From assembly GCA_034722915.1 (NCBI GenBank), contig JAYEOK010000168.1:6016-70015 (forward strand): DNA of 64,000 nt, in the 5' to 3' direction. This document shows, piece by piece, positions 1 through 64,000 of this stretch; within the stretch, counting starts at the first letter, position 1; each line of letters starts with the position of its first letter. A model generated the notes under the pieces. The model was not told the origin of the DNA and ran no database searches. It was given only the letters and a program-made list of their open reading frames with translations. The stretch is from Thermodesulfobacteriota bacterium. GTDB taxonomy: Bacteria > Desulfobacterota > Desulfobulbia > Desulfobulbales > Desulfocapsaceae. The position numbers were made by a program, and so were the translations under genes.

Positions 1-2
1 AC

Positions 3-245
3 ATGAAAGAAAACCTCGGTACGGCAATCGTCATTGAAGGAAATTGTGATGAGCGGGGAACCAGCGAATACAACTTAGCACTAGGTGAACGACGTGCCAT
101 CAACGCCAAGGAATATTTGGTGAACCTTGGTATCAGCCCGACACGGATTCGTACTGTCAGTTACGGTGAGGAACGTCCCCTTTTTACAGACCAGAATGAA
201 CTGGACTGGTCTCAGAACAGAAGGGCTGATTTTATCGTTGAATAG
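3..245 (+). CDS. pal: Peptidoglycan-associated lipoprotein Pal, OmpA-like C-terminal part (gene probably starts before the window)
   Basis: [22 protein letters not shown] ... TVSYGEERP ... NRRADF OmpA/Pal signature. Confidence 0.9.
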
Positions 246-267
246 CCTGTCTGTTACACATTCAAAC

Positions 268-309
268 AAAAAAAGGGGCTTGGAAGATTTCTTCCACGTC
301 CCTTTTTTT
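268..309. terminator. Bidirectional intrinsic terminator between convergent pal and cmk
   Basis: A-tract, GGG..TGGAAG-ATTT-CTTCCA..CCC stem, then T-tract. Confidence 0.7.
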
Positions 310-414
310 GCTGATTACGTATCGTAAAATACCAACTTTCGTTTCCTTCCCAACTAAATTGTGATACCTGTCCTAATGGAATCGTGAACGAATATTTTCG
401 TTGAAGAGCCGAGT

Positions 415-520
415 CTGGGAGCCTGTCCGGGAATGCCCTTTCTCCCCAACTCTTCGTTATTTGAAAAAATAATGCTCAGAATATTAAGTATATGCCTGCG
501 CTTATTTCTTCTCAAATCAC
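415..520. mobile_element. Truncated copy of the CTAG-type MITE family
   Basis: CTGGGAGCCTGTCCGGGAATGCCCTTTCTCCCCAACTCTTCGTTATTTGAAAAAATAATGCTC matches 63242..63300 and the reverse complement of the 41756..41902 right half. Confidence 0.7.
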
Positions 521-736
521 TGTACCGTCCCCATTGCATGTCTGATGTTATACGGATCCTTTCTCTATACTGTCAAAACCAAAGTGTTAACAAAATCACG
601 TTTGATTGGGATCAAAAGTGCACGAGGGAGCGGGAAAACTACTTTATTACTTCAGTATGCCTTATCTTCGGTATGAATTATTGATATTGGTTTAAAGGCT
701 CAATTCCTTACGACGAACTTCACTTTGTATACACAA

Positions 737-1426
737 TTATGTTGCAGCTTCAATTGCGTTCAGCATAGCCCGCGTCACCCCGTCAATGCTCAGTACACCA
801 GTGTCAACAACCTGAGCATCCTCTGCCTTGCACAGAGGTGCTATGGAACGAGTCTGGTCATCATGATCACGCTTAATGATCATGGCTAAAAGATCTTCCT
901 CATTCACCTTTTTTCCCTGGCCACGAAGCTGCTTGGCCCGCCTTTGCATCCGTACTTCCGGAGCAGCTTCAAGGTAAAACTTCCAGGTAGCATGAGGGAA
1001 AACAACGGTTCCTGTGTCTCGCCCTTCGGCCACAATCTTTCCAGCGCTACCGATCTCCTGCTGCATTTGAGTGAGTTTTTCACGAACAGCAGGCAATGCA
1101 GATACAGCAGATGCAAGCATGGCCATTTCAGGACTGCGAATATCCTGACTCACATCTCGACCATCGAGCACCACTCCCACATCTTCACGCTCTTCTGTTG
1201 CTGGTGTCAGCTTCAGGGAAATTGTTGCTAAACACTCACGGACAGCAGTATCGTTGTCCAGCTCAATTCCAGCTTCCTTAAGCTTTAGCCCCACAGCCCT
1301 GTACATGGCACCGGTGTCAAGGTAGGTGAAAGACAGAGCCGCAGCTACCCTGCGACTGATGGTTGATTTCCCCACGCCTGAAGGGCCATCAATGGTGACA
1401 ATCTGCTGCGAATGTTTAGGAGACAT
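737..1426 (-). CDS. cmk: Cytidylate kinase
   Basis: IVTIDGPSGVGKST P-loop, YLDTGAMYRA, AEGRDTGTVVFP; start placed at ATG 1426, overlapping the hisC stop. Confidence 0.95.
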   Translation of the reverse strand: MSPKHSQQIVTIDGPSGVGKSTISRRVAAALSFTYLDTGAMYRAVGLKLKEAGIELDNDTAVRECLATISLKLTPATEEREDVGVVLDGRDVSQDIRSPEMAMLASAVSALPAVREKLTQMQQEIGSAGKIVAEGRDTGTVVFPHATWKFYLEAAPEVRMQRRAKQLRGQGKKVNEEDLLAMIIKRDHDDQTRSIAPLCKAEDAQVVDTGVLSIDGVTRAMLNAIEAAT

Positions 1427-2531
1427 AACCAAGTTCACGAAGACAGATGCCCAGTGTACGAATAAAACGATAATTTTCCTCGCTTGTACCAACAGTCACC
1501 CGGATAACATTGGTGTAGCCGTAGGCCTTCATTGATCGTATGATCACTCCTTGATGCAGCATCGATTCGTAAAGTACAGTCGCATCACCTTTTACATCAA
1601 TAAGGAAAAAATTTGTCTGCGACGAATAACTGGTGCAGCCCAGTTTTTCCACTTCTTTTTGCAGCCAGGCCATGCCCTCTCTGGTTTTCTGCAGGGTTGC
1701 CTGGTAAAATTCAGTATCATTCAATGCTGCAATGGCGGCCACCTGCGCAAGTTGATTCACATTAAACGGCTGCCTTACCCGATGGAGATAAGCGGCAACC
1801 TCAGCACTCATCAAGCCATAGCCCACACGAATCCCGGCAAGGCCATAAGCTTTTGAAAAGGTACGCAGGGCCACAACCCCGCAACGGCCTTTTGAATTCT
1901 GAATGAGAGAATACACATCCACCTGTACCTCAGGATCCATGAAATCAACATAAGCCTCATCCAGCACCACAATGACCGACTCCGGCACAGTGCTGAGAAA
2001 GGTGTACAGCTCCCCGGGGTTAATGGCTGTTGCTGTCGGATTATTCGGATTATCCAGGAAAATTAAGCGAGTGCGGTCACTAATATTTTCAAGAATAGCC
2101 TTAAGATCGTGATGCATTTCTTTCAGAGGAAGGATCTTATTGACTCCGCCGCGAACCTGAACCACCTTCTGGTACATAAGAAAAGACGGATGACTGGTGA
2201 TTACTTCATCCCCTTTTTCCACATAGGCCTTAACCAGAAATTCAATAATATCATCGGATCCATTACCAACGACCACTTCTTCAGGGGAAAATCCCATCTT
2301 ATCGGCAATGGCCTGCACCAGGTAATAATTAGATCCATCCGGGTATCGGTGCAGCGTGGTTAAGGCTTCGCTGATGGCTTGAATGGCTTTGGGTGAAGAT
2401 CCCCAGGCATTTTCATTGGAGGCCAGCTTAATGGAGTCTTTTACCCCATATTCCCGCTCCAGCTCCTCTATGGGCTTTCCCGGTGGATAGGGAATAATCG
2501 ACTTTATATTTTCAGGAACCTGTATTTTCAC
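1416..2531 (-). CDS. hisC: Histidinol-phosphate aminotransferase
   Basis: YPPGKPIEEL, KLASNEN, DNPNNPT, DEAY, LRTFSKAYGLAGIRVGY PLP-lysine motif. Confidence 0.95.
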   Translation of the reverse strand: MKIQVPENIKSIIPYPPGKPIEELEREYGVKDSIKLASNENAWGSSPKAIQAISEALTTLHRYPDGSNYYLVQAIADKMGFSPEEVVVGNGSDDIIEFLVKAYVEKGDEVITSHPSFLMYQKVVQVRGGVNKILPLKEMHHDLKAILENISDRTRLIFLDNPNNPTATAINPGELYTFLSTVPESVIVVLDEAYVDFMDPEVQVDVYSLIQNSKGRCGVVALRTFSKAYGLAGIRVGYGLMSAEVAAYLHRVRQPFNVNQLAQVAAIAALNDTEFYQATLQKTREGMAWLQKEVEKLGCTSYSSQTNFFLIDVKGDATVLYESMLHQGVIIRSMKAYGYTNVIRVTVGTSEENYRFIRTLGICLRELGYVS

Positions 2532-2541
2532 TGTATGATCC

Positions 2542-4008
2542 TTAACTTAAGGAGATATCCGGGCATTTATTAGCAAGTTTCGTCCCCAATTCCAGGTTAT
2601 ATGCTGCCCGAAAAAGAGTGTCTTCGCGAAAATGAGGCCCCTGCAGTTGAATACCAATGGGGAGCCCATCGCTGCTAAAACCTCCTGGTACAGATATTCC
2701 CGGGATACCTGCAAGGTTCGAGGAAATGGTTAAAATATCGGAAAGGTAAAGAGCCAGGGGATCATCAGCGTAAACTCCCAGTTTCCATGCAGGGGTAGGT
2801 GTTACCGGCGAAATGAGCAGATCGCAGGATTCATAGGCCTTTTGGAAGTCCTCAAGAATGAGAGTACGAACCTGGGAGGCCTTTTTATAATAGGCATCAT
2901 AATAGCCAGAGGACAGCGCATAGGTACCGATAAGGATACGACGCTTCACTTCATCACCAAAACCATGAGATCGGGTTTCCCGATACATATCAATGAGTGA
3001 CTCTGCATCTTGATTGCGATATCCGTACACTACCCCATCATAACGGGCCAGATTGGAACTGGCTTCTGCTGAGGCAATCAGATAATAAACAGCCACGCAA
3101 TACTCAGTATGCGGTAAAGAAACATCCACGATCTCAGCCCCTGCATCTTTCAGGATCTGTATTCCATTTTTCACCACTCCGGCCACTTCCGAATCCAGCC
3201 CTTCTGCAAAATACTCACTTGGAATTCCAATCGTGAGTCCCTTCATTCCTTTCGTAAGAGATGCCGTAAAATCAGCGAGTTCCTGTTTTACAGAGGTGGA
3301 ATCGCGCTTATCGTAACCAGCAATACCATTCATCATCATAGCAGAATCCGTGACATCTCTGGTCAACGGGCCTATCTGATCAAGAGATGAGGCAAAGGCA
3401 ACCAGACCATAACGGGAAACGCGACCATAGGTAGGTTTTATTCCAACCACACCGCAAAGTGATGCGGGTTGCCTGATTGAACCGCCCGTATCCGAGCCGA
3501 GTGAACCAAGGCATTCCATGCCGGCCACCGATGTTGCCGATCCTCCGGATGAACCCCCTGCAACATAGCCACTTTTCCAGGGATTTTCAGGGACACCAAA
3601 GGCACAATTTTCAGAAGTGGATCCCATGGCAAATTCATCCATGGCAACTTTTCCGACAATAACCGCGCCTTGATTCTTCAACTTTTCCACAACTGTTGCG
3701 TCGTAGGGAGGAACAAAATTCTCCAGTATTTTTGAACCGCAGGTGGTGGTCACCCCGTTTGTGCAGAGGAGATCTTTCATGGAAAGAGGGATACCACAGA
3801 GCGGTTCTACCGTGCCGGCAGCAATCTGTTTGTCTGCCGCATCAGCCTGCTTCAAAGCCTCTTCTTCAGTAACAAGAAGAAAGGAATGGATATCTTCATC
3901 CACATCTTTGATACGAGCCAGACAGCTCTCTGTCAGTTCACGGGATGAAATCTTCCCACCATCAAGTTCTGCTCGTGCCTGACCAATTGTCAGTTCATAT
4001 GGGTTCAT
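2542..4008 (-). CDS. gatA: Asp/Glu-tRNA amidotransferase subunit A
   Basis: Amidase signature GGSSGGSA, GSDTGGSIRQPA, EVKRRILIGTYALSSGYYDAYY. Confidence 0.97.
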   Translation of the reverse strand: MNPYELTIGQARAELDGGKISSRELTESCLARIKDVDEDIHSFLLVTEEEALKQADAADKQIAAGTVEPLCGIPLSMKDLLCTNGVTTTCGSKILENFVPPYDATVVEKLKNQGAVIVGKVAMDEFAMGSTSENCAFGVPENPWKSGYVAGGSSGGSATSVAGMECLGSLGSDTGGSIRQPASLCGVVGIKPTYGRVSRYGLVAFASSLDQIGPLTRDVTDSAMMMNGIAGYDKRDSTSVKQELADFTASLTKGMKGLTIGIPSEYFAEGLDSEVAGVVKNGIQILKDAGAEIVDVSLPHTEYCVAVYYLIASAEASSNLARYDGVVYGYRNQDAESLIDMYRETRSHGFGDEVKRRILIGTYALSSGYYDAYYKKASQVRTLILEDFQKAYESCDLLISPVTPTPAWKLGVYADDPLALYLSDILTISSNLAGIPGISVPGGFSSDGLPIGIQLQGPHFREDTLFRAAYNLELGTKLANKCPDISLS

Positions 4009-4086
4009 TACAATAAAGCCTCAAAATAAAAAAAGAACCATAAAGGCTCAAAAATGTTTTTCTACACAACAGATAATCACCTGTTG

Positions 4087-4371
4087 TCAAATAATTTTTG
4101 GTACTATAAATGCTTCACCATTTACCCTGGGTCCGTTGGCTAAAGCCTCATCTCTTGGTAGAGAGTCCTGTACTTCATCTTCCCGAAAGGCATTATTGAT
4201 GGAAAAAGCATGGGTGGTGGGAGCGACCTTCGCGGTATCCAGTTCATCGAGTTTAGCCACATAAGAAAGGATGGTATCGAGTTGTCCGGTCATCCTGGCC
4301 AGTTCTTCGTCGCTCAAATTCAATTTGGCGAGGTCTGCAACATGTTCAACTTCTTCACGTGTAATTTTCAT
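4087..4371 (-). CDS. gatC: Asp/Glu-tRNA amidotransferase subunit C
   Basis: MKITREEVEHVADLAKL ... FREDEV ... FIVPKII; directly upstream of gatA. Confidence 0.95.
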   Translation of the reverse strand: MKITREEVEHVADLAKLNLSDEELARMTGQLDTILSYVAKLDELDTAKVAPTTHAFSINNAFREDEVQDSLPRDEALANGPRVNGEAFIVPKII

Positions 4372-4405
4372 TTATTGATATATTTAAGCGTTGGTTTGTA
4401 TTTTG

Positions 4406-5518
4406 TTAATTATCCGATTCAAGGCTAAAACCCTCGTCGCTATATTCACGGGAAAAAGCATCTCCGGTGGAGGTAAAATCAACGATGGCCTTACTGAATA
4501 CCATAACACACTGTTCATCAAACTGACTTCCCGCGCACCTGTTGAGCTCTGTCACAGCGTCTTCCATGTTCATATTCCGTCGATAATTTCGTTTGGAAGT
4601 CATGGCGTCATAGCTATCAACAACCATCAAGATCTTGGTCAACAGGTCAAGGTCATTGCCCTCCAGTCCGTCAGGGTATCCTTTTCCGTCCACTCGTTCG
4701 TGATGGTGACGAATGATAAATTGCTCCCTGTTCATAAATCCAAGAGGTTTAATAATGTTTGCTCCAATACCAGGATGTTTTCTAATAAGAACCCACTCCT
4801 CGTCGGTAAGTTTTCCGGGTTTCTGAATACAGGAAAGATCGATCACCAGCTTACCGATATCATGAAACTGGGCTGCACGACGCAAAACAACCAAATCAGA
4901 TTCCGAAATAGCCATGGCAAGACCAAGAAGAACCGCATATTCGGTCACCCGTATGGTATGTCCAGCCGTATAAAAATCTTTTTCCTCCATGGCATTCTGG
5001 AGGCTGGTCATCAGCTGAACAGTAGCATTCTCCAGGCTATGGCTATAGGTAAGCAGGAGCTTGTTAGTCTCTTCCAGTTCTGTAGCTTTTGCCCGAACGT
5101 CATCCTCCAACTCCCGCTTATAGTGCCGCTCCCGACGGATAAACATTCGTTTCTCAATGGCACGACGGATTTTCACATTGAAAATATCCAGATCTTCAAT
5201 GGGCTTGGTCAAAAAATCATAGGCCCCAAGATTAATGGCCTTGACCGCATAATCCATGGAACCGGCTCCGGTGAGGAAGATGACAGGAATTTCATATTCC
5301 AGCTCATTCAACAGGCGGATGGTTTCAAACCCATCCATACCAGGCATATTAATATCGAGAATGATCACATCGTAGGAATCATCCACAATCTCTGCTACAT
5401 ACTTTCCATCATTGACCGAAGTGACGGTATGGCCAAACATTTCCAGAATTTTCGACACAGTAGTGCGTACCATGTTATCATCATCAGCGACCAGAATTTT
5501 TGCCTGTATTCCTTCCAA
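4406..5518 (-). CDS. Response regulator with HD-GYP c-di-GMP phosphodiesterase domain (RpfG-like)
   Basis: Receiver ADDD...LDINMPGMDG...KP; HTIRV, FHDIGK, HHERVDGKGYPDG. Confidence 0.92.
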   Translation of the reverse strand: MEGIQAKILVADDDNMVRTTVSKILEMFGHTVTSVNDGKYVAEIVDDSYDVIILDINMPGMDGFETIRLLNELEYEIPVIFLTGAGSMDYAVKAINLGAYDFLTKPIEDLDIFNVKIRRAIEKRMFIRRERHYKRELEDDVRAKATELEETNKLLLTYSHSLENATVQLMTSLQNAMEEKDFYTAGHTIRVTEYAVLLGLAMAISESDLVVLRRAAQFHDIGKLVIDLSCIQKPGKLTDEEWVLIRKHPGIGANIIKPLGFMNREQFIIRHHHERVDGKGYPDGLEGNDLDLLTKILMVVDSYDAMTSKRNYRRNMNMEDAVTELNRCAGSQFDEQCVMVFSKAIVDFTSTGDAFSREYSDEGFSLESDN

Positions 5519-5618
5519 ACCTTTTATCCCCGAAAAAATCGAATGGTCAAGTAATTAACCAGATACGAGAAAGCTTCAAGACACTCTCAAGTTGCGAAAA
5601 CATTTACTCCTGAGAATT

Positions 5619-6683
5619 TTACCGTTTCCAAAATCTTTTTGCAACATTCCTTGCCTGATCAATTGCAGGATGTACAGATTTTGCCTTGATCAGCTCAGCC
5701 GCACGCCTCTCATCAAGATTTGTTGAATAGCCAGTATCCAGTGCTGCCCCATAAAGTTCAGACAACACAGCCATAGCTCCGTCACGCTGGCCAGCCAGAT
5801 CATAACCACCTTCGAGTGTAATCAGAAGCTTTCCTCCGCACATTTCTTCGGCCAGTTCAACCATACATCTTGTCAAATAGGCAAAACCATCTGCTGTCAC
5901 TTCCATGGCACCTAAAGGATCACCCTTGTAGATATCAAAGCCGCATGAAACAAGAATCAACTCCGGTTGATACTGCCTCCCCACCGGTACAACGATATCA
6001 TTAAAAATCGTCGCATAATCAACATCTCCCTGGTACCCGGGAAGGGGAATATTTACCGTATACCCCTCGCCTTTACCCTTTCCTGTTTCACTCACATCAC
6101 CAGTGCCGGGATAATAGGGAAATTGATGGGTGGAGACATATAACACCTTGTCTGAATCATAAAAAGAATGCTGAGTACCATTGCCATGATGGAGATCCCA
6201 GTCCACGATCATCACCCTCTTCAAACCGCAATGAGTTATTGCGTAATGGGCTGCCACCGCAACATTGTTAAAGAGACAAAAGCCCATTGATCGATCAGTC
6301 TCAGCATGGTGACCGGGAGGACGAACAAATGCGAAACCATTGTCTATTTCTCCTGCAAGAAGAAGATCCACCCCTTTTATGAGAGCTCCAACCGCAAGCG
6401 TTGCAGCAGCATAAGAATCAGGTGATGTTTTAGTATCCGGATCAAGGGCATCAAAAATTTTGCCGGCTGTTTCTGCTACCCGGTTCATGAGATCAGAGCT
6501 ATGATTCAACCCGATAATTTTGTGAGGAGCAGGAACAAACCCAGGATACAGAAAACAGTCCTTCACCTCTTTTTTATCAAGCACTTCATTGATCACCTTC
6601 AGACGCTGCGGTGATTCCGGATGATCAAACCCGGGATCATGATCCATAAAAAGAGGATCTCTGAATATTGCTGTCTTACGCAT
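5619..6683 (-). CDS. Histone deacetylase-family amidohydrolase
   Basis: HPESPQRL, RPPGHHA, GFCLFNNVA, DWDLHHGNGTQ, LEGGY; RBS GAGG before ATG 6683. Confidence 0.92.
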   Translation of the reverse strand: MRKTAIFRDPLFMDHDPGFDHPESPQRLKVINEVLDKKEVKDCFLYPGFVPAPHKIIGLNHSSDLMNRVAETAGKIFDALDPDTKTSPDSYAAATLAVGALIKGVDLLLAGEIDNGFAFVRPPGHHAETDRSMGFCLFNNVAVAAHYAITHCGLKRVMIVDWDLHHGNGTQHSFYDSDKVLYVSTHQFPYYPGTGDVSETGKGKGEGYTVNIPLPGYQGDVDYATIFNDIVVPVGRQYQPELILVSCGFDIYKGDPLGAMEVTADGFAYLTRCMVELAEEMCGGKLLITLEGGYDLAGQRDGAMAVLSELYGAALDTGYSTNLDERRAAELIKAKSVHPAIDQARNVAKRFWKR

Positions 6684-6691
6684 AGTGTTCC

Positions 6692-7288
6692 TCAAAGTCT
6701 ATAACGATTTCCAACTACAATACGTTCTTCAGTCACAATAAAATCCAAAAACTCGTCATGATCCTGCAAAGGCGCATGTTCTACCATCTGCATCTCGTAG
6801 GCAAGCCCCACCCGCAGAGCCTGGGGGGCTTTTGCCGAAACAAATCGATCATAATAACCACCTCCGTAGCCCATTCTCCCTCCCCGTTCATCAAAAACCG
6901 ATCCAGGAAGAAAAATAATATCAATTATATCAGGAGAAACCATCTGTTTTTCTCTTATTGCGACAATCGGCTCCAGGATGGAAGAGTAGCCTGGTGCCAA
7001 CTCACTGACCGGGTCGGTGATCGAAACAGCAAGCAGATCTTTTTCTTTGACAAGGGTAACAGGAACAGTCACTGTTTTCCCACATTCCAGCATATATTTA
7101 ATTAAAGGTGTGGTCGCCACCTCAGAACGAAAATCAACATAGGTAAAAACGGTTGCAGCAGACTGAAATTGCGTCATTTTGATGATGCTTTTCATAATCA
7201 AACTGCTGTACTCTTTTTGCTCAGCCTTACTTAATGAATCGCGATCAGTAAGAATATTGTTTCGCAGTTTTGCGGAGTTCATAATCAT
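6692..7288 (-). CDS. 5-formyltetrahydrofolate cyclo-ligase
   Basis: FRSEVAT, PGSVFDERGGRMGYGGGYYDRF, PLQDHDEFLDFIVTE. Confidence 0.92.
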   Translation of the reverse strand: MIMNSAKLRNNILTDRDSLSKAEQKEYSSLIMKSIIKMTQFQSAATVFTYVDFRSEVATTPLIKYMLECGKTVTVPVTLVKEKDLLAVSITDPVSELAPGYSSILEPIVAIREKQMVSPDIIDIIFLPGSVFDERGGRMGYGGGYYDRFVSAKAPQALRVGLAYEMQMVEHAPLQDHDEFLDFIVTEERIVVGNRYRL

Positions 7289-7366
7289 GTTTTATAGAAC
7301 AAAATGCTAAGCCCGGTGATGAACGGGAAGGCCGGGACTTTTTTTTATTACGCCCTCAGAGTCTAA

Positions 7367-7472
7367 CCCGGTTCAACCGGAAACAATTCAGTTCACTGGA
7401 TAAGTGCCTTATCAGAATATGTTCAAAAAAAACAGGTAAGCGTAGACTCCGAGAAAATATTCTGTAAGGCAC
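7367..7472 (-). mobile_element. TTA-type mini-MITE stack (34-bp tail unit plus GTGCCTT-TIR body carrying a 17-bp micro-insert)
   Basis: TAA flanks at 7364-66 and 7473-75; reverse complement of 9000..9086 and 26145..26233. Confidence 0.8.
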
Positions 7473-7618
7473 TAACGCTCACCAGTGGGTGTTATTACCT
7501 TCACCAGATTCTTTTTAAGAATACACGAAAAAAATTTATAAGATACTCAATATCGAATAAGAAATTGTAAAATTTATGATTTGCGCGCCCAACATATGAA
7601 GCTTTTTGTTTGACCATC

Positions 7619-7664
7619 AAAAAAAAATCGCAGTTCCCACCAAAAGGTGGAAACTGCGATTTTA
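7619..7664 (-). terminator. Intrinsic terminator downstream of the YeeE gene
   Basis: AAAATCGCAGTT-CCACC-AAAA-GGTGG-AAACTGCGATTTT; the A-run reads as a U-tract on the minus strand. Confidence 0.8.
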
Positions 7665-7709
7665 TCATAATTCTCTACCCAAAAACAAAGAAATTGACAG
7701 CCCCTGAAA

Positions 7710-8969
7710 TCACATGGGTACAATCAATTTATTTGTATCTTCATTCCAGGTTACAATCAGATACCAGACCATCATGATAAAAGCAATCAAGAGAAGGGTT
7801 GGGCCATATCCCATGACATCAGGGAGATAAACATACGATCCGAGCATACCCTCTTTTTCCAGGTGGATCTCATCCGGGCCATAATTCTGGAACCATTTGG
7901 TCATCAGTGAGTTGGAAAGAGCAAAGAAAGGTACAACCATGATCAGTTTTATCTGGCCTTCGCCTACACGCCACAAAGTACCGGAACCACAACCACCGGC
8001 AAGCATGGCACCAAGACCAAAAATAAAACCACCAACCACACCACCCCAACCAAAAGTGCCACGCACATAGTTGATAGGATGGAGAACAGGATCGCCACCA
8101 TGGGCAATAGGTACACTGTATTTTAATACTGCACCACCGATGGCAAGCAGCAGAATGGACAGGGCAACAGATTTTGCAAGAGTACAGTCACCGGTCATAT
8201 GAGGCTCACGAAAACCCTGAACCATACACCAGCGTCCACGCTGCATGGTGTAACCAAGTGCTGCGGCAATCATAAGAATTCCAGAGAGCGATGCGATATA
8301 GTCGCTGTCTTCATTTCCTGCATAGACGTAAGCTCCCCCGATAAGAACAACAAGGGCACCTATTGCGAGAAGATTTTGAACTCCATTGGAAATATTAATA
8401 GTTCCGGAACCGCCGTCACCCCATGAAATGTATTCCATCTCCATGTACAGCAATTTCAAACCAAGAAGAACACCGATAACAAGTCCAAACCACATGGTAA
8501 AACCGTTTGCAGCAAGGTTTCCAATGGCGTTATACATTCCACCGACATTACAGCCACCGGCAAAGGTAGAACCAACACCCATTAAAATACCTGCAAGTAC
8601 AGCTTTGACCATTTCGCGGTGCGGGGGAATCCGAAAAGCAAAATCTTTTCCAAGACAGGCGGAAATAAAAGCACCTGCAACAAAGCCAATACCAATTACA
8701 GAACCTGAACTGGTAAAAATACCTTTAGGTGCCTCATCATAAAGGCCTAAAAGTCCGTTTTCAGCTCCTATAACGGTATTCAGTCCGTAAATAACCCAGT
8801 CACCCCAGTTTCTGATAGCACCAACCGCCCCCCAGGGACGCCACCAGGCCATAATCAGCAGAGAGAGAAAAGCAACAATGGCACCGACCGCTGTTGGATT
8901 CCACTCCGACTGACAACACGTTTTGTAAAGTGATTTCACCTTACTTTTCATCACACTTTCTTCACTCAT
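7710..8969 (-). CDS. YeeE/YedE-family sulfur-compound (thiosulfate-type) transporter
   Basis: Multi-TM; conserved Cys motifs GGCNVG, QRGRWC, LAGGCGSG. Confidence 0.9.
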   Translation of the reverse strand: MSEESVMKSKVKSLYKTCCQSEWNPTAVGAIVAFLSLLIMAWWRPWGAVGAIRNWGDWVIYGLNTVIGAENGLLGLYDEAPKGIFTSSGSVIGIGFVAGAFISACLGKDFAFRIPPHREMVKAVLAGILMGVGSTFAGGCNVGGMYNAIGNLAANGFTMWFGLVIGVLLGLKLLYMEMEYISWGDGGSGTINISNGVQNLLAIGALVVLIGGAYVYAGNEDSDYIASLSGILMIAAALGYTMQRGRWCMVQGFREPHMTGDCTLAKSVALSILLLAIGGAVLKYSVPIAHGGDPVLHPINYVRGTFGWGGVVGGFIFGLGAMLAGGCGSGTLWRVGEGQIKLIMVVPFFALSNSLMTKWFQNYGPDEIHLEKEGMLGSYVYLPDVMGYGPTLLLIAFIMMVWYLIVTWNEDTNKLIVPM

Positions 8970-8999
8970 ACCTCTCCTCCTTCCGTCAGATTATAATTA

Positions 9000-9183
9000 G
9001 TGCCTTACAGAATATTTTCTTTTTTTTTGAACATATTCTGATAAGGCACTTATCCAGTGAACTGAATGGTTTCCGGTTGAACCGGGTTAGTGCCTTACAG
9101 AATATTTTCTTGTTTTTTTCGCAGGAAATTTTCTGATAAGGCACTTATCCAGTGAACTTAACATTATTTTCGGTTAAACCGGG
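9000..9183 (+). mobile_element. Tandem pair of TTA-type mini-MITE stacks (body plus 34-bp tail, twice)
   Basis: TTA-GTGCCTTACAGAATATTTTC...TAAGGCAC-TTA-TCCAGTGAAC...AACCGGG-TTA repeated at 9000..9086 and 9090..9183. Confidence 0.85.
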
Positions 9184-9357
9184 TTCGTAACGGTGTTACT
9201 TATCCAAGTAAGAGTTTTCTTTACCCTTGCCCACAGCTTTTGTCAAGCATCTAAGGCACAAGAAGCGTTTTTTTTACACAAAAAAACAGTAACATTGAGC
9301 TATAAAAACAAGCAGTTAAGCACCAACGAAACACTTGAATAGCCATTCATTTTGCCC

Positions 9358-9386
9358 TTGACATAATCTCCCGCCTAAAGTATACG
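9358..9386 (+). promoter_or_regulatory. Candidate sigma70 promoter of the tusA-dsrE operon
   Basis: TTGACA-N17-TATACG about 115 bp upstream of tusA. Confidence 0.45.
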
Positions 9387-9501
9387 TCTGACTGTTATCG
9401 TATCAGTGTACTGTTGCTGTATACTGAGTGAAGCTTTTTCAGACAGAAAAACAATTACGTTTATCAGTCTACCGAAACAAAATTTCCAGGAGGAACATTA
9501 A

Positions 9502-9759
9502 ATGAGTGACATCAAAGTTGCTGAAGACGGACTTGCTGTAGCTGCTACACTTGACGCAAAAGGCCTGAGCTGCCCCATGCCTCTTCTTCGTACTAAAAAA
9601 GAAATTGGCAAAATCGCATCTGGTGAAATCCTCCAGATAGATGGTACCGATCCCGGTTCCCGTAATGATATCCCAGGCTGGTGTGCCCGCGCTGGACACG
9701 AGTATCTTGGAGAGAAAGAGGAATCCGGTTATATCAGCTTTTTCGTAAAAAAAGGTTGA
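9502..9759 (+). CDS. tusA: TusA/SirA-family sulfur carrier protein
   Basis: LDAKGLSCPMPLL (CPxP), GTDPGSRNDIPGWC; RBS AGGAGG. Confidence 0.92.
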   Translation: MSDIKVAEDGLAVAATLDAKGLSCPMPLLRTKKEIGKIASGEILQIDGTDPGSRNDIPGWCARAGHEYLGEKEESGYISFFVKKG

Positions 9760-9810
9760 TTAATTAGCAATTTCCAATTTAGTTTTTTTTTACACGGAGG
9801 ATAAAGCAAA

Positions 9811-10143
9811 ATGTCTGCTGATCCAAATAAACTCGCTGTTTTTGTAACCTCACCGCAGCATATGCGACACGTAATTGGTGTTGCTGAAGCTGCCAAGAAA
9901 GCCGGCAAACAACCCATGGTTTTCTTTACCTATAAATCAATCCATTTAACCAAAGATCCCCGTTTTGCAGCTCTTGCAGATCTTTGCGGAGAGGAAAATA
10001 TCGCCATTTGTGCTGACAGTTATACCTGCGAAGGTTATGACTCTGCTGCTGATATCCCTGCCGGTTTGAATGGCAACCAGATGCGAACTCAGGCATTCCA
10101 CGGCGCTCTGCTTGACGAGTGTGGAAAGTACATCGTATTATAA
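9811..10143 (+). CDS. DsrE-like sulfur relay protein
   Basis: 110 aa; LAVFVT...VFFT...ICADS DsrE/TusD-like pattern with a conserved Cys; RBS GGAGG; follows tusA. Confidence 0.7.
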   Translation: MSADPNKLAVFVTSPQHMRHVIGVAEAAKKAGKQPMVFFTYKSIHLTKDPRFAALADLCGEENIAICADSYTCEGYDSAADIPAGLNGNQMRTQAFHGALLDECGKYIVL

Positions 10144-10155
10144 GGAGCTTATGAA

Positions 10156-10515
10156 ATGGAATCTTTAAAAGTATATATTCTGATAGCGAACCGTATGTAT
10201 AATGACGGTGTACGCTCCGCACTGGGTCTTGCTGTAGAAAATCATTACGGCTACCCGGTTATCTTTAACGGCGAATTTCCTCCTTTCTCTACCTACATGA
10301 AAGAGAATATTTCCTGGATCATGGATATGGAAGGCCAGGTATACAGTTGTGGTGCCGCCATTCCTGAAGAAACATATGATGCCGAGCTTGAAGAGAATCT
10401 GATCAAAGAGATCGATCTCAAAGAACTTGGTGAGGCCATGCGTGAGGCTGATTACATTATTCCCTTTGGCCTTCCGAAACAGACTAATGAGCCACCACCA
10501 GCTTGTGCTGAATAA
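10156..10515 (+). CDS. DsrF/DsrE-fold hypothetical protein
   Basis: DGVRSALGLAV resembles the DsrF/TusC helix; RBS AGGAG; in operon. Confidence 0.55.
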   Translation: MESLKVYILIANRMYNDGVRSALGLAVENHYGYPVIFNGEFPPFSTYMKENISWIMDMEGQVYSCGAAIPEETYDAELEENLIKEIDLKELGEAMREADYIIPFGLPKQTNEPPPACAE

Positions 10516-10526
10516 GGAGAGATACA

Positions 10527-10700
10527 ATGAAAATTTTACAGGTATATCGTTCAGCTCCCAGTGATGAAACAAAAACACTGGTTGAAATTCTGAACCGTGA
10601 TCGTGATGCTGATGCTTTTGATTTAAATGTTGATGCTCCAGATTACGACCAGCTCGTTGAAAAAATATTTGCTGCTGACCAGACTGTTTGCTGGTGGTAG
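10527..10700 (+). CDS. 57-aa DsrH/TusB-like small protein (not in ORF track)
   Basis: AAGGAGA RBS; MKILQVYRSAPSDETKTLVEIL...DYDQLVEKIFAADQTVCWW; the DYDQLVE..F..D..V.W ending resembles DsrH/TusB. Confidence 0.65.
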   Translation: MKILQVYRSAPSDETKTLVEILNRDRDADAFDLNVDAPDYDQLVEKIFAADQTVCWW

Positions 10701-10725
10701 TCAAAGCTTTTTTTTCATAAAAGCT

Positions 10726-10760
10726 CCCCACTGTAATATTTGTTACAGTGGGGTTTTTTT
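10726..10760 (+). terminator. Intrinsic terminator of the tusA-dsr operon
   Basis: CCCCACTGTAA-TATTTG-TTACAGTGGGG followed by T7. Confidence 0.85.
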
Positions 10761-10788
10761 GTTCAATCCCAAGCCCCCCTGTTCAGCT

Positions 10789-12369
10789 CTATCCCAACCG
10801 CACAGACTCGCCTAATTTCGGAACAAATGCGTTGTAACCTATTTGCCGAAGATGCTCTGCAAAAGAGAGTGACTGCTCCTCCTCGCCATGCACCACTGCA
10901 ATTTTCCTGATATTTAAATTTGATTCCTGCAAAAAACGGGTCATCTCATTCTTATCACCATGGGCACTGAATCCACCAAGCATAACAACATGTGCCTTAA
11001 GCTGGTAGTCGGAATTATAGAACCTGATGGTTGGAACCTCTCCTTTTCGCCCTGACTCCGCATATTTCTGACCAAGATCCAGAAGTCTTCTCCCCAGGGT
11101 ATTTCCTGCCATATACCCCACAATGAGCACTGTGTTTCTTTCATCCTGTATTTTATGTCTGAGATGATGGAGAATACGGCCACCCTCACACATACCTGAA
11201 CCTGCAATCACTATGTGAGGTCGCTCATCCCTGTTGAGTGCCATGGACTCCTCCACTGAACCTACAAAATTGATTTCTTTAAAAAGAAAAGGATTTTTTC
11301 CGTTTTCAAGAAATGTTTCATGGGTTTCATCATCATATGTCTCTGGATGTTCACCAAATACTTTTGTCAATTTATTTGCCAGTGGACTGTCCACATAAAT
11401 AGGCATTTTGGGTACTTTTCCTTCCATATACAGCTCATGAAGGTAATAAATAATTTCCTGAGTTCTGCCAAAAGCAAATGCCGGGATCATAATAGAACCG
11501 CCACGCTTTTCTGTCTTGATCAAAATTTTCTGTAGCATTGGTTTTAAGTCCATGACCGGTTTATGCACACGATTTCCATAGGTACTTTCCATAATCAGCA
11601 AATCGATATCTCTGTCTTCTTCAGCAAATTCCAAGGTAGGATCCTGAATAATTGGTTTATCAAAACGACCAATATCACCTGTGAAAAGAATCGAAGACTG
11701 TTTACCTTTTTCACGAACTTTAACATGAATCATGGCGGAACCGAGAATATGACCGGCATCATAAAGGGTACATATCGCATCTTTCCCTACCTCTATGGTG
11801 TGCTTATAAGGATAGCCCTTAAAAAAACCCAGCGAATTTTCTGCATCATTACTTGTATACAGGGGATCAATTTTGTTGAGATTATATTTATTCAGCAGAC
11901 GATTAATTTCACCGGTGTTTAACCTATGCTTCTTAGACTGCAGGAGTTTTTTTATCTTTTTTGCTTCGCTTTTTGAAATTTTTGTATCATTTGAAGAACT
12001 GCTCCTTTTGTACATGAAATTTTTAACGGTTTTATAATTAAGATATTGTGCATCCGATTCCTGAATGCGTGCAGAATCGCTGAGAAGATGTGCAGCAGCT
12101 GCGGCAGTTGCTCTGGTACAGACAATACGACCATTAAATTCATCTTTGGTGAACAAAGGAATACGGCCGCAGTGATCAATGTGAGCATGGGAAAGCAAAA
12201 TAGATGAAATCAATTCAGGAGCAAATGGAATTACCCGGTTACGCTCCGCACTTTCCTTTCTTTTTCCCTGAAACAGGCCACAATCAAATAAAAGCACATC
12301 ATCATCCGTCACAAGCATATGCATGGAGCCTGTAACCTGACGCACAGCACCACAAAAAACAATATACAT
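10789..12369 (-). CDS. MBL-fold beta-CASP metallo-hydrolase (RNA-processing, YSH1/TTHA0252-like)
   Basis: LLSHAHIDHCG, AGHILGSA, MESTYG, FAFGRTQE, SGMCEGGRILHHL, FSAHGD. Confidence 0.9.
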   Translation of the reverse strand: MYIVFCGAVRQVTGSMHMLVTDDDVLLFDCGLFQGKRKESAERNRVIPFAPELISSILLSHAHIDHCGRIPLFTKDEFNGRIVCTRATAAAAAHLLSDSARIQESDAQYLNYKTVKNFMYKRSSSSNDTKISKSEAKKIKKLLQSKKHRLNTGEINRLLNKYNLNKIDPLYTSNDAENSLGFFKGYPYKHTIEVGKDAICTLYDAGHILGSAMIHVKVREKGKQSSILFTGDIGRFDKPIIQDPTLEFAEEDRDIDLLIMESTYGNRVHKPVMDLKPMLQKILIKTEKRGGSIMIPAFAFGRTQEIIYYLHELYMEGKVPKMPIYVDSPLANKLTKVFGEHPETYDDETHETFLENGKNPFLFKEINFVGSVEESMALNRDERPHIVIAGSGMCEGGRILHHLRHKIQDERNTVLIVGYMAGNTLGRRLLDLGQKYAESGRKGEVPTIRFYNSDYQLKAHVVMLGGFSAHGDKNEMTRFLQESNLNIRKIAVVHGEEEQSLSFAEHLRQIGYNAFVPKLGESVRLG

Positions 12370-12394
12370 AATAAAATCCTCCAACAGTTGTTTA

Positions 12395-12555
12395 GTGCCT
12401 TACTCGTTAATTCCTGTCACTCTTTTCAGTACCCCTTGAGGGGTATAAAAAACAGGTAAGCATAGACTCCGAGAAAATGAAAATTTCGATTAACGTTAGC
12501 AAGTTAGACATACCAACAAGGCACTTATGCCGGCCTCACTTACCGTTTACCGGTG
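12395..12555 (+). mobile_element. TTA-type MITE stack (long body plus 28-bp tail) carrying both micro-inserts
   Basis: TTA flanks 12392-94 and 12556-58; palindromic insert 12420..12445; 17-bp insert 12455..12471. Confidence 0.85.
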
Positions 12556-12578
12556 TTACAGTTATCTGGCTTTTTGTA

Positions 12579-13667
12579 TCAACTACTTTCCATCAACAAA
12601 TCATGAAAAACAGGTCTGAATTCCTTAATCTTCCAATTATCCCGACTGGGATGAACCCGGTTGGTAAGCAATACCGCAATACAATCTTTTTCAGGATCTA
12701 TCCAAAATGATGTTCCGGTAAAACCAAGATGACCAACACTCTTCTTTGAAAAATATTTACCGCTACTTGAATCTTTTTCAGAAACCATATCAAAGCCCAT
12801 GGTCCATGTTGACTGACCTACCCGTGTCAGAATCTTCGATACAAGTTCATTTGAATACGCTTGATGCTTCCCCCTGCCCTGCCATTGATCAAGCAGTTGT
12901 TCGCAAAAACAGCTCACTCCCTGAAGTGTTCCAAACAAGCCGGCATGTCCGGCCACTCCTCCAATGGCCCTGCAATTATCATCATGCACAGTCCCACAAA
13001 GCATTTTTTCGCTCCATAAACACTTTTCAGTACTCACATAGGGCCTGTTTCCTTTTTCAGATAAACCTGGGAAAAAAAGGTCATTTTGAAGTCCTGAAGG
13101 TGTATATATGCAGGAACATGCCAATGCACCAATATCATTCGCCGTTATTTTTTCAATTATGAGACCAAGAAGCATGAAGCCAATATCACTATAACAATGA
13201 ATTCTCCCTGGTTTTGATAACAGTTTTTCTCTAAAAATATTTTTAAAAAGCTGCTCTTTTCTGTTCTGTTCGGGAATTTTAATCAGCTCATTAAAATAAT
13301 CTCTATACGGGGGAAATCCAGAACAATGGGACATAAGCTGTTTTACTGTTATTTCACTTTTATCAGGAGGACAAAATGAAAAAATTTCAATCAGTCTTGT
13401 TTCCGGTGTAATACATTTTCTGTGAAAAAGATTGAGTAAAACAGGGACAGTCGCAAGTGGTTTGGTAAGAGATGCAAGATCAAAAATATGATCTTTGCTG
13501 AGCTGTTTTATTTCAGGGTTTCGTTCAGCATAACCATAATATTTCATCAAACGATAATAATACCCATCTGACCACCTTGAAAATGAAAAAGCAGCTCCTG
13601 AAAAAACATTATTATTTAAAGCTGTTACAAATAAATTTTCTATTTTTTCAACTCTCTTTTCATCCAT
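12579..13667 (-). CDS. Serine hydrolase, beta-lactamase/AmpC family
   Basis: FDLASLTK (SxxK), YSDIGF, VHDDN, GHAGLF, GHLGFTGTSFWIDP. Confidence 0.9.
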   Translation of the reverse strand: MDEKRVEKIENLFVTALNNNVFSGAAFSFSRWSDGYYYRLMKYYGYAERNPEIKQLSKDHIFDLASLTKPLATVPVLLNLFHRKCITPETRLIEIFSFCPPDKSEITVKQLMSHCSGFPPYRDYFNELIKIPEQNRKEQLFKNIFREKLLSKPGRIHCYSDIGFMLLGLIIEKITANDIGALACSCIYTPSGLQNDLFFPGLSEKGNRPYVSTEKCLWSEKMLCGTVHDDNCRAIGGVAGHAGLFGTLQGVSCFCEQLLDQWQGRGKHQAYSNELVSKILTRVGQSTWTMGFDMVSEKDSSSGKYFSKKSVGHLGFTGTSFWIDPEKDCIAVLLTNRVHPSRDNWKIKEFRPVFHDLLMESS

Positions 13668-13679
13668 TCAAATTCCCTT

Positions 13680-14027
13680 ATTCCAATAACTCTCCGTAAA
13701 TGAAAATATCATTTAAAAATCTTGTATTTTTACCCACTTTACACTAATATAATCAAAAATGAAGTTTCTTATTATCGTACTGTTTTTCCATATAAATTTT
13801 TAATTATTTTTTTCATTTTCAACAACTTTTCAACAGCCTTTGTTAAAAGATTATTCATAACTTAGTTGATAAACTGTTTAAAACCGGAAATTAACAAATT
13901 TTCTCTTTTTTTTCCACAACACACTGTTTATAAAAATTTTTATTATTTTAATATGTTACGTTTATATTAAACATACTAACCGCCTTAATAACAATAATAA
14001 AAAGATTATTTAATAAAGAGATATCTC
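13680..14027. promoter_or_regulatory. Putative replication origin oriC
   Basis: Very AT-rich; DnaA-box-like TTTTCCACA 13910-18, TTTTCAACA 13816-24 and 13827-35, TTATTCATA 13851-59, TTTTCCATA 13784-92; CCGCC then TAA TAA CAA TAA TAA (13986-14000) resembling DnaA-trios; directly upstream of dnaN. Confidence 0.6.
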
Positions 14028-15158
14028 ATGACACTGAATTGTACTGTATCACGATCTGACTTAATGGAAGGATTGAATAGCCTGCAGAATATAACAAATA
14101 AACGGGTCACCTTAGCCATCCTTTCCAATGTTCTTATTGAAACTGCAGATGATAGTCTCATTCTCACAGGAACTGATCTTGAAATAGGATTACGGGTAGA
14201 AGTACCTGCTGAAATCCATGATCAGGGTACCTTGACCCTGCCAAGTAAAAAGATTTTCGAAATAGTACGTGAATCAGGATCTGATTTCATAACTGTACAG
14301 GAAACTGAAAACAGCTGGGTAATTATATCTGCAGGCTTAAGTACCTATAATCTTGCTGGTATGGCAAGTGATGAATTTCCTGAGTTTCCTGAATTTGATG
14401 AAGATAATTTTGTTTCTTTTGAGGCTGGTATCTTCGCAGACCTTATTGATAAAGTTATTTTTTCTGTGGCCAATGATGAAGAAAATGCCTATTCACTGAC
14501 AAATGTTCTTTTTGAAACAGAAAAAAGAGATGAAAGATCCTATGTCCGTATGATCTCATCCGATGGTCATCGTCTTTCTATCATGGAAAAGGATGTGGCA
14601 GCTGATATAGATATTCTTGACATACAACCGGGAACATTGATTCCTAAAAAAGGTATTCAGGAACTCAAAAAATTCTGTGATAATTGTGATACTGTTGAAC
14701 TTTCTTTTGAGGAAAAACAACTCGTTGCAAAAAACGATGAATCTATCATGGTTATACGCCTTAAAAAAGGCGATTTTCCACAATACAATGCCATAGTTGA
14801 TGCTGTTCAGCTTGAAAATAAAATACAGATAGAAAAAAATCCTTTCCTTGATTCACTCAAACGAATCAACCTTTTTACTGAAGATATCTTTCACACCATT
14901 CAATTAGAAATTGAAAATGGTAAGATGATTCTCAGTTCGCAGAATGTTGATCTTGGAAATGCAAAAGATGTGCTGGATGTACAGTATGACGGTGAACCTC
15001 TTTTATTAGGTTTTAACTGCCGTTATTTTATTGAAGCTCTCCAGGTTATGGAATGTGATGTGGTTGATGCCTATATAAATTCCAATAACAGTCCGTGCCT
15101 GATGAAATCGGATATAGATGAAGGCTTTTTAAGTATAATAATGCCTATGCAACTCTAA
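14028..15158 (+). CDS. dnaN: DNA polymerase III beta sliding clamp
   Basis: GTDLEIGL, SSDGHRLS, LIPKKG, GDFPQY, GFNCRYF, IIMPMQL. Confidence 0.97.
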   Translation: MTLNCTVSRSDLMEGLNSLQNITNKRVTLAILSNVLIETADDSLILTGTDLEIGLRVEVPAEIHDQGTLTLPSKKIFEIVRESGSDFITVQETENSWVIISAGLSTYNLAGMASDEFPEFPEFDEDNFVSFEAGIFADLIDKVIFSVANDEENAYSLTNVLFETEKRDERSYVRMISSDGHRLSIMEKDVAADIDILDIQPGTLIPKKGIQELKKFCDNCDTVELSFEEKQLVAKNDESIMVIRLKKGDFPQYNAIVDAVQLENKIQIEKNPFLDSLKRINLFTEDIFHTIQLEIENGKMILSSQNVDLGNAKDVLDVQYDGEPLLLGFNCRYFIEALQVMECDVVDAYINSNNSPCLMKSDIDEGFLSIIMPMQL

Positions 15159-15243
15159 AAAATTAGACCGGTGATGAATTGTAAACCGGGACTTCTTTTT
15201 GTACCTATTAAAAATATTATTTATATCTATCCCAACTAGTTAA

Positions 15244-17697
<2,454 letters not shown>

Positions 17698-17756
17698 AAA
17701 ATAAGTCACACCGCGGAAGCGATGTAGCATAATGTTGTAAACATTTGGAATTTTAT

Positions 17757-20249
17757 ATGACGATTGAAGAACAAGAAAATAATCTGACCATCTCCATTGA
17801 AAAGGAGATGAAAAAATCGTATCTCGATTATGCGATGAGCGTCATTATCGGCAGGGCTTTGCCGGATGTTCGTGATGGCTTAAAACCGGTTCATCGAAGA
17901 GCACTTTTTGCCATGCGGGAACTATCAGTCTTTTTTAATAGACCGTATGTGAAATCAGCACGTATTGTCGGTGATGTTATTGGTAAGTATCATCCTCATG
18001 GTGATACAGCAGCTTATGATACCATTGTCCGTATGGCTCAGAATTTTTCCATGCGTTATCCCCTGGTGGATGGTCAGGGTAACTTCGGTTCCATGGATGG
18101 CGATTCTCCAGCGGCCATGCGTTATACTGAAGCACGAATGACTCGTATTGATCGAGAAATAGTGAGTGATCTGGAAAAAGATACCGTGGACTTTGGTCCC
18201 AACTACGACAACTCTCTGACAGAACCACTGGTTATGCCCAGCAAGATTCCTAATTTGCTTGTCAATGGATCTTCCGGTATTGCTGTTGGAATGGCAACCA
18301 ATATTCCTCCCCATAATCTCACTGAGGTTATGGACGGTTTAATAGCCATGATTGATAATTCCAATATAACTGTTCATGAACTGATCACCATCATAACCGG
18401 CCCGGATTTCCCCAAAGGGGCTTTTATCTGCGGTCGAGCAGGAATACGGGAAGCTTATGAAACCGGGCGCGGCAGTGTCCTTATGCGCTCCCGTACCCAT
18501 GTTGAAAATATAAAGGGAAGCAAACGGGAAGCAATTATTGTCACTGAAATTCCTTACCAGCAAAACAAAGCAACTCTGGTCGCCAAGATTGCCCTTCTTG
18601 TAAAAGAAAAGAGAATCAGTGCAATATCTGAAGTTCGTGATGAGTCAGACAGGCATGGTGAACGTATTGTTATTGAATTGAAAAAAGACGAGATCCCTGA
18701 AGTGGTAATAAATCAGCTCTACAAGATGACACCATTACAACGATCCTTTGGTATCATTTTTCTCGCAATTGTAAATAATAAGCCTGAAGTTCTTAATTTA
18801 AAACAGATTCTCGAATATTTTATTCTTCACCGCAAAGTAGTGGTTTATCGTCGTACAGCCTTTGAACTGAAGAAAGCCGAAGAAAAAGCCCATCTTCTTG
18901 AAGGTCTTAAAATTGCCATCACCAACCTTGATGAAGTGGTTGAATTAATACGATCTTCAGAAAGTCCTGCAGTGGCCAAGGCAGAATTGATACGCCGTTT
19001 TGATCTTTCTGAAATTCAGGCTCAATCCATCCTTGATATGCGTCTCCAGCGCCTCACTGGCCTTGAACGTGATAAAATCATCAGGGATTACAAAGAAATC
19101 ATAGCTGAAATTGATCGTTTAAGAGAAATTCTTGGTAATGAAGCACTGGTTATGAAAATAATCCGTGATGAATTTCTTGAAATTAAAGAAACCTATGGTG
19201 ATGAAAGACGCACTGAAATAATCGACGCCGTAGATGAAATTTTGCCGGAAGACATGATTACTGAGGAAGATATGGCAGTAACTGTTACCCATACCGGATA
19301 TATTAAACGTAATTCGGTGAGTATTTATCGCTCACAGAGACGTGGTGGAAAAGGTGTTGTCGGGGTGAAAAATGTTGAAGAGGATTTTGTTTCCAACCTC
19401 TTTGTTGCATCCACCCACGATACATTTCTGTTCTTTACGAATTTAGGGAAAATTTTCTGGAGAAAAGTGTATCAACTGCCTCTGGCCGGTCGTACAGCCA
19501 GAGGAAAGGCCATTGTTAATCTGTTAAATCTTGCAGAAGGTGAAAAAGTAGCGGCAATTTTACCTGTTGCCGACCTTCAGAATGAAAAAAGCAATAAAAC
19601 CATTCTCATGGTTACCCGACTTGGCAGAGTGAAAAAAACAAGCCTTCAGGAATTTATTAAACCCTTGAAACGTGGAAAGAAGGCGCTCACCATAAAAGAA
19701 GATGATGAAATTATCTCTGCTCATATTCTCACCGGAGACAACACTGTCTTCCTTCTCTCCAAAAATGGTTCTTCCATCCATTTTCATGAGAGTGATGTAA
19801 GAACAATGGGAAGAACAGCGGCAGGAGTTCGTGGTATAAGACTAAGAGAAAATGATGTTGTTGTTGGCTCAATTGTCATTGATTCCAGCTCTTCCATCCT
19901 GACTGTTACTGAAAATGGTTACGGTAAACGGAGCCCTGTTGCTGATTATCGTATTCAGAAACGTGGTGGTCTGGGAATTATTGCAATTAAGGCAAGTGAT
20001 CGAAATGGTAAGGTTGTTGGAGGTATGCAGGTCGATGATGACTCTGAAGTAATGCTTATTGCAGATTCCGGAAAGATGATTCGCATGCCCATGGGAAATG
20101 TTCGCATTATAGGACGGACTACTCAAGGCGTCGGGCTTATTAAGCTTGCAGATGGGGAACGGGTTGTGGCCATGGATCTTGTCGCCCCTGAAGAAGAATC
20201 AGATGAGGACGAAGAGGGACAGGAGATCGAACAGAGCAGTGATGAGTAA
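17757..20249 (+). CDS. gyrA: DNA gyrase subunit A
   Basis: [27 protein letters not shown], GyrA-box QRRGGKG, acidic tail. Confidence 0.98.
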
Positions 20250-21264
20250 AGTGCAAATAAAAAAAATTGCTGTTATCGGGGCTGGTTCATGGGGAACGGC
20301 CATTGCAGGGGTACTTTCCGGAAAAGGATTGCGTACTGTACTTTGGAGTCATAACAAAGTACATGTGGCTGCCCTTGAACGGGATAAAGAAAATAAAAAA
20401 TACCTTCCCGGGTTTATTTTTCCATCATCACTTGAGATCAATGCGGATCTTAAAGAAACCATTACTGGTGCAGAAGTTGTCTGTATGGTTGTCCCTTCCC
20501 ATGGATATCGTGCAGTCTTTGAAAAGCTTGTCCCATATTTGCAATCAGGGGTTAGTATAGTTTCTGCTGTTAAAGGCATTGAAAACAGCTCTCTCATGAC
20601 CATGACTCAGGTTATGACTGCAACCCTTGGCGACGAATTAAAAAACAAAAATATAACCCTTTCTGTGCTCTCAGGGCCATCTTTTGCAAAAGAAGTTGCC
20701 CAGGGACTTCCTACCTTGGTCACAATCGGCTGTGACGACCTGAAAAAAGCACAGTTCCTGCAAAAAGTTTTTGTCAGTGAACGCTTTAGAGTGTATGCAG
20801 CTCAGGACATGATTGGCCTTGAGGTCAGTGCTGCTCTAAAAAACATTGTTGCCATTGCAGCAGGCATTAGTGATGGCCTTGGATATGGTTTGAATAGCCG
20901 GGCCGCTCTCATCACCAGGGGGCTTGCAGAGATGACCCGCATGGGAGTAGCCATGGGTGCTGATCCTGTTACTTTTTCCGGCCTATCCGGCCTTGGTGAT
21001 CTGGTTCTTACCTGTACTGGTGATCTCAGTCGAAACCGCACGGTTGGTTTGAAGCTTGGCCAGGGGAAGAAACTTCCCGAAATTCTTGATGAGATGGAGA
21101 TGGTTGCAGAAGGAGTAAAGACAACAAAATCCGTTCATGATCTGGTCTCCAGGATGAAAGTTGAAATGCCTATTCTCGACCAGGTTTATGAAATACTTTA
21201 TAACGAAAAAGATTGTTCTACTGCCGTTATTGATCTTTTAACTCGCGAACTGAAAGTTGAATAA
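20242..21264 (+). CDS. gpsA: NAD(P)H-dependent glycerol-3-phosphate dehydrogenase
   Basis: [44 protein letters not shown]; ATG overlaps the gyrA end. Confidence 0.96.
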
Positions 21265-21297
21265 ACGGCAAACTTTCACGAATAAAAAATAAAAAAA

Positions 21298-22410
21298 ATG
21301 CCAAAACAAGCTGACGAAGGTGTTCGGTTTCTCTCGTATTTAACTCTTAGTTTGCTCGCTGCTTCACTTTATATTTTTTCTTCCTACCTGCATTATATCC
21401 TTGTTGCAGCAGTTCTTGCTCTTTGTACCAGCCACGGTTTATCAGCTCTTGTTCAGTTTTTCGGGAATCCTTCCCTACCCTCATTTATCAGAAAACAGAA
21501 GCTTTTTATAAGCTCCACAATCCTCACCCTCTTTTTCCTCTGCCTTATTTTTGCTCCTCTTGTCTATTTTATTTCCGAGACCTACACGCAGATGCAAGAT
21601 GTAGATCTTGATCACGTTAAAGACGTCACCATGCTGATGGTGGATAAGGTGATATCCTTTACCGATTCTGTTCCTATCCTCCATAATTTTCTTGATTCTT
21701 TAAAGACAGAAGGATTTTCTGTACTAAAAGGGGTGTCCATAGAGGCCCTGTATAAAACAGTGAACGGGGTGGCGTCGGGCGCTGGTGGGCTGGTGGTACA
21801 AATCGGCTGGATTCTTATTTTCTATTTTCTTTTTAATCTGAACGGTAAACAGATCCTTGCTTTTGCAGCACGCGTTATGCCTACCAGTTTTGAGCATGAA
21901 CAATATCTGTACCGTGAATGCACAGGTACTGTAGCGGTTGTTTTTTACGGGACTCTTTTCAACATGCTGGCCCAGGGGTTGACCTTTGGTATTCTTATGG
22001 GCTTTATCGGTGGTTACAACGCCTTTTATCTAGGGGTGCTGGCCGGTTTCTGTTCGGTTATTCCCATTGTCGGCGCTGCACTTGTGTATATTCCTGTTAT
22101 TGCTCTGGAGCTTGTTGCCGGGGATTATATAAATGTGGTGATTATTCTCGTTGTTGTCTGGGGAGTTATGGGATTTTTTATTGATAATATTCTCCGAATT
22201 ATCTTTATCAGCTATCTCAAACGAATTTTCGGTTTTGAGTACACCATGAACGAAATCCTGATTCTGCTTTCCATCCTTGCAGGTATTGCAAGTTTTGGTT
22301 TTTGGGGACTGATTATTGGTCCATCTGTTATTGCCCTTACCCTGGCTGCTACTAATCTTTACAGTTCACAGATACACCACACAGGATTTCCTGAAGATGA
22401 TTTATCTTAA
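21298..22410 (+). CDS. AI-2E (PerM-like) family transporter
   Basis: Hydrophobic; IPIVGAALVYIP, IDNILR, FGFWGLIIGP. Confidence 0.85.
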   Translation: MPKQADEGVRFLSYLTLSLLAASLYIFSSYLHYILVAAVLALCTSHGLSALVQFFGNPSLPSFIRKQKLFISSTILTLFFLCLIFAPLVYFISETYTQMQDVDLDHVKDVTMLMVDKVISFTDSVPILHNFLDSLKTEGFSVLKGVSIEALYKTVNGVASGAGGLVVQIGWILIFYFLFNLNGKQILAFAARVMPTSFEHEQYLYRECTGTVAVVFYGTLFNMLAQGLTFGILMGFIGGYNAFYLGVLAGFCSVIPIVGAALVYIPVIALELVAGDYINVVIILVVVWGVMGFFIDNILRIIFISYLKRIFGFEYTMNEILILLSILAGIASFGFWGLIIGPSVIALTLAATNLYSSQIHHTGFPEDDLS

Positions 22411-22546
22411 ACGTTTTTGGGGATTAAGGTACTGAAACAAGGAGGAAGGCAGGCGCTTAGGATTTCGCTTGATTCTGGGGAAAAAAAGGGTCTGGTACGG
22501 TAATCCCTGGGAGTCAGATATACGATTTAATAGCTCAATATCATTA

Positions 22547-22662
22547 GTGCCTTACTCGTTAATTCCTGTCATAAAAAACAAGAAAATGGAAAGTTCTATT
22601 AAAGTTAGCAGGTTAAATATACCAACAAGGCACTTATGCCGGCTTACCGTTCATCACCGGTG
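22547..22662 (+). mobile_element. TTA-type MITE stack (long body plus 26-bp tail), no micro-inserts
   Basis: TTA flanks 22544-46 and 22663-65; near-identical to 28870..29012 and 54497..54615. Confidence 0.85.
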
Positions 22663-22716
22663 TTAGATTTTAATCGTAAACTAATGTTTTTTTCATTAGC
22701 TTTGGCAATAATATTT

Positions 22717-23164
22717 GAACTTATCGCCCTGCGGGCGGGTTTTAAAAAGAGAATGTCGAATGTCGAACAGGTAAGCGCAGACTCCGAGGAATATCGAATA
22801 TCGATCGGAATAAAAAACGACGGATCAAGGGCCTTTCCCCTTCTGCGGTTCGACATTCCTTGTTCGATATTCGATATTCGTCTTTTAATGTTTGGTATTC
22901 ATTTTTTAAGCTTCGTAAAAAATGAAAATTCCTATGCTATGAACTTAGTGCCCTTTGGGCGGGTTTTAAAAAGAGAATGTCGAATATCGAACAGGTAAGC
23001 GCAGACTCCGAGGAATATCGAATATCGATCGGAATAAAAGACGAAAAATCAAGGGCCTTTCCCCTTCTTCGGTTCGACATTCCTTGTTCGATATTCGATA
23101 TTCGTCCTTTAATGTTCGGTATTCATTATTTAAGCTTCGTAAAAAATGAAAATTCCTATGCTAT
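22717..23164 (+). repeat. Tandem pair of 224-bp hairpin-forming elements (family C)
   Basis: Units 22717..22940 and 22941..23164 start with GAACTTA; internal TCGAATA/G 7-mers form a long inverted repeat; third copy at 32214..32440. Confidence 0.9.
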
Positions 23165-23233
23165 TTAATTGATTCTTTTTTTGAACTACCAACAGGTTGA
23201 AATTATAAATTTTTTTCATTAAAGACAATTTTT

Positions 23234-24049
23234 ATGATCGATTTGTTTCTACAACTTAATCCCGTTATGCAGGCTTTCTTAGCCACGCTCTTTACCTGGG
23301 CTGTAACTGCTGCAGGGGCGGCACTTGTATTTTTCTCACGAGCTGTAAACGAAAAGCTTATGGATTCAATGCTTGGCTTTGCTGCCGGCGTAATGATTGC
23401 CGCAAGCTTTTGGTCGCTCCTCGCACCGGGCATAGAAATGGCTGAACAGTTCGGGCAGACCCCATGGCTGACTGCAGTTATCGGATTTATGGGTGGTGGA
23501 ATTTTCATGAGGCTGATTGATAAGTTTCTGCCCCACCTTCATCCCGGGCTGAGTATTGATAAAAGTGAAGGGATAAAGACGTCATGGCAACGAAGCACCC
23601 TTCTCGTACTTGCCATAACACTTCACAATATACCAGAAGGGCTTGCTGTCGGGGTTGCTTTTGGGGCAGTGGCAGCTAATCTCCCCTCTGCCACTATTGG
23701 TGGAGCTGTTGCTTTGGCGATCGGTATTGGCATTCAAAATTTTCCTGAAGGTACTGCTGTGTCAATGCCACTCAGAAGAGAAGGAATGTCTAAGGGGAAA
23801 AGCTTTTTTATGGGTCAGGCTTCCGGCATAGTGGAACCAATTGCCGGGGTGGCCGGAGCATTTTTTGTCCTGAAAATGCAGAATATTTTACCATATGCAC
23901 TCTGTTTTGCAGCAGGTGCTATGATTTTTGTGGTGGTTGAGGAGCTGATTCCTGAATCTCAAAGAAAATATGAGCACATCGATTTAGTAACAATGGCAAC
24001 AATGACCGGTTTTTCAGTCATGATGATTCTCGATGTGGCTTTGGGCTAA
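23234..24049 (+). CDS. ZIP-family (ZupT/GufA) divalent metal transporter
   Basis: [37 protein letters not shown]. Confidence 0.92.
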
Positions 24050-24070
24050 AGAACCTGGTCTGTCTCTTCC

Positions 24071-26122
24071 TCACACTTTAAATTGATTGACTATGTCAGA
24101 GAGGTTTTCAGCCAATTTGTTTAGTTTCCCGGCATTTGCGTTTACCATGGTACTGTTGGTATTAATCTCATTTGCAGCCTGTCCAACTTCTGCAATGTCA
24201 GCGGCTACTTCTCCGGTGACTGATGATGCCTGAGCGACATTCTCATTTACTTCCTGAATCCCTAGAGATGCCTGGGAGACATTGTCAGCTATTTCTTGTG
24301 TGGCACTAGCCTGCTCTTCAACAGTTACCGAAACAATAGACACCATTTCACTGACTTCACCGATAACCCCTGTAATCTCTGTTATGTCTGCAACAGAGTT
24401 TTTACTTGCCTCCTGAATTTTTCCGATCTTATCTTTAATTTCAGAAGTGGCTTCTGCTGTCTGTTTGGCAAGTTCTTTGATTTCATTAGCAACCACTGCA
24501 AAACCTTTGCCTGCCTCGCCGGCCCGTGCCGCCTCAATGGTAGCATTTAATGCCAGCAGATTTGTCTGTTCAGAAATTTCAGTTATCGATTCAGTTACCT
24601 TACCAACTTCTTGAGCTGCACTACCCAGTTCATGGATCTGACCAGAGGCTTTTTGAGATTGATTAACGGCTGTTTCGGTTATGGCACTGGTTTTTTCAGT
24701 ATTTGATGCAATCTCTGCAATGGTGGCAGACATTTCTTCAGCAGCAGCAGCCACCATGTTTACATTCACTGAAGTTTCTTCGGAGGCCGCAGCAACAGAG
24801 TCCATATTGACACTCATCTCTTCGGCCGCTGCTGCAACAGTTTGGGCCCTTCCTGTGGTCTCTTCAGAGTTGGTCGACATATCATTGGAAAGCTTTGAAA
24901 GTTCGCTGGATGTGTTGTTCAGGGTTTCAACACCCTGCTTGATATCCCGGATCAAGGTGCGCAAGTTTGCTGACATCTGGTTTAGGGCTGATGCCATAAG
25001 CCCTACTTCATCCTTTTGCTTAATGTCGAGCTGTTGATCCAGATCACCCTGTTCAACAGCTTGAATCATTTGTACTGCTTTTTGTATTGGTATGGTGATA
25101 GCGCGGGTAATGATTGCCCCTAAAATCAGGCAGGCAACTATTCCGAAAAGCAGAAGTATCCACATCATGCGCTGTAGAGATGTATACATTTCCTGAACTG
25201 TTGCCTCATCGTTCAGCGTAAGTTGTTTCTGATCGGCAGCCATGGCATTGAGTGCCGCAACCAGTTTGGCCCCCTTGGGAGCAGCTTTTGTGGCAAGCCA
25301 GTAGTTGGCAAGATTCCAGTCGTCACCCTGTCTGCTGGCAAACATCTTTGGCGGAAGCGGGACAAAAGTTTTTCTGGCTTGCGCAAAGGAGTTAAAAGCT
25401 TTCTGCTGTTCCGGGGTGAGGAGATGGGCTGCCTGCTGGAGGTCTTTGAAGCGTCTGCTGTTCTTGGCCCAAAGCGTATCGAATTGATCCTTGAACCTGC
25501 TCTCTCCAGAAAGAAGATATGCCCTGATAGCTGCCATGCCCATGCCGGTAGTTCCCCGGATATCAGCCATGATTCCAAGAAGATTTTTTCTTTCAGGAGT
25601 TCCCGGCTGCTGTTTTTCCAGGTCAATCATTCTGGTTATCTGGGTGCCCAGTGTCGCAGCAAGTGGGGAAGCTTCTGCAGACAGCATTTTTACTGCTGGG
25701 ATATTGTCTCGGGTCTGGGCAATATTTTCAATCTCCTGCTGTGCTTTTTTAAACTCGTTGATAACAGTTTCGATACCTTCAAGACGTTTGATATTTTCTG
25801 GGTTTGTCCAGTTTGCTGCAAACGCTTTTAAGGTTTGCAGTGATGGTTCGATTTCTTCCTTCCACGCCTGATCCCGCTCGGTTTTAAATGAATTTTTGCC
25901 GAGTATCATCCAGCCTCGAAGGGCAGCCAGGCTGTGGTTGATGCCATTGAGCATCATCAGGCTGGATCTTGCCGTAGGAGCCCGTAGCTCCATTATCCGG
26001 TGATTAACTGCTTGTACGCGATTGACCTGCCAGATAGTTGCCAACACGATAGTGACGAGAATGAGCCCCATAATGGCATATCCACCTCCTATTTTTGCCC
26101 CTAATTTGAGATTGTTAAACAT
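24071..26122 (-). CDS. Methyl-accepting chemotaxis protein (TM-periplasmic-TM-HAMP-MA)
   Basis: [40 protein letters not shown]; [17 protein letters not shown]. Confidence 0.95.
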
Positions 26123-26144
26123 ATTTCCCCTCTCCATTTTTTTA

Positions 26145-26456
26145 GTGCCTTACAGAATATTTTCTTGTTTTTTTTGAACATATTCTGATAAGGCACTTAT
26201 CCAGTGAACTGAATGGTTTCCGGTTGAACCGGGTTAGTACCTTACTCCCTAATTCCTGTCATAAAAAAACAGGTAAGCGTAGACTCCGAGAAAATGGAAA
26301 GTATTTTTAATGTTAGTAAATTGCAAATACCACCAAGGTACTTACACCCCACAAGGGGGTACTAAAGTGAGTCCCGGCTTACCGTTCATCACCGGTATTA
26401 GTACCTTACAGAATATTTTCTCGGAGTCTGCACGTACTGTTCATCACCGGTTTCAG
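26145..26456 (+). mobile_element. Array of three TTA-type MITE stacks
   Basis: 26145..26233 (short body plus 34-bp tail), 26237..26397 (long body, both micro-inserts, tail), 26401..26456 (chimeric remnant), each separated by TTA. Confidence 0.85.
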
Positions 26457-26656
26457 TCTTATTTTATTTAGTATTTCACATTTTTCCACAGAAGGAAAGG
26501 AGCTATCTATATTATGGGATTTGACTCTTTTGGTAGATTGGGTGCTACGCAGATAAATTCAATAATTACAGTGTTTCTACCTTTGTTTTCTGCACTCTTC
26601 CCAACCTTCCTTTTTTCTTTTAGCCAAGGTAGCCTTGATACCGCCGACCGGGAAAT

Positions 26657-27433
26657 TCATAAAGAGTCGCTCTCTTTTTCCAGCGGTTTTTTGTCAAACA
26701 CGGCCTTGATTGTCTCAATGGGCAGGGGAAATACAATGGTGGTCGTATTTTCATTGGAAATATCATTTAAGGTCTGCAGATATCTAAGTTGCAAGGCCTG
26801 TGGATTCCGGGAAATGACATTTGCCGCTGCCAGAAGTTTTTCAGAGGCCTGCAGTTCCCCCTCGGCATGGATGACCTTTGCCCGCCGCTCACGTTCTGCC
26901 TCGGCCTGCTTGGCAATGGCCCGGATCATGCTCTCATCAAGATCAACATGTTTGATTTCAACGTTGCTTACTTTGATCCCCCAGGCGTCAGATTGTTTGT
27001 CGATGATCTGCTGGAGGTCATGATTCATCTTATCCCTTTCGGTAAGCATTTCATCGAGCTCATGCTGACCCAGTACCGAGCGCAGAGTGGTCTGTGCCAG
27101 TTGACTGGTGGCATTGTAGTAATCCTCTACCTGGATTATAGCCTTTTCCGGATCAACCACTCGAAAATAGAGAACCGCATTCACCTTCACCGTAACATTA
27201 TCCCGCGAGATTACATCCTGACTTGGTACATCCATGGTGATCACCCGCAGATCCACTCGAGCCATCTGCTGAATTCCTGGGATAATCAGCCTTAAACCCG
27301 GCATTTTTATGGTTTGAAAACGGCCAAGGAAGAAAACCACGAGCCGTTGGTATTCCGGGACAATTTTAAACGAAATAGCTAACAACCCGATCACCAGAGC
27401 GATTGGGAAAACTAGTAAAGGTACATTTATCAT
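26657..27433 (-). CDS. SPFH/band-7 (stomatin/slipin) protein
   Basis: [54 protein letters not shown]. Confidence 0.95.
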
Positions 27434-27435
27434 AA

Positions 27436-28845
27436 TTATTCTACCTCCTGTAAAAGTTCCACTGAGAGTTGCAGGCCTTCCTGGGCAATAATCCTGACCT
27501 TATCTCCCTTTTTCAATGGAGTTGCACTGCTGGCCTGCCAGGATTCACCAAGGATTCGAACCCGTCCATTTACTGTAAAATCGTCCATAACTTCACCAAT
27601 TGAATCAAGCATGAGTTCCCTGCCGGTTCTCACCCTTTTATTTCGTATGATCAATAGCTTACCTACGAGCCAGAGGATACAGGCAAAAGAGATTAGAGCA
27701 ATGCTTCCGATCAGGAACAGAGAGACCTGAAGGCTCTTTTCATCTATCAGGATAACAGAACCGAAGACAAAAGCCGCAAGACCACCCATACCCAGGACTC
27801 CGAAACTTGGAGTAAAGGCCTCAGCAACCATAAAAGAAATACCAAGAACAATGAGAGCAAGACCTGCATAATTAACCGGGAGCACCTGGAAGGCATACAG
27901 GGCCAGGAGCAGCGCAGTTCCACCCACTACCCCGGGCAGGACATATCCCGGGTTGGCCAGTTCGAAAAAGAGGCCATATATGCCAAGGAGCATCAGCATA
28001 TAGGCAATATTGGGATCGCTTATCACCATCATCAGCCGGGTCCGCCAGTCTTTTTCCATATGAACCAGACCGAGATTGCTTGTGTGTAAAATATGGGGGC
28101 CAGAGGTCAACAGCACCTCCCTGCCATTGAGCCGGGCGAGCAGTTCATCAATATTGTCCGCCATGAGATCAATAACGCCAAGGCGCAAGGCCTCTTCTGC
28201 ACTTATACTGACCGATTCTCTCACAGCTTTAGCCGCCCAATCCCTGTTTCTTCCATGTTTCTCTGCAAGAGATATGATATAGGCCTCGGCATCATTGATC
28301 ATTTTTTGTTTAAGAGTATTTCCCTGTGATTTTTTTTCCTTGTCCCCTTCCCTGGTATCACCGTTTTTATTTCCTTTATCCATTCCCGGCAGGCTGCCGA
28401 TAGTCACCGGGGTTGCAGCGCCAAGATTTGTGGCAGGTGCCATGGCCGCAACATGGCTTGCATAGAGGATATAAGTGCCGGCACTGGCCGCTCGTGCGCC
28501 GCTCGGGGCAACATAGGTTACCACCGGCACCGGAGAGGCCAGGATATCCTGAATGATTTCACGCATGGCAAGGTCGAGCCCGCCCGGGGTGTCAAGCTGC
28601 AGGATAAAAACGCGTGCCTTGGATTTTTCTGCTTTTTCAAGTCCGCGTCTCACAAAATCACTGACTCCGGGACCAATGGCCCCTTTGACTTCAAGGATAA
28701 AGGCGGAGGGTTCGTTTTTTTGGGCCCATCCAGTTGTTACAGGATAATGGGCGAGGAGGGTTATGGCGATGATGAGCAGGGCTGGACAGAAAAAAACAGT
28801 GAAGACGGTATGGGAAAAATTTGTGATGAAATGATGTCTCATCAT
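27436..28845 (-). CDS. NfeD-family membrane-bound serine protease (ClpP-class)
   Basis: [23 protein letters not shown]; C-terminal OB domain [12 protein letters not shown]; upstream of SPFH. Confidence 0.93.
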
Positions 28846-28869
28846 GGGTCTGTGCCCCCTTTCAGATTA

Positions 28870-29140
28870 GTGCCTTACTCCTCAAAAGCTGTCACTCTTT
28901 TCAGTACCCCCTTGAGGGGTATAAAAAACAAGAAAATGGAAAGTTATATTAAAGTTAGCAGGTTAAACATACCAACAAGGTACTTATGCCGGCTTACTGT
29001 TCATCACCGGTGTTAGCAAGTTGGATATACCAACAAGGCATTTACACCCCTCAGGTAAGCACCCTAAAGAGACAGGGTATAAACTCCGACTCCGAGGGGG
29101 TACTGAAAAGAGTGCCGGCCTCACTTACCGTTTACCGGTG
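28870..29140 (+). mobile_element. Two stacked TTA-type MITE units with nested micro-inserts
   Basis: 28870..29012 full; 29016..29140 partial body plus palindromic insert that itself contains a 41-bp GGTAAGC...ACTCCG insert (29054..29094). Confidence 0.85.
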
Positions 29141-29176
29141 TTATCTTTTAATCCCCTGTCTCCTTTACTCTAACCA

Positions 29177-30442
29177 TCAACCCAGAAAACGCACCAGAAA
29201 GAGGCTTAATAGAGGAAAATAAGTAATAATGACCAGAGTGATCATCAACAGGCCAAGGAAAGGCATGGTAGCTCCGTAGAGCTGAATTACCGGCCGATCA
29301 AAGCGATAGCTGGCCAGGAAGAGATTCAGCCCGACAGGGGGCGTACAGTAGCCGATTTGCAGATTTGTGAGGAAGATGATGCCAAGGTGGATCAGGTTGA
29401 CATCGTAGCCCCTGGCAATGGGAACAATAAGCGGAACCACCAGCACCAGAGCGGAAAAGATATCAAGCATTGAGCCGACAATGAGGAGAAAGATGTTCAA
29501 GAGCAGGAGAAAGGTATACTTGCTGGAGATATACTGGCGGATAAATTCAAACAGACGCATGGGCACTTCCTGATCCACCAGAAAGTTGGTGGCTGCCATG
29601 GATGCGGCAAGAATCACCAGGATACCGCCAAAGAGCATCATGGATTTTACCATGATACCTGGTAGTTGCTTGAGGCTGATATCACGATATAAGAAAACTT
29701 CGACTATCAGCACATAGAGAGCGGTTATGGCTGCTGCTTCTCCTGCAACCAGGAAGCCGCCATAAATACCGCCAAGGACGATAAAGGGCAGCGGCAGTTC
29801 CCATGCAGTTTCTTTCAGGCAGCCGAGTATTTCCCGCATGTTTACCTGTTCCTGCTGTTTTGGTTTACGAGGACTTTTATACATGGAGTAGGCTATCAGC
29901 AGGCTGAGCATAAAGACCCCGGGCAGGATTCCGGCCAGGAACAGGTGGTCAATCCGGACTTCAGCGATAACACCGTACAAAATGAGTGGCAGACTTGGCG
30001 GAAACAGCAAACCAAGGCTTCCGGAGGAGGTAATTAATCCAAGGGAAAATTTTTCCGAGTAATTATCTTTGAGAAGTGCTGGAAGCAGCAGACCGCCGAG
30101 AGCAAAGATGGTCACTCCTGATGCACCGGTAAAAGCGGTAAAGACCGCACAAACCAGCAGCGAAACAACGGCCAGTCCGCCGGGAAGCCAGCCTAACAGA
30201 GTGCGTGACAGTCTGAGCAACCGTTTGGGGGTTTCACTTTCAGAAAGCATGGTACCGGCAAAGATAAACAGGGGCAAGGCAAGCAGAAGTGGAGTATCCG
30301 CCAGACGTGACATCTCAATGATCACCACCGAGATGTCTATCTCTACGCTGTAGAATGAGAGCAGAGCTAAGGCGGCGATTACAATGAATAAAGGGCTGCC
30401 CAGCAGGGCAAGGGCCAGGGTAAACAGCTTGAGAATATTCAC
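29177..30442 (-). CDS. dctM: TRAP transporter large permease DctM
   Basis: LLALPLFIFAG, GSLGLLFPPSLPLILY, IGYCTPPVGLNLF. Confidence 0.95.
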   Translation of the reverse strand: MNILKLFTLALALLGSPLFIVIAALALLSFYSVEIDISVVIIEMSRLADTPLLLALPLFIFAGTMLSESETPKRLLRLSRTLLGWLPGGLAVVSLLVCAVFTAFTGASGVTIFALGGLLLPALLKDNYSEKFSLGLITSSGSLGLLFPPSLPLILYGVIAEVRIDHLFLAGILPGVFMLSLLIAYSMYKSPRKPKQQEQVNMREILGCLKETAWELPLPFIVLGGIYGGFLVAGEAAAITALYVLIVEVFLYRDISLKQLPGIMVKSMMLFGGILVILAASMAATNFLVDQEVPMRLFEFIRQYISSKYTFLLLLNIFLLIVGSMLDIFSALVLVVPLIVPIARGYDVNLIHLGIIFLTNLQIGYCTPPVGLNLFLASYRFDRPVIQLYGATMPFLGLLMITLVIITYFPLLSLFLVRFLG

Positions 30443-31008
30443 GCTCCACTCCCTGTTTTCCGGCTTCCCGGCATGGAGATAACACCGGTAAACGGTGAGT
30501 GACGGTTTTTGAGGAGTAAGGCTCTGATAGCCTTGATGTCAGCAGCAATTGCAAGGAGAAAGTGTATGGCCATCAGAGCAAAGGCAACAGGGAAAATCAA
30601 ATTCCAGATCCAGGAGGGTACGCTGAGTAAGGAGGGGCCTCCAAAGAGGAATTCGTTGCGGACAAAGGTGACTGCCGCCCAGGTGAGAACTGCAGCAACA
30701 AGTGATGAAAAGAGATCAATCACCAGTACTATCCACACTTTTATCTGTTCCGGTGCCAGGTACCCAAGCACATCAATACCAATATGTTTTTTTTCTCTGG
30801 TTGCCACCACTGCACCCAACATACCGGACCACAGGACAAGGTAACGCAGCATCGGATCGGCCCAGAGTATGCCGCCTGAAAAGAACGTGCGCATACCGAT
30901 CTGCAGACAGGCAAGTGTGATCATCGCCAAAAGCATAAGGCAGAGCAGACCGTTAATCAGTCGTTTTTCAAAGGTTAAAATCTGCCGGATCACCTGTTGA
31001 TAGTTCAT
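30439..31008 (-). CDS. dctQ: TRAP transporter small permease DctQ
   Basis: 4 TM; WADPMLRYLVLWSGMLG...HIGIDV. Confidence 0.9.
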   Translation of the reverse strand: MNYQQVIRQILTFEKRLINGLLCLMLLAMITLACLQIGMRTFFSGGILWADPMLRYLVLWSGMLGAVVATREKKHIGIDVLGYLAPEQIKVWIVLVIDLFSSLVAAVLTWAAVTFVRNEFLFGGPSLLSVPSWIWNLIFPVAFALMAIHFLLAIAADIKAIRALLLKNRHSPFTGVISMPGSRKTGSGA

Positions 31009-31016
31009 GGTACCCT

Positions 31017-31104
31017 CCAGGAGGCTGTCCGAAAATGCACTTTTCCTTCAACTCTTCGTTATTTGCAAAATTTTATCCTCGGACAAGCTCCCGGGAGCTT
31101 GTCC
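31017..31104. mobile_element. Internally deleted CTAG-family MITE between dctP and dctQ
   Basis: CCAGGAGGCTGTCCGAAAATG ... CTCGGACAAGCTCCCGG followed by a further GGAGCTTGTCC end. Confidence 0.7.
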
Positions 31105-31116
31105 CCTGCCCTCTTT

Positions 31117-32136
31117 TTATTTGGCCTGGCTTCTGAAATCGTCAAGCAGCCTTATAGTTTCCTGATAGATTTCCTGGCTGAAGGCTGTCCCTTGCATCCG
31201 CTTTGCAGTCTCTTTACTCATCTTACGCATGATTTCCACATCTTCCTGGTCAGGAGTGACCATGGAAACCCCATTATCCTGTAAAACCTTCCTGGAGTCA
31301 TCGTTGCTTTTTCTGGTGTCGGTGATGAGCTGTCTGAAATGTTTTTCGGCTGTTTTTTTGATCATCGACTGGTAAGTGTCCGGCATCTTCACGAATTTCT
31401 TACGATCAAGCAGTAGGCCTCCATAGGCATAACCAAATGGAATGTCAGTGATATATTTTGTTTTGGTAAACCACTGCAAGACAATAGCGCCATACATGGA
31501 ATTAAAGACTGTGTCCACCATTCCGGTCTGCAGGGAGGTGAGCACATCGGGGACGGCAAGTGGCAGAGGGGTGATTCCTATGGTTTGCAGGTAGGCTATG
31601 CTGATGGGATCACCGTCCGGAGCCCAGACTTTGCTTTGTTTCAATTTGCCTAGAGTGGGTACCGGCGAAATGGACATAGAGTAGACAAAACCAACTTCAG
31701 TCATGGCAATCAGCTCTAATCCTTTATCTACAAAGGATTTACTGAACAAGGGCCACAGTTCTTGTTTCACATGATCGACTTCTTCATAGGAACGAAAGAG
31801 AAAGGGCAAGCTCATGACGCGAAAATCCCCTGCTATTCTACCGATACCTGTCATGGTAAAGCCACCGCCATGCAGTTGTCCTATTTGCATTTTGCGGTAC
31901 ATAGCCCGATCATCTCCCATAATACCACCCGGGTATATCTTGAATCCGATTTCACCTTTACTTTTCTCTGTCACCTCTTCGGCGAAATCGCGAAATCGTT
32001 TGATCCAGATAGAACCCTCTGGCGCAATGGTCGCCAGCTTGAAGAGATACCTGGGTTTGGCATGTGCCTGGCTGCTGATGAGCAGAGCACAAATGAGAAT
32101 GAAAAATAATTGAAGATTTTGTTTACAGAAAGACAT
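31117..32136 (-). CDS. dctP: TRAP substrate-binding protein DctP (TatP-type)
   Basis: FKLATIAPEGSIW, IYPGGIMGDD, LTSLQTGMVD; signal peptide. Confidence 0.92.
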   Translation of the reverse strand: MSFCKQNLQLFFILICALLISSQAHAKPRYLFKLATIAPEGSIWIKRFRDFAEEVTEKSKGEIGFKIYPGGIMGDDRAMYRKMQIGQLHGGGFTMTGIGRIAGDFRVMSLPFLFRSYEEVDHVKQELWPLFSKSFVDKGLELIAMTEVGFVYSMSISPVPTLGKLKQSKVWAPDGDPISIAYLQTIGITPLPLAVPDVLTSLQTGMVDTVFNSMYGAIVLQWFTKTKYITDIPFGYAYGGLLLDRKKFVKMPDTYQSMIKKTAEKHFRQLITDTRKSNDDSRKVLQDNGVSMVTPDQEDVEIMRKMSKETAKRMQGTAFSQEIYQETIRLLDDFRSQAK

Positions 32137-32196
32137 GCATTTCTCCTGTTCTACACGTAGGGGACTGACTTTATTTTTCCTTGCTTGAATGCGCCC

Positions 32197-32474
32197 TAAG
32201 GCACTTATCCAGTGAACTTATCGCCCTGCGGGCGGGTTTTAAAAAGAGAATGTCGAACAGGTAAGCGCAGACTCCGAGGAATATCGAATATCGATCGGAA
32301 TAAAAAACGACGGATCAAGGGCTTTTCCCCTTCTGCGGTTCGACATTCCTCGGAGTCTTCGCTTACCTGTTCGATATTCGTCTTTTAATGTTCGGTATTC
32401 ATTTTTTAAGCTTCGTAAAAAATGAAAATTCCTATGCTATGAACTTAACAGTATTTCCGGTTGAACCGGGTTAG
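32197..32474 (+). mobile_element. Family C element inserted in a 34-bp tail unit
   Basis: TAAGGCAC-TTA-TCCAGT[GAACTTA...GCTAT]GAACTTAACAGTATTTCCGGTTGAACCGGG-TTA; two 17-bp inserts at 32260..32276 and 32351..32367. Confidence 0.8.
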
Positions 32475-32608
32475 AAAAAAATTCAGTCCCCTTGGTTCAT
32501 TGGAAAAATTAAGGTAAGCACCCTGAGAAACCAGGGTATAAACTCCGACTCCGAGTCTCCCGGATTTGCTGCACCTGAATAGTTACAATAATTTTTAAGG
32601 CACTAAAA

Positions 32609-32764
32609 ATGACAATCTCGTAAAAAGGTCTATGTAAGATGGATTTGTAAAAAACTTCATATTCGAGGCGCGGAAAAACTATATTATTTCGGCGTACTAA
32701 GGTACGTTGAAATGATTTGGTTTTTGCAGCAACGAAGAAGATGAAGAGTTTTTACGATTCCATC
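32609..32764. mobile_element. Family D MITE, empty version
   Basis: ATGACAATCTCGTAAAAA ... TTTTTACGATTCCATC imperfect TIRs; collinear with 52143..52623 minus its nested inserts. Confidence 0.8.
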
Positions 32765-33620
32765 AAAAATACAGGTCTACCTTGTCAAGCATCTTGGTCG
32801 CATTTCGTTTGGCCACCTGGTTGGCAAGAAGTAAATTCGGTTGACTTGCCAGATTAAAGTCAAGCACTTCCTGTAACAGATCGACATAAAGTTCACGGTC
32901 AAAGGCCATCCGGGCATAGGTCTGAGCATAGAGGACAAGGGCTGGAAGAAATTGTCGCTTGCTGATGATAAGGGCCTGTTCAAAATGGTGTTGACTGAGC
33001 TCTGGTTTTCCACCAAGGAGTGGCGGTTTTGAGCCATTGTATGCACCTAGAAAGAGATGAGCACCGCCGTGGTAATAGGTTTCATCCAGTTCAATAACAC
33101 GCAGCATGATTTGTTCCACCCTGACTAGCTGGGCCAGGGATTCGGGTGAACCGTCCTGGTGGCGTATCCATGTTGTCCAGCCATTACCTGCCCAGAACAG
33201 CAGATCTACATCTCCGCTATCCAAGTTGGTCAGGGTCTGTTGCAGGTTTGAAAAAGGGAGGGTGCAAATGCTATTGAGATCATCGCCATCCCACAGTAAT
33301 GACAGGCCGTACAATCTGGCCTTGATACTTACTGTTGCTGCACGTTCTGGCCTGTTGCAGGCATCAAGTGCGGCAGCATAACCGGTAAAGGCCTGAGTAG
33401 CTGTCATCAACAGCTTTTTATCATCTGGTGCTGATGCAACCATGCTGTCGATCATCAACAGGAAGCTGGGTGTTCCCTCACAAACAAGGTCTATATCCGT
33501 CTGCCTTTGCAGGTTTTCCATGGTGGGTCGCATGAGGGAGTTGACCATCATACCGGCACAACCACTTAAGACAGGTAAGAGAGTGAGAAGAAGGATTATC
33601 CTCCAAAGTATTGTCATCAT
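32763..33620 (-). CDS. TatT TRAP-associated TPR lipoprotein
   Basis: Lipobox VLSGC; LDETYYHGGAHLFLG, GGKPELSQHHFEQA, NQVAKRNA; upstream of dctPQM. Confidence 0.85.
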   Translation of the reverse strand: MMTILWRIILLLTLLPVLSGCAGMMVNSLMRPTMENLQRQTDIDLVCEGTPSFLLMIDSMVASAPDDKKLLMTATQAFTGYAAALDACNRPERAATVSIKARLYGLSLLWDGDDLNSICTLPFSNLQQTLTNLDSGDVDLLFWAGNGWTTWIRHQDGSPESLAQLVRVEQIMLRVIELDETYYHGGAHLFLGAYNGSKPPLLGGKPELSQHHFEQALIISKRQFLPALVLYAQTYARMAFDRELYVDLLQEVLDFNLASQPNLLLANQVAKRNATKMLDKVDLYF

Positions 33621-33742
33621 AGATAACTTTTATCAATCGTAGAGCAGACTGTCAAGATTTGCGATAAAGCGGTCGAGGAAATAAAAATGCCCTTTTTTAC
33701 CGTGAGAGTAAAACAGGGCGTTTTTTCGAGGGAGGGATTGGT

Positions 33743-34213
33743 TCAGAATCCCCAGAGCAGGCTTCTCTTAACCCACCCGGTGAGGCCTGACTCATGTTTG
33801 ACCTGCGCCCACCCCTGTTTCTGGGACAGGGTTTTAAAAACAACGCCATAATATGCTTTACCAACAACTTTATATTTGGTTCCGGGCCCACTTCTAATAT
33901 TTATCTTCTTTTTCTTCCCCCTGTTTACCTTAACGATCATGTGCGGTTTTGGTGATAAAAATTGCTTATAAACCCATCCTGTATCGTTTTCAAAATCTTT
34001 TACCTTAACCCAACTGCCCTTCCGGGTCAGAACTTTTAAGGGAAAGCCGTCTCCGTATTCCCATTTTGATGAATATTTAGTGCCGGGTCCTGATCGAAGC
34101 TGCACGTTATCACCTTTAATACTGTTCATTTTCGCATAGGCGGATGTGACTAGAAAGCAGGAGAGAAAAAAAATTGTTATGGTAATTTTGAATTTAGTTG
34201 AAAAAATATGCAT
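33743..34213 (-). CDS. Secreted tandem bacterial SH3-domain protein
   Basis: Signal peptide; two repeats VQLRSGPGTKY / INIRSGPGTKY ... GWV; ends LLWGF. Confidence 0.88.
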   Translation of the reverse strand: MHIFSTKFKITITIFFLSCFLVTSAYAKMNSIKGDNVQLRSGPGTKYSSKWEYGDGFPLKVLTRKGSWVKVKDFENDTGWVYKQFLSPKPHMIVKVNRGKKKKINIRSGPGTKYKVVGKAYYGVVFKTLSQKQGWAQVKHESGLTGWVKRSLLWGF

Positions 34214-34281
34214 TGTGACTGCCCTTGTAGGAAGAAAAGAAAGTTATTATTGAATGCGCCCTTACTATTAAACTAGCCTAA

Positions 34282-34393
34282 CACCGGTGATGAACGGTAA
34301 GCCGGCACTCTTTTCAGTACCCCCTTGAGGGGTATAAGTACCTTATCAGAATATTTTCTTTGAAAAAAAACAAGAAAATATCCTGTAAGGCAC
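34282..34393 (-). mobile_element. TTA-type MITE stack (short body plus palindromic insert plus 26-bp tail)
   Basis: TAA flanks 34279-81 and 34394-96; shows bodies and tails assort independently. Confidence 0.85.
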
Positions 34394-34427
34394 TAAATAG
34401 TTTTCCATTTCCAGAAATTAATTGAGT

Positions 34428-35345
34428 TTACTGCACAGCTTTTTTATTCACTATTTTTTGTTTTTTTCCAAAAATTTTTTGATTGGCTGTTAGTGAAATG
34501 TTGCCACAGGTCAGATGAATTGCTCCAAACTGACATGCTTCACTCATACAACGCATGCACAAAATACACTCTGGACTTCCTACAACTTTATTAAACTGTA
34601 TTCCCATTGGGCAAATATTTGCGCATGCCCCGCAATCAGTACATTTTGATTCGATCAGATCAAGCTTAAGCAGTGATATCTTGTTGAAAAGACCATAAAA
34701 GGCACCAAGTGGACATGTGGTTTTACAAAATGGTCTGGAAGTGTAAACACTCCAGACCATAAAAACAATCAACCAGAAGAGTTTGTTATAAAATAGATAG
34801 CCCAGGGTCGTGCGCAGATCCGGTTGCAAGAGTAACATTGGCAAGCCAGCCTCAAGGGTACCCGCCGGACATACATACTTGCAAAACCATGGCACCCCCA
34901 TCCCCCACTCGTTTGTGAGCAGGAGTGGAAAGAGAAACACAAAAGCAATGAGCATAAAATATTTTATATACCTGAGTATTGGCAGTACTTCCCTTTTTTT
35001 TCCACATGATACCTTGTGTAGCAGGTCCTGAATAAATCCAAATGGACAAAGCCACCCACACGTGATTCTCCCTGTTGCGGTAGCAATCAGACCCAATGTA
35101 CCAACAACATAGGAACTGAAAAAATAAGTCCCTGCTTCAAGTGAAAATCTAACACTTAGTATGAGTTGTTGAATTGCACCAATTGGGCAATAGGTGGTTG
35201 AGGCCGGGCAGGAATAACAGTTGAGTCCCGGGGAGCACATTGCCTTCATTGGCCCCTGGTAAATGTTTTTGCTTAAGGGAAAGAGCAAATAACTATTGCT
35301 GAGAAATGTTGTAAGAATTTGAACAAATTTACGAATAGATTCCAT
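34428..35345 (-). CDS. Membrane 4Fe-4S binding protein (NapH/MauN-like)
   Basis: LNCYSCP, CPIG, CGWLCPFG, CKYVCPAG, CKTTCPLG, CTDCGACANICP, CILCMRC..ACQ. Confidence 0.9.
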   Translation of the reverse strand: MESIRKFVQILTTFLSNSYLLFPLSKNIYQGPMKAMCSPGLNCYSCPASTTYCPIGAIQQLILSVRFSLEAGTYFFSSYVVGTLGLIATATGRITCGWLCPFGFIQDLLHKVSCGKKREVLPILRYIKYFMLIAFVFLFPLLLTNEWGMGVPWFCKYVCPAGTLEAGLPMLLLQPDLRTTLGYLFYNKLFWLIVFMVWSVYTSRPFCKTTCPLGAFYGLFNKISLLKLDLIESKCTDCGACANICPMGIQFNKVVGSPECILCMRCMSEACQFGAIHLTCGNISLTANQKIFGKKQKIVNKKAVQ

Positions 35346-35485
35346 TAAATGTTACCGTTTATTGCCTTGACAACTGTTTTTATTGTCATGTTTACAAATG
35401 GTTTTGTTACTCATTGCCGAGATCATCTCAATAACAGAATTTGAGATGGTTTGAACAAACGAATTGACTGTCGCGTGACTTGAAC

Positions 35486-35638
35486 TTACCCGATACCAAT
35501 GCACTCCAGACAAATATTCCATGACTGTTCCAGCACCCGCTGTGGTTCATTAGCATTAATCCCAAAGATAAAAAGTGAGAGGAAAACAATGAAGGAGAGT
35601 AAGGTTATTTTGTTGAGTTTTTTCTTTTTGTTTTTCAT
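35486..35638 (-). CDS. 50-aa CD1871A-type CxxC membrane peptide (not in ORF track)
   Basis: MKNKKKKLNKITLLSFIVFLSLFIFGINANEPQRVLEQSWNICLECIGIG; TM helix plus terminal CLECIGIG. Confidence 0.8.
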   Translation of the reverse strand: MKNKKKKLNKITLLSFIVFLSLFIFGINANEPQRVLEQSWNICLECIGIG

Positions 35639-35663
35639 AGTAGTCGCATGTTTTTACTGTTAA

Positions 35664-35843
35664 GGAACGTACATTAAATAACCTGAACATCTTTCTTGCC
35701 CTTCGGAGTCTCGTGCCTCGCTTACCTGTTCCGCCAGCAATACTTTAAAAACCGTTACATACAGGGAGTATGCAAAGCTTTTTAAAGTGTCGCTGACGAA
35801 AAAATTGCGGCGAAATATGTTCAGGTTATTTAATTCCCGTTCC
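35664..35843. mobile_element. Family E MITE (27-bp TIRs, TAA duplication) with a 23-bp micro-insert
   Basis: GGAACGTACATTAAATAACCTGAACAT ... ATGTTCAGGTTATTTAATTCCCGTTCC; 180 bp = 157-bp copy at 52182 plus 23. Confidence 0.9.
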
Positions 35844-35875
35844 TAATCGAAGAGTCTGGATCAATTTTACATTAC

Positions 35876-36172
35876 CTATGAACTTCTTTCGGTAACAGCA
35901 AATTTTTTATCGCCGATATGAATCTTTTTATCTCTACGATCATCTATTAAAATACTTGTTACCACCCTCATTGCACCTTGTTCAAAAGGTGTTTCATATA
36001 TTTTTCCAAGTAATTTCAGCAGATCCTGGATGTCCCCTTCTATCACCGTCCCCATATCTTCCAAGTGAAAGACTGCCCTCTCCTCTTCAAGGCGTTTTTG
36101 AATTTCTGCAACATAATCACCGACACTCACGCCCTCACCCATCGGAACCATTGTTAATTGAAGAAGTGCCAT
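35876..36172 (-). CDS. MTH1187/YqgV-type thiamine-binding family protein
   Basis: LTMVPMGEGVSVGDYVA, MGTVIEGD, RVVTSILIDDRRDK. Confidence 0.85.
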   Translation of the reverse strand: MALLQLTMVPMGEGVSVGDYVAEIQKRLEEERAVFHLEDMGTVIEGDIQDLLKLLGKIYETPFEQGAMRVVTSILIDDRRDKKIHIGDKKFAVTERSS

Positions 36173-36174
36173 TT

Positions 36175-37047
36175 TCAATTCTCCTCGCCTGCTATGAGGT
36201 CGATCAAGCGTTCAAGATCATCGAGTGAATAATACTCAATTTCTAATTTTCCACGGCTTCCATTTTGTAGAAGTTGTGCTTTGGAGTGAAGTTTATTAGT
36301 TACCCTGTTCAAAAGAGAAAGGGAAAACGATTCTGGAATTGTCGTGTCTTGCTTTGGTGTTGTCGTTAGGGTACTTCTTGTGGCCTGTTTCATTCTAGAT
36401 GTTAGTTTTTCTGCCTGTCGAACAGAAAGAGCTTTGAGAACTATCTGATCTCTTGCATCTTTCATCGCCACATCATCATCAGAAAGACGCAGTATAGCCC
36501 TGGCATGCCCTTCTGTTAATCGTTTTTCCGATATGTCTTTTTGTATAAAATCAGGTAGTTGTAGGAGCCTTAGGCGGTTTGTTACGGTTGATCTTTTTTT
36601 TCCTACTTTTGCTGCTGCCTCTTCCTGGGTGTAAGAGAAGACTTTGATCAGTTTTTCATAGGCTTGTGCCTCTTCGATTGGGTTGAGATCCTGCCGTTGT
36701 ACATTTTCTATGAGTGCAATTTCTAACAACTCATCATCACCGCTCACCTCCCTTACAATAACGGGAACTTCCTCGAGACCTATGAGCTTAGACGCACGGA
36801 AACGTCTTTCACCTGCGATGAGTCCATAACTGCCATCCGTATTAGATACCACCACAAGAGGTTGGATAATTCCCTTCTCTTGAATCGAATCAGCCAGCTC
36901 TTTCAAACTCTCTTTATCAAAATGACTCCTTGGTTGAAATTGGTTCGGGATGATTTTATCGATCTCACAGGAGAAATATTTTTCCTCATCCTGGTCCTGG
37001 TTGAACAGCAGATCAACACCTCTTCCCAGTCCTTTCATTTTTCCCAT
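36175..37047 (-). CDS. parB: Chromosome partitioning protein ParB/Spo0J
   Basis: IIPNQFQPR, GIIQPLVV, IAGERRFRAS, IENVQRQDLNPIEEA, HTH, GHARAIL. Confidence 0.96.
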   Translation of the reverse strand: MGKMKGLGRGVDLLFNQDQDEEKYFSCEIDKIIPNQFQPRSHFDKESLKELADSIQEKGIIQPLVVVSNTDGSYGLIAGERRFRASKLIGLEEVPVIVREVSGDDELLEIALIENVQRQDLNPIEEAQAYEKLIKVFSYTQEEAAAKVGKKRSTVTNRLRLLQLPDFIQKDISEKRLTEGHARAILRLSDDDVAMKDARDQIVLKALSVRQAEKLTSRMKQATRSTLTTTPKQDTTIPESFSLSLLNRVTNKLHSKAQLLQNGSRGKLEIEYYSLDDLERLIDLIAGEEN

Positions 37048-37056
37048 ATCCGCTCC

Positions 37057-37830
37057 TTATTTCTGTCGTCTTAAAAATTCATTTGCCAATTTGATGTATG
37101 CCTGAGCACCTGTGGATTTGACATCATATTCGATAATTGTCTGTCCATGGCTCGGGCATTCACTCAGTCGTACGTTTCTTGGAATAACTGTTTTGAATAC
37201 CTGATCACCAAAATGCTTCTTGATTTCCTTTTCAACCTGAAAGGTTAGACGATTGCGTTTGTCAAACATGGTCAAGAGTAAACCCTCTATGAATAGAGCT
37301 TTATTGAGGAATTTTTTAACCGATCGAATGGTTTTGATGAGTTGCGACAGACCTTCCATTGCAAAATATTCACATTGCATGGGTATAAGGACTGAATCGG
37401 CTGCAGTTAAGCTGTTTACTGTGAGCAAACCAAGTGAAGGAGGACAGTCAATAACAATATAATCGAAGTCAGCTCGTACCGGGGAAAGCATTTTTTTCAA
37501 CACATATTCCCTTTGCTTTACTGGGAAGAGTTCCATTTCTGCCGCAGCTAGATCTATCCCTGATGGAATAACCGTTAGCTTTCTTTTTTTATCCGGGGTG
37601 ATCAAGGTGTCTGCCAAGGGGGTGTCTTGCGTGTAGCAGTGATATAATTGGTCATGGAAGTCTCCTGGGTGCACCCCAACTCCAGAAGTTGCATTGCCTT
37701 GAGGGTCGGAATCCACAAGGAGCACCTTCTTATGTCTGCGAGCCAGGGCAGCTGCCAGACTAATTGCAGAGGTTGTTTTGCCAACGCCTCCTTTCTGGTT
37801 AGCGATCGCAATTACTTTTCCTTTACTCAT
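37057..37830 (-). CDS. parA: Chromosome partitioning ATPase ParA/Soj
   Basis: NQKGGVGKTT, DSDPQGNAT, DCPPSLG, PMQCEYFAMEG, IPRNVRLSECPSHG. Confidence 0.96.
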   Translation of the reverse strand: MSKGKVIAIANQKGGVGKTTSAISLAAALARRHKKVLLVDSDPQGNATSGVGVHPGDFHDQLYHCYTQDTPLADTLITPDKKRKLTVIPSGIDLAAAEMELFPVKQREYVLKKMLSPVRADFDYIVIDCPPSLGLLTVNSLTAADSVLIPMQCEYFAMEGLSQLIKTIRSVKKFLNKALFIEGLLLTMFDKRNRLTFQVEKEIKKHFGDQVFKTVIPRNVRLSECPSHGQTIIEYDVKSTGAQAYIKLANEFLRRQK

Positions 37831-38039
37831 TATTCCACAACTCCTACTTTTTTTAACGGTTGAACATTAACATCAGTTTCTTTTGTATCCTATTTAACTC
37901 GTTCTCACAATGTTTTTGATGAAATCTTGCTTAATTTAACTAATTATTTGTTTTTTTATGCCCCCTGACAAAGCACTTCTTGCCTTTATTCTTCTATGGA
38001 GATAAGTTCAAGACGTGGATTATCTGGTTTTGTGTGCTA

Positions 38040-38055
38040 TGTTTCACGTGAAACA
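38040..38055. promoter_or_regulatory. parS centromere-like site
   Basis: Perfect 16-bp palindrome TGTTTCACGTGAAACA, 210 bp from the parA start. Confidence 0.92.
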
Positions 38056-38071
38056 TTGGGCGAGGTGTGGA

Positions 38072-39715
38072 ATGGAAAGTGATTTTTTGGTGATTGGAAG
38101 TGGCATTGCCGGGCTCTCGTATGCATTAAAATGTGCAAGGTTCGGTACAGTCGTTGTGGTTACAAAAAAGATGGACGTGGACACTTCGACTAATTTGGCG
38201 CAAGGTGGGATCGCAGCTGTACTGGAGAAAAGTGATAGTGTTGAGTTACATGTCAAGGACACACTCGTATCCGGTGCTGGGCTGTGTGATGAGGATGTTG
38301 TTCGTATGGTCGTTGAAAGTGGGCCTGGGAGGGTCCAGGAACTGGTGGATCTCGGCGTTCGTTTCATCAAAGATCAAAAGAGTTCTTCCGGGTATTCATT
38401 GGGAAGGGAAGGAGGGCATAGTTGTCGAAGGGTTGCGCATGCTTATGATCTGACAGGAAAGGAAATAGAGAGGGCATTGTTGGAAAATGTTCGAAATCAC
38501 GATAGGATTCAATTGATCGAGGAACATATGGTTGTGGACCTTTTGATGGTTGAAGGGGGTGTTCCGGGTTGGAGTGGTCAAGGGAAGTTGAGGTGTGTCG
38601 GAGCGTATGTGATGGAAGAGGGCAGGGTAGAGCCATACCAAGCGAAAATGACTGCACTTTGTAGTGGTGGTGTCGGAAAGGTTTATCTATACACAACTAA
38701 TCCAGACATTGCCACGGGCGATGGTGTTGCCATGGCATTTCGGGCGGGAGCTGAAGTGTCAAACATGGAGTTTGTTCAGTTTCATCCAACCTGTCTGTAT
38801 CATCCTGAGGAAAAAAACTTCCTTATATCAGAGGCGGTTAGAGGGGAAGGGGGAGTGCTGGTCGGAGCCGATTCCATGCCATTTATGCATAAATATGATC
38901 CTCGTAAGGACATGGCAACACGTGATACAGTGGCTAGGGCTATCGATAAAGAGTTAAAGGAAACTGGAGAAGATTGTGTCTTTCTGGATATTTCTCATCG
39001 TGATCCTGAGTATCTGAAGGAAAGATTCCCTACTATCTATAAAAGATGTTTGTCGAGAGGCATAGATATCACGAAGGATCCAATACCAGTTGTGCCAGCT
39101 GCGCATTATATGTGTGGTGGAATAAAAACCGATAACTATGGCCGATCAACTATTCCCGGCCTTCTGGCAATTGGTGAGACGGCCTGTACTGGTCTCCATG
39201 GCGGTAATCGTCTTGCGAGTAACAGTCTTCTGGAGGCTGTAGTGTTCGCTGATCGCGCGTCAAATTATTGTCGAGACATTTGGCCAGTATTGAAAGGAGA
39301 AAAACTGGCTAAGGTCGATAGTTGGAAAATTGGGGATGCAACGCCTCTCAGTGAGGAAATTATAATTAATCATAATTGGGATGCTATCAGGCGTCTCATG
39401 TGGAATTATGTTGGTATTGTGCGTTCAATGCAAAGATTGGCTTTGGCTAAAAAACGAATGGAGGCCATTTATAAGGAAATTGATCAACATTACCGAGAGT
39501 ATTTCATTACACCGAATATGGTTGAACTGAGGAATATATCACTGATTTCATTATTAATTATACAGTCGGCTATGCAACGAAAGGAATCGCGTGGCTTGCA
39601 TTATCTGATTGATTTCCCGGAGAAGGGGAAAAATATAAATCAGACAGTTTTCCGTCGGAAATGCAGTGGAAAAGCGTGGGAAATTGAACTATTGAAGGAG
39701 TATAATCATGAGTAA
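38072..39715 (+). CDS. nadB: L-aspartate oxidase
   Basis: VIGSGIAGL, AQGGIAAV, REGGHS, EFVQFHPT, SEAVRGEG, HGGNRLASNSLLEA; start placed at ATG 38072, after parS and RBS GAGG. Confidence 0.95.
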   Translation: MESDFLVIGSGIAGLSYALKCARFGTVVVVTKKMDVDTSTNLAQGGIAAVLEKSDSVELHVKDTLVSGAGLCDEDVVRMVVESGPGRVQELVDLGVRFIKDQKSSSGYSLGREGGHSCRRVAHAYDLTGKEIERALLENVRNHDRIQLIEEHMVVDLLMVEGGVPGWSGQGKLRCVGAYVMEEGRVEPYQAKMTALCSGGVGKVYLYTTNPDIATGDGVAMAFRAGAEVSNMEFVQFHPTCLYHPEEKNFLISEAVRGEGGVLVGADSMPFMHKYDPRKDMATRDTVARAIDKELKETGEDCVFLDISHRDPEYLKERFPTIYKRCLSRGIDITKDPIPVVPAAHYMCGGIKTDNYGRSTIPGLLAIGETACTGLHGGNRLASNSLLEAVVFADRASNYCRDIWPVLKGEKLAKVDSWKIGDATPLSEEIIINHNWDAIRRLMWNYVGIVRSMQRLALAKKRMEAIYKEIDQHYREYFITPNMVELRNISLISLLIIQSAMQRKESRGLHYLIDFPEKGKNINQTVFRRKCSGKAWEIELLKEYNHE

Positions 39716-40286
39716 ACAGATGGTAATTTCAGTGATGTCAAAGGATCGGCCCGGGATCATAGCAGATATTACAACTGTTATTTTCGGACTGGGAGGTGAT
39801 CTTGCTGATTTGAATCAATCAGTTTTAGGTGGATATTTTACAATGATCCTTATTGCTGAATTTGATAACACGGTCACACCTGAAGACTTGTTAGCAGGAT
39901 TTTCTCATATTGACTCTGAGACAAAAATCGAAGCAACTATAAAGGAAATGTCAAAGTCTCTCGAAACTGAAAAAGAGAAATTACCATTGGAAACCTATAT
40001 TGTAACCGCTCAAGGGGAAAACAGGAAAGGCCTTGTGAAAACAATGGGTGAGTTCTTTTATTCTCGCAATATCAACGTGTTAGACTTGGTTACCACCAAA
40101 GAGAAACAGAAGTATACCATGATATTTCAGGTAGATCTCAGCCCAATATCTTCAATGAATACGTTCAGACAGGATTTACAGAACCTGGCAGACACAGAAA
40201 ACATGGATCTTGTTCTGCAACACAATGATATTTTTATGGCGACCAATGAAATAGGGATACAGTTGCACACCATTATAGAGAATTAA
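39708..40286 (+). CDS. Double ACT-domain protein (GcvR-like)
   Basis: VISVMSKDRPGII...DLNQSVLGGYFTMIL; second ACT QGENRKGLV. Confidence 0.85.
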   Translation: MSKQMVISVMSKDRPGIIADITTVIFGLGGDLADLNQSVLGGYFTMILIAEFDNTVTPEDLLAGFSHIDSETKIEATIKEMSKSLETEKEKLPLETYIVTAQGENRKGLVKTMGEFFYSRNINVLDLVTTKEKQKYTMIFQVDLSPISSMNTFRQDLQNLADTENMDLVLQHNDIFMATNEIGIQLHTIIEN

Positions 40287-40303
40287 GGGAGAATATAAAT
40301 ACA

Positions 40304-41683
40304 ATGCTTCGTTCAGATCAAATAATGGCCACTGTAGAAATGGTGCAAAAAGAAAATCTTGATGTACGTACGGTAACCATGGGGATCAATCTTCTTGATT
40401 GCCGCCAGGGATCGGTGAAGGCTACCTGTAAAAGTGTTGAGGATAAAATTGAGGAATATGCGCATAATTTCGTGCCAAAATGTAACGAAATTGCCATGAA
40501 ATATGGGATACCGGTGGTGAACAAACGCATATCAGTTACTCCGGCAGCATTAGTTGGAGCAGGCTTTGATGTGAATGATTTTGTACTCCTTGCTAAAAGT
40601 TTAGACAATGCGGCAGCAAAAGCGGGTATCGATATCCTTGGTGGATATACAGCGCATGTTGAAAAGGGAATGACTCGATCGGATAAGGCACTCATTGCCT
40701 CGGTTCCTCGGGCACTTGCGGAAACGAAAAGGCTATGTTCATCGATTAATGTTGGCTCGACTCAGAAAGGGATAAACATGGATGCAGTTGCCATGATGGG
40801 TGATACAATAAAGAAACTTGCCATGAATACAGCTGATAGTGGTGGTTTTGGAGCTGCCAAGTTTGTTGTGTTTTGTAATCAGCCCGGCGATAATCCTTTC
40901 ATGGCCGGTGCTATCCATGGTGTTGAGGAAGCTGATGTGGTGCTGAATGTTGGAGTCTCCGGCCCGGGAGTCATTGCCAGATCACTTGAAAAGATAATTA
41001 AGAAAAAAGGAAGGAAAAACCTTAAACTTGATGATATCGCAGAAGAAATTAAACAGATTACATTTAGAGTAACCAGGTGTGGCGAGTTGATTGGTCGCCA
41101 GGTCTCCAGAGAGCTTGATGTGGAGTTTGGTGTTGTTGATTTATCCCTTGCCCCAACCCCTAAAGTTGGTGATTCAGTAGGTGAGATCCTTCAGATTTTA
41201 GGGGTCGATGATGTCGGAGCACCAGGTTCAACAGCAATTGTGGCCATGCTGAATGATGCGGTAAAAAAAGGAGGAATATTTGCTTCAAAAGCTGTGGGTG
41301 GTTTGAGTGGTGCATTCATTCCGGTGATGGAAGATGCTGTGTTGGCCGAAGCAGTGGGGAAGGGTGCGTTGAGTATTGAAAAGCTGGAAGCGATGACCTG
41401 TGTTTGTTCAGTTGGCCTTGATATGGTACCAATCCCCGGGGAGGTGGATGCCGCAACAATTGCAGCAATAATTGCTGATGAAATGGCAATTGGGATGGTG
41501 AACAATAAGACCACGGCAGCCAGGCTTATTCCAGTTCCGGGGAAAAAGGCAGGAGATGTGGTGAGTTTCGGAGGGCTTTTCGGTGAAAGTCCAATTATGG
41601 AAGTAAGAAATGTGAATAAATCGGGACGTTTTATTGCATGGGGGGGCAGAATTCCTGCACCAATTCACAGCTTTAAAAATTGA
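40304..41683 (+). CDS. PFL-like UPF0210/DUF711 family protein
   Basis: LDVRTVTMGINL, GVSGPGV, DLSLAPTP, CVCSVGLDM, PIHSFKN end. Confidence 0.9.
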   Translation: MLRSDQIMATVEMVQKENLDVRTVTMGINLLDCRQGSVKATCKSVEDKIEEYAHNFVPKCNEIAMKYGIPVVNKRISVTPAALVGAGFDVNDFVLLAKSLDNAAAKAGIDILGGYTAHVEKGMTRSDKALIASVPRALAETKRLCSSINVGSTQKGINMDAVAMMGDTIKKLAMNTADSGGFGAAKFVVFCNQPGDNPFMAGAIHGVEEADVVLNVGVSGPGVIARSLEKIIKKKGRKNLKLDDIAEEIKQITFRVTRCGELIGRQVSRELDVEFGVVDLSLAPTPKVGDSVGEILQILGVDDVGAPGSTAIVAMLNDAVKKGGIFASKAVGGLSGAFIPVMEDAVLAEAVGKGALSIEKLEAMTCVCSVGLDMVPIPGEVDAATIAAIIADEMAIGMVNNKTTAARLIPVPGKKAGDVVSFGGLFGESPIMEVRNVNKSGRFIAWGGRIPAPIHSFKN

Positions 41684-41755
41684 GTAGAATGGTCCAGCAA
41701 TGGGGCAATGGCCGAACTATTCGAACTTACGCTGAAACTTTGCATAGAACGCCTC

Positions 41756-41902
41756 CTAGGAGCTTGTCCGAGAATAGGCATTTCTTCTCAAATCGAGGCA
41801 TTTTGAAAAAATAAGCACAGGCATATAGTTGATATTCCGAGCATTATTTTTTCAAAATAACGAAGAGTTGAGGAGAAAGGGCATTCTCGGACAGCCTCCT
41901 AG
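41756..41902. mobile_element. 147-bp MITE with CTAG flanks
   Basis: CTAG-GAGCTTGTCCGAGAAT ... ATTCTCGGACAGCCTC-CTAG; same length as the inverted copy at 63242..63388. Confidence 0.88.
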
Positions 41903-41983
41903 GGAAATGTGTTCAGAGTGGAGAGGACTCATGGGCTATAACTTACTGAATATGAATAATATGTTTGCACGGAACTGATTTCA

Positions 41984-42931
41984 ATGAAGATCAAAACAGA
42001 AATATTTCAATCCACTTATATCATAACCTGTGAAGGGCCCAGTCTGAACCCATCCTCTGCCGAAGTTTTTTTGACTGCTATGAAGGCATTGATTCAGAAA
42101 AACCATCTGGATATTCTTTTCGATTTGTCAGGTATTGAGTTAGTTGAGGGAGCAAAGCTTGGAACAATTTCCCGTTCTTTCGAAGCAATAGAAGGGGATG
42201 GTCGTTTAATTATTTGTGGTGTTAATGGTAGAGATCTTAAATTGCTTAAAATGACCCATCTGGAAGAAAAATTTCTCCTGGAAATAAATCGTAACGATGC
42301 TTTGAGTACTCTTTTCCGGGAAAGAAAGAAAGCCGCCGACACAGTAAAGCCAGCTATTCCTGAGCCTCTTGTAGAAAAAGAAGACCCGGTAAAACTTCCT
42401 GAAGAAGAAAACATAGAGCCACGCCAGGAGCCCACACAAAAAGAAACCGGAGAAAAGGACAGGGGGGACATCTATGAAATAGAATATGATGACATTGAGG
42501 TAGTTACGAGCGCAGAGGCTGAAGCGGAAGAAGCGGAGGATACTGAATGTGACAGGGAAGAACCTGAGGTGGAGGACAGGTGTGAACAGCCGCTTACAGA
42601 AAAAGAACAACGAAAATTCAGCAGGCTTAAAAGCAGACAAATTATGGATGGAGAGTTCATTATTTTCTGTAAGAATACTGTTACAGGCAAACATTACACC
42701 GGAGTTGTCACAAATATAGGCCTTAGCGGTCTGCTTATGATATTATCACCTCCCAGTATTTCCGAAGGGGACGAACTGCTTTTAGAGGGTCGCATAGGAA
42801 AACTCTTCAAATTCAAGGAAAAAGCTGTTTTCCTCTCACATCGTCAGAATAAATCCGTTTTTGAATTTATTGACCTGTCAAATGAAACCACTCATTTTCT
42901 AAATCGACTCACTGCATCGTTGAATAAATAA
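41984..42931 (+). CDS. STAS (anti-sigma antagonist) - acidic linker - PilZ-like fusion protein
   Basis: N-term LFDLSGIELVEGAKLG...ICGVN STAS pattern; E/P-rich linker; C-term QRKFSR and NIGLSGL PilZ-like motifs. Confidence 0.65.
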   Translation: MKIKTEIFQSTYIITCEGPSLNPSSAEVFLTAMKALIQKNHLDILFDLSGIELVEGAKLGTISRSFEAIEGDGRLIICGVNGRDLKLLKMTHLEEKFLLEINRNDALSTLFRERKKAADTVKPAIPEPLVEKEDPVKLPEEENIEPRQEPTQKETGEKDRGDIYEIEYDDIEVVTSAEAEAEEAEDTECDREEPEVEDRCEQPLTEKEQRKFSRLKSRQIMDGEFIIFCKNTVTGKHYTGVVTNIGLSGLLMILSPPSISEGDELLLEGRIGKLFKFKEKAVFLSHRQNKSVFEFIDLSNETTHFLNRLTASLNK

Positions 42932-43039
42932 TATCCACATATCAAATGAAAATAAGCGACCTTGAAAGTCAAAATATTTCCTGTATTCTGGAAGAAGGTC
43001 TTGGTTACGGTTTCTGCAAGAGGCCATCTTTTAGGACAC

Positions 43040-43080
43040 AAAAAAACGGGTAGCTAGAATATTTCTAACTACCCGTTTTT
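43040..43080. terminator. Bidirectional terminator between the STAS-PilZ gene and the tRNA pair
   Basis: AAAAAACGGGTAG-CTAGAATATTTCTAA-CTACCCGTTTTT. Confidence 0.8.
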
Positions 43081-43086
43081 AGCGTA

Positions 43087-43164
43087 TGGCGTCCCCAGTC
43101 GGATTCGAACCGGCGTTGCTGGGATGAAAACCCAGTGTCCTGGACCTGACTAGACGATGGGGAC
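43087..43164 (-). tRNA. tRNA-Glu (TTC)
   Basis: GTCCCCA...CTGGG-TTTTCAT-CCCAG...GGTTCGAATCC...TGGGGACGCCA. Confidence 0.95.
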
Positions 43165-43181
43165 AAAATACTATATATATT

Positions 43182-43257
43182 TGGTGGGTCGTGTGCGACT
43201 CGAACGCACGACTCTCTGCTTAAAAGGCAGATACTCTACCGACTGAGTTAACGACCC
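43182..43257 (-). tRNA. tRNA-Lys (TTT)
   Basis: GGGTCGTTAACTCAGTCGGTAGAG..TCTGC-CTTTTAA-GCAGA...GTTCGAGTC...ACGACCCACCA. Confidence 0.95.
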
Positions 43258-43504
43258 GTAGCGCAAGCCTTTATACAAAAATGCTTATCTTGTGTCAAGA
43301 AAAAAATACCTCGATAGATGTATCATAATCAAAATGATTATGCCAAGTGCAGCGTCTGAAGCTAGAGAGTCACATAACCCGGTTCAACAGGAGATAATGT
43401 AAGGCACTGATATGGATCCAGTGAAGAAAATTGATGTACCATGATTATGGAATAGGGTATGGTGTTGTCGATTAGAAAAATATTGATCGACTATGGAGAG
43501 GTGA

Positions 43505-44110
43505 ATGGGATTTATAAAAGGAACGGCTAGTTTTGTCCGCTTTAGTGTTGAAGGGGAACTACCTGAAAATATATGGGATTTTATCGCTGATCGCGTGGTG
43601 GCGTTTTCTTTCAAGGATATAGACGAGACATATGACGAGGACTCCCTTGGTTGGGTCTCGGTACTTAATATGTTCGATACAGAGTTTGATTATGCCTCCT
43701 ATGCGGCAGGTAATTATGTAACTCTCTCAATGCGTCTTGATGAACGAAAAATCTCTTCAACGATTGTAAAGAAATTTGTGCAGAAAGAAGAGGAGCGTAT
43801 CAAGAAGGAAAAACAGATAGCCAAGATTTCAAGAAGTATGCGGGTTGAAATCAAGGAACGTATTGAGAATGAGTTGATGCGAAAGGCTCTTCCAATGCCG
43901 GCAGTGTTTGATCTATGCTGGAACCTTGAGAATTCAACCCTATTCTTTTTTTCAACCAATAAAAAAGCACAGGCCCTGCTGGAAGATCTGTTTAAAGACA
44001 GTTTCGGGCTCACCTTGATACAGCAAATCCCCTATCTTTGTGGTGAGCATCTTCTCGATGAGGATGATGTTGAAAAGCTGGCAAGGATTACACCGGATGT
44101 TTTTGTATAG
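43505..44110 (+). CDS. RdgC-like protein, first of a pair
   Basis: ASFVRFSVEGELP, SFKDID, SLGWVS, MRLDERKI resemble the RdgC N-terminal half. Confidence 0.6.
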   Translation: MGFIKGTASFVRFSVEGELPENIWDFIADRVVAFSFKDIDETYDEDSLGWVSVLNMFDTEFDYASYAAGNYVTLSMRLDERKISSTIVKKFVQKEEERIKKEKQIAKISRSMRVEIKERIENELMRKALPMPAVFDLCWNLENSTLFFFSTNKKAQALLEDLFKDSFGLTLIQQIPYLCGEHLLDEDDVEKLARITPDVFV

Positions 44111-44132
44111 GGCAGGGGGACAAGGATAAAAA

Positions 44133-44675
44133 ATGGATTTAGTTGATCTTATAGCGGAAAAGCGTTTCATAGGGCAGGAGTTTCTGACCTGGCTCTGGTG
44201 GAAAAGTGAGGAACGTGGTGGTATGGTGGCTCTGCCGGGAGAAGGCGATATTGTCGTGGTTTTTGAGAAGCACATGCTGCTGGAATATGGCGAAGGGGAT
44301 TCCAACGAAAGCCTCATCTGTCGAGGTCTTCAGACCGAGCTTCAGGAAGCGAGAACAGGGCTTGTCATGGGTAAAAAACTGGAGCAGGCCAGGATCCAGT
44401 TAGCCTTCAATGATTATGAATGGAATTTCACCATGGCTGCTGCACTGATGGAGTTTCGCAATGTGAAACTCCCCAAAACCGGCGGGGATTCTGGTAATAC
44501 TGATAATCCGGAAGAGCGTGAAGGAATGGTTTTGGAACGAATTTTTCTTTTTGAAGAACTGGTTCGTATTGTTTTAGACCTGTTTCGCCTGTTTATACAG
44601 ATCAGAGTCGGCGATGAGTGGCGTGATGAGTTATTAAAAGTGCGTGAATGGGTTAATAAGGCAGAACGAGCTTAA
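44133..44675 (+). CDS. Conserved hypothetical protein, partner of the RdgC-like gene
   Basis: FIGQEFLTWLWW, EARTGLVMGKKLEQARI; RBS and tight linkage. Confidence 0.6.
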   Translation: MDLVDLIAEKRFIGQEFLTWLWWKSEERGGMVALPGEGDIVVVFEKHMLLEYGEGDSNESLICRGLQTELQEARTGLVMGKKLEQARIQLAFNDYEWNFTMAAALMEFRNVKLPKTGGDSGNTDNPEEREGMVLERIFLFEELVRIVLDLFRLFIQIRVGDEWRDELLKVREWVNKAERA

Positions 44676-44703
44676 TTGAATTTGAAGCAACGAAGAGTAT
44701 ATC

Positions 44704-46128
44704 ATGGAGTTTGAAACTGTAATCGGGCTGGAAATACATGCCCAGCTGAAAACGAAATCTAAAATATTCTGCGGCTGTTCCATTGAGTTTGGGGCACCAC
44801 CAAACAGCCATACCTGCCCCATTTGTCTGGGAATGCCAGGGGTACTGCCTGTGCTGAATAAAAAGGTGGTTGAATATTCTATTAAGATGGGGCTGGCAAC
44901 AGATTCCACCATCAACACCTTTAATCAGTTTGCCAGGAAAAATTACTTTTATCCTGATCTTCCCAAGGGCTATCAGACTTCACAGTTTGACCTGCCAATT
45001 GTAGAGTTTGGTAATGTGGAAATAGAGGTGAACGGGGAAACAAAGGTGATCGGTATTACCCGTATGCATATGGAGGAAGATGCGGGAAAATTGATCCATG
45101 ATGATCGTGAGCCACTCTCATATGTTGATTTGAATCGTACTGGTACACCGCTTCTTGAAATTGTATCAGAACCGGATATGCGTTCTCCGGAAGAGGCATA
45201 TGCTTATTTACGAAAGCTTCATGCCATTCTTCGTTATCTTGATATCTGTGACGGAAATATGCAGGAGGGTAGTTTTCGCTGTGATGCCAACATTTCACTC
45301 AGACCCATGGGGCAGGAGGAGTTAGGCACCAGGACAGAGCTCAAGAATATGAACTCTTTTAAAAATGTGCAGGCAGCGCTGGAATACGAAGTGAGAAGAC
45401 AGCGCGATATTCTCCTTGATGGTGGCAAGGTCACACAGGAAACGCTTCTTTGGGATCCTGACCGTAACCGTACAGAGTCCATGCGCAGTAAGGAAGAAGC
45501 GCACGATTATCGCTATTTCCCCTGTCCGGATCTGATTCCCGTAGTGATTGATGAGAGTTGGATAGAGGAGATTAGAAAAACCTTACCGGAACTCCCTGAT
45601 GCAAGAAAGGAGCGTTTTATCAGCCAGTATGAGTTGCCGGAATATGATGCTGCACTGCTCACTTCGTCCCGTGAGCTTGCTGATTATTTTGAAGCGGTAG
45701 TCAAAAATGGCTGCAAGGCAAAGAAAGTTTCCAACTGGATCATGACCGAACTCATGCGCGAGCTGAAGGGGGCTGAAGTAACCGATTGCAAGGTTACACC
45801 AGAACAACTGGGCGCACTTTTGAAAATGGTGGATGATGGCAGCATTTCTGGAAAAATCGCTAAAACAGTGTTTTTGGAGATGATGGAATCCGGAAAGGAT
45901 CCAGAAGTCGTGGTCAAAGAAAAAAATCTGCTGCAGGTCTCTGACCAGGGCGAATTATTGGCCATTGTTCAGGAAATTATTGCTGCTAATCCGGGGCAGG
46001 CAGAAGATTTTAAGGGTGGCAAGACTAAACTCATGGGCTATTTTGTCGGCCAGCTCATGCAGAAGACAAAGGGCAAGGCAAATCCTAAGATTGCCAATGA
46101 ACTATTCAGTAAGGAGCTTTTAAAGTAG
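44704..46128 (+). CDS. gatB: Asp/Glu-tRNA amidotransferase subunit B
   Basis: [61 protein letters not shown]. Confidence 0.97.
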
Positions 46129-46145
46129 CTCACAGGCAGAAGCCA

Positions 46146-46883
46146 ATGGAAAAAGAGCAGTGGCAAAAAAAGGGGGAAGGGCACAGGCAGCGCCTCCGTG
46201 ACCGCTTTCTGGATCGTGGACTTAAAGGGTTTGGCGATGACGAGATCCTCGAACTTCTTCTCTCCTTTGGAACTCCAAGAAGTGATTGTAAGGAGCCTGC
46301 CCGAGCAGCCCTGAAACAGTTTGGTTCACTGGCTGCAGTGCTTGAGGAACCCCTTGCCGGACTGCAGAAAATCAAGGGAATCGGGCCTAAAAATGGTTTT
46401 GCTATCCATTTTATTCAGGCTGTTGCAAGGCGTTACCTGAACCAGCGGCTGCGTGGCAAGCGTTATCTTCACTCCTCGTCCGAGGTGCGTGACTATTTAA
46501 TCCATCGCCTGCGAGGCCTCAAAAAAGAGGTTCTTACTGTTATCTATCTGGATTCTTCCCATGCAATCCTTGATGCTGAAACTGTTGCCGAGGGAACCAT
46601 CAATGTCAACACCGTCTATCCGCGAGAGCTGGTCAAAAAGGCACTGCAACAGAATGCATCGGCCATGATCATAGCCCATAATCATCCTTCCGGCTCACTC
46701 GAACCATCTTCCCAGGATTTACAGCTGACCAGAACCCTGTCTCTTTTAGGGAGCCTGATGCAGATCCAGCTCCTTGATCATATCATTATTGGTGACGGCA
46801 GCTTTTCTTTTGCCGACCATGGCCTGATGACTGATATCACAAAACAGTGCCGGGAGACCATGGAAGGTCTGCATCAGCAGTAA
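46146..46883 (+). CDS. radC: RadC/JAB-domain protein (UPF0758)
   Basis: GHRQRLRDRF, HhH GIGP, YPRELVK, AHNHPSGSLEPSSQD, LLDHIIIG. Confidence 0.93.
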   Translation: MEKEQWQKKGEGHRQRLRDRFLDRGLKGFGDDEILELLLSFGTPRSDCKEPARAALKQFGSLAAVLEEPLAGLQKIKGIGPKNGFAIHFIQAVARRYLNQRLRGKRYLHSSSEVRDYLIHRLRGLKKEVLTVIYLDSSHAILDAETVAEGTINVNTVYPRELVKKALQQNASAMIIAHNHPSGSLEPSSQDLQLTRTLSLLGSLMQIQLLDHIIIGDGSFSFADHGLMTDITKQCRETMEGLHQQ

Positions 46884-48014
46884 ATGACGACTTCCCTGTA
46901 TATTCATATTCCCTTTTGTGCTTCCAGGTGTAACTACTGTTCATTTAACTCCTATGCCGGCCTGGAAGAGCTGCGGGAACGATATGTTGAGTCTTTGTGT
47001 GTTGAGTTGGCTCAAAATGCATCCCGGGGGCTTCTGGAGCCTCTCAGGACGGTTTTTCTGGGAGGGGGAACCCCAAGTATCCTTTCCACAGGTTTGCTTA
47101 AAAAATTGCTGGCTTCCTGTTTTGCCTGTTTTCCAGTTCATCCGGATGCAGAAATTTCCATTGAGGCTAATCCGGGAACTGTGGATAGAGCAAAATTTGA
47201 ACTTCTTAAAACAGCAGGAGTAAACCGGATATCAATTGGGGTGCAGTCCTTTAATGATCAGGAACTCGGAAAAACAGGTCGGATTCATTCTGCGAAAGAA
47301 GCTGTTCAGGCTGTCCGTATGGCTCAAGACGCCGGCTTTAATAATATCAGTATTGACCTTATGTACGGCCTTCCCGGACAGGACCCGGAGAGTTGGCAGA
47401 TAAGCCTGGAAACAGCCTTTTCCCTTGATATCAATCATCTTTCACTCTATCAACTGACAGTGGAAGAACACACACCTCTTGAAAGAATGGTGCGGGAAGG
47501 CAGACTGCAGTTACCGGCTGAGGATGAGCTTGCGGCCATGGATGAGATTACAGCAGAACTCACCGCAGAAAGTGGAATGTGCCAGTATGAAATTTCAAAT
47601 TATGCACGATCAGGGTGTCAGTGCCAACACAATATCACCTACTGGGAAAATAGAGAGTATTGTGGGGTTGGAGCGGGTGCAGTGTCCTGTCTGCGCGGGA
47701 GCAGGAGACGGAATATTGCAGCCCCTGAAGAGTACTGTGGCCTCATAGAGAGTGGACGTTCGACCATAATTGATGAGGAAACCCTCGACCTTGAGGCATC
47801 CTTTCGGGAAACAGTAATCATGGGCCTGCGTATGAACCGGGGAGTTGCTGTAAAAGAGTTGGAAAAGCGATATAAAATCCAGCTGGCAAACCATTACGGA
47901 AAAGTTTTACGACAGTTGATAAGAGATAAGCTGCTTGAGCAGACAGAGGACTATCTTTACCTGACGGATCGGGGAAGAATTTTTGCCAATCTGGTTATGG
48001 CTGAGCTGGTTTGA
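46884..48014 (+). CDS. hemW: Radical SAM heme chaperone HemW
   Basis: LYIHIPFCASRCNYCSF, GGGTPS, RISIGVQSF, YEISNYA, HNITYW. Confidence 0.9.
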   Translation: MTTSLYIHIPFCASRCNYCSFNSYAGLEELRERYVESLCVELAQNASRGLLEPLRTVFLGGGTPSILSTGLLKKLLASCFACFPVHPDAEISIEANPGTVDRAKFELLKTAGVNRISIGVQSFNDQELGKTGRIHSAKEAVQAVRMAQDAGFNNISIDLMYGLPGQDPESWQISLETAFSLDINHLSLYQLTVEEHTPLERMVREGRLQLPAEDELAAMDEITAELTAESGMCQYEISNYARSGCQCQHNITYWENREYCGVGAGAVSCLRGSRRRNIAAPEEYCGLIESGRSTIIDEETLDLEASFRETVIMGLRMNRGVAVKELEKRYKIQLANHYGKVLRQLIRDKLLEQTEDYLYLTDRGRIFANLVMAELV

Positions 48015-48091
48015 AAGTTGTAAGGGAGGATTGGAGAATTGAGAAATACCAGGAAGCTTAAAAGTGAAAGAGATGCAAAAAATTTGTATAG

Positions 48092-48841
48092 ATGTTAGCC
48101 TTGTCACTGATAACATGGTCGCCCATACTCGGACAAAATTCTGCTCACTGCTTTGTTCAGGAAAAATTTGCAAAGTGTTGTGCAACTGGAGGGAGTCACA
48201 TTTCTAAAGTAACCAAAGCGCAGCAATTACTGAACATTGCTCTTGAAATGAATGCTGTTGGTATCAATCAGGGAACGTCTGGTAATGTCAGTGTACGTAA
48301 AGCGTCAGGGTATCTGATTACACCATCGGGTATTCCTTATGACGAATGTGCAGCAAAAGATATGGTTGGTATGACTTTTAAGGGACAGTCAAGTGGATCG
48401 CGCAAACCATCTAGTGAATGGCGTTTTCATCAGGACATCTATCGCTGTCGTAAAGATGTGAAAGCAATCGTACACGTACATTCAACCTTTGCGACTACCA
48501 TTGCCTGCCTTGGCAGGGATTTGCCATCTTTTCACTATATGGTTGCAGCAGCCGGTGGCAAGACTATTCGTTGTGCAGAGTATCATACCTTTGGTACACA
48601 GGAACTTTCCGAGGCTGTGATCGATGCGATGCAAGACCGCAAGGCCTGTTTGATGGCTAATCACGGTATGCTGGCGACAGGTTCGACGTTAAAAAAGGCA
48701 CTGGCTATGGCAGTTGAAGTGGAGAATCTATGTGAGGTCTACTGGCGATTGCTGCCGCTGGGAGGTGGAAATATGGTCGATGATGCAGAAATGGATGTAA
48801 TTCTGGAAAAGTTCAAATCGTACGGGCAGTTTACGGAATAA
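48092..48841 (+). CDS. Class II aldolase/adducin family (FucA/Ald2-like); true start uncertain, probably near 48200
   Basis: GTSGNVSVR, ITPSG, PSSEWRFH, HVHS, FHYMVAAAGG, NHG. Confidence 0.85.
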   Translation: MLALSLITWSPILGQNSAHCFVQEKFAKCCATGGSHISKVTKAQQLLNIALEMNAVGINQGTSGNVSVRKASGYLITPSGIPYDECAAKDMVGMTFKGQSSGSRKPSSEWRFHQDIYRCRKDVKAIVHVHSTFATTIACLGRDLPSFHYMVAAAGGKTIRCAEYHTFGTQELSEAVIDAMQDRKACLMANHGMLATGSTLKKALAMAVEVENLCEVYWRLLPLGGGNMVDDAEMDVILEKFKSYGQFTE

Positions 48842-48899
48842 ATCAGTACTAATACCGGTGATAAACGGTAACTATTCTACTATACAAGTGAGATAAGAT

Positions 48900-49253
48900 A
48901 TGATTGGTTCACGGAACCTCTTGAAGCTCTTTTTTAATCTACTTACTCTGACAGCACTCGGCTTGTTGGCTGGTTGCAGTCAGACAATGTATGGGGTCGC
49001 AAAAATTGAATCGATCCCCCGGGGAGCTGAGGTTATCAATTTAAAGGATGATACCCATCTTGGGATAACACCATTACTGGTAACCTGGGAAAGCGATGAT
49101 GGCAAGCCTGCCAAGCTTGCGACTGTCGAATTGCGTAAAACCGGTTATATCGAAAAAAGTACTTCTTTCTGGGTACAGATGCGGCATGATACTAAAGAAG
49201 AGGCTACCAGAGAGCCACAGCCTGTTATCATTGAGCTGAGCAAAGGGAAATAA
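48900..49253 (+). CDS. PEGA-like lipoprotein
   Basis: Lipobox LLAGC; IESIPRGAEV...GITPL PEGA pattern. Confidence 0.7.
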   Translation: MIGSRNLLKLFFNLLTLTALGLLAGCSQTMYGVAKIESIPRGAEVINLKDDTHLGITPLLVTWESDDGKPAKLATVELRKTGYIEKSTSFWVQMRHDTKEEATREPQPVIIELSKGK

Positions 49254-49256
49254 CAT

Positions 49257-49658
49257 ATGAAGTGTGAAAAATATTACGTGCCAGTGTCTGGCCGGTTTTT
49301 ATCGGCAATTTGTCTTTTTGTAATTCTGCTGATGGTGTCGGCCTGTGCAGAGAGGAAGAGTGTTCAGTTCAAAATTCATTCCACACCCAAGGGAGCCCAT
49401 GTGCTGTACAAGGTCGAAGGTGGAGAGTCATCCTGCCAGGGGCATTGGTTATATCTTGGAAATACACCGTGGCAGGGTGTTCGGCAACTTACAGAAGATG
49501 AGGTGGAAGATGCTGAAAAAATCACTCTCAAGGTTCTGCACAATGGTTATCATGAACAGGTCAAGGAGTGGGATGGCGTTGGATTCTGGGAGGAAGTTGA
49601 GGAGCGTGATGTGATTTTCTGGGCACCGGAATTGATTCCCAACCTGAAAGAAATATGA
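49257..49658 (+). CDS. PEGA-like lipoprotein
   Basis: Lipobox VSAC; IHSTPKGAHV...LGNTP. Confidence 0.65.
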   Translation: MKCEKYYVPVSGRFLSAICLFVILLMVSACAERKSVQFKIHSTPKGAHVLYKVEGGESSCQGHWLYLGNTPWQGVRQLTEDEVEDAEKITLKVLHNGYHEQVKEWDGVGFWEEVEERDVIFWAPELIPNLKEI

Positions 49659-49687
49659 CATGTATCCACATTAGATAAGGAGTCAGG

Positions 49688-49906
49688 ATGTTTTTACCTG
49701 CGTTGGCAAGAGATTTGTATAAGAGTCAGAAAGAGGTTGAAGGTCTTGAGCAGCAGCTGGAGGACGCAGTGTCGTTTCAGGAACAGGAACAGGTGACGGA
49801 ACAGTTGCGTCAGGCCATGGCAGAGTTGAAACAGATTCGTAAGGTACTCGATGGCAGGAAAGAGCAGTCAAGAGCCTCACTGAACAAGCCAAAATATCGT
49901 TTCTAA
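49688..49906 (+). CDS. Small coiled-coil hypothetical protein
   Basis: RBS AGGAG; heptad-rich LARDLYKSQKEVEGLEQQL. Confidence 0.65.
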   Translation: MFLPALARDLYKSQKEVEGLEQQLEDAVSFQEQEQVTEQLRQAMAELKQIRKVLDGRKEQSRASLNKPKYRF

Positions 49907-49940
49907 CCCGGTTCAACCGGAAACAATTCAGTTCACTGGA
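49907..49940 (-). mobile_element. Solo 34-bp TTA-type mini-element
   Basis: TAA-CCCGGTTCAACCGGAAACAATTCAGTTCACTGGA-TAA with no adjoining body. Confidence 0.8.
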
Positions 49941-50103
49941 TAAGATTTGTAACTATTCAGGCACCTGCCGGGAAGAAACAAGATACCTCGAAATGTACCT
50001 GTTCAGCAGTATAATTACCTTATAACCTTAATGTTTCGATCCAATTGATACTGAAATAAAAAATTACTATATCTATCGTCAGGAAAAGTATACACTTTAA
50101 TGG

Positions 50104-51261
50104 ATGAAGAAAATATTTCAGAAAAAGGGCATTAGTTTTTACCGAACAATCAAAGTAAGCCTGGCGTTGATAGGGGGTCTTCCCTTTCTTCTTGCCGTGT
50201 ACCTTTTCACCAGAGAGGTGCAGGTATCCACCACCCTGATAGGTATCTGTGCGGCGCTCGTTCTCTTTAGTATGCTCATGGGATTTACCCTTTTGCGCAG
50301 ATCCTCGGATCAGATGCAGGTACTTGCACAATATACTGTGGTTCCGGAATCCGGACAAACTCCTCAGTCTCTGGATCTCAATGTTGAAGGTGAGTTGCAG
50401 GATATTGCCAGCAACTTCAATACGGTTGTTGAGCAACTTAATCTGGCAAATCGTGATATACAAAGCAGGAGTTTTAAGTTACGGGAATACGCAAGTGATC
50501 TGGCTCATACCTACGAACTTCTTGAGAAAGAGAACAGACTGCGCAACCAGCTTTGTCGGTATGTTGACAAAGATCTTGTCGATCGGCTGCTGGTTTCCGG
50601 AGATGCGCAACTCTTAAAGAATGAAAGAAAAAATGTAACTGTGATGTTTGCAGATATTCGCTCTTTCACCGCAATTTCAGAGCATATGGAGCCGGAAGAT
50701 GTGGTAGCCATGCTCAATGAGTATTTTACAATCATGACCGATATCCTGTTTAAGCATAACGGGATGCTTGATAAGTTTGTGGGCGATCAGATCATGGCAG
50801 TATTTGGTCATATTTCCAATGAAAAAAGTGGTGCCAGATCAGCAGTAAAAGCAGCATTGGAAATGCAGAAGGCCACAGCCATTTTAATGAAGGAACGTGC
50901 AGAAAAGAACTTTCCGGTGTTTGACGTCGGGATAGGAATTAATACAGGCAGGGCAATTCTTGCCAGTGTGGGATCGGACAACAGACAGGATTATACGGTA
51001 ATTGGAGACACTGTAAATATTGCAGCGCGTCTTGAGAAATATGCATCCGGGGGGGAAGTTGTCATAGGTGAGCGAACCAGCCGGCATCTTCCGAAAAAAT
51101 TACCTGATAGCGCCAGGCATGAATTGCAGGTGAAAAATCGTTCTGAGCCTCTCACCTGCTATATATTGATCGCGAAAGGCAACAGGGTGGTCAAGGTTGT
51201 GAAACCCAAAATTCCAAATCTCTCTGTTCTGTCATCTGTTCAGTTCGAACTCGGCTTCTGA
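50104..51261 (+). CDS. Membrane adenylate/guanylate cyclase (2 TM, HAMP, class III)
   Basis: VMFADIRSFT, DKFVGDQIMA, GIGINTG, DYTVIGDTVNIAARLE. Confidence 0.92.
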   Translation: MKKIFQKKGISFYRTIKVSLALIGGLPFLLAVYLFTREVQVSTTLIGICAALVLFSMLMGFTLLRRSSDQMQVLAQYTVVPESGQTPQSLDLNVEGELQDIASNFNTVVEQLNLANRDIQSRSFKLREYASDLAHTYELLEKENRLRNQLCRYVDKDLVDRLLVSGDAQLLKNERKNVTVMFADIRSFTAISEHMEPEDVVAMLNEYFTIMTDILFKHNGMLDKFVGDQIMAVFGHISNEKSGARSAVKAALEMQKATAILMKERAEKNFPVFDVGIGINTGRAILASVGSDNRQDYTVIGDTVNIAARLEKYASGGEVVIGERTSRHLPKKLPDSARHELQVKNRSEPLTCYILIAKGNRVVKVVKPKIPNLSVLSSVQFELGF

Positions 51262-52040
51262 CTCTTGCCACTGATGTTTTCGATGGCTGCAAAGTTTAGT
51301 GTACTGTGTACTGTCATTAAAGGGAAAATCATGGCAATAAAAAAGATATTGAGAATCGGAATCAGACTGACCAGGGCTGGAAAAACGCCTAAACGGAACG
51401 ATTGTTTATTATGTTTTCGCAGCCAGGAAATTTTTTTCCCAAGGCTCCAGTGTCTTCGAGAGCTTGGATAGTCCACAAACATAAGGGCTGAGTAATAGGT
51501 ATAAAGAAGAAAAACTATGATTTGTCCCACTCCCGGGATGAAGTTGGCCATCAGTGCCGCCACAGTCACCAGAATCCCTAGACAACCAATCTTGATTCCT
51601 TCCCACAGATCAATCAGAATTCCCTTGAGGTTGAGAGCCGCATCCGGTTCAAAATGTTCTCCCGAATGTTTTTTTTCAGTTGCAGTACTGAGAAAAACAT
51701 ATCCCGGAGCTGAGAGACTGTAGGCAACAAGAAAGGCGAGATAAAAGGCTATAATACGGGTCAGGACAAGAAAACTCCACCTCGTTGCCTCCCAACCCAG
51801 ATATTTTATCCATCCCCAGATACCGCCTGCTTCCGGCTGTGTCAGGAAAAAATTTCCGGTGAGGCCATCCACAAAATCAACAGTGAGAAGATAGCCTGCC
51901 CAGGTAAAAGCCATGGTGACCAGGGTCAGCATTACGCTCCAGCCTAACAGGCGTGGGGAGCGCAGTAAAAAAGCAAAGGAATATGTCAGTGGAATCCATT
52001 TGGCAGAAGGCTGTGGACTTGGGAGTGTAGTTTTTTTCAT
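51240..52040 (-). CDS. EI24/CysZ-like membrane protein
   Basis: Multi-TM; APGYVFLSTATEK, NFIPGVGQ, VDYPSSRR, LIPILNIF. Confidence 0.75.
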   Translation of the reverse strand: MKKTTLPSPQPSAKWIPLTYSFAFLLRSPRLLGWSVMLTLVTMAFTWAGYLLTVDFVDGLTGNFFLTQPEAGGIWGWIKYLGWEATRWSFLVLTRIIAFYLAFLVAYSLSAPGYVFLSTATEKKHSGEHFEPDAALNLKGILIDLWEGIKIGCLGILVTVAALMANFIPGVGQIIVFLLYTYYSALMFVDYPSSRRHWSLGKKISWLRKHNKQSFRLGVFPALVSLIPILNIFFIAMIFPLMTVHSTLNFAAIENISGKSQKPSSN

Positions 52041-52142
52041 GTGGCAGACAATAGGGCGTTTTTGGGCACGAGTAAAGGGTGGATCTGTTTTTTTTGATAG
52101 CTTTTCAGGAGTAAGGTACTAACGTTTGTTGCATTATTAAAA

Positions 52143-52623
52143 ATGGCAAGCTCGTAAAAAGGTCAATTTTAAGATGGCTAAGGAACGTACATTAAATAAC
52201 CTGAACATCTTTCTTGCCCTTTGTTCCGCCAGCAATACTTTAAAAACCGTTACATACAGGGAGTATGCAAAGCTTTTTAAAGTGTCGCTGACGAAAAAAT
52301 TGCGGCGAAATATGTTCAGGTTATTTAATTCTCGTTCCTAAGTAAAAAACTCCATATGCGAGGCGTAAATATTCGGCTTGCACCTGAAAACAGCCCAAAC
52401 CACTGAATTGTAAATGTTTGGATAGTGCCTCAGGTTCGTTTAATCCGGCGTGTGAACTATATTGACTCATATGTGAACACGCTGGATTGGACGAAGATGG
52501 GGTGCTAGCCGAATATTTACTGCGAGGCGCGCAAAATTTCTGTCATTTCGGCGTACTAGGGTACGTCGTAATGATAGAAAATTTGCAGCAACGAAGCAGA
52601 TGGAGAGTTTTTACGACGCCATC
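52143..52623. mobile_element. Family D MITE containing nested E and F MITEs
   Basis: D ends ATGGCAAGCTCGTAAAAA / TTTTTACGACGCCATC; E 52182..52338 (TAA dup); F 52365..52520 (TGCGAGGC dup). Confidence 0.9.
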
Positions 52624-52658
52624 AAAAATATATTGATGCTCAGGGAAAGAGAAATCAA

Positions 52659-54020
52659 ATGGCAAAAAAACAGGAAATAGCCTTTGTCTGTACAGACTGT
52701 GGAGCGGATTTCAGTCGCTGGCTGGGACAATGCAGTGTCTGCAAAGAGTGGAATACAGTTAAAGAGGTACGTCTGGGGAAGATATCTGCAGGTAGAACAG
52801 TCGGCTACAGTGGCAAGCAAAGTAGTGTTCAGTTACTCTCTGAGGTTGACAGGAGTCAGGCAGAGAGACTTTCAACCGGTATTGCCGAGTTTGACCGGGT
52901 GCTGGGGCAGGGGATAGTCCGTGGATCTGTGGTTCTCATTGGCGGGGCACCGGGTGCCGGTAAGTCAACCCTTCTTCTGCAGGCTCTTGCAAAGAGTGCT
53001 GCATCCGGAATTCCGGTACTCTATGTTTCCGGTGAAGAGTCACCTCAGCAGATTGCTGAGCGGGCGGATCGTCTTGATCTTCCGGCAGATAATATCAAAA
53101 TGCTTGCAGAGACCTCGGTTGAAGAAATCTGTAAAGTGATGGATCAGGAGAGGCCGCAGGTTGTGGTGATTGATTCTATCCAGGTCGTACATTCAAGATC
53201 CTCTGAATCTGCGGCTGGTTCTATCTCTCAGGTGCGTGAATCTGCAGCAATTCTTACCCGGTATGCCAAAGAGACAAATACTTCCATTTTCATGGTTGGT
53301 CATGTAACCAAAGATCACTCTCTTGCCGGTCCCATGACACTAAGCCATATTGTGGATGCACAGGTAGTGCTCTCATCCACCGACGATGCCCGTTACCGAA
53401 TACTCCGCGCAGATAAAAATCGTTTCGGCAGCGTGGGAGAGCTGGGTTTTTTTGCCATGACCGACCGGGGCCTTAAAGAGGTGAAGAATCCCTCTGCCAT
53501 GTTTCTTTCAAGATCAGGGACACCGGCATCAGGTAGCGCAGTGACAGTGGTCTGGGAGGGAACCAGGCCTCTGCTTGTCGAAATCCAGGCACTGGTCACC
53601 GAAAGTCAGTCGGGCAATCCAAGGCGTCTTGCAGTTGGTATGGATCAAAACAGGATTGCCATGCTGCTTGCTGTCCTTGCTAAGCACGGTGGCCTTGCAA
53701 CGGCCAGTGATGAGGTGTATGTCAATGTTGTTGGCGGAATACGGGTGTATGAGACCAGTTCAGATCTTGCTGCAATGGTGGGCATTGTGTCCAGTCTCCA
53801 GGATCGGGTGATTCCAGCCGACTCATTATTTTTTGGCGAGATCGGACTCAGCGGAGAGATTCGGCCTGTTGCCAATGGTGAAGCCAGACTGAAAGAGGCT
53901 GCCAAGCATGGTTTTCGCAGGGCAGTGATCCCCAGGGCCAATGCTCCGCAACGCCCTGTAAAGGGGCTTGAGATTGTGGCTGTGGCCAGTTTGGTTGAGG
54001 CTCTGGAAGTATTATATTGA
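52659..54020 (+). CDS. radA: DNA repair protein RadA/Sms
   Basis: CTDCG...CSVC zinc finger, GAPGAGKST, KNRFG, Lon-like C-terminal GEIGLSGE. Confidence 0.97.
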   Translation: MAKKQEIAFVCTDCGADFSRWLGQCSVCKEWNTVKEVRLGKISAGRTVGYSGKQSSVQLLSEVDRSQAERLSTGIAEFDRVLGQGIVRGSVVLIGGAPGAGKSTLLLQALAKSAASGIPVLYVSGEESPQQIAERADRLDLPADNIKMLAETSVEEICKVMDQERPQVVVIDSIQVVHSRSSESAAGSISQVRESAAILTRYAKETNTSIFMVGHVTKDHSLAGPMTLSHIVDAQVVLSSTDDARYRILRADKNRFGSVGELGFFAMTDRGLKEVKNPSAMFLSRSGTPASGSAVTVVWEGTRPLLVEIQALVTESQSGNPRRLAVGMDQNRIAMLLAVLAKHGGLATASDEVYVNVVGGIRVYETSSDLAAMVGIVSSLQDRVIPADSLFFGEIGLSGEIRPVANGEARLKEAAKHGFRRAVIPRANAPQRPVKGLEIVAVASLVEALEVLY

Positions 54021-54085
54021 AAAAAATTGAAGTAACTGTTCAGGCCACTCCAAAATTGTTATTCTCGGACAAGCTCCTGGCAAAA

Positions 54086-54242
54086 GTAAATATTCGGGTT
54101 GAAGGAAAACTAGTGCTACAATCCATCAATTGTAAATGTTTGGATAGCACCCCAGGTTCGCTCAAGCCGGCTTGAGAGCTATATTGGTTCATATGCGAAA
54201 AAGCTGGATCGGGCGAAGATGGGGTGCTAGCCGAATATTTAC
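54086..54242. mobile_element. Family F MITE (12-bp TIR GTAAATATTCGG, 8-bp TSD)
   Basis: TGGCAAAA at 54078-85 and 54243-50; homologous to 52365..52520; lies just past a CTAG-family end (54060..54079). Confidence 0.9.
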
Positions 54243-54273
54243 TGGCAAAAAGGAAAATTCCTATACTGTCAAG

Positions 54274-54665
54274 CTACTTCCTGAACAACTCAGCGTGGGA
54301 TCCTGTTCGTTCCAGATACAAATCATCGGCGGTAATTCGATAAATCAGAAGCCAATCCGATTCAATGTGACAATCTCTGTGGCCTTTCCAGTTGCCGGTC
54401 AATGGATGATCTTTGTACTTTTGATCCAAGACCTGACCAGTGACCAGCAACTTGATGAGATCAGTCAATTTTTCAGGATTTTTATTCTGGCGTTTAGTGC
54501 CTTACTCCTCAAAAGCTGTCATAAAAAAACAAGAAAATGGAAAGTTCCATTAAAGTTAGCAGGTTAAACATACCAACAAGGCACTTATACCGGCCTCACT
54601 TACCGTTTACCGGTGTTAGTGCGTTTGTAATCTTTTTTGAATTGCGTAGTATAATGAATGTTCAA
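54274..54665 (-). pseudogene. yafQ: YafQ-type mRNA interferase toxin interrupted by a MITE stack
   Basis: Removing the 122-bp insertion restores 90 codons: (TTG)NIHYTTQFKKDYKRTKRQNKNPEKLTDLIKLL...DHPLTGNWKGHRDCHIESDWLLIY...TGSHAELF. Confidence 0.88.
54497..54615 (+). mobile_element. TTA-type MITE stack inserted in yafQ
   Basis: TTA at 54494-96 and 54616-18; body plus 28-bp tail. Confidence 0.9.
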
Positions 54666-54922
54666 CCGTTCAGCTCCTGAAACAGCTGCTCAACAGAATC
54701 CACGGTATGCATTTTTTTTCCATTTTTTGATTCTGTCAATGTTTTTGCTGTAAGATCATTGGGAATCCTAAGCTCAAAAGGAATGCCCTGATGCAGTGTT
54801 ATCTGGGAAAGATACATGGAAATGGCTTCAGACATGGTGATGTTGAGCTTATTTAAAACTTCCTGTGCATTCTTTTTTACGACCGGATCGACACGAGTTT
54901 GGATTGTTGCTGTTTTGATCAT
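54662..54922 (-). CDS. dinJ: RelB/DinJ-family antitoxin
   Basis: TIQTRVDPVVK, SEAISMYL, GIPFELRIPNDLTAKTL; stop overlaps the toxin start. Confidence 0.9.
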   Translation of the reverse strand: MIKTATIQTRVDPVVKKNAQEVLNKLNITMSEAISMYLSQITLHQGIPFELRIPNDLTAKTLTESKNGKKMHTVDSVEQLFQELNG

Positions 54923-55162
54923 GAGATTCTCCTATTGTTGGACTGCCGATGTGTGGACAATGTCACTACGTCTATACTATATTAATTGTAATTAGAAATA
55001 ACAAGGCTCAATTTTTTCACCACAGCCATTTTTTTATTATTTTTGCCTTTCCTTTACGACGCCATCATGTTTGAAAATGTGGTAAAATGTAGCCAAGGCG
55101 ATATTTTTGAATGCTAAGTAAAGACCCCATTAAAAAATTATACCCAAACAAGAGAGAGACAT

Positions 55163-55783
55163 ATGGATTTTAAAGCACATTTGAAAACTGCGTGGGAACA
55201 TACCCTGCAGTTTGTCGTACCGGTTATTCTACTTACTTTGGTTCAACTGGTGGTGATCACCTTAAGTTTCGGTATCCTGGCGCCTGTAACTTCTGCCAGC
55301 TATATGCAGTCCCTGCTTCTGGCAATGCGTGAGGGGCGGGAACCAAAAATTGGAGATCTCTTTTCCGAGATGCGTCTTTTTCTGCCTCTGCTGGTTTTTG
55401 GTGTTCTGGCCATGCTTGCTATCTCGCTGGGATTTATCCTTCTGATAGTACCAGGTTTTCTGGTCACTGGTTTTCTCGTCTTTGCCACCATTTACATGAT
55501 GCCGCTGATGACAGACAGGGGAATGGGCCTGGTTGATGCCTTAAAAGAATCCTGGAGCATGGCAGTGAAAAAACCTCTGACTGACCAAATGGTGCTCATG
55601 GCTCTGTATCTGCTGATTCTTTCAGTGGGCGGCTCTATCCCCATCGCTTTGCTTTTTGCCCAACCTCTTGCCACATTTTTTGTTCTGTCTGTTTACAGAG
55701 AACGATTGCAGGGAGGACAGGCAGCCATAGAGCAGGATTCCGCACCCCAGCCACCGCCACTTTCTTCTGATCACGAGGCCTGA
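55163..55783 (+). CDS. Hypothetical 4-5 TM membrane protein
   Basis: Hydrophobic segments; IGDLF, DALKESW; 9 bp upstream of the radical SAM fusion. Confidence 0.75.
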   Translation: MDFKAHLKTAWEHTLQFVVPVILLTLVQLVVITLSFGILAPVTSASYMQSLLLAMREGREPKIGDLFSEMRLFLPLLVFGVLAMLAISLGFILLIVPGFLVTGFLVFATIYMMPLMTDRGMGLVDALKESWSMAVKKPLTDQMVLMALYLLILSVGGSIPIALLFAQPLATFFVLSVYRERLQGGQAAIEQDSAPQPPPLSSDHEA

Positions 55784-55792
55784 GAATAATCA

Positions 55793-58700
55793 ATGGACAG
55801 TAAAAAGTTTACCGAAAGACATGGCTGGCAGCGTCTTGAATGGGAAGGGACCATTCTCTATGTTCAACCTGATATTCCTGACTGGATTGTTGTTTCAGAG
55901 AAAGCCGATCAATTACTCAGCTCAGAAGAGAGTACTTTTTCCGTTTTTTATGACAGAAATCTACTGGAAAGTGCTTTTGAGATGGAACCGCTGCAACCCT
56001 ATAGCGGGAGGGAACATGCACTGAGTTTAAAGCAGCTCAAGGAATGCTGGTTTCATGTGACTGATACCTGTAATCTCAGTTGTCGGCACTGCCTTTTTTC
56101 CGCATCTCCTGCAAAAACACGAAGCCTTGCCCCGGAACTTCTGCAGAACACGGTTCAGCAGGCGCTTGCTCTGGGATGCCGCCTTTTTTCCTTTACCGGT
56201 GGTGAACCGTTTCTTTATCCTGACTTCCTGCCATTTTTACGTACGCTTCTTGAAAAAAACAGGGATGTGCATGCAGCAGTGTTGACAAACGGCATGCTGT
56301 TGCATCAATTTCTGGATGAACTTGGTGATATGGACAGGCTTCATCTCCAGGTGAGTCTGGATGGTCTGGAGAAAAGTCACGACAGGCAGCGCGGAAGCGG
56401 CAGTTACCGGAAGCTCATGAAAAATCTTGTGGCCATGAAGGAGGCAGGAATTCCTGTCACACTTTCGGTGGCCATCAGTCGTGAGAATATTGATGATCTC
56501 CTGCAGGTAGTAGATATTGCAGCAGAGGTGGGGGCAGCCTCCATCCATCTTCTCTACCATTTTGTAAGAGGGAAGGGGAGTCGGGAGCAATTTATTACAC
56601 CGGATATCATTTTTCCACAACTTCTTGCAGCCTGGCGACGGGCTGTGGAGCTGGGTCTTAGCATCGATAATGTCGAGACCATGCGCAGCCAGATTTTTTC
56701 AACTCCCGGTACTCGTTACGATCTTTCCAATACGGGATGGGAGTCCGTGGCCATAGGGCCGGATGGTATTATTTATCCATCTCCTGCTCTGGTTGGCCTT
56801 GCGCAAACCGCCTGTGGTCATGTGGATGATGGACTGGAAAAAGTGTGGAAGACAAGCCCGCTTCTGAATAATCTGCGCAAGGCCAGCCTGATCAATTCTC
56901 CGGCCTATCAGGCAAACCCTCTGAAGTTTCTGGTGGGCGGCGGTGATACTGATCACAGCTTTATGTCCGGAGCCGATTGGGTGGGGCACGACCCTTATGT
57001 GGAGATTTATAACCGCATCGCTTTGCAGTTGATTTCTGATCAGGCCGGTCAATATACCGGTGAAGGGAAAAATGGGATTCTCCTGCGTATGGGGGATGTC
57101 CGACACGATTGCCTGGAGGATGAAGGGGAAAGCACTGAGGTGGCCCTGACGCACTGTAACTGTCTTATTTCCCTTGCCTCTGATGTTGGCCACAGCTCGG
57201 TACGGGAATTTTATGGTCAGGCAGCACTCACTGCAAATGAAGATATCGTCAATCCCCTGGCACCAGCCCAGGACGCAGCTGATTTTATTCCCGGAAAAAC
57301 AAAAAAGCACTCCTATGGCTGCGGCAGCCCTGTGACGGATGGCGCTCCCGGGGAAGGTGAGACGCTTGTTGATCTTGGTTCCGGTTCCGGAATCGAATGT
57401 TTCATGGCTTCTGCTTTGGTTGGCAGGAGTGGCCGGGTGTACGGCATAGACATGACCGATGAAATGCTCCGGCTGGCTGCGGAATCACAGGAAGAGGTTG
57501 CGGCGCGTCTGGGATATCAAAATGTGGAATTTCGAAAGGGCTTCCTGGAACAGATCCCATTGGATGATGGAACAGCAGATGTGGTGATTTCCAATTGTGT
57601 AATTAATCTTAGTCCTGATAAACGCATGACCTACCAGGAAATTTTTCGTATCCTGAAGCCGGGAGGCCGCCTGGTAGTATCTGATATCGTGACAGATACA
57701 GCAATTCCGGCAACAATCAGAAATAATGTCCGCTATCGTGGCGAGTGTCTTGGCGGGGCCATGCAGCAGGAAGAACTGGTGGCCATGATGGAGGCAGCCG
57801 GGTTTTCCTCCATCCGTTTTATAAAGCGTTTTCCGTATCGTCAGGTTGAGAATATGGATTTTTTCTCCCTTACCTATGAGGCAATTCGACCTGTTGCCTT
57901 AGAGGAGGCAATGGTGGATGTGATCTACAGAGGCCCTTATGGCGCGGTTTATACCGAGTCCGGGATTCTCCTTGTGAAAGGAAGACGCAGCTCCATTCCA
58001 TCAGGAGAGGTGGCTTTTCTTGACGATTCTCTCTTTGTTCTTGATGATAAAGGCGTTGTCACAAATCTGGAGATGGAGAATTCATGCTGTTCTCCACAAA
58101 CCGGGATAAGTGGAGTCGAGAGTAGCTGCTGTGGTCCGGAAAGCACAGATTGTTGCGGCAACCAGGAGAGCGGGTCTGCAACAGAACGAAAAAGTGAAGG
58201 CTGCATGGTTTGCGGTACTGAATTGCACTATTTTACCGATGCAAAAGAAATGTCCTGCAGCTATTGCGGGCGCACGTTTGCAAGCAATGGTTGCTGTGAA
58301 CAGGGTCACTTTATCTGCGACAGCTGCCATCGGGAAAACGGGATCGAAGTCATCAAAACCATCTGTACCGGAACTGCAGAAAAGGATCTCATCACTCTGC
58401 TCGAACTCATCCGCAGCCATCCTGCCATTCCCATGCATGGACCGGAACATCACGCCATGATCCCGGGGATTATCCTTGCCTGTTATCGGAACAGCGGAGG
58501 TGATATCACCAAAGAGGCCATTCTCACCGGCATCAACCGGGGTGCCGAGATCCCCGGCGGAGCCTGTGGCTTCTGGGGAGCATGCGGGGCAGCCATTGGG
58601 GCTGGCATTGCGGTTTCAACAATCCTTGCCGCCACACCTCTTACTCCGGCACCAAGACAGACGGCACAGGCTTTCAGCGCAAAGATACTTTCTGTTATTG

Positions 58701-58924
58701 CAGAGTACCGTGGTGGTCGCTGCTGCCAGCGGGAGACCTGGCTGGCTCTTTCTGAAACAGCCAGATTATCTGAAGAAATGCTTTCTGTTCCCATGGAGGC
58801 AAAAGGGATAATTCGCTGTGAGCAGTATTTGAGAAATAAGGAGTGTATTCGAAAGCAATGCCCTCTTTGGGACAATCGGGTAAAGAATCTCGAACCTGAA
58901 CTGCAGTTTCTTTCCATTCCCTGA
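55793..58924 (+). CDS. Radical SAM - ArsM-like methyltransferase - DUF5714-like Cys-rich fusion protein
   Basis: CNLSCRHC and FTGGEP (radical SAM); YGCGSP, VDLGSGSG, DMTDEM, SNCVINLSPDK, GECLGGA (ArsM); CC-rich linker; CMVC/CSYC/CDSC, MHGPEHH, CGFWGACGAA, GRCCQR (DUF5714-like). Confidence 0.85.
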   Translation: MDSKKFTERHGWQRLEWEGTILYVQPDIPDWIVVSEKADQLLSSEESTFSVFYDRNLLESAFEMEPLQPYSGREHALSLKQLKECWFHVTDTCNLSCRHCLFSASPAKTRSLAPELLQNTVQQALALGCRLFSFTGGEPFLYPDFLPFLRTLLEKNRDVHAAVLTNGMLLHQFLDELGDMDRLHLQVSLDGLEKSHDRQRGSGSYRKLMKNLVAMKEAGIPVTLSVAISRENIDDLLQVVDIAAEVGAASIHLLYHFVRGKGSREQFITPDIIFPQLLAAWRRAVELGLSIDNVETMRSQIFSTPGTRYDLSNTGWESVAIGPDGIIYPSPALVGLAQTACGHVDDGLEKVWKTSPLLNNLRKASLINSPAYQANPLKFLVGGGDTDHSFMSGADWVGHDPYVEIYNRIALQLISDQAGQYTGEGKNGILLRMGDVRHDCLEDEGESTEVALTHCNCLISLASDVGHSSVREFYGQAALTANEDIVNPLAPAQDAADFIPGKTKKHSYGCGSPVTDGAPGEGETLVDLGSGSGIECFMASALVGRSGRVYGIDMTDEMLRLAAESQEEVAARLGYQNVEFRKGFLEQIPLDDGTADVVISNCVINLSPDKRMTYQEIFRILKPGGRLVVSDIVTDTAIPATIRNNVRYRGECLGGAMQQEELVAMMEAAGFSSIRFIKRFPYRQVENMDFFSLTYEAIRPVALEEAMVDVIYRGPYGAVYTESGILLVKGRRSSIPSGEVAFLDDSLFVLDDKGVVTNLEMENSCCSPQTGISGVESSCCGPESTDCCGNQESGSATERKSEGCMVCGTELHYFTDAKEMSCSYCGRTFASNGCCEQGHFICDSCHRENGIEVIKTICTGTAEKDLITLLELIRSHPAIPMHGPEHHAMIPGIILACYRNSGGDITKEAILTGINRGAEIPGGACGFWGACGAAIGAGIAVSTILAATPLTPAPRQTAQAFSAKILSVIAEYRGGRCCQRETWLALSETARLSEEMLSVPMEAKGIIRCEQYLRNKECIRKQCPLWDNRVKNLEPELQFLSIP

Positions 58925-58972
58925 AATATCTTATTTATCCGAATATTTGTTTCTAAGCCGCCGTGGCAGTTT

Positions 58973-59005
58973 GTTTGTAATCCTTTTTGAATTGCGTAGT
59001 GTAAT
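58973..59005 (-). pseudogene. Fragment of a second yafQ 5' end
   Basis: 33 bp with 2 mismatches to 54623..54655; reads YTTQFKKDYK on the minus strand. Confidence 0.65.
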
Positions 59006-59309
59006 TCAAAAGCATAGGAATTTCCATTTTTGACATGATCGTCAGGATAAAAAATCTTGTAAATCTTGTTTATCCTGTCGAAAAAGTCCGCCAGCAGGGC
59101 GTTAAGTTGATAGCCCGTCGTCACCAGCACCATCTTTGTTTTCGTGTAATCAGCGGGCACGTGCAGAAGTAGGGAATAGGTCGCTTCTGAAAAAGATGTC
59201 CCGGAATTTATTTTCCGAGAAATGAATAAAGAGATCGACAAATTGTAATAAAATTGTTCATATACTCGTATGGGGCTGTTTGATAAATTTTTTTCAGGAG
59301 GAAAGTCAA

Positions 59310-59429
59310 ATGAGTGGACATGGACATGGGCATGAAAAACCGGAAGAAGATCATACCGTATGCATAAAAGTTGGTATCTTTTTTGTTTTTGTGATTATAG
59401 GATTTTTTGTGATCGGGATGATTAACTAA
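59310..59429 (+). CDS. 39-aa His-rich single-pass membrane protein (not in ORF track)
   Basis: AGGAGG RBS 8 nt upstream; MSGHGHGHEKPEEDHTVCIKVGIFFVFVIIGFFVIGMIN. Confidence 0.7.
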   Translation: MSGHGHGHEKPEEDHTVCIKVGIFFVFVIIGFFVIGMIN

Positions 59430-59483
59430 CACTGGTGATGAACGGTAAGCCATTGTAAAGAGTGCCAGGCAAGTGTTGTTTGT

Positions 59484-59517
59484 AAACCGTCAGAAGCGTG
59501 GCTTCTGACGGTTTTTT
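59484..59517 (+). terminator. Intrinsic terminator after the small His-rich gene
   Basis: AAACCGTCAGAAGC-GTG-GCTTCTGACGGTTT-TTT. Confidence 0.85.
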
Positions 59518-59525
59518 CTGTTTTA

Positions 59526-59710
59526 GTGCCTTACTCGTTAATTCCTGTCATAAAAAACAAGAAAATGAAAAGTTCGTTTAACGTTAGCAAGTTGAACATA
59601 CCAACAAGGCACTTATACCCCTCAAGGGGGTACTGCAAAGAGTGCCGGCCTCACTTACCGTTTACCGGTATTAGACTCCAGTGAACTTGATTGTTTCCAG
59701 TTGAACCGGG
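59526..59710 (+). mobile_element. TTA-type MITE stack with palindromic insert, followed by a degenerate 34-bp tail
   Basis: TTA 59523-25 and 59671-73; insert 59616..59642. Confidence 0.85.
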
Positions 59711-59723
59711 TGAGAGGAAGCGT

Positions 59724-60416
59724 GTGGCAAAAAAAAAGTTTTATGCAGTGGTTAGTGGGCTAAAGCCTGGGATTTATACTTCCTGGCCGGAAGCTGAGGC
59801 CCAGGTAAAGGGGTATGGTGGGGCAAAATTCAAAGGTTTTGCCAGCCGTGCTGAAGCTGAGGCCTGGATGGATAACCCTCCTGAGTGGCAGCAGAAAAAA
59901 AAGCCGGTAAAGAAAAAAACAACACCATATGAATCTCCGGTGGTTTCTGGTGATCGCATAGAGATTTACACCGATGGTGGTGCTATAAACAATCCGGGTC
60001 CCGGAGGATATGGTGTGGTTATTCTCGCAGAAGATACAATACGTGAACTTACCGGAGGCTACCTGCACACCACCAATAATAGAATGGAGCTTATGGCCTG
60101 TATTCAGGGCATTGAAGCTCTTCCTTCGCGCAAGAGAAAAGTTGCTCTTTTTTCAGACTCCAAATATGTGGTGAATGGGATCAGTAAGGGCTGGGCCCGG
60201 GAATGGCGCAAACGCGGATGGCTCAAATCTGACGGAAAACCTGCAGTGAATCCTGATCTCTGGGAGATGCTGCTGGATCTTACCCAGGGGCTTGATATTA
60301 GTTTTCACTGGGTGAAAGGCCATGCTGGTCATCCTTTGAACGAACGCTGTGATCAACTGGCTGTACAGAGTGCCAGGGGAGATGGTCTGGTGGAAGATTT
60401 CGGTTATAAGGGGTGA
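59724..60416 (+). CDS. rnhA: Ribonuclease HI with N-terminal hybrid-binding (caulimovirus VI-like) domain
   Basis: FYAVVSGLKPGIYTSW...FKGF; IYTDGGAINNPGPGG, TTNNRMEL, DSKYV, WVKGHAGHPLNERCD. Confidence 0.95.
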   Translation: MAKKKFYAVVSGLKPGIYTSWPEAEAQVKGYGGAKFKGFASRAEAEAWMDNPPEWQQKKKPVKKKTTPYESPVVSGDRIEIYTDGGAINNPGPGGYGVVILAEDTIRELTGGYLHTTNNRMELMACIQGIEALPSRKRKVALFSDSKYVVNGISKGWAREWRKRGWLKSDGKPAVNPDLWEMLLDLTQGLDISFHWVKGHAGHPLNERCDQLAVQSARGDGLVEDFGYKG

Positions 60417-60828
60417 TATAAGGACACAATTTCAGTACAACCCCACATTCAGATGTTCCATGATTCGTTTGAAACCTGTACCTGGAATAGTGTAACTTCA
60501 GGTACCTGCTTTACTCATAACATCCCGCTCTGCGCACTTTTTGAGCAAGCCCTTAGCATTTCAGCATGGATCCCCGATTACTACTTCGGGGATGACGAAT
60601 TTCACACTCAAAACGTCTTCCTTCGTAATACCGCTCCTGCGGTGTTACGCATTTGTTGGCGCTCTGCGCCGAGAAAGAGCAAATTGAATGGTTTGGCGTT
60701 TACATAATCTGGCGCAGAGCGCCTTGGGGCAGATGACACCGCAGGAGCGGATGTCACCAGAAAGCAGCTTTATGAAATTTTAAAACAGCCTGTCGTGAAA
60801 AGGGAGCAAAGGCTGGAACAAAGATATC

Positions 60829-61563
60829 TCACATATTACCAAGCAGATGCTGAATAATGGCGACTGCTGCAATGTTTGCGGTTTCAGCCTTCAAGATGCG
60901 GGGGCCGAGGCTTACTATTTGAAATCCTGTTTTTTTTGCGTATTCCACCTCTTGGGTTGGAAACCCTCCCTCCGGGCCCAAAACAATCTGCAGGCCTGCG
61001 TTCCCTGTTTGGAGAGTGTGGGAGTGTAATGAATTCTCCTGTTGTGCCTCCTCCCAGAATAAAATTTTCTGTACGGACTCGCCATGCTGTACGAGCATTT
61101 CTTCCAGAGAAAGTAATGGCTTCAGCTGCATTTTGATGGGGTTGTTACACTGCTTGCAGGATTCCTCTATGATACGCTGCCATCGTTCATATTTTGTTGA
61201 AATTTTAGATAGTTCTGTTTTTTTCCACTGACAGCGCTCACTGTAATACGGAGTAAACTCTGAAACCCCGAGTTCCGTACACTTTTGCACAAGAAGCTCC
61301 ATTTTCCGGCCCTTGAGTACGCTCTGGCATACCCGCAGTGGAACTCCTTCCTTTTTGATATGAACAGAGGAAATAAGTTTTAATTTCAGCTGCCTGCCCA
61401 TGGCGATAATTTCGGCATTATGGATATTACCCCTGCCGTCAAGCAACTGCAGGGTAGTACCTGTACCTAAGCGGAGAACTCGGGCTATGTGGTGAGATTC
61501 CTGTTCGGAAAGCAGTATCTCATTGCTGATTTCAGTTGCGGGATTTATGAAAAAACGTCGCAT
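60829..61563 (-). CDS. rsmE: 16S rRNA m3U1498 methyltransferase
   Basis: HHIARVLRL, KCTELGV, ESCKQC, LGPEGGF, LGPRILKAETA. Confidence 0.95.
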   Translation of the reverse strand: MRRFFINPATEISNEILLSEQESHHIARVLRLGTGTTLQLLDGRGNIHNAEIIAMGRQLKLKLISSVHIKKEGVPLRVCQSVLKGRKMELLVQKCTELGVSEFTPYYSERCQWKKTELSKISTKYERWQRIIEESCKQCNNPIKMQLKPLLSLEEMLVQHGESVQKILFWEEAQQENSLHSHTLQTGNAGLQIVLGPEGGFPTQEVEYAKKTGFQIVSLGPRILKAETANIAAVAIIQHLLGNM

Positions 61564-61848
61564 GGTGGTGGTTTTTTAAGGTTGGATTTTGTGTATAACC
61601 AGAGTACGCCGGAATAAGTTACAATCGTTGTACTGTCGGGTATCCTGTTTTCAATAGAATAGAGCCATCATAAAAGAAAAGCAATACACTATGGGGGAAA
61701 ATAGTTGCCTTCTATTTATGAAAACGATAGTTTTTATAAAGATGCTTTTTGTTGATGGCGTCGTAAAAAACAATTTTGATGAGTTTACCAATATTTTATG
61801 AGAATAAAGTCCGATATAACTGATTGAGCAGGACTCGAAGGAGAAAAC

Positions 61849-62247
61849 ATGTCAGCAGGCGAACGCAGACAACATGAACGGTTTTCCATGGAGATACAGG
61901 TAAAGATGACTGCAGAAACTTTATCTGGCAAGACACCAATGATGGAATTCCGGACAGCAAATATCAGCGCTGGCGGTGCTTTGATAGAAACAAACGAACC
62001 CTTGCCTTTGGCCAGCAAGCTTCGTTTGGAGTTTCTGGCTTCTTTGGAAAATCTGCAGACGCTGAAATTTATACTCTCTCTTGAGACGCTTAAGGCCTGG
62101 AAGGGAAGGCGGGTGTGGATTAGTGCCTCCGCTATTGTGATCCGGCATGAGACTGGTGGTATGGGGATCATGTTTGATGAAAATTATCAGATACATCCTA
62201 TGGAAATCTCTGAACCCGGGGAACGTCAGGATAATTTGGATATGTGA
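61849..62247 (+). CDS. PilZ-domain protein
   Basis: ERRQHERF (RxxxR) and NISAGG (D/NxSxxG). Confidence 0.85.
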   Translation: MSAGERRQHERFSMEIQVKMTAETLSGKTPMMEFRTANISAGGALIETNEPLPLASKLRLEFLASLENLQTLKFILSLETLKAWKGRRVWISASAIVIRHETGGMGIMFDENYQIHPMEISEPGERQDNLDM

Positions 62248-62258
62248 CAGGGCTGGCG

Positions 62259-63185
62259 TTATGATGTTTTCCGAAAGTGGAGAGCAGCCCATTCGTCCTG
62301 CTGCGCTCTGCCTTCAAATGTAAAACCACTCTTTTCAAACAGGCGGAGTATGTTTTTCTCCTGTTCGCCGTGGAGAATTCCTGACAGCACCAGGTTGCCG
62401 TTTTTTTCCAGAAGTTTATTAAAGTCCCTGTTCATGGTTATGAGTACATCATGAATAATGTTAGCGACAATGAGGCTGAAACGCTCTTGTATCTCCTGAA
62501 GCGGAGTACGTGTCACTTCCATGGTCAGGTTCAGATTGTTCAGGAGCACATTTTCAGTGGCTGCCCGAACAGCTTCCGGATCGTTGTCAATCCCGAGCAC
62601 CCGTGCAGCTCCGAAAAGAGCTGCTCCCATTCCAAGAATTCCGGTTCCGGTTCCCACATCAAGAACGCAGCTCTCTCTGTTGGTGGAGAGAATCTGTCTG
62701 ATAAAATCTAAAGAAAGACTTGTTGTTGCATGGTGACCGGTGCCAAATGCCATTCCCGGATCCATGACAATTACCTGTTCTCCCTGTCTGGCTGTGTATT
62801 TTTCCCAGGTTGGGGCGATCACCAGTCCTGGTGTGATTTCAAAGGGGGTGAAATGAACTTTCCAGTTATTTGACCAGTCCTGATCTTCAAGAAGTTCCCA
62901 GGAGATTTGTGGCTGTTTAACCTGGAAAATTTTGGCCAGTTCTATCAGATATGTTTCAAGTTTGTTTTGTAACTGTTGTTGTGATTGTTCGTCAGGGCTT
63001 TGATCTTCCAGATAAACATTGAGGCAAAGATCAGGATCATCAGTATCAACTGCCTGTTCAACACCTGCACCCATCACTCCGACCAGGAAATCAACAACAG
63101 CTTCCTCCAGAGTTGGATCTATCTTAAGCTGAGATTTGAGCCAATAGGGAGTACTGTCATCGGGAGTACTCTTATCTTGTGTCAT
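62259..63185 (-). CDS. prmA: Ribosomal protein L11 methyltransferase
   Basis: DWSNNWK, MDPGMAFGTGHHATT, LDVGTGTGIL, VANII, LSGIL. Confidence 0.95.
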   Translation of the reverse strand: MTQDKSTPDDSTPYWLKSQLKIDPTLEEAVVDFLVGVMGAGVEQAVDTDDPDLCLNVYLEDQSPDEQSQQQLQNKLETYLIELAKIFQVKQPQISWELLEDQDWSNNWKVHFTPFEITPGLVIAPTWEKYTARQGEQVIVMDPGMAFGTGHHATTSLSLDFIRQILSTNRESCVLDVGTGTGILGMGAALFGAARVLGIDNDPEAVRAATENVLLNNLNLTMEVTRTPLQEIQERFSLIVANIIHDVLITMNRDFNKLLEKNGNLVLSGILHGEQEKNILRLFEKSGFTFEGRAQQDEWAALHFRKTS

Positions 63186-63241
63186 GCCTTTTCCTCATAT
63201 GGTTGAGTGATCTATCGTGACCTCGCAGCCACAAATCAATT

Positions 63242-63388
63242 CTAGGAGGCTGTCCGAGAATGCCCTTTTGCCCAAACTCTTCAAAATTGTCAAAAAATAA
63301 TGCTCGCAATATCAAATATATGGCTGTGCTTATTTTTAGAAAATTTCTCGATTTTGAACAAAATGCCTATTCTCGGACAAGCTCCTAG
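63242..63388. mobile_element. 147-bp MITE with CTAG flanks
   Basis: CTAG-GAGGCTGTCCGAGAAT ... ATTCTCGGACAAGCTC-CTAG; inverted relative to 41756..41902. Confidence 0.88.
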
Positions 63389-63486
63389 TTATATATATTA
63401 TAAGCAATACTTCTTGACAGGGTGTCACATCCTGTTATTTTTAGACTGACCTGAAAGCACCCGAATTTTCAAGAGAGAGATACTCC

Positions 63487-64000
63487 ATGACACATACCAT
63501 ACATTTTTTACCCGATGACGTCCATGTCACTGTTGAGGAAGGAGAAAACCTGCTGACTGCTGCAGCATCGGCAGGTATCTATATTCATGCCTTCTGCGGT
63601 GGAGATGGTGTTTGCGGAAAGTGTAAAGTGAAGCTGGAGCAGGGAAGTGTGGACTCCGACAGTGCCGCCAGCCTGAAACAGAGTGAGTATGATGAAGGGG
63701 TGCGCCTGGCCTGTAAATCCAAGGTTGTTTCCGATATAACAGTTCGTATACCGGATCTGGTGAAAGCTGATGGAAAAGCGCTGAAACGTGCACCGAAAAC
63801 CACCCGATCCATTTCAGCCAGATCCCTTGAATCACTTATTGGAACATGGGATGTAAATCCACCGGTGGGCAAGGTTTTTCTCAAAATCCCTCCTCCAACT
63901 CTGGACGACAATATCTCTGACATGCAGCGTTTGATGCGTGCCCTGAAAAATGCCTACCCCGATAATCCCGAGCCCAGCTACGATCATCCTGAACTTATCC
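63487..64000 (+). CDS. N-terminal part of a 2Fe-2S ferredoxin-domain protein, probably ASKHA/DUF4445 (RACo-like); runs off the window
   Basis: MTHTIHFLPDDVHVTVEEGENLL...CGGDGVCGKCKV...RLACKSKV, then PPTLDDNISDMQRL. Confidence 0.8.
   Translation, partial: MTHTIHFLPDDVHVTVEEGENLLTAAASAGIYIHAFCGGDGVCGKCKVKLEQGSVDSDSAASLKQSEYDEGVRLACKSKVVSDITVRIPDLVKADGKALKRAPKTTRSISARSLESLIGTWDVNPPVGKVFLKIPPPTLDDNISDMQRLMRALKNAYPDNPEPSYDHPELI

Follow-up and report, generated by a model that had tools for sequence, protein, structure and literature searches.

TTA-bounded composite repeats, an apparently undescribed family of small mobile elements in Desulfocapsa

Which of the known small bacterial repeats come closest to the TTA-bounded units of Desulfocapsa? 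REPs and BIMEs, and the REPINs, moved by Y1 transposases termed RAYT (TnpA-REP), occur in E. coli, Pseudomonas and Stenotrophomonas as hundreds of short intergenic palindromic units in mosaics. The repeats described here share this organization, as well as hairpin pairing kept on one strand, a non-autonomous and presumably trans-mobilized state and lineage-specific copy numbers. Unlike REPs, they have no conserved 5′ GTAG, their units starting with TTA↓GTRCC or TTA↓TRCCGG (the arrow marks the junction), and their target, TTA↓G, is clear, with a TTA flanking each side of the element. MITEs of the IS5 (IS1031) and PIF/Harbinger groups (Tourist-like) resemble them in another way: flanking TTAs at filled sites and one TTA at empty ones, inverted-repeat arms (here those of the body), similar size, an AT-rich interior and nesting. 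One element of the same genome, termed H, behaves exactly as this TWA MITE class does. In the composite repeats, by contrast, the mobile unit reaches past the right arm of the body and its ends are unlike, a following G is needed on just one side of the site, the TAA flank is almost absent in the element's orientation, and no transposase matches.

IS200/IS605 elements and PATEs insert in one orientation 3′ of a short T-rich motif (TTAC for IS608, TTTAA for IS605, TTGAT for ISDra2), and the left and right ends of IS200/IS605 elements differ from each other and carry hairpins in place of TIRs. The same is seen here, the motif always being TTA↓, and micro-inserts lie at fixed asymmetric sites without duplication. 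The differences are that the 3′ end of our element repeats the target motif, that hairpins abut the cleavage sites directly, that no TnpA/TnpB partner has these ends, and that lagging-strand bias is missing. From integron cassettes the repeats differ in having neither a single attI array nor a linked integrase. BOX of S. pneumoniae (boxA-boxB(n)-boxC) is likewise a small intergenic multicopy composite of interchangeable modules, 45–60 bp long and variable in content; its modules and sequences are different, and it lacks a TTA↓G target, oriented insertion and head-to-tail stacking of whole elements (see the review PMC3184786).

Composite repeats in the window and the genome

The window, a 64,000-nt stretch of a Desulfocapsa sp. 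draft genome (332 contigs), holds about 12 loci of TTA-bounded units. The motif TTAGTGCCTTA occurs in it 21 times with at most one mismatch, against 0.72 expected and a number that 0 of 100 shuffles reached; the genome contains 439 exact matches. A composite consists of a body hairpin, an internal TTA, an optional module E, a tail hairpin and a terminal TTA, and totals ~87–151 bp. Its ends are unlike (left GTRCCTTA.., right ..CCGGTG or ..AACCGGG), with no inverted repeat between them. The modules, and two further elements, are:

A, short body, and C, long body: hairpin arms GTRCCTT...AAGGYAC
B: 34-bp tail with a small hairpin, TCCAG..CCGGG
D1 and D2: tails of 26 bp and 28 bp with a small hairpin, TRCCGG..CCGGTR
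E: 27-bp hairpin module, optional between internal TTA and tail; also nests in bodies
F: micro-insert of 17 bp (F1) or 41 bp (F2)
G: element of ~224 bp, one copy in the mosaic island of the window
H: 157-bp MITE with 27-bp TIR

In the window they are arranged as follows:

7364–7475, minus strand: composite A-B (TTA, A 7404–7472, TTA, B 7367–7400, TTA↓G); F1 (17 bp) nested in A at 7435–7451
8997–9186, plus strand: two A-B composites, head-to-tail (A 9000–9049, B 9053–9086, A 9090–9144, B' 9148–9183); final TTA mutated to TTC
12392–12558, plus strand: composite C-D2 (C 12395–12524, D2 12528–12555); C holds nested E (12420–12445, reverse) and F1 (12455–12471)
22544–22665, plus strand: clean composite C-D1 (C 22547–22633, TTA, D1 22637–22662, TTA↓G)
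26142–26456, plus strand: chain of three different units with common TTAs, namely A-B (26142–26236), C with F1, E and D1 (26234–26399), and an A-like unit, truncated, whose D1-like end is degenerate
28867–29143, plus strand: C (nested E, reverse) and D1, then a partial second unit; the second C is a 3′ half only, starting from C's internal GTTAG and joined at the TTAG of D1, followed by E (split by the 41-bp F2, 29054–29094) and D2
32185–32606, no strand assigned: mosaic island of A-like body end, B start, G, rest of B and body end (32596–32606); the ~224-bp G, with two F1 inserts, is nested in B
34278–34396, minus strand: composite A-E-D1 (A 34341–34393, TTA, E 34308–34334, D1 34282–34307, TTA↓G)
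49904–49943, minus strand: solo 34-bp tail B (49907–49940), TTA on both sides in B's orientation (TAA..TAA on the plus strand)
54494–54618, plus strand: composite C-D2 in a yafQ-like toxin gene, the gene on the minus strand
59523–59710, plus strand: composite C, E, D2 (59523–59672), a 4-nt gap and a degenerate B-like tail (59677–59710)
52182–52338, plus strand: H MITE, 157 bp, TIR GGAACGTACATTAAATAACCTGAAC; a second copy at 35664–35843
7307, 15162 and 48849: degenerate D-like hairpins with T-runs directly after genes

All units named in a preliminary description of this DNA lie where it had placed them, and the window encodes no transposase, as it had noted. The micro-inserts E and F nested in several of the long bodies that it listed had been overlooked. 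E is found at TTA↓TG and F at CA↓AG, neither with a duplication.

Genome-wide, we count 629 element starts, and small repeats make up 4.8% of the DNA. BLAST at ≥80% cover recovers 77 copies of A, 32 of C, 109 of B, 159 of D1 and 258 of D2, the values for A and C being underestimates, as many bodies are interrupted by nested inserts. The parsed composites form ~355 chains (~466 unstacked starts) spread over the contigs and are nearly all intergenic, with 7 of 442 inside long ORFs. Across Desulfobulbales the family is patchy, ranging from 0 to 441 copies among close relatives, and its architecture is kept in other families of the order. The repeats match no Rfam family. Together, they form a large and apparently undescribed family of non-coding mobile elements in Desulfocapsa and other Desulfobulbales.

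Target site, orientation and the amplifying unit

Comparison between species demonstrates mobility, with insertion at TTA↓G and the addition of one TTA. Opposite the A-B-A-B chain of the window (8997–9186), the closest relative has an empty site, AATTA↓GTAACGG, and at least 15 further orthologous sites without the element were found in other Desulfocapsa species. Most of these empty sites have a single TTA, and filled sites have TTA on both sides, the pattern of a 3-bp target duplication; as the element ends in TTA, sequence alone fits both a duplication and a right end equal to the target motif. In the yafQ-like gene split by C-D2, the reading frame is regained once 122 bp, comprising the element and one TTA, are taken out, and its spacing is that of E. 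coli YafQ. The same TTA was hit independently in two species. In 94–96% of copies a G comes next after the 3′ TTA, which makes TTA↓C at the C-D2 composite of the window (12556–12559 = TTAC, as described before) a rare exception. Activity has been recent. The 41 copies of the 95-bp A-B class share 97.5% mean pairwise identity and 13 equal the consensus, 13 of 21 copies of an 87-bp class are identical, and a 104-bp class with a nested insert is 99.4% identical.

The orientation of the elements relative to TTA↓G is fixed. TTA precedes C in 31 of 32 copies and follows D2 in 243 of 258 (TAA in 1 of 258), and over all unit types TTA keeps to the element's orientation in >95% of copies, with TAA in at most 1–2 per type. 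H serves as an internal control within the same genome, being flanked by TTA/TTA 26 times and by TAA/TAA 26 times. Stacking is strictly head-to-tail (87 shared-TTA junctions, against 0 head-to-head and 0 tail-to-tail), unlike the alternating or inverted units of BIMEs and REPINs. How do such chains arise? A start abuts a preceding tail in 163 of 629 cases (26%), and there are 3222 TTAG sites in free intergenic DNA and another 2006 within repeats; the stacking frequency fits chance. Special targeting need not be invoked. Each insertion remakes TTAG in insertion-tolerant DNA. The preliminary description had proposed mobility, insertion at TTA and chains growing from a remade target, and the empty sites and abutting starts bear this out.

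It had further proposed that bodies and tails assort freely and that the 26–34-bp tails move on their own. Neither proposal is supported. In the genome-wide BLAST that it had suggested as a check, tails almost always accompany a body: 103 of the 109 B copies have a body end before them, 72 of the 77 A copies have a tail behind them, ~2 of 109 bodies lack a tail, and true solo tails number ~1–2 of 109 for B and ~10 of 417 for D. Minority combinations (C-B, A-D2) are present. Tail type correlates with body subfamily, and whole composites recur as identical copies. Body subfamily predicts tail type, and therefore the amplifying unit is the composite, body-TTA-(E)-tail-TTA.

Candidate mechanisms of insertion

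We consider it probable that the repeats are non-autonomous mobile DNA of one family, moved in trans, with the composite rather than the single module as the moving unit. The composite enters TTA↓G, always in one orientation to this asymmetric site, leaving TTA on both sides; TTAG is thereby remade at both ends of the element, and new copies land at remade sites about as often as chance predicts, building head-to-tail chains. New body-tail combinations would most likely be secondary and may have come about when stacked neighbours recombined, or lost DNA between them, at the AAGGCAC-TTA junction that they share, or through nested micro-inserts.

What might move them? With low confidence, our preference is for a trans-acting enzyme specific to one strand or orientation. 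A mechanism of HUH type, working on single strands, strand-specific and cutting 3′ of TTA beside a hairpin at both ends, is conceivable though doubtful. Several features of the hairpins hint at single-stranded DNA: body stems covary (GTG..CAC 296, GTA..TAC 81, discordant 30), the D tail has G·T wobbles as its outermost pairs on the top strand only, with variants that preserve pairing, and the A hairpin is predicted to fold at −19.7 kcal/mol (z = −6.9). Against such a mechanism stand the thermodynamic weakness of the tail hairpins and Y1 genes unlinked to the elements. Moreover, IS200/IS605-type insertion predicts a replication-strand bias (lagging-strand template), and none was detected by the sign of local GC skew (183 vs 153, p = 0.11).

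Among the Y1, Y2 and DDE genes of the genome, we found no cognate transposase; such genes are present, but show neither linkage to the elements nor correlation with copy number. TTA units do not flank any of the eight intact Y1 genes on both sides. Three genomes rich in the element (G010, G132 and G283) have no Y1 genes or only fragments of them. Y1 genes are plentiful in genomes that lack the element, and the only TnpB in the genus genomes is in G021, this genome having none. IS91-like Y2 genes show a weak trend with copy number, and the contigs that carry them, including those with integrase and IS91-like pairs, have no element ends. A recurrent long element with the same ends was not found in the 332-contig draft, in whose collapsed repeats an autonomous copy could be hidden. 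As a separate observation, one C-D2 composite lies ~170 bp from a Y1 gene on contig C228. The true RayT homologue (C299:20504–20866) is flanked by different, GTAG-type REPs (GTAGGTTGGGTT..AACCCAAC); that the genome's RayT has REPs of its own, and that Y1 genes do not follow copy number, again sets the family apart from REP/RAYT systems.

Recombination at a TTAG core by a site-specific recombinase (tyrosine or serine, with integron- or IS110-like logic) seems unlikely. A circular form with the junction ..CCGGTG-TTAG-TGCC.., joined to TTAG-like targets, would yield oriented insertion, a core at either side of the element and arrays stacked head-to-tail like cassettes, as seen. The target sequences look like the junction at the element's left end (TTA↓GTA.., TTA↓GTG..), and the independent insertions at one TTA in two species would also agree. 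In 6 of ~15 empty sites, the base after TTA is not G where genome G000 has G or GT, which would fit conversion of an overlap, but this number is not significant given 15–25% local divergence. Target specificity (TTA↓G plus a weak T) is very low, unlike known core sites or bridge-RNA targets, with >400 dispersed sites in use. No recombinase or integrase is linked to the elements, the integrase and IS91-like pairs included, and units are dispersed over the contigs rather than gathered at one attI.

Still less probable is the earlier model, in which each body or tail is an independent mini-MITE with short TIRs, freely assorting and moved by a TTA-duplicating IS5 (IS1031-group) or PIF/Harbinger DDE transposase. 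Every unit type does have inverted-repeat-like ends (GTGCCTT/AAGGCAC; YCCRG/CYGGR) with TTA on both sides, the exact look of a DDE target duplication; a few solo tails exist (49907 in the window, ~10 copies of D), as do the minority combinations, and H shows that a TWA-duplicating transposase has been active in the lineage. Solo tails nevertheless amount to at most 2–5% of tails and tailless bodies are similarly scarce, each unit has, in contrast to H, a fixed orientation to TTA and to its partner, and identical full composites show that the composite is what is copied. The proposed link to IS5 or PIF/Harbinger is made doubtful by the fixed orientation, by a right end that does not mirror the left in inverted form, and by the DDE genes of the draft genome, among which no match was found: DDE_Tnp_4 has no match, and the ends of the six DDE_Tnp_1 genes are unrelated to the elements. 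As mover of the composite, an IS5- or PIF-type DDE transposase is improbable too. Least probable are host-functional modules (terminators, RNA stabilizers, protein-binding sites or small RNAs) under selection and spread mainly by recombination: near-exclusive intergenic placement, hairpins conserved across families of the order and the D-like hairpins with T-runs after genes would suit them, but not the precise presence or absence at single TTA sites between species, the insertion in the yafQ-like gene, copy numbers so variable among close relatives, bursts of identical copies, the lack of Rfam matches, or the apparent lack of a fixed position or orientation to neighbouring genes in the window.

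A more far-reaching reading, less likely than not, is that the repeats form a class of non-autonomous elements new to bacteria, patchy in Desulfobulbales, whose mover would be strand- or orientation-specific, would need only a hairpin by TTA↓ at each end, and would be neither a known Y1 enzyme of RAYT/IS200 type nor a DDE transposase of IS5/PIF type. If true, E (27 bp) and F (17–41 bp) would rank with the smallest known mobile DNAs.

Consequences for Desulfobulbales genomes

These small repeats make up ~5% of the genome, break genes such as yafQ and lie a few bases from start codons. They also cause many contig breaks in Desulfobulbales MAGs, and knowing their grammar aids both annotation and assembly. 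A MITE-like 3-bp flank combined with strict orientation and unlike, hairpin-bearing ends is predicted by neither DDE MITEs nor REP/RAYT systems, and H provides a built-in classical control in the same genome. If the enzyme is found, it could set a new minimal substrate for inserting DNA in one orientation.

Module inventory and abundance

The TTA-bounded units of the window are parts of a composite element, a body (A or C) joined through TTA, and in some copies module E, to a tail (B, D1 or D2) that ends in a further TTA. This composite is mobilised in trans, targets TTA|G, adds one TTA on insertion and has a fixed orientation. Every unit that a preliminary description had located in the window was recovered in its place. 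As the GyrB encoded here is 90–95% identical to that of Desulfocapsa MAGs, we assign the organism to Desulfocapsa sp. (Desulfocapsaceae) and reject a spirochaete affiliation, which MCP and TatT genes had suggested. Its assembly, in which the window spans C168:6016-70015, is a draft (3.94 Mb, 44% G+C, 332 contigs) and all copy numbers are consequently lower bounds. The motif TTAGTGCCTTA occurs 21 times in the window with at most one mismatch, versus 0.72 expected by chance, and 439 times genome-wide as an exact match. Grouping 14-mers with 8 or more occurrences gives 1238 repeat islands, which together span 190 kb (4.8% of the genome).

Modules and other repeats, with positions in the window
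A: short body, about 52 bp, nearly perfect palindrome
C: long body, about 87 bp
B: tail, 34 bp
D1 and D2: tails, 26 bp (D1) and 28 bp (D2)
E: 27 bp, TACCCCTCAAGGGGGTACTGAAAAGAG, hairpin ACCCCTCAAGGGGGT; 12420-12445, 28895-28921, 34308-34334, 59616-59642
F1 and F2: micro-inserts, GGTAAGC..ACTCCG, 17 bp (F1) and 41 bp (F2); 7435-7451, 12455-12471, 22770-22786, 26272-26288, 29054-29094, 32260-32276, 32351-32367
G: about 204-224 bp; 22716-23164 (tandem pair of the about 224-bp element), 32206-32444 (copy nested in a B tail)
H: MITE, 157 or 180 bp, 27-bp TIR; 35664-35843, 52182-52338
Degenerate solo D-like hairpins (CCGGTGATGAA..CCGG): directly 3' of gene ends; 7307-7345, 15162-15200, 48849-48874
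TCTGGGAGCCTGTCCGGGAATGCCC... repeat family, unrelated to the TTA units: 431-518, 31017-31091, 41753-41903, 63241-63389

The composite as the amplifying unit

Do bodies and tails move separately? The preliminary description had treated them as free agents, and flank counts from BLAST-defined copies throughout the genome contradict this. Of 109 copies of tail B, 103 directly follow a body end (..AC TTA); of 417 copies of tails D1 and D2, about 393 follow either a body end or E. Body A runs into TTAT, with which a tail or E begins, in 72 of 77 copies, and body C does so in 28 of 32, the remaining four showing the TTAC of the TTACACCCC variant of E. Solo tails, anticipated alongside stacked ones, do exist, but inspection of the exceptions left only 1–2 genuine copies of B and ~10 of D, the latter mostly degenerate; the two solo B copies both sit on the window's own contig.

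Tail type is, moreover, predictable from the body subfamily: A bodies with GTGCC arms carry B, those with GTACC arms D1, and C bodies mostly D2, minority pairings such as C-B being rare. We parsed 442 complete elements. Those made of A and a tail form a length peak at 87–95 bp, those of C and D one at 124 bp, and those with E between C and D one at 151 bp. Whole composites have undergone recent bursts of copying. The 95-bp A-B element is present in 41 copies with a pairwise identity of 97.5%, 13 of them matching the consensus; in the 87-bp class, 13 of 21 copies equal their own consensus, and a 104-bp class with a nested F-like insert reaches 99.4% identity. The amplifying unit is accordingly the composite together with its nested passengers.

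Among these passengers, micro-insert F occurs as the 17-bp GGTAAGCGTAGACTCCG or as a 41-bp form that includes an ACCCT..AGGGT hairpin; it separates CA from AG in its host repeats precisely and leaves no duplication. Its 143 plus 58 genomic copies occupy nearly throughout the contexts AAACA|AGAAA and GAACA|AGGAA, and most of them thus probably hitch-hike with their hosts. Module E sits at TTA|TG and lacks a terminal TTA; 151 of its 226 copies lie between a body and a D tail, and about 50 lie within body C, at a single site and in reverse orientation. Each copy of G carries F inserts, and spurious ORFs read through G in several contigs. Some A bodies and F2 inserts contain nested H copies; the assembly holds no autonomous H copy, and 24 H ends lie near contig edges. 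Outside the window, a C body likewise contains a nested TCTGGGAGCCTGTCCGGGAATGCCC repeat. The degenerate D-like hairpins, two of three of which are followed by T-runs, may represent either the tail's ancestral form or former copies now serving as terminators.

TTA|G insertion and head-to-tail stacking

Empty sites document insertion directly. The A-B-A-B chain at 8997-9186 reads TTA[A-B-A-B..TT(C)]GTAACGG in the window; at the corresponding position, the nearest relative across the gyrB neighbourhood (about 90% identity) reads AATTA|GTAACGG. At 54497-54618, once 122 bp (C-D2 and one TTA) are excised, a YafQ-like reading frame is continuous again, and its spacing agrees with that of E. coli YafQ. 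The region 54274-54922 holds this interrupted yafQ-like toxin gene of a dinJ-yafQ pair, with the upstream antitoxin frame apparently intact. For 34 further insertion sites, we joined the flanks, searched the genus and retrieved the orthologous sites in other Desulfocapsa species. These were empty at at least 15 loci, with exactly one TTA at most of them, for example GCTTTA|GATAGC, GATAATTA|GCGTTA, GGTTATTA|GTTTGC, ACAATTA|ACTGAA and TGCTTTTA|GGCATA. The base next to the 3' TTA is G in 94–96% of copies, and the upstream preference is mild (T at −1 in 50%, versus 38% at free intergenic TTAG sites). A pattern resembling conversion of junction bases to the element's GT appears at 6 of the roughly 15 empty sites and is not significant. 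In the closest species (G002), a different element occupies the same TTA at several loci, these sites having been either reused or remodelled.

Read in element orientation, the flanks are TTA and almost never TAA: the left flank of C is TTA in 31 of 32 copies, and 243 D2 copies have TTA on the right against a single one with TAA. The H MITE, with perfect duplications of TTA/TTA in 26 copies and TAA/TAA in 26, displays the pattern expected of a DDE transposase duplicating TWA and therefore serves as an internal control. Fixed orientation extends to stacking, as all 87 abutting pairs of parsed composites that share a TTA are arranged head-to-tail, with no head-to-head or tail-to-tail junction among them. 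The parsed composites form 282 singles, 61 doubles, 11 triples and one chain of five; counting all element starts, 163 of 629 abut a tail 5' of them.

Only 7 of the 442 composites lie within long ORFs, though these make up 76% of the genome. Long ORFs contain 6346 TTAG sites, free intergenic DNA 3222 and repeats 2006. Because genic insertions are nearly absent and repeats hold 2006 TTAGs, element-borne sites constitute a large share of those tolerated. A special attraction to resident ends becomes unnecessary once coding TTAG sites are left out: target regeneration together with selection against genic insertions explains the head-to-tail chains. Modules may then have been shuffled through recombination or deletions at the AAGGCAC-TTA junction that stacked neighbours have in common, and also through nested micro-inserts.

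Candidate enzymes and distribution across Desulfobulbales

Which enzyme moves the composite? As the preliminary description had stated, the window encodes no transposase. A full-length IS with GTGCCTT ends, suggested there as something to look for, did not emerge from the genome scan, which found no recurrent long spacing and no recurrent long element with unit ends; nor did clustering of multi-copy ORFs return a high-copy IS. An IS5- or PIF-type DDE enzyme, which the preliminary description had associated with such duplications, is disfavoured by the fixed orientation, the unlike ends and one-strand pairing. DDE_Tnp_4 has no match in the genome, and the ends of all six DDE_Tnp_1 genes are unrelated.

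Single-stranded body A folds strongly (−19.7 kcal/mol, z = −6.9), the tail hairpins weakly, and the units match no Rfam family. Body arms covary (GTG..CAC in 296, GTA..TAC in 81, discordant in 30). In 190 copies, the two outer pairs of the D tail are TG..TG, giving two G.T wobbles on the top strand and A.C mismatches on the bottom strand, and the variants TA..TG, TG..TA and TC..GG preserve top-strand pairing. Such one-sided pairing hints at, without proving, a function of one strand. Fixed orientation, unlike ends and one-strand pairing lead us to prefer either a strand-specific mechanism (HUH-like) or a recombinase acting at a core site. Our confidence in it is low, since no enzyme is linked to or co-occurs with the element and element orientation has no replication-strand bias. 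A replication origin probably lies within the window, as GC skew changes sign at 12000-16000, adjoining dnaN-like, gyrB and gyrA genes; elements on either side are not consistently oriented.

Of the enzymes considered, IS91-like Y2 transposases with a preceding integrase gene show a weak trend with copy number. Four of the five genomes richest in the element have them, as do three element-free ones; seven genomes carrying the element lack them, and the contigs bearing these genes have no element ends. In our genome, IS91-like Y2 genes lie on short contigs resembling collapsed repeats (C203, C194, C99 and C305) with ends unrelated to the TTA units; on C203 and C194 a tyrosine-recombinase gene precedes them. 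The Y1_Tnp profile has 12 hits, 8 of them intact genes. None has TTA units on both sides, the C-D2 composite about 170 bp from a Y1 gene on contig C228 being within chance, and Y1 is uncorrelated with copy number: two element-rich genomes (G010 and G132) have no Y1 gene, a third (G283) has only a fragment, and Y1 genes abound in element-free ones. Contig C299 (20100-21300) carries a clear homologue of RayT (REP-associated Y1 transposase) between GTAGGTTGGGTTGAG..AACCCAAC GTAG-type REPs, a separate classical REP/RAYT system of the same genome. This genome lacks TnpB, which turned up in a single genome of the genus.

The literature search returned no paper with the unit sequences and none describing Desulfocapsa repeats; Chunjie of Geobacter differs in its 9-bp duplications and is unrelated. 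The plasmid and phage records searched held no match to the elements. Among 41 genomes searched, the D1 core is confined to Desulfocapsa, where it is present in 16 of 25 species (0–153 copies). The body-tail junction motif AAGGYACTTAYRCC, with 441 copies in the window's own genome, is unevenly spread over the order Desulfobulbales, with counts of 74 and 29 in the same genus, 53 and 28 in another genus of the family, and 158, 46, 39 and 32 in two other families, against 0–2 per strand in every genome for the reversed-pattern control. In those other families the layout is TTA-GTRCCTTA..AAGGYAC-TTA-TACCCCTCNGGGGGGTACTGAAAATAG-TCCAGGACC..CTGGG-TTA|G, with bodies down to about 30 bp and module E as a constant component. 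As drifted sequences there retain the same layout, the body-TTA-E-tail-TTA|G architecture is conserved.

Follow-up and report, generated by a model that had tools for sequence, protein, structure and literature searches.

A putative family of ultra-small insertion modules between the A's of CAAG sites in repeats of Desulfobulbales

Introduction

The usual view is that mobile DNA requires two or more ends that bind protein and a total of roughly 100 nt or more. To our knowledge, the only described exceptions to this minimum of about 100 nt are the SDRs of Nostocaceae, of 21-27 nt, and we know of no enzyme or mechanism of SDR mobilisation that has been put forward since 2008. In that year, Elhai et al. 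(Genome Res 18:1484) reportedly presented SDR1-8 of Nostoc and Anabaena as 'very small mobile repeated elements', several of which are said to have a common predicted hairpin. SDRs are small dispersed repeats of 21-27 nt (PMC4390886, PMC5861425), and one of them, SDR5, was inserted in the HIP1 palindrome after its third base and before its fourth (PMC4390886). In the HIP1-rich cyanobacteria that were surveyed, no SDR-like repeat was reported outside Nostocaceae (PMC5861425). REP and REPIN sequences are likewise short (20-40 nt), extragenic and high-copy, and a single-copy RAYT, a Y1 HUH protein, is considered to mobilise them in trans (PMC3116915, PMC3733652).

The module described here, which begins with GGTAAGC and ends with ACTCCG, resembles the SDRs in being tens of nucleotides long, dispersed, non-coding, restricted to one taxon and found as precise inserts in other repeats. 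Its copies measure 17-41 nt and the commonest form, at 17 nt, lies below the published SDR range of 21-27 nt. This form differs further from the SDRs in having no hairpin or dyad, asymmetric 8-nt ends and a free middle, and its hosts are Desulfobulbales (Desulfobacterota) instead of Nostocaceae. Since its organism belongs to the Desulfobulbales, the module, likened here to the SDRs by description, could be an analogue of them at most and not a member. A first-pass annotation of this DNA knew of no described element so small; the kind is in fact known from the SDRs, but the module is smaller and its host phylum is another.

Occurrence and forms of the module

The window, that is, the whole stretch of 64,000 nt that was analysed, contains 10 exact matches to GGTAAGC-N(0-30)-ACTCCG, against 0.02 expected from dinucleotide shuffles (shuffle maximum 1). 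All ten were found at the coordinates and on the strands reported by the first-pass annotation. Its eleventh copy, at 26422-26440 on the minus strand, was also recovered, with a decayed 5' end (ACAGTACGTGCAGACTCCG) and a right flank, AGAAAAT, that is still normal (Table 1). The genome holding the window, a draft assembly of 332 contigs, carries about 233 copies. The pattern read backwards, as a control for chance enrichment, gave 0 matches.

Table 1. Module copies and empty target sites in the window (a slash marks the insertion point here and in the text)
Feature	Position	Strand	Context
17-nt copy GGTAAGCGTAGACTCCG	7435..7451	+	loop region of H1-type MITE (..GTTCAAAAAAAACA/AGAAAATATTCTG..)
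17-nt copy (GGTAAGCATAGACTCCG)	12455..12471	+	H2-type MITE; empty counterpart 28920-28939
17-nt copy, GCAG variant	22770..22786	+	left arm of palindromic MITE H3; right arm 22851-22873 empty
17-nt copy, GCAG variant	22994..23010	+	left arm of second H3 MITE; right arm 23075-23097 empty
17-nt copy, GTAG variant	26272..26288	+	H2-type MITE
Degenerate copy (ACAGTACGTGCAGACTCCG)	26422..26440	-	preserved 3' end and AGAAAAT flank, mutated 5' end
41-nt long form, GGTAAGC + hairpin ACCCT-N8-AGGGT + ATAA + ACTCCGACTCCG	29054..29094	+	CAAG loop of small palindromic module H4; empty counterpart 59617-59631
17-nt copy, GCAG	32260..32276	+	left arm of H3 MITE; right arm filled too
17-nt copy, GAAG	32351..32367	-	right arm (H3r) of the same MITE as 32260..32276
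41-nt long form	32513..32553	+	atypical TAA/AG site in low-copy repeat (..GGAAAAATTAA/AGTCTCCCGG..)
23-nt variant GGTAAGCGAGGCACGAGACTCCG	35704..35726	-	at GGCGGAACA/AAGGGC in 180-nt E MITE (35664-35843)
Empty 157-nt E-family MITE copy	52182..52338	-	target site at 52213-52230
Empty H2-type target site TATAAAAAACA/AGAAAATGG	28920..28939	+	
Empty H4-type target site ACCCCTCA/AGGGGGT	59617..59631	+	

Copies are 17, 18, 23-27, 35 or 41 nt long, 17 nt being the commonest length. The ends are fixed, as had been claimed, and in the short forms the constant part is longer than claimed, comprising 8 + 8 nt (GGTAAGCG and AGACTCCG). The middle is indeed variable, but the list of variants first given was too short, for middles of 1, 2, 7, 8, 9 and 11 nt are present as well. 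Some of these resemble slippage of GCGNA units, and the 3' ACTCCG hexamer is sometimes found in tandem, in up to 6 units. The 17-mer varies at a single position, mostly C or T and rarely A, and the same 17-mer recurs throughout the order, where the ends are conserved and the middle drifts. The 17-nt form has no dyad (GGTAAGCG against the reverse complement CGGAGTCT), no hairpin and no inverted repeat, and by itself it forms no convincing structure. A stem, of 5 bp, is confined to the long form, whose loop differs from copy to copy.

Assemblies of Desulfobulbales that dozens of independent projects and assemblers have produced hold an exact 21-mer of the module in more than 105 contigs, including those of the isolates Desulfopila aestuarii DSM 18488, Desulfobulbus rhabdoformis DSM 8777 and Hydrosulfovibrio ferrireducens CB1MN. 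Outside the order Desulfobulbales, 291 genomes of the phylum were sampled, and none contained the exact 17-mer.

Filled and empty sites

Four pairs proposed within the window were confirmed: 12455 against 28920-28939 (AAAAAACA/AGAAAAT), 32351 against 22851-22873 and 23075-23097 (CGAACA/AGGAAT), 29054 against 59617-59631 (CCCCTCA/AGGGGG), and the E MITE of 180 nt (35664-35843) against that of 157 nt (52182-52338). Genome-wide, a gap-free empty paralogue exists for 183 of the 218 testable copies, in some cases 100% identical over 80 nt, and the E family comprises 31 identical 157-nt and 10 identical 180-nt copies whose sole difference is a 23-nt insert. At the junctions, an A precedes the insert, G is both its first and its last base, and an A follows it. 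This boundary (A / G...G / A) cannot be shifted and therefore no base is duplicated, in agreement with the earlier claim, empty sites reading CAAG and filled sites CA-insert-AG. The polarity of the event was revealed by an IS91-type ORF remnant (C36:459-475), where deletion of exactly 17 nt rejoins the reading frame, so that the event was an insertion. Further, copies of group II introns carry inserts that the Rfam consensus does not have, and one site left empty in this genome is occupied in a homologous group II intron from elsewhere.

Target site and hosts

The target-site logo suggested by the first-pass annotation was built from about 68 distinct contexts, and information was found only at positions -2 to +2 (C in 51, A in 66, then A in 61 and G in 40 of 68), although this logo is partly circular because two thirds of the cross-genome contexts came from a pattern containing CA..AG. 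The proposed target CA/AG holds as a common core but not as a strict rule, and (C)A/A(G) fits better, sites such as CA/AA, GA/AT and GA/AG also having been found. As the first-pass annotation had supposed, the module is not simply inherited with one host element, for the contexts have nothing in common beyond CA/AG, which argues against homology-driven transfer.

The hosts are MITEs, small palindromic modules, ORF-less group II introns, with insertions at three different sites, and the IS91-type transposase remnant. A MITE family common to several genera is filled at four different sites, one of them in reverse orientation, and in palindromic MITE arms all four fill states were seen. Both site and element are specific: among inserts exceeding 11 nt at five tested host sites, all are members of the family. 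H1, H2 and H4 each have 17/18-nt and 41-nt variants at the same host site, which was thus hit more than once. The empty loops of H4 read CAA (94) or CGA (70), and the filled copies CA..A in 11 of 11. There was no significant excess of targets in hairpin loops (19 of 69, with 14.9 expected). Genes are avoided: open frames of 150 aa or more, which take up 81% of the genome, hold only 10 of the 233 copies. As to whether copies occur outside repeats, nearly all lie within them, and 15 have flanks that are unique in this genome. Within this genome, variants go largely with one host family each. This association implies that most copies are passengers and that there may have been only a few dozen genuine insertion events; host MITEs, by carrying the module along, account for much of its copy number.

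Comparison with other mobile systems and candidate enzymes

The long form, with its REP-like hairpin and unpaired flanks, and a genome with eight RAYT-like genes recall the REP/REPIN system. The 17-nt form, in contrast, is not palindromic and departs from the imperfect palindrome with an unpaired GTAG or CGTC tag that defines a REP, the copies are not arranged in inverted doublets, and no RAYT gene is flanked by the motif. IS200/IS605 elements, which excise seamlessly, and their miniature PATEs share with the module a blunt, orientation-specific and duplication-free insertion directly 3' of a short fixed sequence (for the module, A at -1 in 66 of 68 contexts and C at -2 in 51 of 68). However, these elements need a subterminal hairpin at either end and are no shorter than about 100 nt, and their target is fixed on the 5' side only, whereas the short forms have no hairpins and the A that follows the module is fixed too. 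With the hairpins missing and no full-length partner of 0.2-6 kb found, the module does not conform to a miniature derived from IS200/IS605.

IS91, ISCR and Helitron elements also insert without duplication, have asymmetric ends and, like the long form, carry a hairpin a few bases short of the 3' end. IS91 reportedly uses CAAG or GAAC targets. For some Helitron relatives the insertion point lies between two T's, equivalent to A/A on the complementary strand. IS91 adjoins an intact tetranucleotide, whereas the module splits CAAG as CA/AG, and its termini are not those of the Y2 elements on C305 and C203, so it does not conform to an element of this type. One IS91-type copy is itself interrupted by the module. 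IS110-type recombination guided by a bridge RNA should repeat the core dinucleotide at both junctions; no base is repeated there, and the lone DEDD gene (C163) is unlinked. Nor does the module conform to a classical DDE-derived MITE, as its ends lack the inverted repeats and the target site is not duplicated. Fungal mitochondrial mobile GC clusters and ultra-short elements are optional, precise, non-coding insertions of tens of bases in many places, but they differ in being GC-rich palindromes of organelles that in most cases have a short duplication of the target, and their sequence is unrelated to that of the module.

The candidate enzyme genes in the genome are the eight RAYT-like Y1 genes, IS91-type Y2 genes and one IS110 gene. 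The motif is absent within 400 nt of the eight Y1 genes and is not among the high-copy k-mers within 1.2 kb of them; C299 holds at least one classical GTAG-REP/RAYT pair, and both C299 and C85/C237 carry repeats that are particular to them and differ from the motif. On the Y2 contigs C305 and C203 the element ends lack the motif, and IS91-type copies do not end in it. The numbers of Y1 and Y2 genes do not match the module copy number among 26 congeners, and no gene recurs beside the copies in other genomes. The HUH/RAYT-like and IS110-like enzymes suggested in the first pass are thus both unproven, the former because no Y1 or Y2 gene is flanked by the motif and gene counts bear no relation to copy number, the latter because the junctions have no core dinucleotide repeat and the IS110 gene is unlinked.

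Proposed insertion in trans and its alternatives

Precise presence and absence, insertion polarity, a minimal target, many independent contexts and order-wide conservation characterise the module. On sequence grounds, the copies probably represent, with somewhat better than even confidence, a family of ultra-small non-autonomous insertion modules, GGTAAGC(G)..(A)GACTCCG, defined by two ends and mobilised in trans in an SDR-like manner. Over the history of Desulfobulbales, modules would have been placed repeatedly, in one orientation and without target duplication, between the two A's of (C)A/A(G), and we infer that insertion would occur in trans by a sequence-specific machinery recognising the two ends of 7-8 nt. 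Copies would survive mainly at harmless places (MITEs, small palindromic modules, ORF-less group II introns and dead IS genes), and multiplication of the hosts would passively increase their number. The middle would be free to vary, as 1 to about 11 nt or as a 22-nt hairpin segment (ACCCT-N8-AGGGT plus ATAA), and both the middle and the 3' ACTCCG hexamer would expand by slippage.

Tentatively, Desulfobulbales may possess an undescribed trans-acting machinery, protein or RNA-guided, that pastes modules of at least 17 nt between the A's of CA/AG by way of two ends of 7-8 nt. That it is a single-strand HUH-type 'peel and paste' enzyme is a rather doubtful guess, made because blunt, orientation-specific, duplication-free insertion at a short fixed target is a hallmark of HUH enzymes and because the genome carries many Y1 and Y2 genes; against it, known HUH transposases need a hairpin to bind and the 17-nt form has none. 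The module would be a second, independent and smaller case of the SDR type, in another phylum, and judging from its sequence it is possibly smaller than any other mobile DNA yet observed. If the machinery exists as proposed, these would be the smallest mobile DNA elements known and a tractable model for the movement of cyanobacterial SDRs, and an enzyme needing only ends of 7-8 nt would be of interest as a seamless-insertion tool. The mechanism is open to experiment because of the clean filled/empty pairs, the 4-nt target, the order-wide conservation and the cultured hosts. The inserts also give unrelated repeats a portable identity, which may drive both rearrangements of this genome and the mosaic build of its MITEs from 'interchangeable parts'.

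The strongest alternative, although an unlikely one, is that the module is an optional passive part of its host repeats, with few origins by illegitimate recombination and no insertion machinery of its own, spread by MITE or intron transposition and by gene conversion or template switching between related repeats. The location of nearly all copies in repeats and the association of variants with host families are in favour of this, as is the E MITE, a single event followed by E's own transposition. H1 and H2 have 8 + 7 nt in common around the site (AAAAAACA/AGAAAAT), so that transfer between them could be gene conversion, H3 and H3r both have ATATCGAACA/AGGAAT, and a few chimeric junctions show that recombination does occur at the insert. 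However, passive spread has to account for about 68 contexts with only 2 + 2 nt in common and always exact boundaries, when 2-nt microhomology would not yield identical ends each time, and for the 15 copies with genome-unique flanks, the insertions in the IS91-type ORF and at three group II intron sites, and the cross-genus MITE family filled at four sites, one reversed.

It is improbable that the module is a functional motif, acting at the RNA level or binding a protein, that is kept by selection and copied via RNA, for example by an intron-encoded reverse transcriptase. Conserved ends with a drifting middle across the order and the presence within structured group II introns would suit such a motif, but most hosts are DNA-type MITEs with TAA/TTA target duplications, no Rfam family matches the module, the 17-mer lacks a convincing structure, and function leaves the blunt insertion at CA/AG unexplained.

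Still less credit is due to the excision-scar idea of the first pass, by which the copies would be footprints of a larger transposon with termini GGTAAGC.../...ACTCCG and the middle would be repair filler. The fixed ends and variable middle are only superficially like an excision footprint: the search for a full-length, transposase-bearing parent yielded none of 0.2-6 kb bounded by such termini in this genome, whether or not an empty-site filter was applied, and no longer one in the loci of about 60 other genomes, 730 kb in all. Moreover, no target duplication surrounds the copies, the middle variants resemble slippage of internal units and not filler, and random footprints would not give identical 17-mers, with one variable position, across an order.

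The chance of a sequencing adapter, primer or assembly artefact is negligible, for although the source is a 332-contig draft and the long-form loop has 9 nt (AAGAGACAG) in common with the Nextera mosaic end, that loop is not constant between copies, the copies are always contig-internal in biologically coherent contexts, and the 21-mer recurs in more than 100 contigs of independent Desulfobulbales assemblies, the three isolates included.

Copies and form of the micro-insert

A pattern search for GGTAAGC-N(0–30)-ACTCCG found 10 exact copies of the micro-insert in the window, where 0.02 were expected from shuffled sequence, all of them situated between its long open frames. These were the copies listed in the first-pass annotation, whose coordinates and strands were confirmed; the eleventh, described there as degenerate, has a decayed 5′ end together with a normal 3′ end and flank, and the four pairs of filled and empty host sites (with and without the insert) proposed at the same time were all exact. 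The boundary of the insert is fixed, with no sliding possible in either direction, and therefore no base was duplicated and none was lost.

The draft genome, which is fragmented (3.94 Mb in 332 contigs), contains 233 copies. By length, 136 are of 17 nt, 21 of 18 nt, 22 of 23 nt and 7 of 24 nt; the 46 hairpin-bearing copies are counted as 35 nt by the non-greedy pattern, and most of them are 41 nt long because a second ACTCCG continues past the 35-nt match. Across the 233 copies, the insert is preceded by CA in 223–228 and followed by A in 225. A gap-free empty paralogue exists elsewhere in the genome for 183 of the 218 testable copies, often with 100% identity over 80 nt. Open frames of at least 150 aa hold only 10 of the 233 copies, yet cover 81% of the genome. 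Whether copies occur outside repeats had been left as a check; 15 lie in flanking sequence present nowhere else in this genome, which shows that the micro-insert is not confined to repeats.

The short forms consist of GGTAAGCG, a middle and AGACTCCG, the middle being a single base (C, T, rarely A), two bases, or 7–11 bases that often resemble slipped GCGNA or GCGAG units. In the long form the middle is replaced by a hairpin with a 5-bp stem (ACCCT-N8-AGGGT) plus ATAA, and the terminal ACTCCG may be tandem, up to six units. The two ends are neither inverted repeats of one another nor able to base-pair. Constrained ends with a free middle are as expected if something recognises the ends. The six-unit tandem of one long-form copy in contig C100, along with middles of other copies that resemble two to three slipped GCGNA units, suggests a sequence prone to slippage.

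Coordinates of the features discussed in the text; C-numbers are contigs of the draft genome G000
Feature	Contig	Position	Remark
Degenerate eleventh copy	window	26422–26440
Long-form loop	window	29061–29078; 32520–32537	..TAAAGAGACAGGG..
Palindromic micro-module H4	window	12419–12444; 28885–28912; 59617–59645	..ACCCCTCAAGGGGGTACTGAAAAGAG..
E MITE	window	35664–35843; 52182–52338
E MITE within GG[TAA]GC	C89	12210–12411
E MITE within GG[TAA]GC	C131	12559–12760
Copy in IS91-type gene remnant	C36	459–475	17 nt
Group II intron	C275	3016–3685	L127
Group II intron	C262	5571–6400	L128
Six tandem ACTCCG units	C100	11993–12058	minus strand
RAYT-like Y1 gene	C299	20138–21281
IS91-type element	C203	84–2158
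Chimeric junction	C26	−16535
Chimeric junction	C30	−48205
Chimeric junction	C71	+9599
Chimeric junction	C168	71784	outside the window
Chimeric junction	C280	−10335

Taxonomic range

More than 105 contigs of GTDB species representatives contain the exact 21-mer CAGGTAAGCGYAGACTCCGAG. Nearly all of them belong to Desulfobulbales (Desulfocapsa, Desulfocapsaceae, Desulfobulbaceae, Desulfurivibrionaceae, Desulforhopalus), and the isolates Desulfopila aestuarii DSM 18488, Desulfobulbus rhabdoformis DSM 8777 and Hydrosulfovibrio ferrireducens CB1MN are among the carriers. This distribution disposes of a match to a library adapter, the artefact considered in the first-pass annotation. Among 25 congeners, 10 carry 1–12 copies, compared with 108 for this genome in that comparison; within an even sample of the phylum, the 291 genomes that fall outside the order all lack the 17-mer, and a reversed control pattern never matched in the congeners or the phylum sample. 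The micro-insert is thus no artefact and is bound to one order. The 17-mer also occurs within a MITE in two viral contigs. Only two 21-mer matches were neither labelled Desulfobulbales nor given only a broader label, one in a contig labelled as a Bathyarchaeia MAG and the other, inside an H1-type MITE, in a Desulfoarculaceae MAG (loci L068 and L030); these are either mis-binned contigs or cases of horizontal transfer.

The loop of the long form has 9 nt in common with the Nextera mosaic end. This overlap was judged a coincidence because the loop differs among copies and many unrelated assemblies contain the element.

Evidence for repeated insertion

The copy in C36 interrupts what remains of an IS91-type transposase gene, and exact removal of its 17 nt rejoins the frame (..GMVTYRSK/MTHGKDKKNF.., the slash marking the insertion point). 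Two paralogous group II introns (Rfam RF02001, RF01998, RF00029) carry 23-nt copies at two sites each, which are absent from the family consensus, and in a homologous intron of another genome a third site, ccgatggCA/AGggcgt, is filled that is empty here. Both introns are small, match the Rfam D1–D4 and D5–D6 models and have no reverse transcriptase ORF inside; the one in C262 has received an E MITE as well. In a 190-nt MITE family common to several genera, four different sites are filled in different genomes, one of them reversed, at cggA/Atatc.

When flanks from this genome and loci of other genomes were clustered, about 68 distinct contexts were obtained, whose only common information is C at −2, A at −1, A at +1 and G at +2, in a logo that is partly biased, two thirds of the foreign contexts having been retrieved with a pattern containing CA..AG. 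The 35 bystander copies in foreign loci, found with no flank requirement, again showed A/A. Among the loops of H4, empty ones read CAA (94) or CGA (70), but all 11 filled ones read CA..A. A single position in each of the MITE hosts H1 and H2 and the module H4 accommodates 17/18-nt as well as 41-nt variants, and all four fill states of the two arms were found in the palindromic MITE H3. In a scan of host sites for inserts of any kind, all those longer than 11 nt belonged to the micro-insert family. Taken together, these comparisons indicate that the presence of the micro-insert results from an insertion event, repeated many times.

Hitch-hiking on host repeats

A large share of the copy number is passive. 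The E MITE (52 copies genome-wide, inverted ends GGAACG..CGTTCC, TAA duplication) occurs as 31 identical 157-nt and 10 identical 180-nt copies, whose sole difference is a 23-nt insert. The filled copies thus stem from one very recent insertion followed by E's own TAA-duplicating transposition, and because the 31 and 10 copies are perfectly identical, E is active now or was so very recently. Since micro-insert variants mostly track the host family, a few dozen true insertion events in this lineage are more likely than two hundred.

This hitch-hiking is what the main rival explanation builds on, namely that the micro-insert arose rarely, by illegitimate events, and has since been carried along passively as host repeats transposed and recombined. 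We regard this as unlikely, given the many distinct contexts and the copies in unique flanks. A single ancestral insertion spread by gene conversion had been raised in the first-pass annotation; on host-flank trees the fill state was no more clustered than shuffled labels, which speaks against it, but 100-nt repeats make such trees nearly uninformative and the evidence weak. Composite mobility was also considered, as long forms with an E MITE nested in GG[TAA]GC at four host sites resembled cargo transport. Independent E insertions are at least as likely, because the E parts are 99–100% identical, the hairpin loops differ and E often lands at TAAG.

Probable mobilisation of the micro-insert

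We consider it probable that the micro-insert is a trans-mobilised micro-element defined by its ends. Insertion is blunt, in one orientation and without duplication, at a 2+2-nt target, which leaves single-strand HUH chemistry (IS200/IS605, RAYT or IS91/Helitron types), a homing-like process or an undescribed system. DDE transposases were ruled out since they leave a duplication, of which there is none, and serine, tyrosine and IS110-type recombinases because the repeated core expected at both junctions is missing. Slippage as the origin of insertion fails for lack of junction microhomology, the boundaries do not fit a eukaryote-like CAG/GTAAG splice site, and a tRNA anticodon-arm fragment was weighed and dropped.

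Eight RAYT-like Y1 proteins and two IS91-type Y2 transposases are encoded intact in the genome, alongside Y2 fragments and one IS110; the micro-insert motif is absent from the flanks of all these genes. The eight Y1 ORFs fall into about four groups, two of which have other cognate repeats: the gene in C299 has GTAG-tagged palindromes on both sides (GTAGGTTGGGTT..AACCCAAC), a textbook REP/RAYT layout, and the group in C85 and C237 has CAAAATGAGACTTGACCCC repeats at its flanks. In the IS91-type element of C203, a tyrosine-recombinase (integrase-like) ORF lies directly upstream of the Y2 ORF. Across 26 congeners, Y1 and Y2 gene counts do not track copy number; Y2 genes are present in 4 of 4 genomes with at least five copies, but also in 7 of 14 with none. 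No gene recurs beside the copies in other genomes, Rfam has no family matching the micro-insert or its MITE hosts, and the search for encoding contigs gave a single match, a 1.2-kb contig ending at the repeats. The transposase-bearing parent that the first-pass annotation had suggested seeking did not emerge when every AGGTAAG(C) was paired with every (A)CTCCGA lying 60–6000 nt downstream. Whether or not a matching empty site was demanded, this genome gave only pairs made up of two neighbouring short copies or of a long form with a nested MITE, and 105 loci of other genomes yielded none. Striking hairpin-loop targets exist (e.g. ccctcccgCA/AGgggaggg), though there is no significant preference overall (19 of 69 versus 14.9 in shuffles). 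An HUH route is the most plausible guess for mobilisation, and only a tentative one.

Comparison with known elements

The micro-insert fails the defining tests of REP/REPIN, IS200/IS605 miniatures, IS91/Helitron, IS110 and classical MITEs. Compared by description rather than by sequence, the small dispersed repeats (SDRs) of Nostocaceae are the closest described elements: they are 21–27 nt long and precisely inserted into other repeats, SDR5 lying between bases 3 and 4 of HIP1 (as outlined in PMC4390886). The micro-insert behaves like an SDR; it differs in being shorter, in a main form without hairpin, in its asymmetric ends and in belonging to another phylum. Among the HIP1-rich cyanobacteria examined in PMC5861425, none outside Nostocaceae is reported to carry SDRs. 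In full-text literature searches, no account of repeats of this kind in Desulfobulbales turned up.

Nested modules and chimeric junctions

The host H4 is a palindromic micro-module of 26–27 nt with about 190 copies genome-wide, and its CAAG loop is a target of the GGTAAGC..ACTCCG module. H4 is itself an optional precise insert, as seen in TGTCA/CTCTTTTCAGTACCCCTTGAGGGGTA/TAAAAAA versus the plain H2 MITE. Therefore, at least two ultra-small insert families, mutually nested, exist in this genome.

A few copies are chimeric, with one host family's left half on one side of the insert and another family's right half on the other, for instance H4-left/insert/H1-right. This arrangement points to recombination between inserts that lie in different repeats, and such events would generate deletions or inversions and mosaic MITEs, although misassembly of a fragmented draft could also explain it. 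At empty sites, cross-family junctions are rarer, 2 of about 370, both of them H2/H1.

Follow-up and report, generated by a model that had tools for sequence, protein, structure and literature searches.

In the known organoarsenical system, methylation and the radical SAM step are carried out by separate enzymes, ArsM and ArsS. The 'arsenosugar' names of two associated transferase families, TIGR04282 and TIGR04283, were themselves inferred from co-occurrence with ArsS. ArsS, a radical SAM (seleno)protein (TIGR04167), adenosylates DMAs(III) to 5'-deoxy-5'-dimethylarsinoyladenosine (DDMAA) (PMC13598754). In the arsinothricin system, encoded in an arsQML context, the radical SAM enzyme ArsL creates a carbon-arsenic bond at trivalent arsenic, after which ArsM methylates the organoarsenical. 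Here we describe a gene that shares with ArsS and ArsM the pairing of a radical SAM domain and an ArsM-type methyltransferase, joined to a DUF5714 module. We propose, at a probability of roughly 55%, that this fusion is the core enzyme of a variant ArsS/ArsM organoarsenical ('arsenosugar') system, with methylation and formation of a radical carbon-metalloid bond combined in one polypeptide.

The window, by which we mean the whole 64,000-nucleotide stretch analyzed, contains the fusion as a single open reading frame that runs uninterrupted from ATG to stop with no internal stop codons (Table 1), as an earlier note made from the sequence alone had reported; the motifs named there were all recovered at their positions by motif search, and its three-domain reading and DUF5714 assignment were borne out by Pfam and NCBIfam. 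Pfam places Radical_SAM at residues 89-241 (9.8e-25), Methyltransf_31 at 521-670 (6e-31) and DUF5714 (PF18978) at 854-1026 (2e-61, 206.9 bits against a cut-off of 26.2, covering positions 1-173 of 173). The gene lies in housekeeping surroundings (radA, adenylate cyclase, CysZ/EI24, RNase HI, rsmE and prmA), unlinked to the TIGR04282/TIGR04283 transferases, and, in agreement with the note, the ORF list and Pfam searches of the neighbors revealed no ars resistance genes near it in the window. It is probably co-transcribed with the gene for a 206-aa membrane protein, for which Pfam gave no family and only weak matches to UPF0259 and GPDPase_memb, and which is found upstream of the fusion only in the closest, Desulfocapsa-like relatives (L001, L013, L015 and L016). 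Promoter-like matches in the region are no more numerous than the shuffled expectation, and the best one ahead of the two-gene unit is no more than a match to the consensus; past the fusion gene and a small 49-aa ORF, the listed hairpin is the first terminator-like one on the + strand.

Table 1. Features of the fusion gene and its immediate locus (nucleotide positions within the window; residues numbered from the fusion's first amino acid).
Feature	Residues (aa)	Position (nt)	Strand	Basis or detail
Best sigma-70-like promoter match, upstream of two-gene unit		54954..54983	+	10/12 hexamer matches; consensus match only
206-aa multi-pass membrane protein		55163..55783	+	ORF; ends 10 nt upstream of fusion gene
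Fusion gene, radical SAM / ArsM-like methyltransferase / DUF5714		55793..58924	+	1043 aa
N-terminal domain	1-80	55793..56032	+	AF2 secondary structure: three beta-strands, then helices
Radical SAM core	84-300	56042..56692	+	PF04055, 9.8e-25
Cluster motif C93-x3-C97-x2-C100 (CNLSCRHC)	93-100	56069-56092	+	motif search
SAM-binding GGEP motif	136-139		+	motif search
Degenerate SPASM-like segment	301-435	56693..57097	+	sequence GPDGIIYPSP..., FLVGGGDTDH; fold similarity to SPASM enzymes
Inter-domain linker	436-467	57098..57193	+	invariant C440, H454-C455-N456-C457
ArsM-like class I methyltransferase and ArsM C-terminal beta domain	468-760	57194..58072	+	phmmer, NCBIfam, Foldseek, tree
ArsM-type Cys contexts	YGCG 508-511, SNCV 600-603, GECLGG 650-655			motif search
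Disordered Cys-pair linker	761-802	58073..58198	+	SCC 764-766, SCC 778-780, DCC 786-788
C-terminal module	803-1030	58199..58882	+	Zn-ribbon-like CxxC...CxxC, C-x3-H-x2-C-x2-C-H, then DUF5714
C-terminal motifs	CMVC 804-807, CSYC 822-825, CC 834-835, CDSCH 842-846			motif search
DUF5714 motifs	GPEHH 883-887, CGFWGACG 925-932, RCC 976-978			motif search
Intrinsic-terminator-like hairpin, strong		59484..59514	+	14-bp stem and T-run

Clustering of the neighbors at 80 loci showed that TIGR04282 and TIGR04283 proteins adjoin the fusion in at least ten taxonomically diverse loci (190.7 bits against a cut-off of 134, and 193.4 against 182, respectively), and that DedA, DUF3047, a PRK06370/MerA-like FAD disulfide reductase, rhodanese and a dicluster protein also recur. 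ArsS loci of the same phylum carry a matching accessory set, sharing TIGR04282, TIGR04283, DedA, DUF3047, the FAD disulfide reductase and rhodanese; one is ordered ArsS-TIGR04283-DUF3047-TIGR04282-DedA (L104) and another ArsS::ArsM-rhodanese-TIGR04283-dicluster::DedA-TIGR04282 (L100). Natural ArsS::ArsM fusions of ~670 aa have the same domain order as the triple fusion and contradict the earlier note, according to which ArsM and its radical SAM partners are encoded separately. A stand-alone relative of the fusion's radical SAM domain leads an operon with DedA, the disulfide reductase and TIGR04282::TIGR04283, and in two Bacillota loci rSAM/SPASM, DUF5714 and an ArsM-like methyltransferase are encoded as three separate proteins, together with a Trx-TrxR fusion.

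The phyletic profile, drawn from 201 genomes of the phylum with p values that ignore phylogeny, shows the same association. TIGR04283 is present in 98 of the 201 genomes, including all 15 with the fusion (12 families; p=1e-5, kinship ignored) and 69 of the 72 with ArsS. The distributions of ArsS and the fusion are complementary, as only 1 of the 98 TIGR04283-positive genomes has both (p=3e-8, kinship ignored), while 13 have neither radical SAM type. Another 36 fusion genomes, drawn from several phyla, include 33 with TIGR04283 and three with ArsS. The source genome itself, 99.9% complete, has adjacent TIGR04282 (208 bits) and TIGR04283 (241 bits) genes on a contig other than the fusion's, as well as DUF3047 and an orthologue of the disulfide reductase; genome-wide search detected neither ArsS nor a second ArsM-like gene in it. 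The survey of architecture and neighbors that the earlier note had suggested, with its cassette link and near-exclusion of ArsS, points to the fusion as an alternative core enzyme for a cassette that already had a name, ArsS/ArsM with TIGR04282/TIGR04283. The note's idea of an organo-metalloid enzyme is supported, but not that of a wholly new pathway.

The methyltransferase domain shares its fold and C-terminal domain with ArsM/AS3MT (CmArsM, CrArsM and human AS3MT 8xt7; E 5e-38 to 2e-32). In phmmer searches, CmArsM (4kw7/4fr0) and CrArsM (5evj) were matched at E 5e-38 to 2e-33, and Foldseek matched ArsM/AS3MT at about E 1e-14. The best NCBIfam match, arsenite methyltransferase PRK11873 (221.5 bits, residues 483-685), does not reach its cut-off of 263; the domain scores under every curated ArsM cut-off, and the arsinothricin ArsM model gives 173 bits against 500. 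Aligned residue by residue to the PDB sequence, C510, C602 and C652 correspond to CmArsM Cys72, Cys174 and Cys224, so that the three ArsM-type contexts pointed out in the note are present, but the fourth canonical cysteine, N-terminal (CmArsM Cys44) and kept by ArsS-fused ArsMs, is missing at the homologous position by phmmer and alignment. Instead, an invariant HCNC lies ~50 residues upstream, in a linker modeled as disordered by AF2 (pLDDT <50 at residues 439-455 and 458-490), and the linker cysteines are candidates either to replace the missing first ArsM cysteine or to form a ligand set with C341. Phylogenetically, the triple-fusion methyltransferases form a clade (support 92/96) within a super-branch (75/97) that also holds the proven CmArsM and CrArsM and the ArsS-fused or ArsS-linked ArsMs, with the canonical NF008823 ArsM clade as its sister. 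Judged by sequence, the domain is inside a radiation bracketed by proven ArsMs, as the note's reading had anticipated. Unlike ArsM/AS3MT, it sits between two extra domains and has no ars operon around it.

A possible, though not probable, alternative is that the architecture and cassette are correctly read but do not act on arsenic; the physiological substrate would be a different soft metalloid or chalcogen, such as Sb, Se or Te, or else a species bound to a thiol or persulfide. In that case the Cys triad, rhodanese and disulfide reductase would take part in selenium or sulfur chemistry, with products such as seleno- or thio-sugars or lipids. The fusion has no direct tie to arsenic in the source genome, because Acr3 and ArsB were not found by genome-wide search and ars genes are not nearby. 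The cassette is also very common, as the TIGR04283 counts show, and often lies among housekeeping genes, where a trait for detoxification is not usually found. Next to the fusion, rhodanese and disulfide reductases turn up repeatedly, and each part has selenoprotein relatives: a form of ArsS found with an in-frame TGA, MbdU, and ArsM selenoprotein families. These observations have to be set against the identity of the three cysteines with the As(III) ligands of CmArsM, the bracketing of the methyltransferase by proven As(III) methyltransferases and the demonstrated activity of the replaced enzyme, ArsS, on DMAs(III) (PMC13598754); positive evidence for another element is lacking.

We regard it as quite unlikely that the fusion is an arsenite methyltransferase for detoxification or volatilization, which would make C-As bonds to methyl groups only and would use its radical SAM and DUF5714 parts merely in support, for instance for electron supply or as an arsenic chaperone. 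By sequence and by structure, the central domain indeed matches ArsM and AS3MT best, the vicinal Cys pairs look like the As(III) binding sites of metallochaperones, and DUF5714 also exists on its own without a radical SAM partner. A plain ArsM, however, would not predict the tight link to the transferase pair or the exclusion of ArsS; canonical ArsM is a separate clade that is additionally present in some fusion genomes, and an ars operon context is absent. In 58 aligned homologues across phyla, the radical SAM domain keeps every residue of its cluster and SAM motifs, which argues for catalysis.

Identification of the radical SAM domain as ArsS was rejected (ArsS profile, 53.9 bits against a cut-off of 300). 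In hhalign, the two have only a 139-column core in common (probability 98%, 24% identity), and the Cys-rich C-terminal domain of ArsS is absent from the fusion, with the unrelated DUF5714 module in its stead; ArsL, for its part, is described as a noncanonical radical SAM enzyme of 3-amino-3-carboxypropyl transfer. The fusion's domain derives instead from SPASM-type maturases. The top Foldseek matches for residues 1-~470 are CteB (5wgg/5why), anSME (4k39), SkfB (6efn), SuiB (5v1s) and PqqE (6c8v), with TM-scores on target of 0.56-0.74 and the N-terminal beta3-alpha domain included, and the alignment to CteB spans ~460 columns and takes in the N-terminal part of that enzyme. The first 80 residues, in which W12 and P29-D30-W31 are invariant, have a modeled topology like the RRE/PqqD-like domain by which SPASM maturases recognize peptides, a tentative assignment because a Pfam search with this piece gave no match; distant two-domain homologues retain Pfam PqqD (PF05402) and SPASM matches. 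In the fusion, SPASM scores 13.6 bits on residues 301-435, under the cut-off of 21.5, and NCBIfam maturase models reach at most ~90 bits against cut-offs of 265-650.

This ancestry raises the prospect, which we consider very unlikely, of a RiPP-type maturase for peptides or proteins, whose SPASM-derived radical SAM domain and methyltransferase would both act on a Cys-rich peptide, maybe its own linker or C-terminal module, with no metalloid involved. Besides the maturase-like fold, the RRE-like topology and the Pfam matches of distant homologues, a neighboring radical SAM in Thermoanaerobacterium similar to Cys-rich-peptide maturases would fit such a role. On the other hand, the auxiliary-cluster cysteines of SPASM maturases have been lost, leaving C341 as the sole invariant Cys of the segment, and the methyltransferase retains the arsenic-binding triad. 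At the 80 loci, the genes next to the fusion included no conserved precursor-peptide gene; the neighbors are sugar/nucleotide transferases and redox proteins rather than RiPP transport or protease genes.

The triple-domain architecture occurs far beyond chance. It is found in more than 120 full-length clusters (55-89% identity), and all three domains lie in a single ORF at ~60 of the 80 genome loci, from many phyla. Isolates with the fusion belong to several phyla and include Desulfogranum japonicum DSM 18378, Sulfurospirillum arcachonense DSM 9755, Desulfurivibrio dismutans and Hydrosulfovibrio ferrireducens, and in the 58-sequence alignment the catalytic Cys and His and dozens of residues across all three domains are invariant. 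Although the source assembly is fragmented (332 contigs), an assembly chimera, a risk raised in the earlier note, or a decaying pseudogene without function can be dismissed as extremely improbable, because the same domain order is found in independent assemblies, isolates and complete chromosomes, the frame is intact and the invariant residues span the protein.

The C-terminal module contains 14 invariant Cys and four invariant His, which are shared by stand-alone DUF5714 homologues of ~240 aa, and follows the DUF5714 pattern of GPEHH, GGxCGxxGxCG, RCC and C...C...C. An NCBIfam MbdU-like match extends over residues 760-1030 (138.7 bits against the MbdU cut-off of 600); in contrast to MbdU, the fusion is no selenoprotein and has two enzymes attached. 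The AF2 model of the module (pLDDT 90, pTM 0.86) found no fold match in the PDB (best E 1.2). In the Cys-pair linker that precedes it, only the pair C765-C766 is invariant and pLDDT is <50 at residues 766-802. In the literature, we found no biochemical data for any member of the fusion family and no tested function for any DUF5714 member.

Under the organoarsenical reading, the fusion would methylate a thiol-bound trivalent metalloid with SAM, most likely As(III) held by C510, C602 and C652, and its radical SAM domain would generate a 5'-deoxyadenosyl radical for addition to arsenic, in the manner of ArsS acting on DMAs(III). This chemistry could differ from that of ArsS, because the structural relatives of the domain abstract hydrogen from peptides. 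Three-cysteine ArsMs prefer organo-As(III) substrates and the first cysteine is missing here, so adenosylation may come first and methylation second; the order of ArsL followed by ArsM would suit the fusion's three-cysteine ArsM domain. The Cys-pair linker and DUF5714 module may serve the enzyme as an internal thiol/disulfide relay or as a site for handing over the metalloid; the CC pair of the module might resemble the Cys-Sec pair of the selenoprotein MbdU, a correspondence drawn from the family name, and the partner flavoprotein disulfide reductase would re-reduce this relay. The two transferases and DedA would turn the adenosyl-arsenical into a sugar- or lipid-linked product; ArsL has its arsQML context where the fusion has this transferase cassette. 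Taken together, the comparisons of sequence and gene content indicate that many oxygen-avoiding bacteria have the fusion in place of ArsS and ArsM in the 'arsenosugar' gene set.

The fusion of a radical SAM (rSAM) domain, an ArsM-like methyltransferase (MT) and DUF5714 is encoded in the window by a single ATG-to-stop frame of 1043 codons, uninterrupted in translation. Pfam places Radical_SAM at residues 89-241, Methyltransf_31 at 521-670 (6e-31) and DUF5714 at 854-1026 (206.9 bits), and every motif that the earlier note had read in this 1043-aa ORF was found, in the order described there. A protein collection search returned more than 120 full-length clusters (1022-1110 aa, 55-89% identity) with an identical Pfam set. 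A pattern scan for DUF5714 loci, using one genome per species, yielded at least 491 loci, of which 80 were kept; about 60 of these 80 carry all three domains in one ORF. In an alignment of 58 sequences, invariant residues comprise the rSAM residues C93, C97, C100 and G136-G137-E138-P139, the MT cysteines C510, C602 and C652, H454-C455-N456-C457, C765-C766, and 14 Cys and 4 His of the C-terminal module. The gene is present in complete chromosomes and in cultured strains, with carriers including Desulfogranum japonicum DSM 18378, Sulfurospirillum arcachonense DSM 9755, Desulfurivibrio dismutans, Hydrosulfovibrio ferrireducens and Maridesulfovibrio, and the locus survey found it in Desulfobacterota, Campylobacterota, Planctomycetota, Acidobacteriota, Bacteroidota and other phyla. 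One 79%-identical copy (protein match P0017), deposited as 'Methanococcoides sp. SA1', is probably a mis-binned bacterial contig and not an archaeal gene.

The ArsM-like domain comprises residues 468-760. In a phmmer search of the PDB, residues 463-709 matched CrArsM (5e-38) and CmArsM (2e-33), and human AS3MT was matched as well (2e-32); both the class I SAM-MT fold and the ArsM C-terminal domain were found, with Foldseek matches to ArsM/AS3MT at about 1e-14. The best NCBIfam match of the fusion is to the arsenite methyltransferase PRK11873 (221.5 bits over 483-685, cut-off 263), and the curated ArsM cut-offs were not reached (NF008823, 221.5 of 263 bits; NF038099, 117.1 of 400; NF040538, 173.3 of 500). 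In the phmmer alignments, C510, C602 and C652 align residue-for-residue with CmArsM Cys72, Cys174 and Cys224, which are ligands of As(III). No counterpart of CmArsM Cys44 was found: there is no Cys at residues 458-509 and none conserved there in 58 homologues, a Cys-containing stretch of CrArsM stands opposite a gap in the fusion, and the invariant HCNC of residues 454-457 lies outside the aligned MT domain. The first methyl transfer to As(III) requires this fourth ArsM Cys, and three-cysteine ArsMs are said, from work on the Aspergillus fumigatus enzyme by Chen and colleagues in 2017, to methylate MAs(III), not As(III).

A maximum-likelihood tree (IQ-TREE, UFBoot/SH-aLRT support) was built from 69 MT cores, comprising 35 triple fusions, 16 canonical NF008823-type ArsMs, ArsMs linked or fused to the arsenosugar rSAM enzyme ArsS (TIGR04167), two-domain rSAM-MT proteins, CmArsM and CrArsM (sequences from phmmer alignments) and two distant MTs as outgroup. 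The triple-fusion domains form a single clade (92/96) and share one super-branch with CmArsM, CrArsM and the ArsS-linked forms (75/97), within which CmArsM and CrArsM group with ArsS::ArsM fusions at 100/100; the canonical NF008823 clade (89/89) is sister to this super-branch, and the outgroups fall outside (96/88). With CmArsM and CrArsM in the super-branch and the canonical clade as its sister, the fusion MT domain is, by this tree, bracketed by experimentally proven ArsMs, support for the key branch being moderate, and thus falls inside the ArsM clade, from which the earlier note had allowed that it might be excluded.

In the N-terminal half, the features of the radical SAM superfamily were found (CxxxCxxC at C93/C97/C100, GGE at 136-138, PF04055 and fold matches to the partial TIM barrel). 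In the AF2 model of the full-length fusion (pLDDT 71.8, pTM 0.59), residues 1 to about 470 best match the folds of CteB, anSME, SkfB, SuiB and PqqE (TM-score on target 0.56-0.74), the CteB match spanning about 460 columns. Many NCBIfam models of SPASM-type maturases match the rSAM part at about 65-90 bits, all far under their cut-offs, and MftC-like proteins are the nearest non-associated SPASM enzymes, with about 28-30% identity to the rSAM half. The SPASM Pfam model reaches only 13.6 of the required 21.5 bits; Ser, Val and Asp stand in place of the cysteines that would hold one or two auxiliary [4Fe-4S] clusters, and C341 is the sole invariant Cys of residues 301-435 in the 58-sequence alignment. 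Judged by its sequence, the SPASM segment is degenerate. The ArsS model reaches 53.9 bits against a cut-off of 300, over model positions 4-147 only, the hhalign alignment of the fusion family with ArsS is confined to a 139-column radical SAM core, and the Cys-rich C-terminal domain of ArsS (MCR...YDCDFN...HCFGCTAG) was not found in the fusion. With all models far below their cut-offs, assignment of the rSAM domain to ArsS or to any named SPASM maturase was rejected.

ORFs were called in the 80 loci and the window and clustered, and families were counted at a distance of up to four genes from the focal one. TIGR04282 (DUF2064/CofC-like; 190.7 bits against a cut-off of 134) recurs beside the fusion in unrelated taxa, and TIGR04283 (GT2; 193.4 bits against 182, with 211 for a fused form) is a recurrent neighbor too; NCBI names both 'arsenosugar biosynthesis glycosyltransferase'. 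Further recurrent neighbors are DedA/VTT membrane proteins, DUF3047, a PRK06370/MerA-like FAD disulfide reductase, rhodanese and a dicluster protein. ArsS loci of the same phylum share accessory genes with the fusion loci (see table), and the triple fusion and ArsS therefore occupy the same cassette of transferase and accessory genes. Linkage to TIGR04282/TIGR04283 and to an ArsM is thus a trait that the fusion has in common with ArsS, and it bears on role, not on family membership. Natural ArsS::ArsM fusions (662-692 aa), found in other families of the window's phylum, have ArsS at the N terminus and an ArsM-like part at the C terminus, keep the N-terminal CC pair, and lie near rhodanese, TIGR04283, dicluster::DedA and TIGR04282. 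In the phylum sample, a single in-frame TGA is present in about one-third of the ArsS genes, which is consistent with ArsS in selenoprotein form; several ArsM-like genes have one too, and the triple fusions have none.

Positions of features in the window and in compared loci (L) and genomes (G, with contigs C)
Feature	Position	Strand	Context or basis
Triple-fusion gene	window 55793-58924	+	
Gap between radA and the 206-aa membrane protein gene	window 54021-55162		about 1.1 kb; no Rfam match
Doubtful ORF in this gap	window 54172-54567	+	TTG start
Doubtful ORF in this gap	window 54662-54922	-	
Promoter-like site	window 54954-54983		upstream of the fusion unit; sequence match
49-aa ORF	window 59280-59429	+	downstream of the fusion gene, ahead of RNase HI; MINFFQEESQMSGHGHGHEKPEEDH..., then a hydrophobic helix
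Strong terminator-like hairpin	window 59484-59514		strongest of the region, after the 49-aa ORF; sequence prediction
Partial ORF	window 63487-63999	+	runs off the window end; 2Fe-2S ferredoxin domain and RACo linker
TIGR04282/TIGR04283 pair	G000 (window's genome) C251:22735-24007; L092:8736-10017		
ArsS locus	L104		ArsS-TIGR04283-DUF3047-TIGR04282-DedA
ArsS locus	L101		DedA-ArsS-TIGR04283-TIGR04282
ArsS::ArsM fusion	L100:4556-6544 (G156:C4)		followed by rhodanese, TIGR04283, dicluster::DedA, TIGR04282
ArsS::ArsM fusion	L099:4796-6802 (G150:C22)		preceded by DUF3047 ... reductase
ArsS::ArsM fusion	G126:C12		
ArsS genes with one in-frame TGA (examples)	G148:C1:205884-206777; G020:C108:4694-5596		
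Two-domain rSAM + ArsM-like genes (examples)	L097:2456-4942 (G014); L098:1899-3746 (G055)		

For the phyletic profile, 201 genomes were sampled evenly across the window's phylum. DUF5714 in a long ORF was found in 15 of them, from 12 families, TIGR04283 in 98 and ArsS in 72. All 15 fusion genomes, which are phylogenetically scattered, contain TIGR04283 (Fisher p=1e-5, uncorrected for shared ancestry), as do 69 of the 72 ArsS genomes; of the 98 genomes with TIGR04283, a single one has both the fusion and ArsS, where about 10.6 would be expected (p=3e-8, likewise without ancestry correction). Among 36 further fusion genomes from several phyla, ArsS occurs in 3 and TIGR04283 in 33 (28 over the cut-off). 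A homologue search with the rSAM half found this type limited to the 15 fusion genomes and one genome with a two-domain form. Together, ArsS and the fusion account for 85 of the 98 cassette-bearing genomes; the proposition that these two rSAM types explain every TIGR04283-positive genome was rejected, 13 of the 98 having neither.

The window's own genome is estimated to be 99.9% complete. Its contig C251 carries TIGR04282 (208 bits) next to TIGR04283 (241 bits), C30 carries DUF3047, and C33 carries an orthologue of the reductase with 62% identity. No ArsS was found in it, the top hit of the ArsS model being the fusion itself (54 bits), and no second ArsM-like gene, which leaves the fusion as the sole candidate for both the rSAM and the MT function of the cassette. 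The transferase pair adjoins rmlA and rmlD of dTDP-rhamnose synthesis, with fpg two genes off, and in Desulfurivibrionaceae relatives (L004) fpg directly follows the fusion gene, so that these genes seem to have dispersed from an ancestral cluster.

In the window, the fusion gene is set among housekeeping genes (gatB, radC, hemW-like, class II aldolase, two lipoproteins, adenylate cyclase, CysZ/EI24 and radA, with RNase HI, rsmE, prmA and a RACo-like gene after the fusion), and this inventory bears out the earlier remark that no arsR, acr3 or arsC lies nearby. A gene for a 206-aa membrane protein without a family ends 10 nt upstream of the fusion; it is kept at that position only in the nearest relatives and is plausibly the sole window gene co-transcribed with the fusion. 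No Rfam family (riboswitch, sRNA) was matched within 54000-60000. Pfam matches of the 49-aa ORF are weak and sub-threshold, and genes of 37-41 aa stand at the equivalent place ahead of RNase HI in relatives (L001 and L002). RACo, whose linker is seen in the partial ORF at the window end, is the reductive activator of corrinoid proteins.

The linker preceding the MT domain is disordered and carries the invariant C440 as well as HCNC, and a second disordered linker (residues 761-802) carries three Cys pairs, of which the first alone is invariant. Residues 803-1030 hold a Zn-ribbon-like CxxC...CxxC, then C-x3-H-x2-C-x2-C-H, then DUF5714, matched by PF18978 over its full length (positions 1-173 of 173; 206.9 bits against a gathering score of 26.2). 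The model for MbdU (NF045648), a metal-binding double selenoprotein family whose 'CU' motif may correspond to the RCC pair of the fusion's DUF5714, scores 138.7 bits against a cut-off of 600 over residues 760-1030; the fusion ORF has no in-frame TGA and lacks the two-selenocysteine feature of MbdU. Modelled alone (AF2, 34 homologues), the DUF5714 module gives pLDDT 90 and pTM 0.86, and Foldseek found no match to its fold in 350,542 PDB chains (best E 1.2). Its derivation from a diverged ArsS C-terminal domain was rejected (hhalign probability 0.2%). We know of no function for DUF5714, and a search of the available literature library found neither the domain nor the fusion architecture mentioned in any paper there.

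Queries with the rSAM half also returned a large family of two-domain rSAM + ArsM-like proteins without DUF5714, about 790 aa long (range 615-830; for example, matches P0250-P0275), and stand-alone versions of 470-550 aa, one of which is first in an operon rSAM-DUF547-DedA-reductase-GT87-like-TIGR04282::TIGR04283. Other proteins of about 720 aa join rSAM to DUF5714 without a complete MT (matches P0281 and P0287, and locus L043). These rSAM/ArsM-like and rSAM/DUF5714 combinations show that each of the three modules can be freely joined to the others. Two Bacillota loci have the trio as separate, adjacent genes (rSAM/SPASM, DUF5714 and ArsM-like MT), one locus also having a thioredoxin-thioredoxin reductase fusion and DUF302. 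The contexts of stand-alone DUF5714 are heterogeneous, consisting of these two split-trio loci, three or four DVU_1553-type ligase clusters and otherwise uninformative surroundings. In L057, L091, L085 and L043, a stand-alone or rSAM-fused DUF5714 has as neighbors an AMP-dependent ligase of the DVU_1553 family (479 bits, cut-off 300) and a pyridine-nucleotide-disulfide-oxidoreductase/dicluster protein of 747 aa; this neighborhood is a conserved context separate from the transferase cassette. From the ligase clusters and the uninformative contexts, DUF5714 is therefore a general accessory module, not one specific to this pathway.

ArsM methylates thiol-bound As(III), and its catalysis leaves the enzyme with a disulfide whose reduction requires thioredoxin. 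ArsL places an aminocarboxypropyl group on As(III), and ArsM methylation follows. ArsS transfers a 5'-deoxyadenosyl radical onto DMAs(III), yielding 5'-deoxy-5'-dimethylarsinoyladenosine (PMC13598754). What we observed are associations; from the analogy with ArsM, ArsS and ArsL, together with the neighbors, the phyletic profile, the window's own genome, the MT tree and the modularity, we infer throughout a mechanism in which the fusion would perform both methyl transfer and radical C-As bond formation, with As held on C510/C602/C652. Because the first ArsM Cys is missing, the MT is suggested to act on an organo-As(III) intermediate, the radical step coming first; the reverse order is also possible. 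The MerA-like reductase, or thioredoxin-thioredoxin reductase in the split cluster, would re-reduce the ArsM-type disulfide, the invariant Cys pairs in the linker and in DUF5714 may act as an internal relay for thiol/disulfide exchange or for handing over arsenic, and DedA with the two transferases (CofC-like and GT2) may process an adenosyl-arsenical to a sugar- or lipid-linked product. ArsS/ArsM is the same kind of system, from which the fusion differs in its independently recruited rSAM domain, its three-cysteine ArsM and an added domain without a fold match. In its fullest form, to which we give a probability of roughly one in four, this reading makes the fusion a self-sufficient assembly line that would produce a carbon-metalloid compound. 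Arsenic or another soft metalloid would remain bound to thiols while moving among HCNC with the ArsM triad, the flexible Cys-pair linker and DUF5714, a new metalloid-thiolate or disulfide-relay fold, the rSAM step would be unlike those of ArsS and ArsL, and with the transferases and DedA the product would be a membrane- or sugar-linked organoarsenical, a normal constituent of many anaerobes and not a means of detoxification.

Acr3 is absent from the window's genome (best match 61.6 bits against 282.8), as is ArsB, which fits an organoarsenical as a normal cell constituent. The same lack of arsenite pumps speaks for action on another element, or for sulfur or selenium chemistry, as do the high prevalence of the cassette, the rhodanese among its neighbors and the occurrence of relatives of the fusion's parts as selenoproteins; set against the exact As-ligand Cys triad and the ArsM phylogeny of the MT domain, we consider this alternative unlikely. 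The absence of Acr3 and ArsB does not fit simple resistance. That the fusion is a plain detoxifying ArsM with helper domains seems highly improbable, and about equally improbable is a RiPP or protein modification enzyme. In the AF2 model, the first 80 residues (three strands, then helices) resemble in topology the peptide-recognition domain of SPASM-type maturases, and more distant relatives of the rSAM half retain SPASM and PqqD Pfam matches; an RRE is suggested by this topology and by distant homologues only, the isolated N-terminal 86 aa having no PqqD/RRE match in Pfam, and, with ORFs down to a length of 70 aa surveyed in the 80 loci, no recurrent small-ORF family that could supply a precursor peptide was found beside the fusion. 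An artefact has a negligible chance, as the assembly chimera that the earlier note had allowed for, or a pseudogene, is ruled out by the conservation across clusters, one-ORF loci and invariant alignment positions.

To our knowledge, ArsS and ArsL are the only enzymes known to form non-methyl carbon-arsenic bonds. The fusion family would be a third, independently recruited route to such bonds, one that is directly testable because cultured strains carry the gene, and the fusion supplies a functional anchor for DUF5714, a domain without a structural relative. The joint coverage of 85 of 98 cassette genomes by ArsS and the fusion implies that synthesis of organoarsenicals or related organo-metalloids may be widespread in anaerobic sulfur- and metal-cycling bacteria, with a bearing on arsenic speciation in sediments, paddy soils and aquifers.
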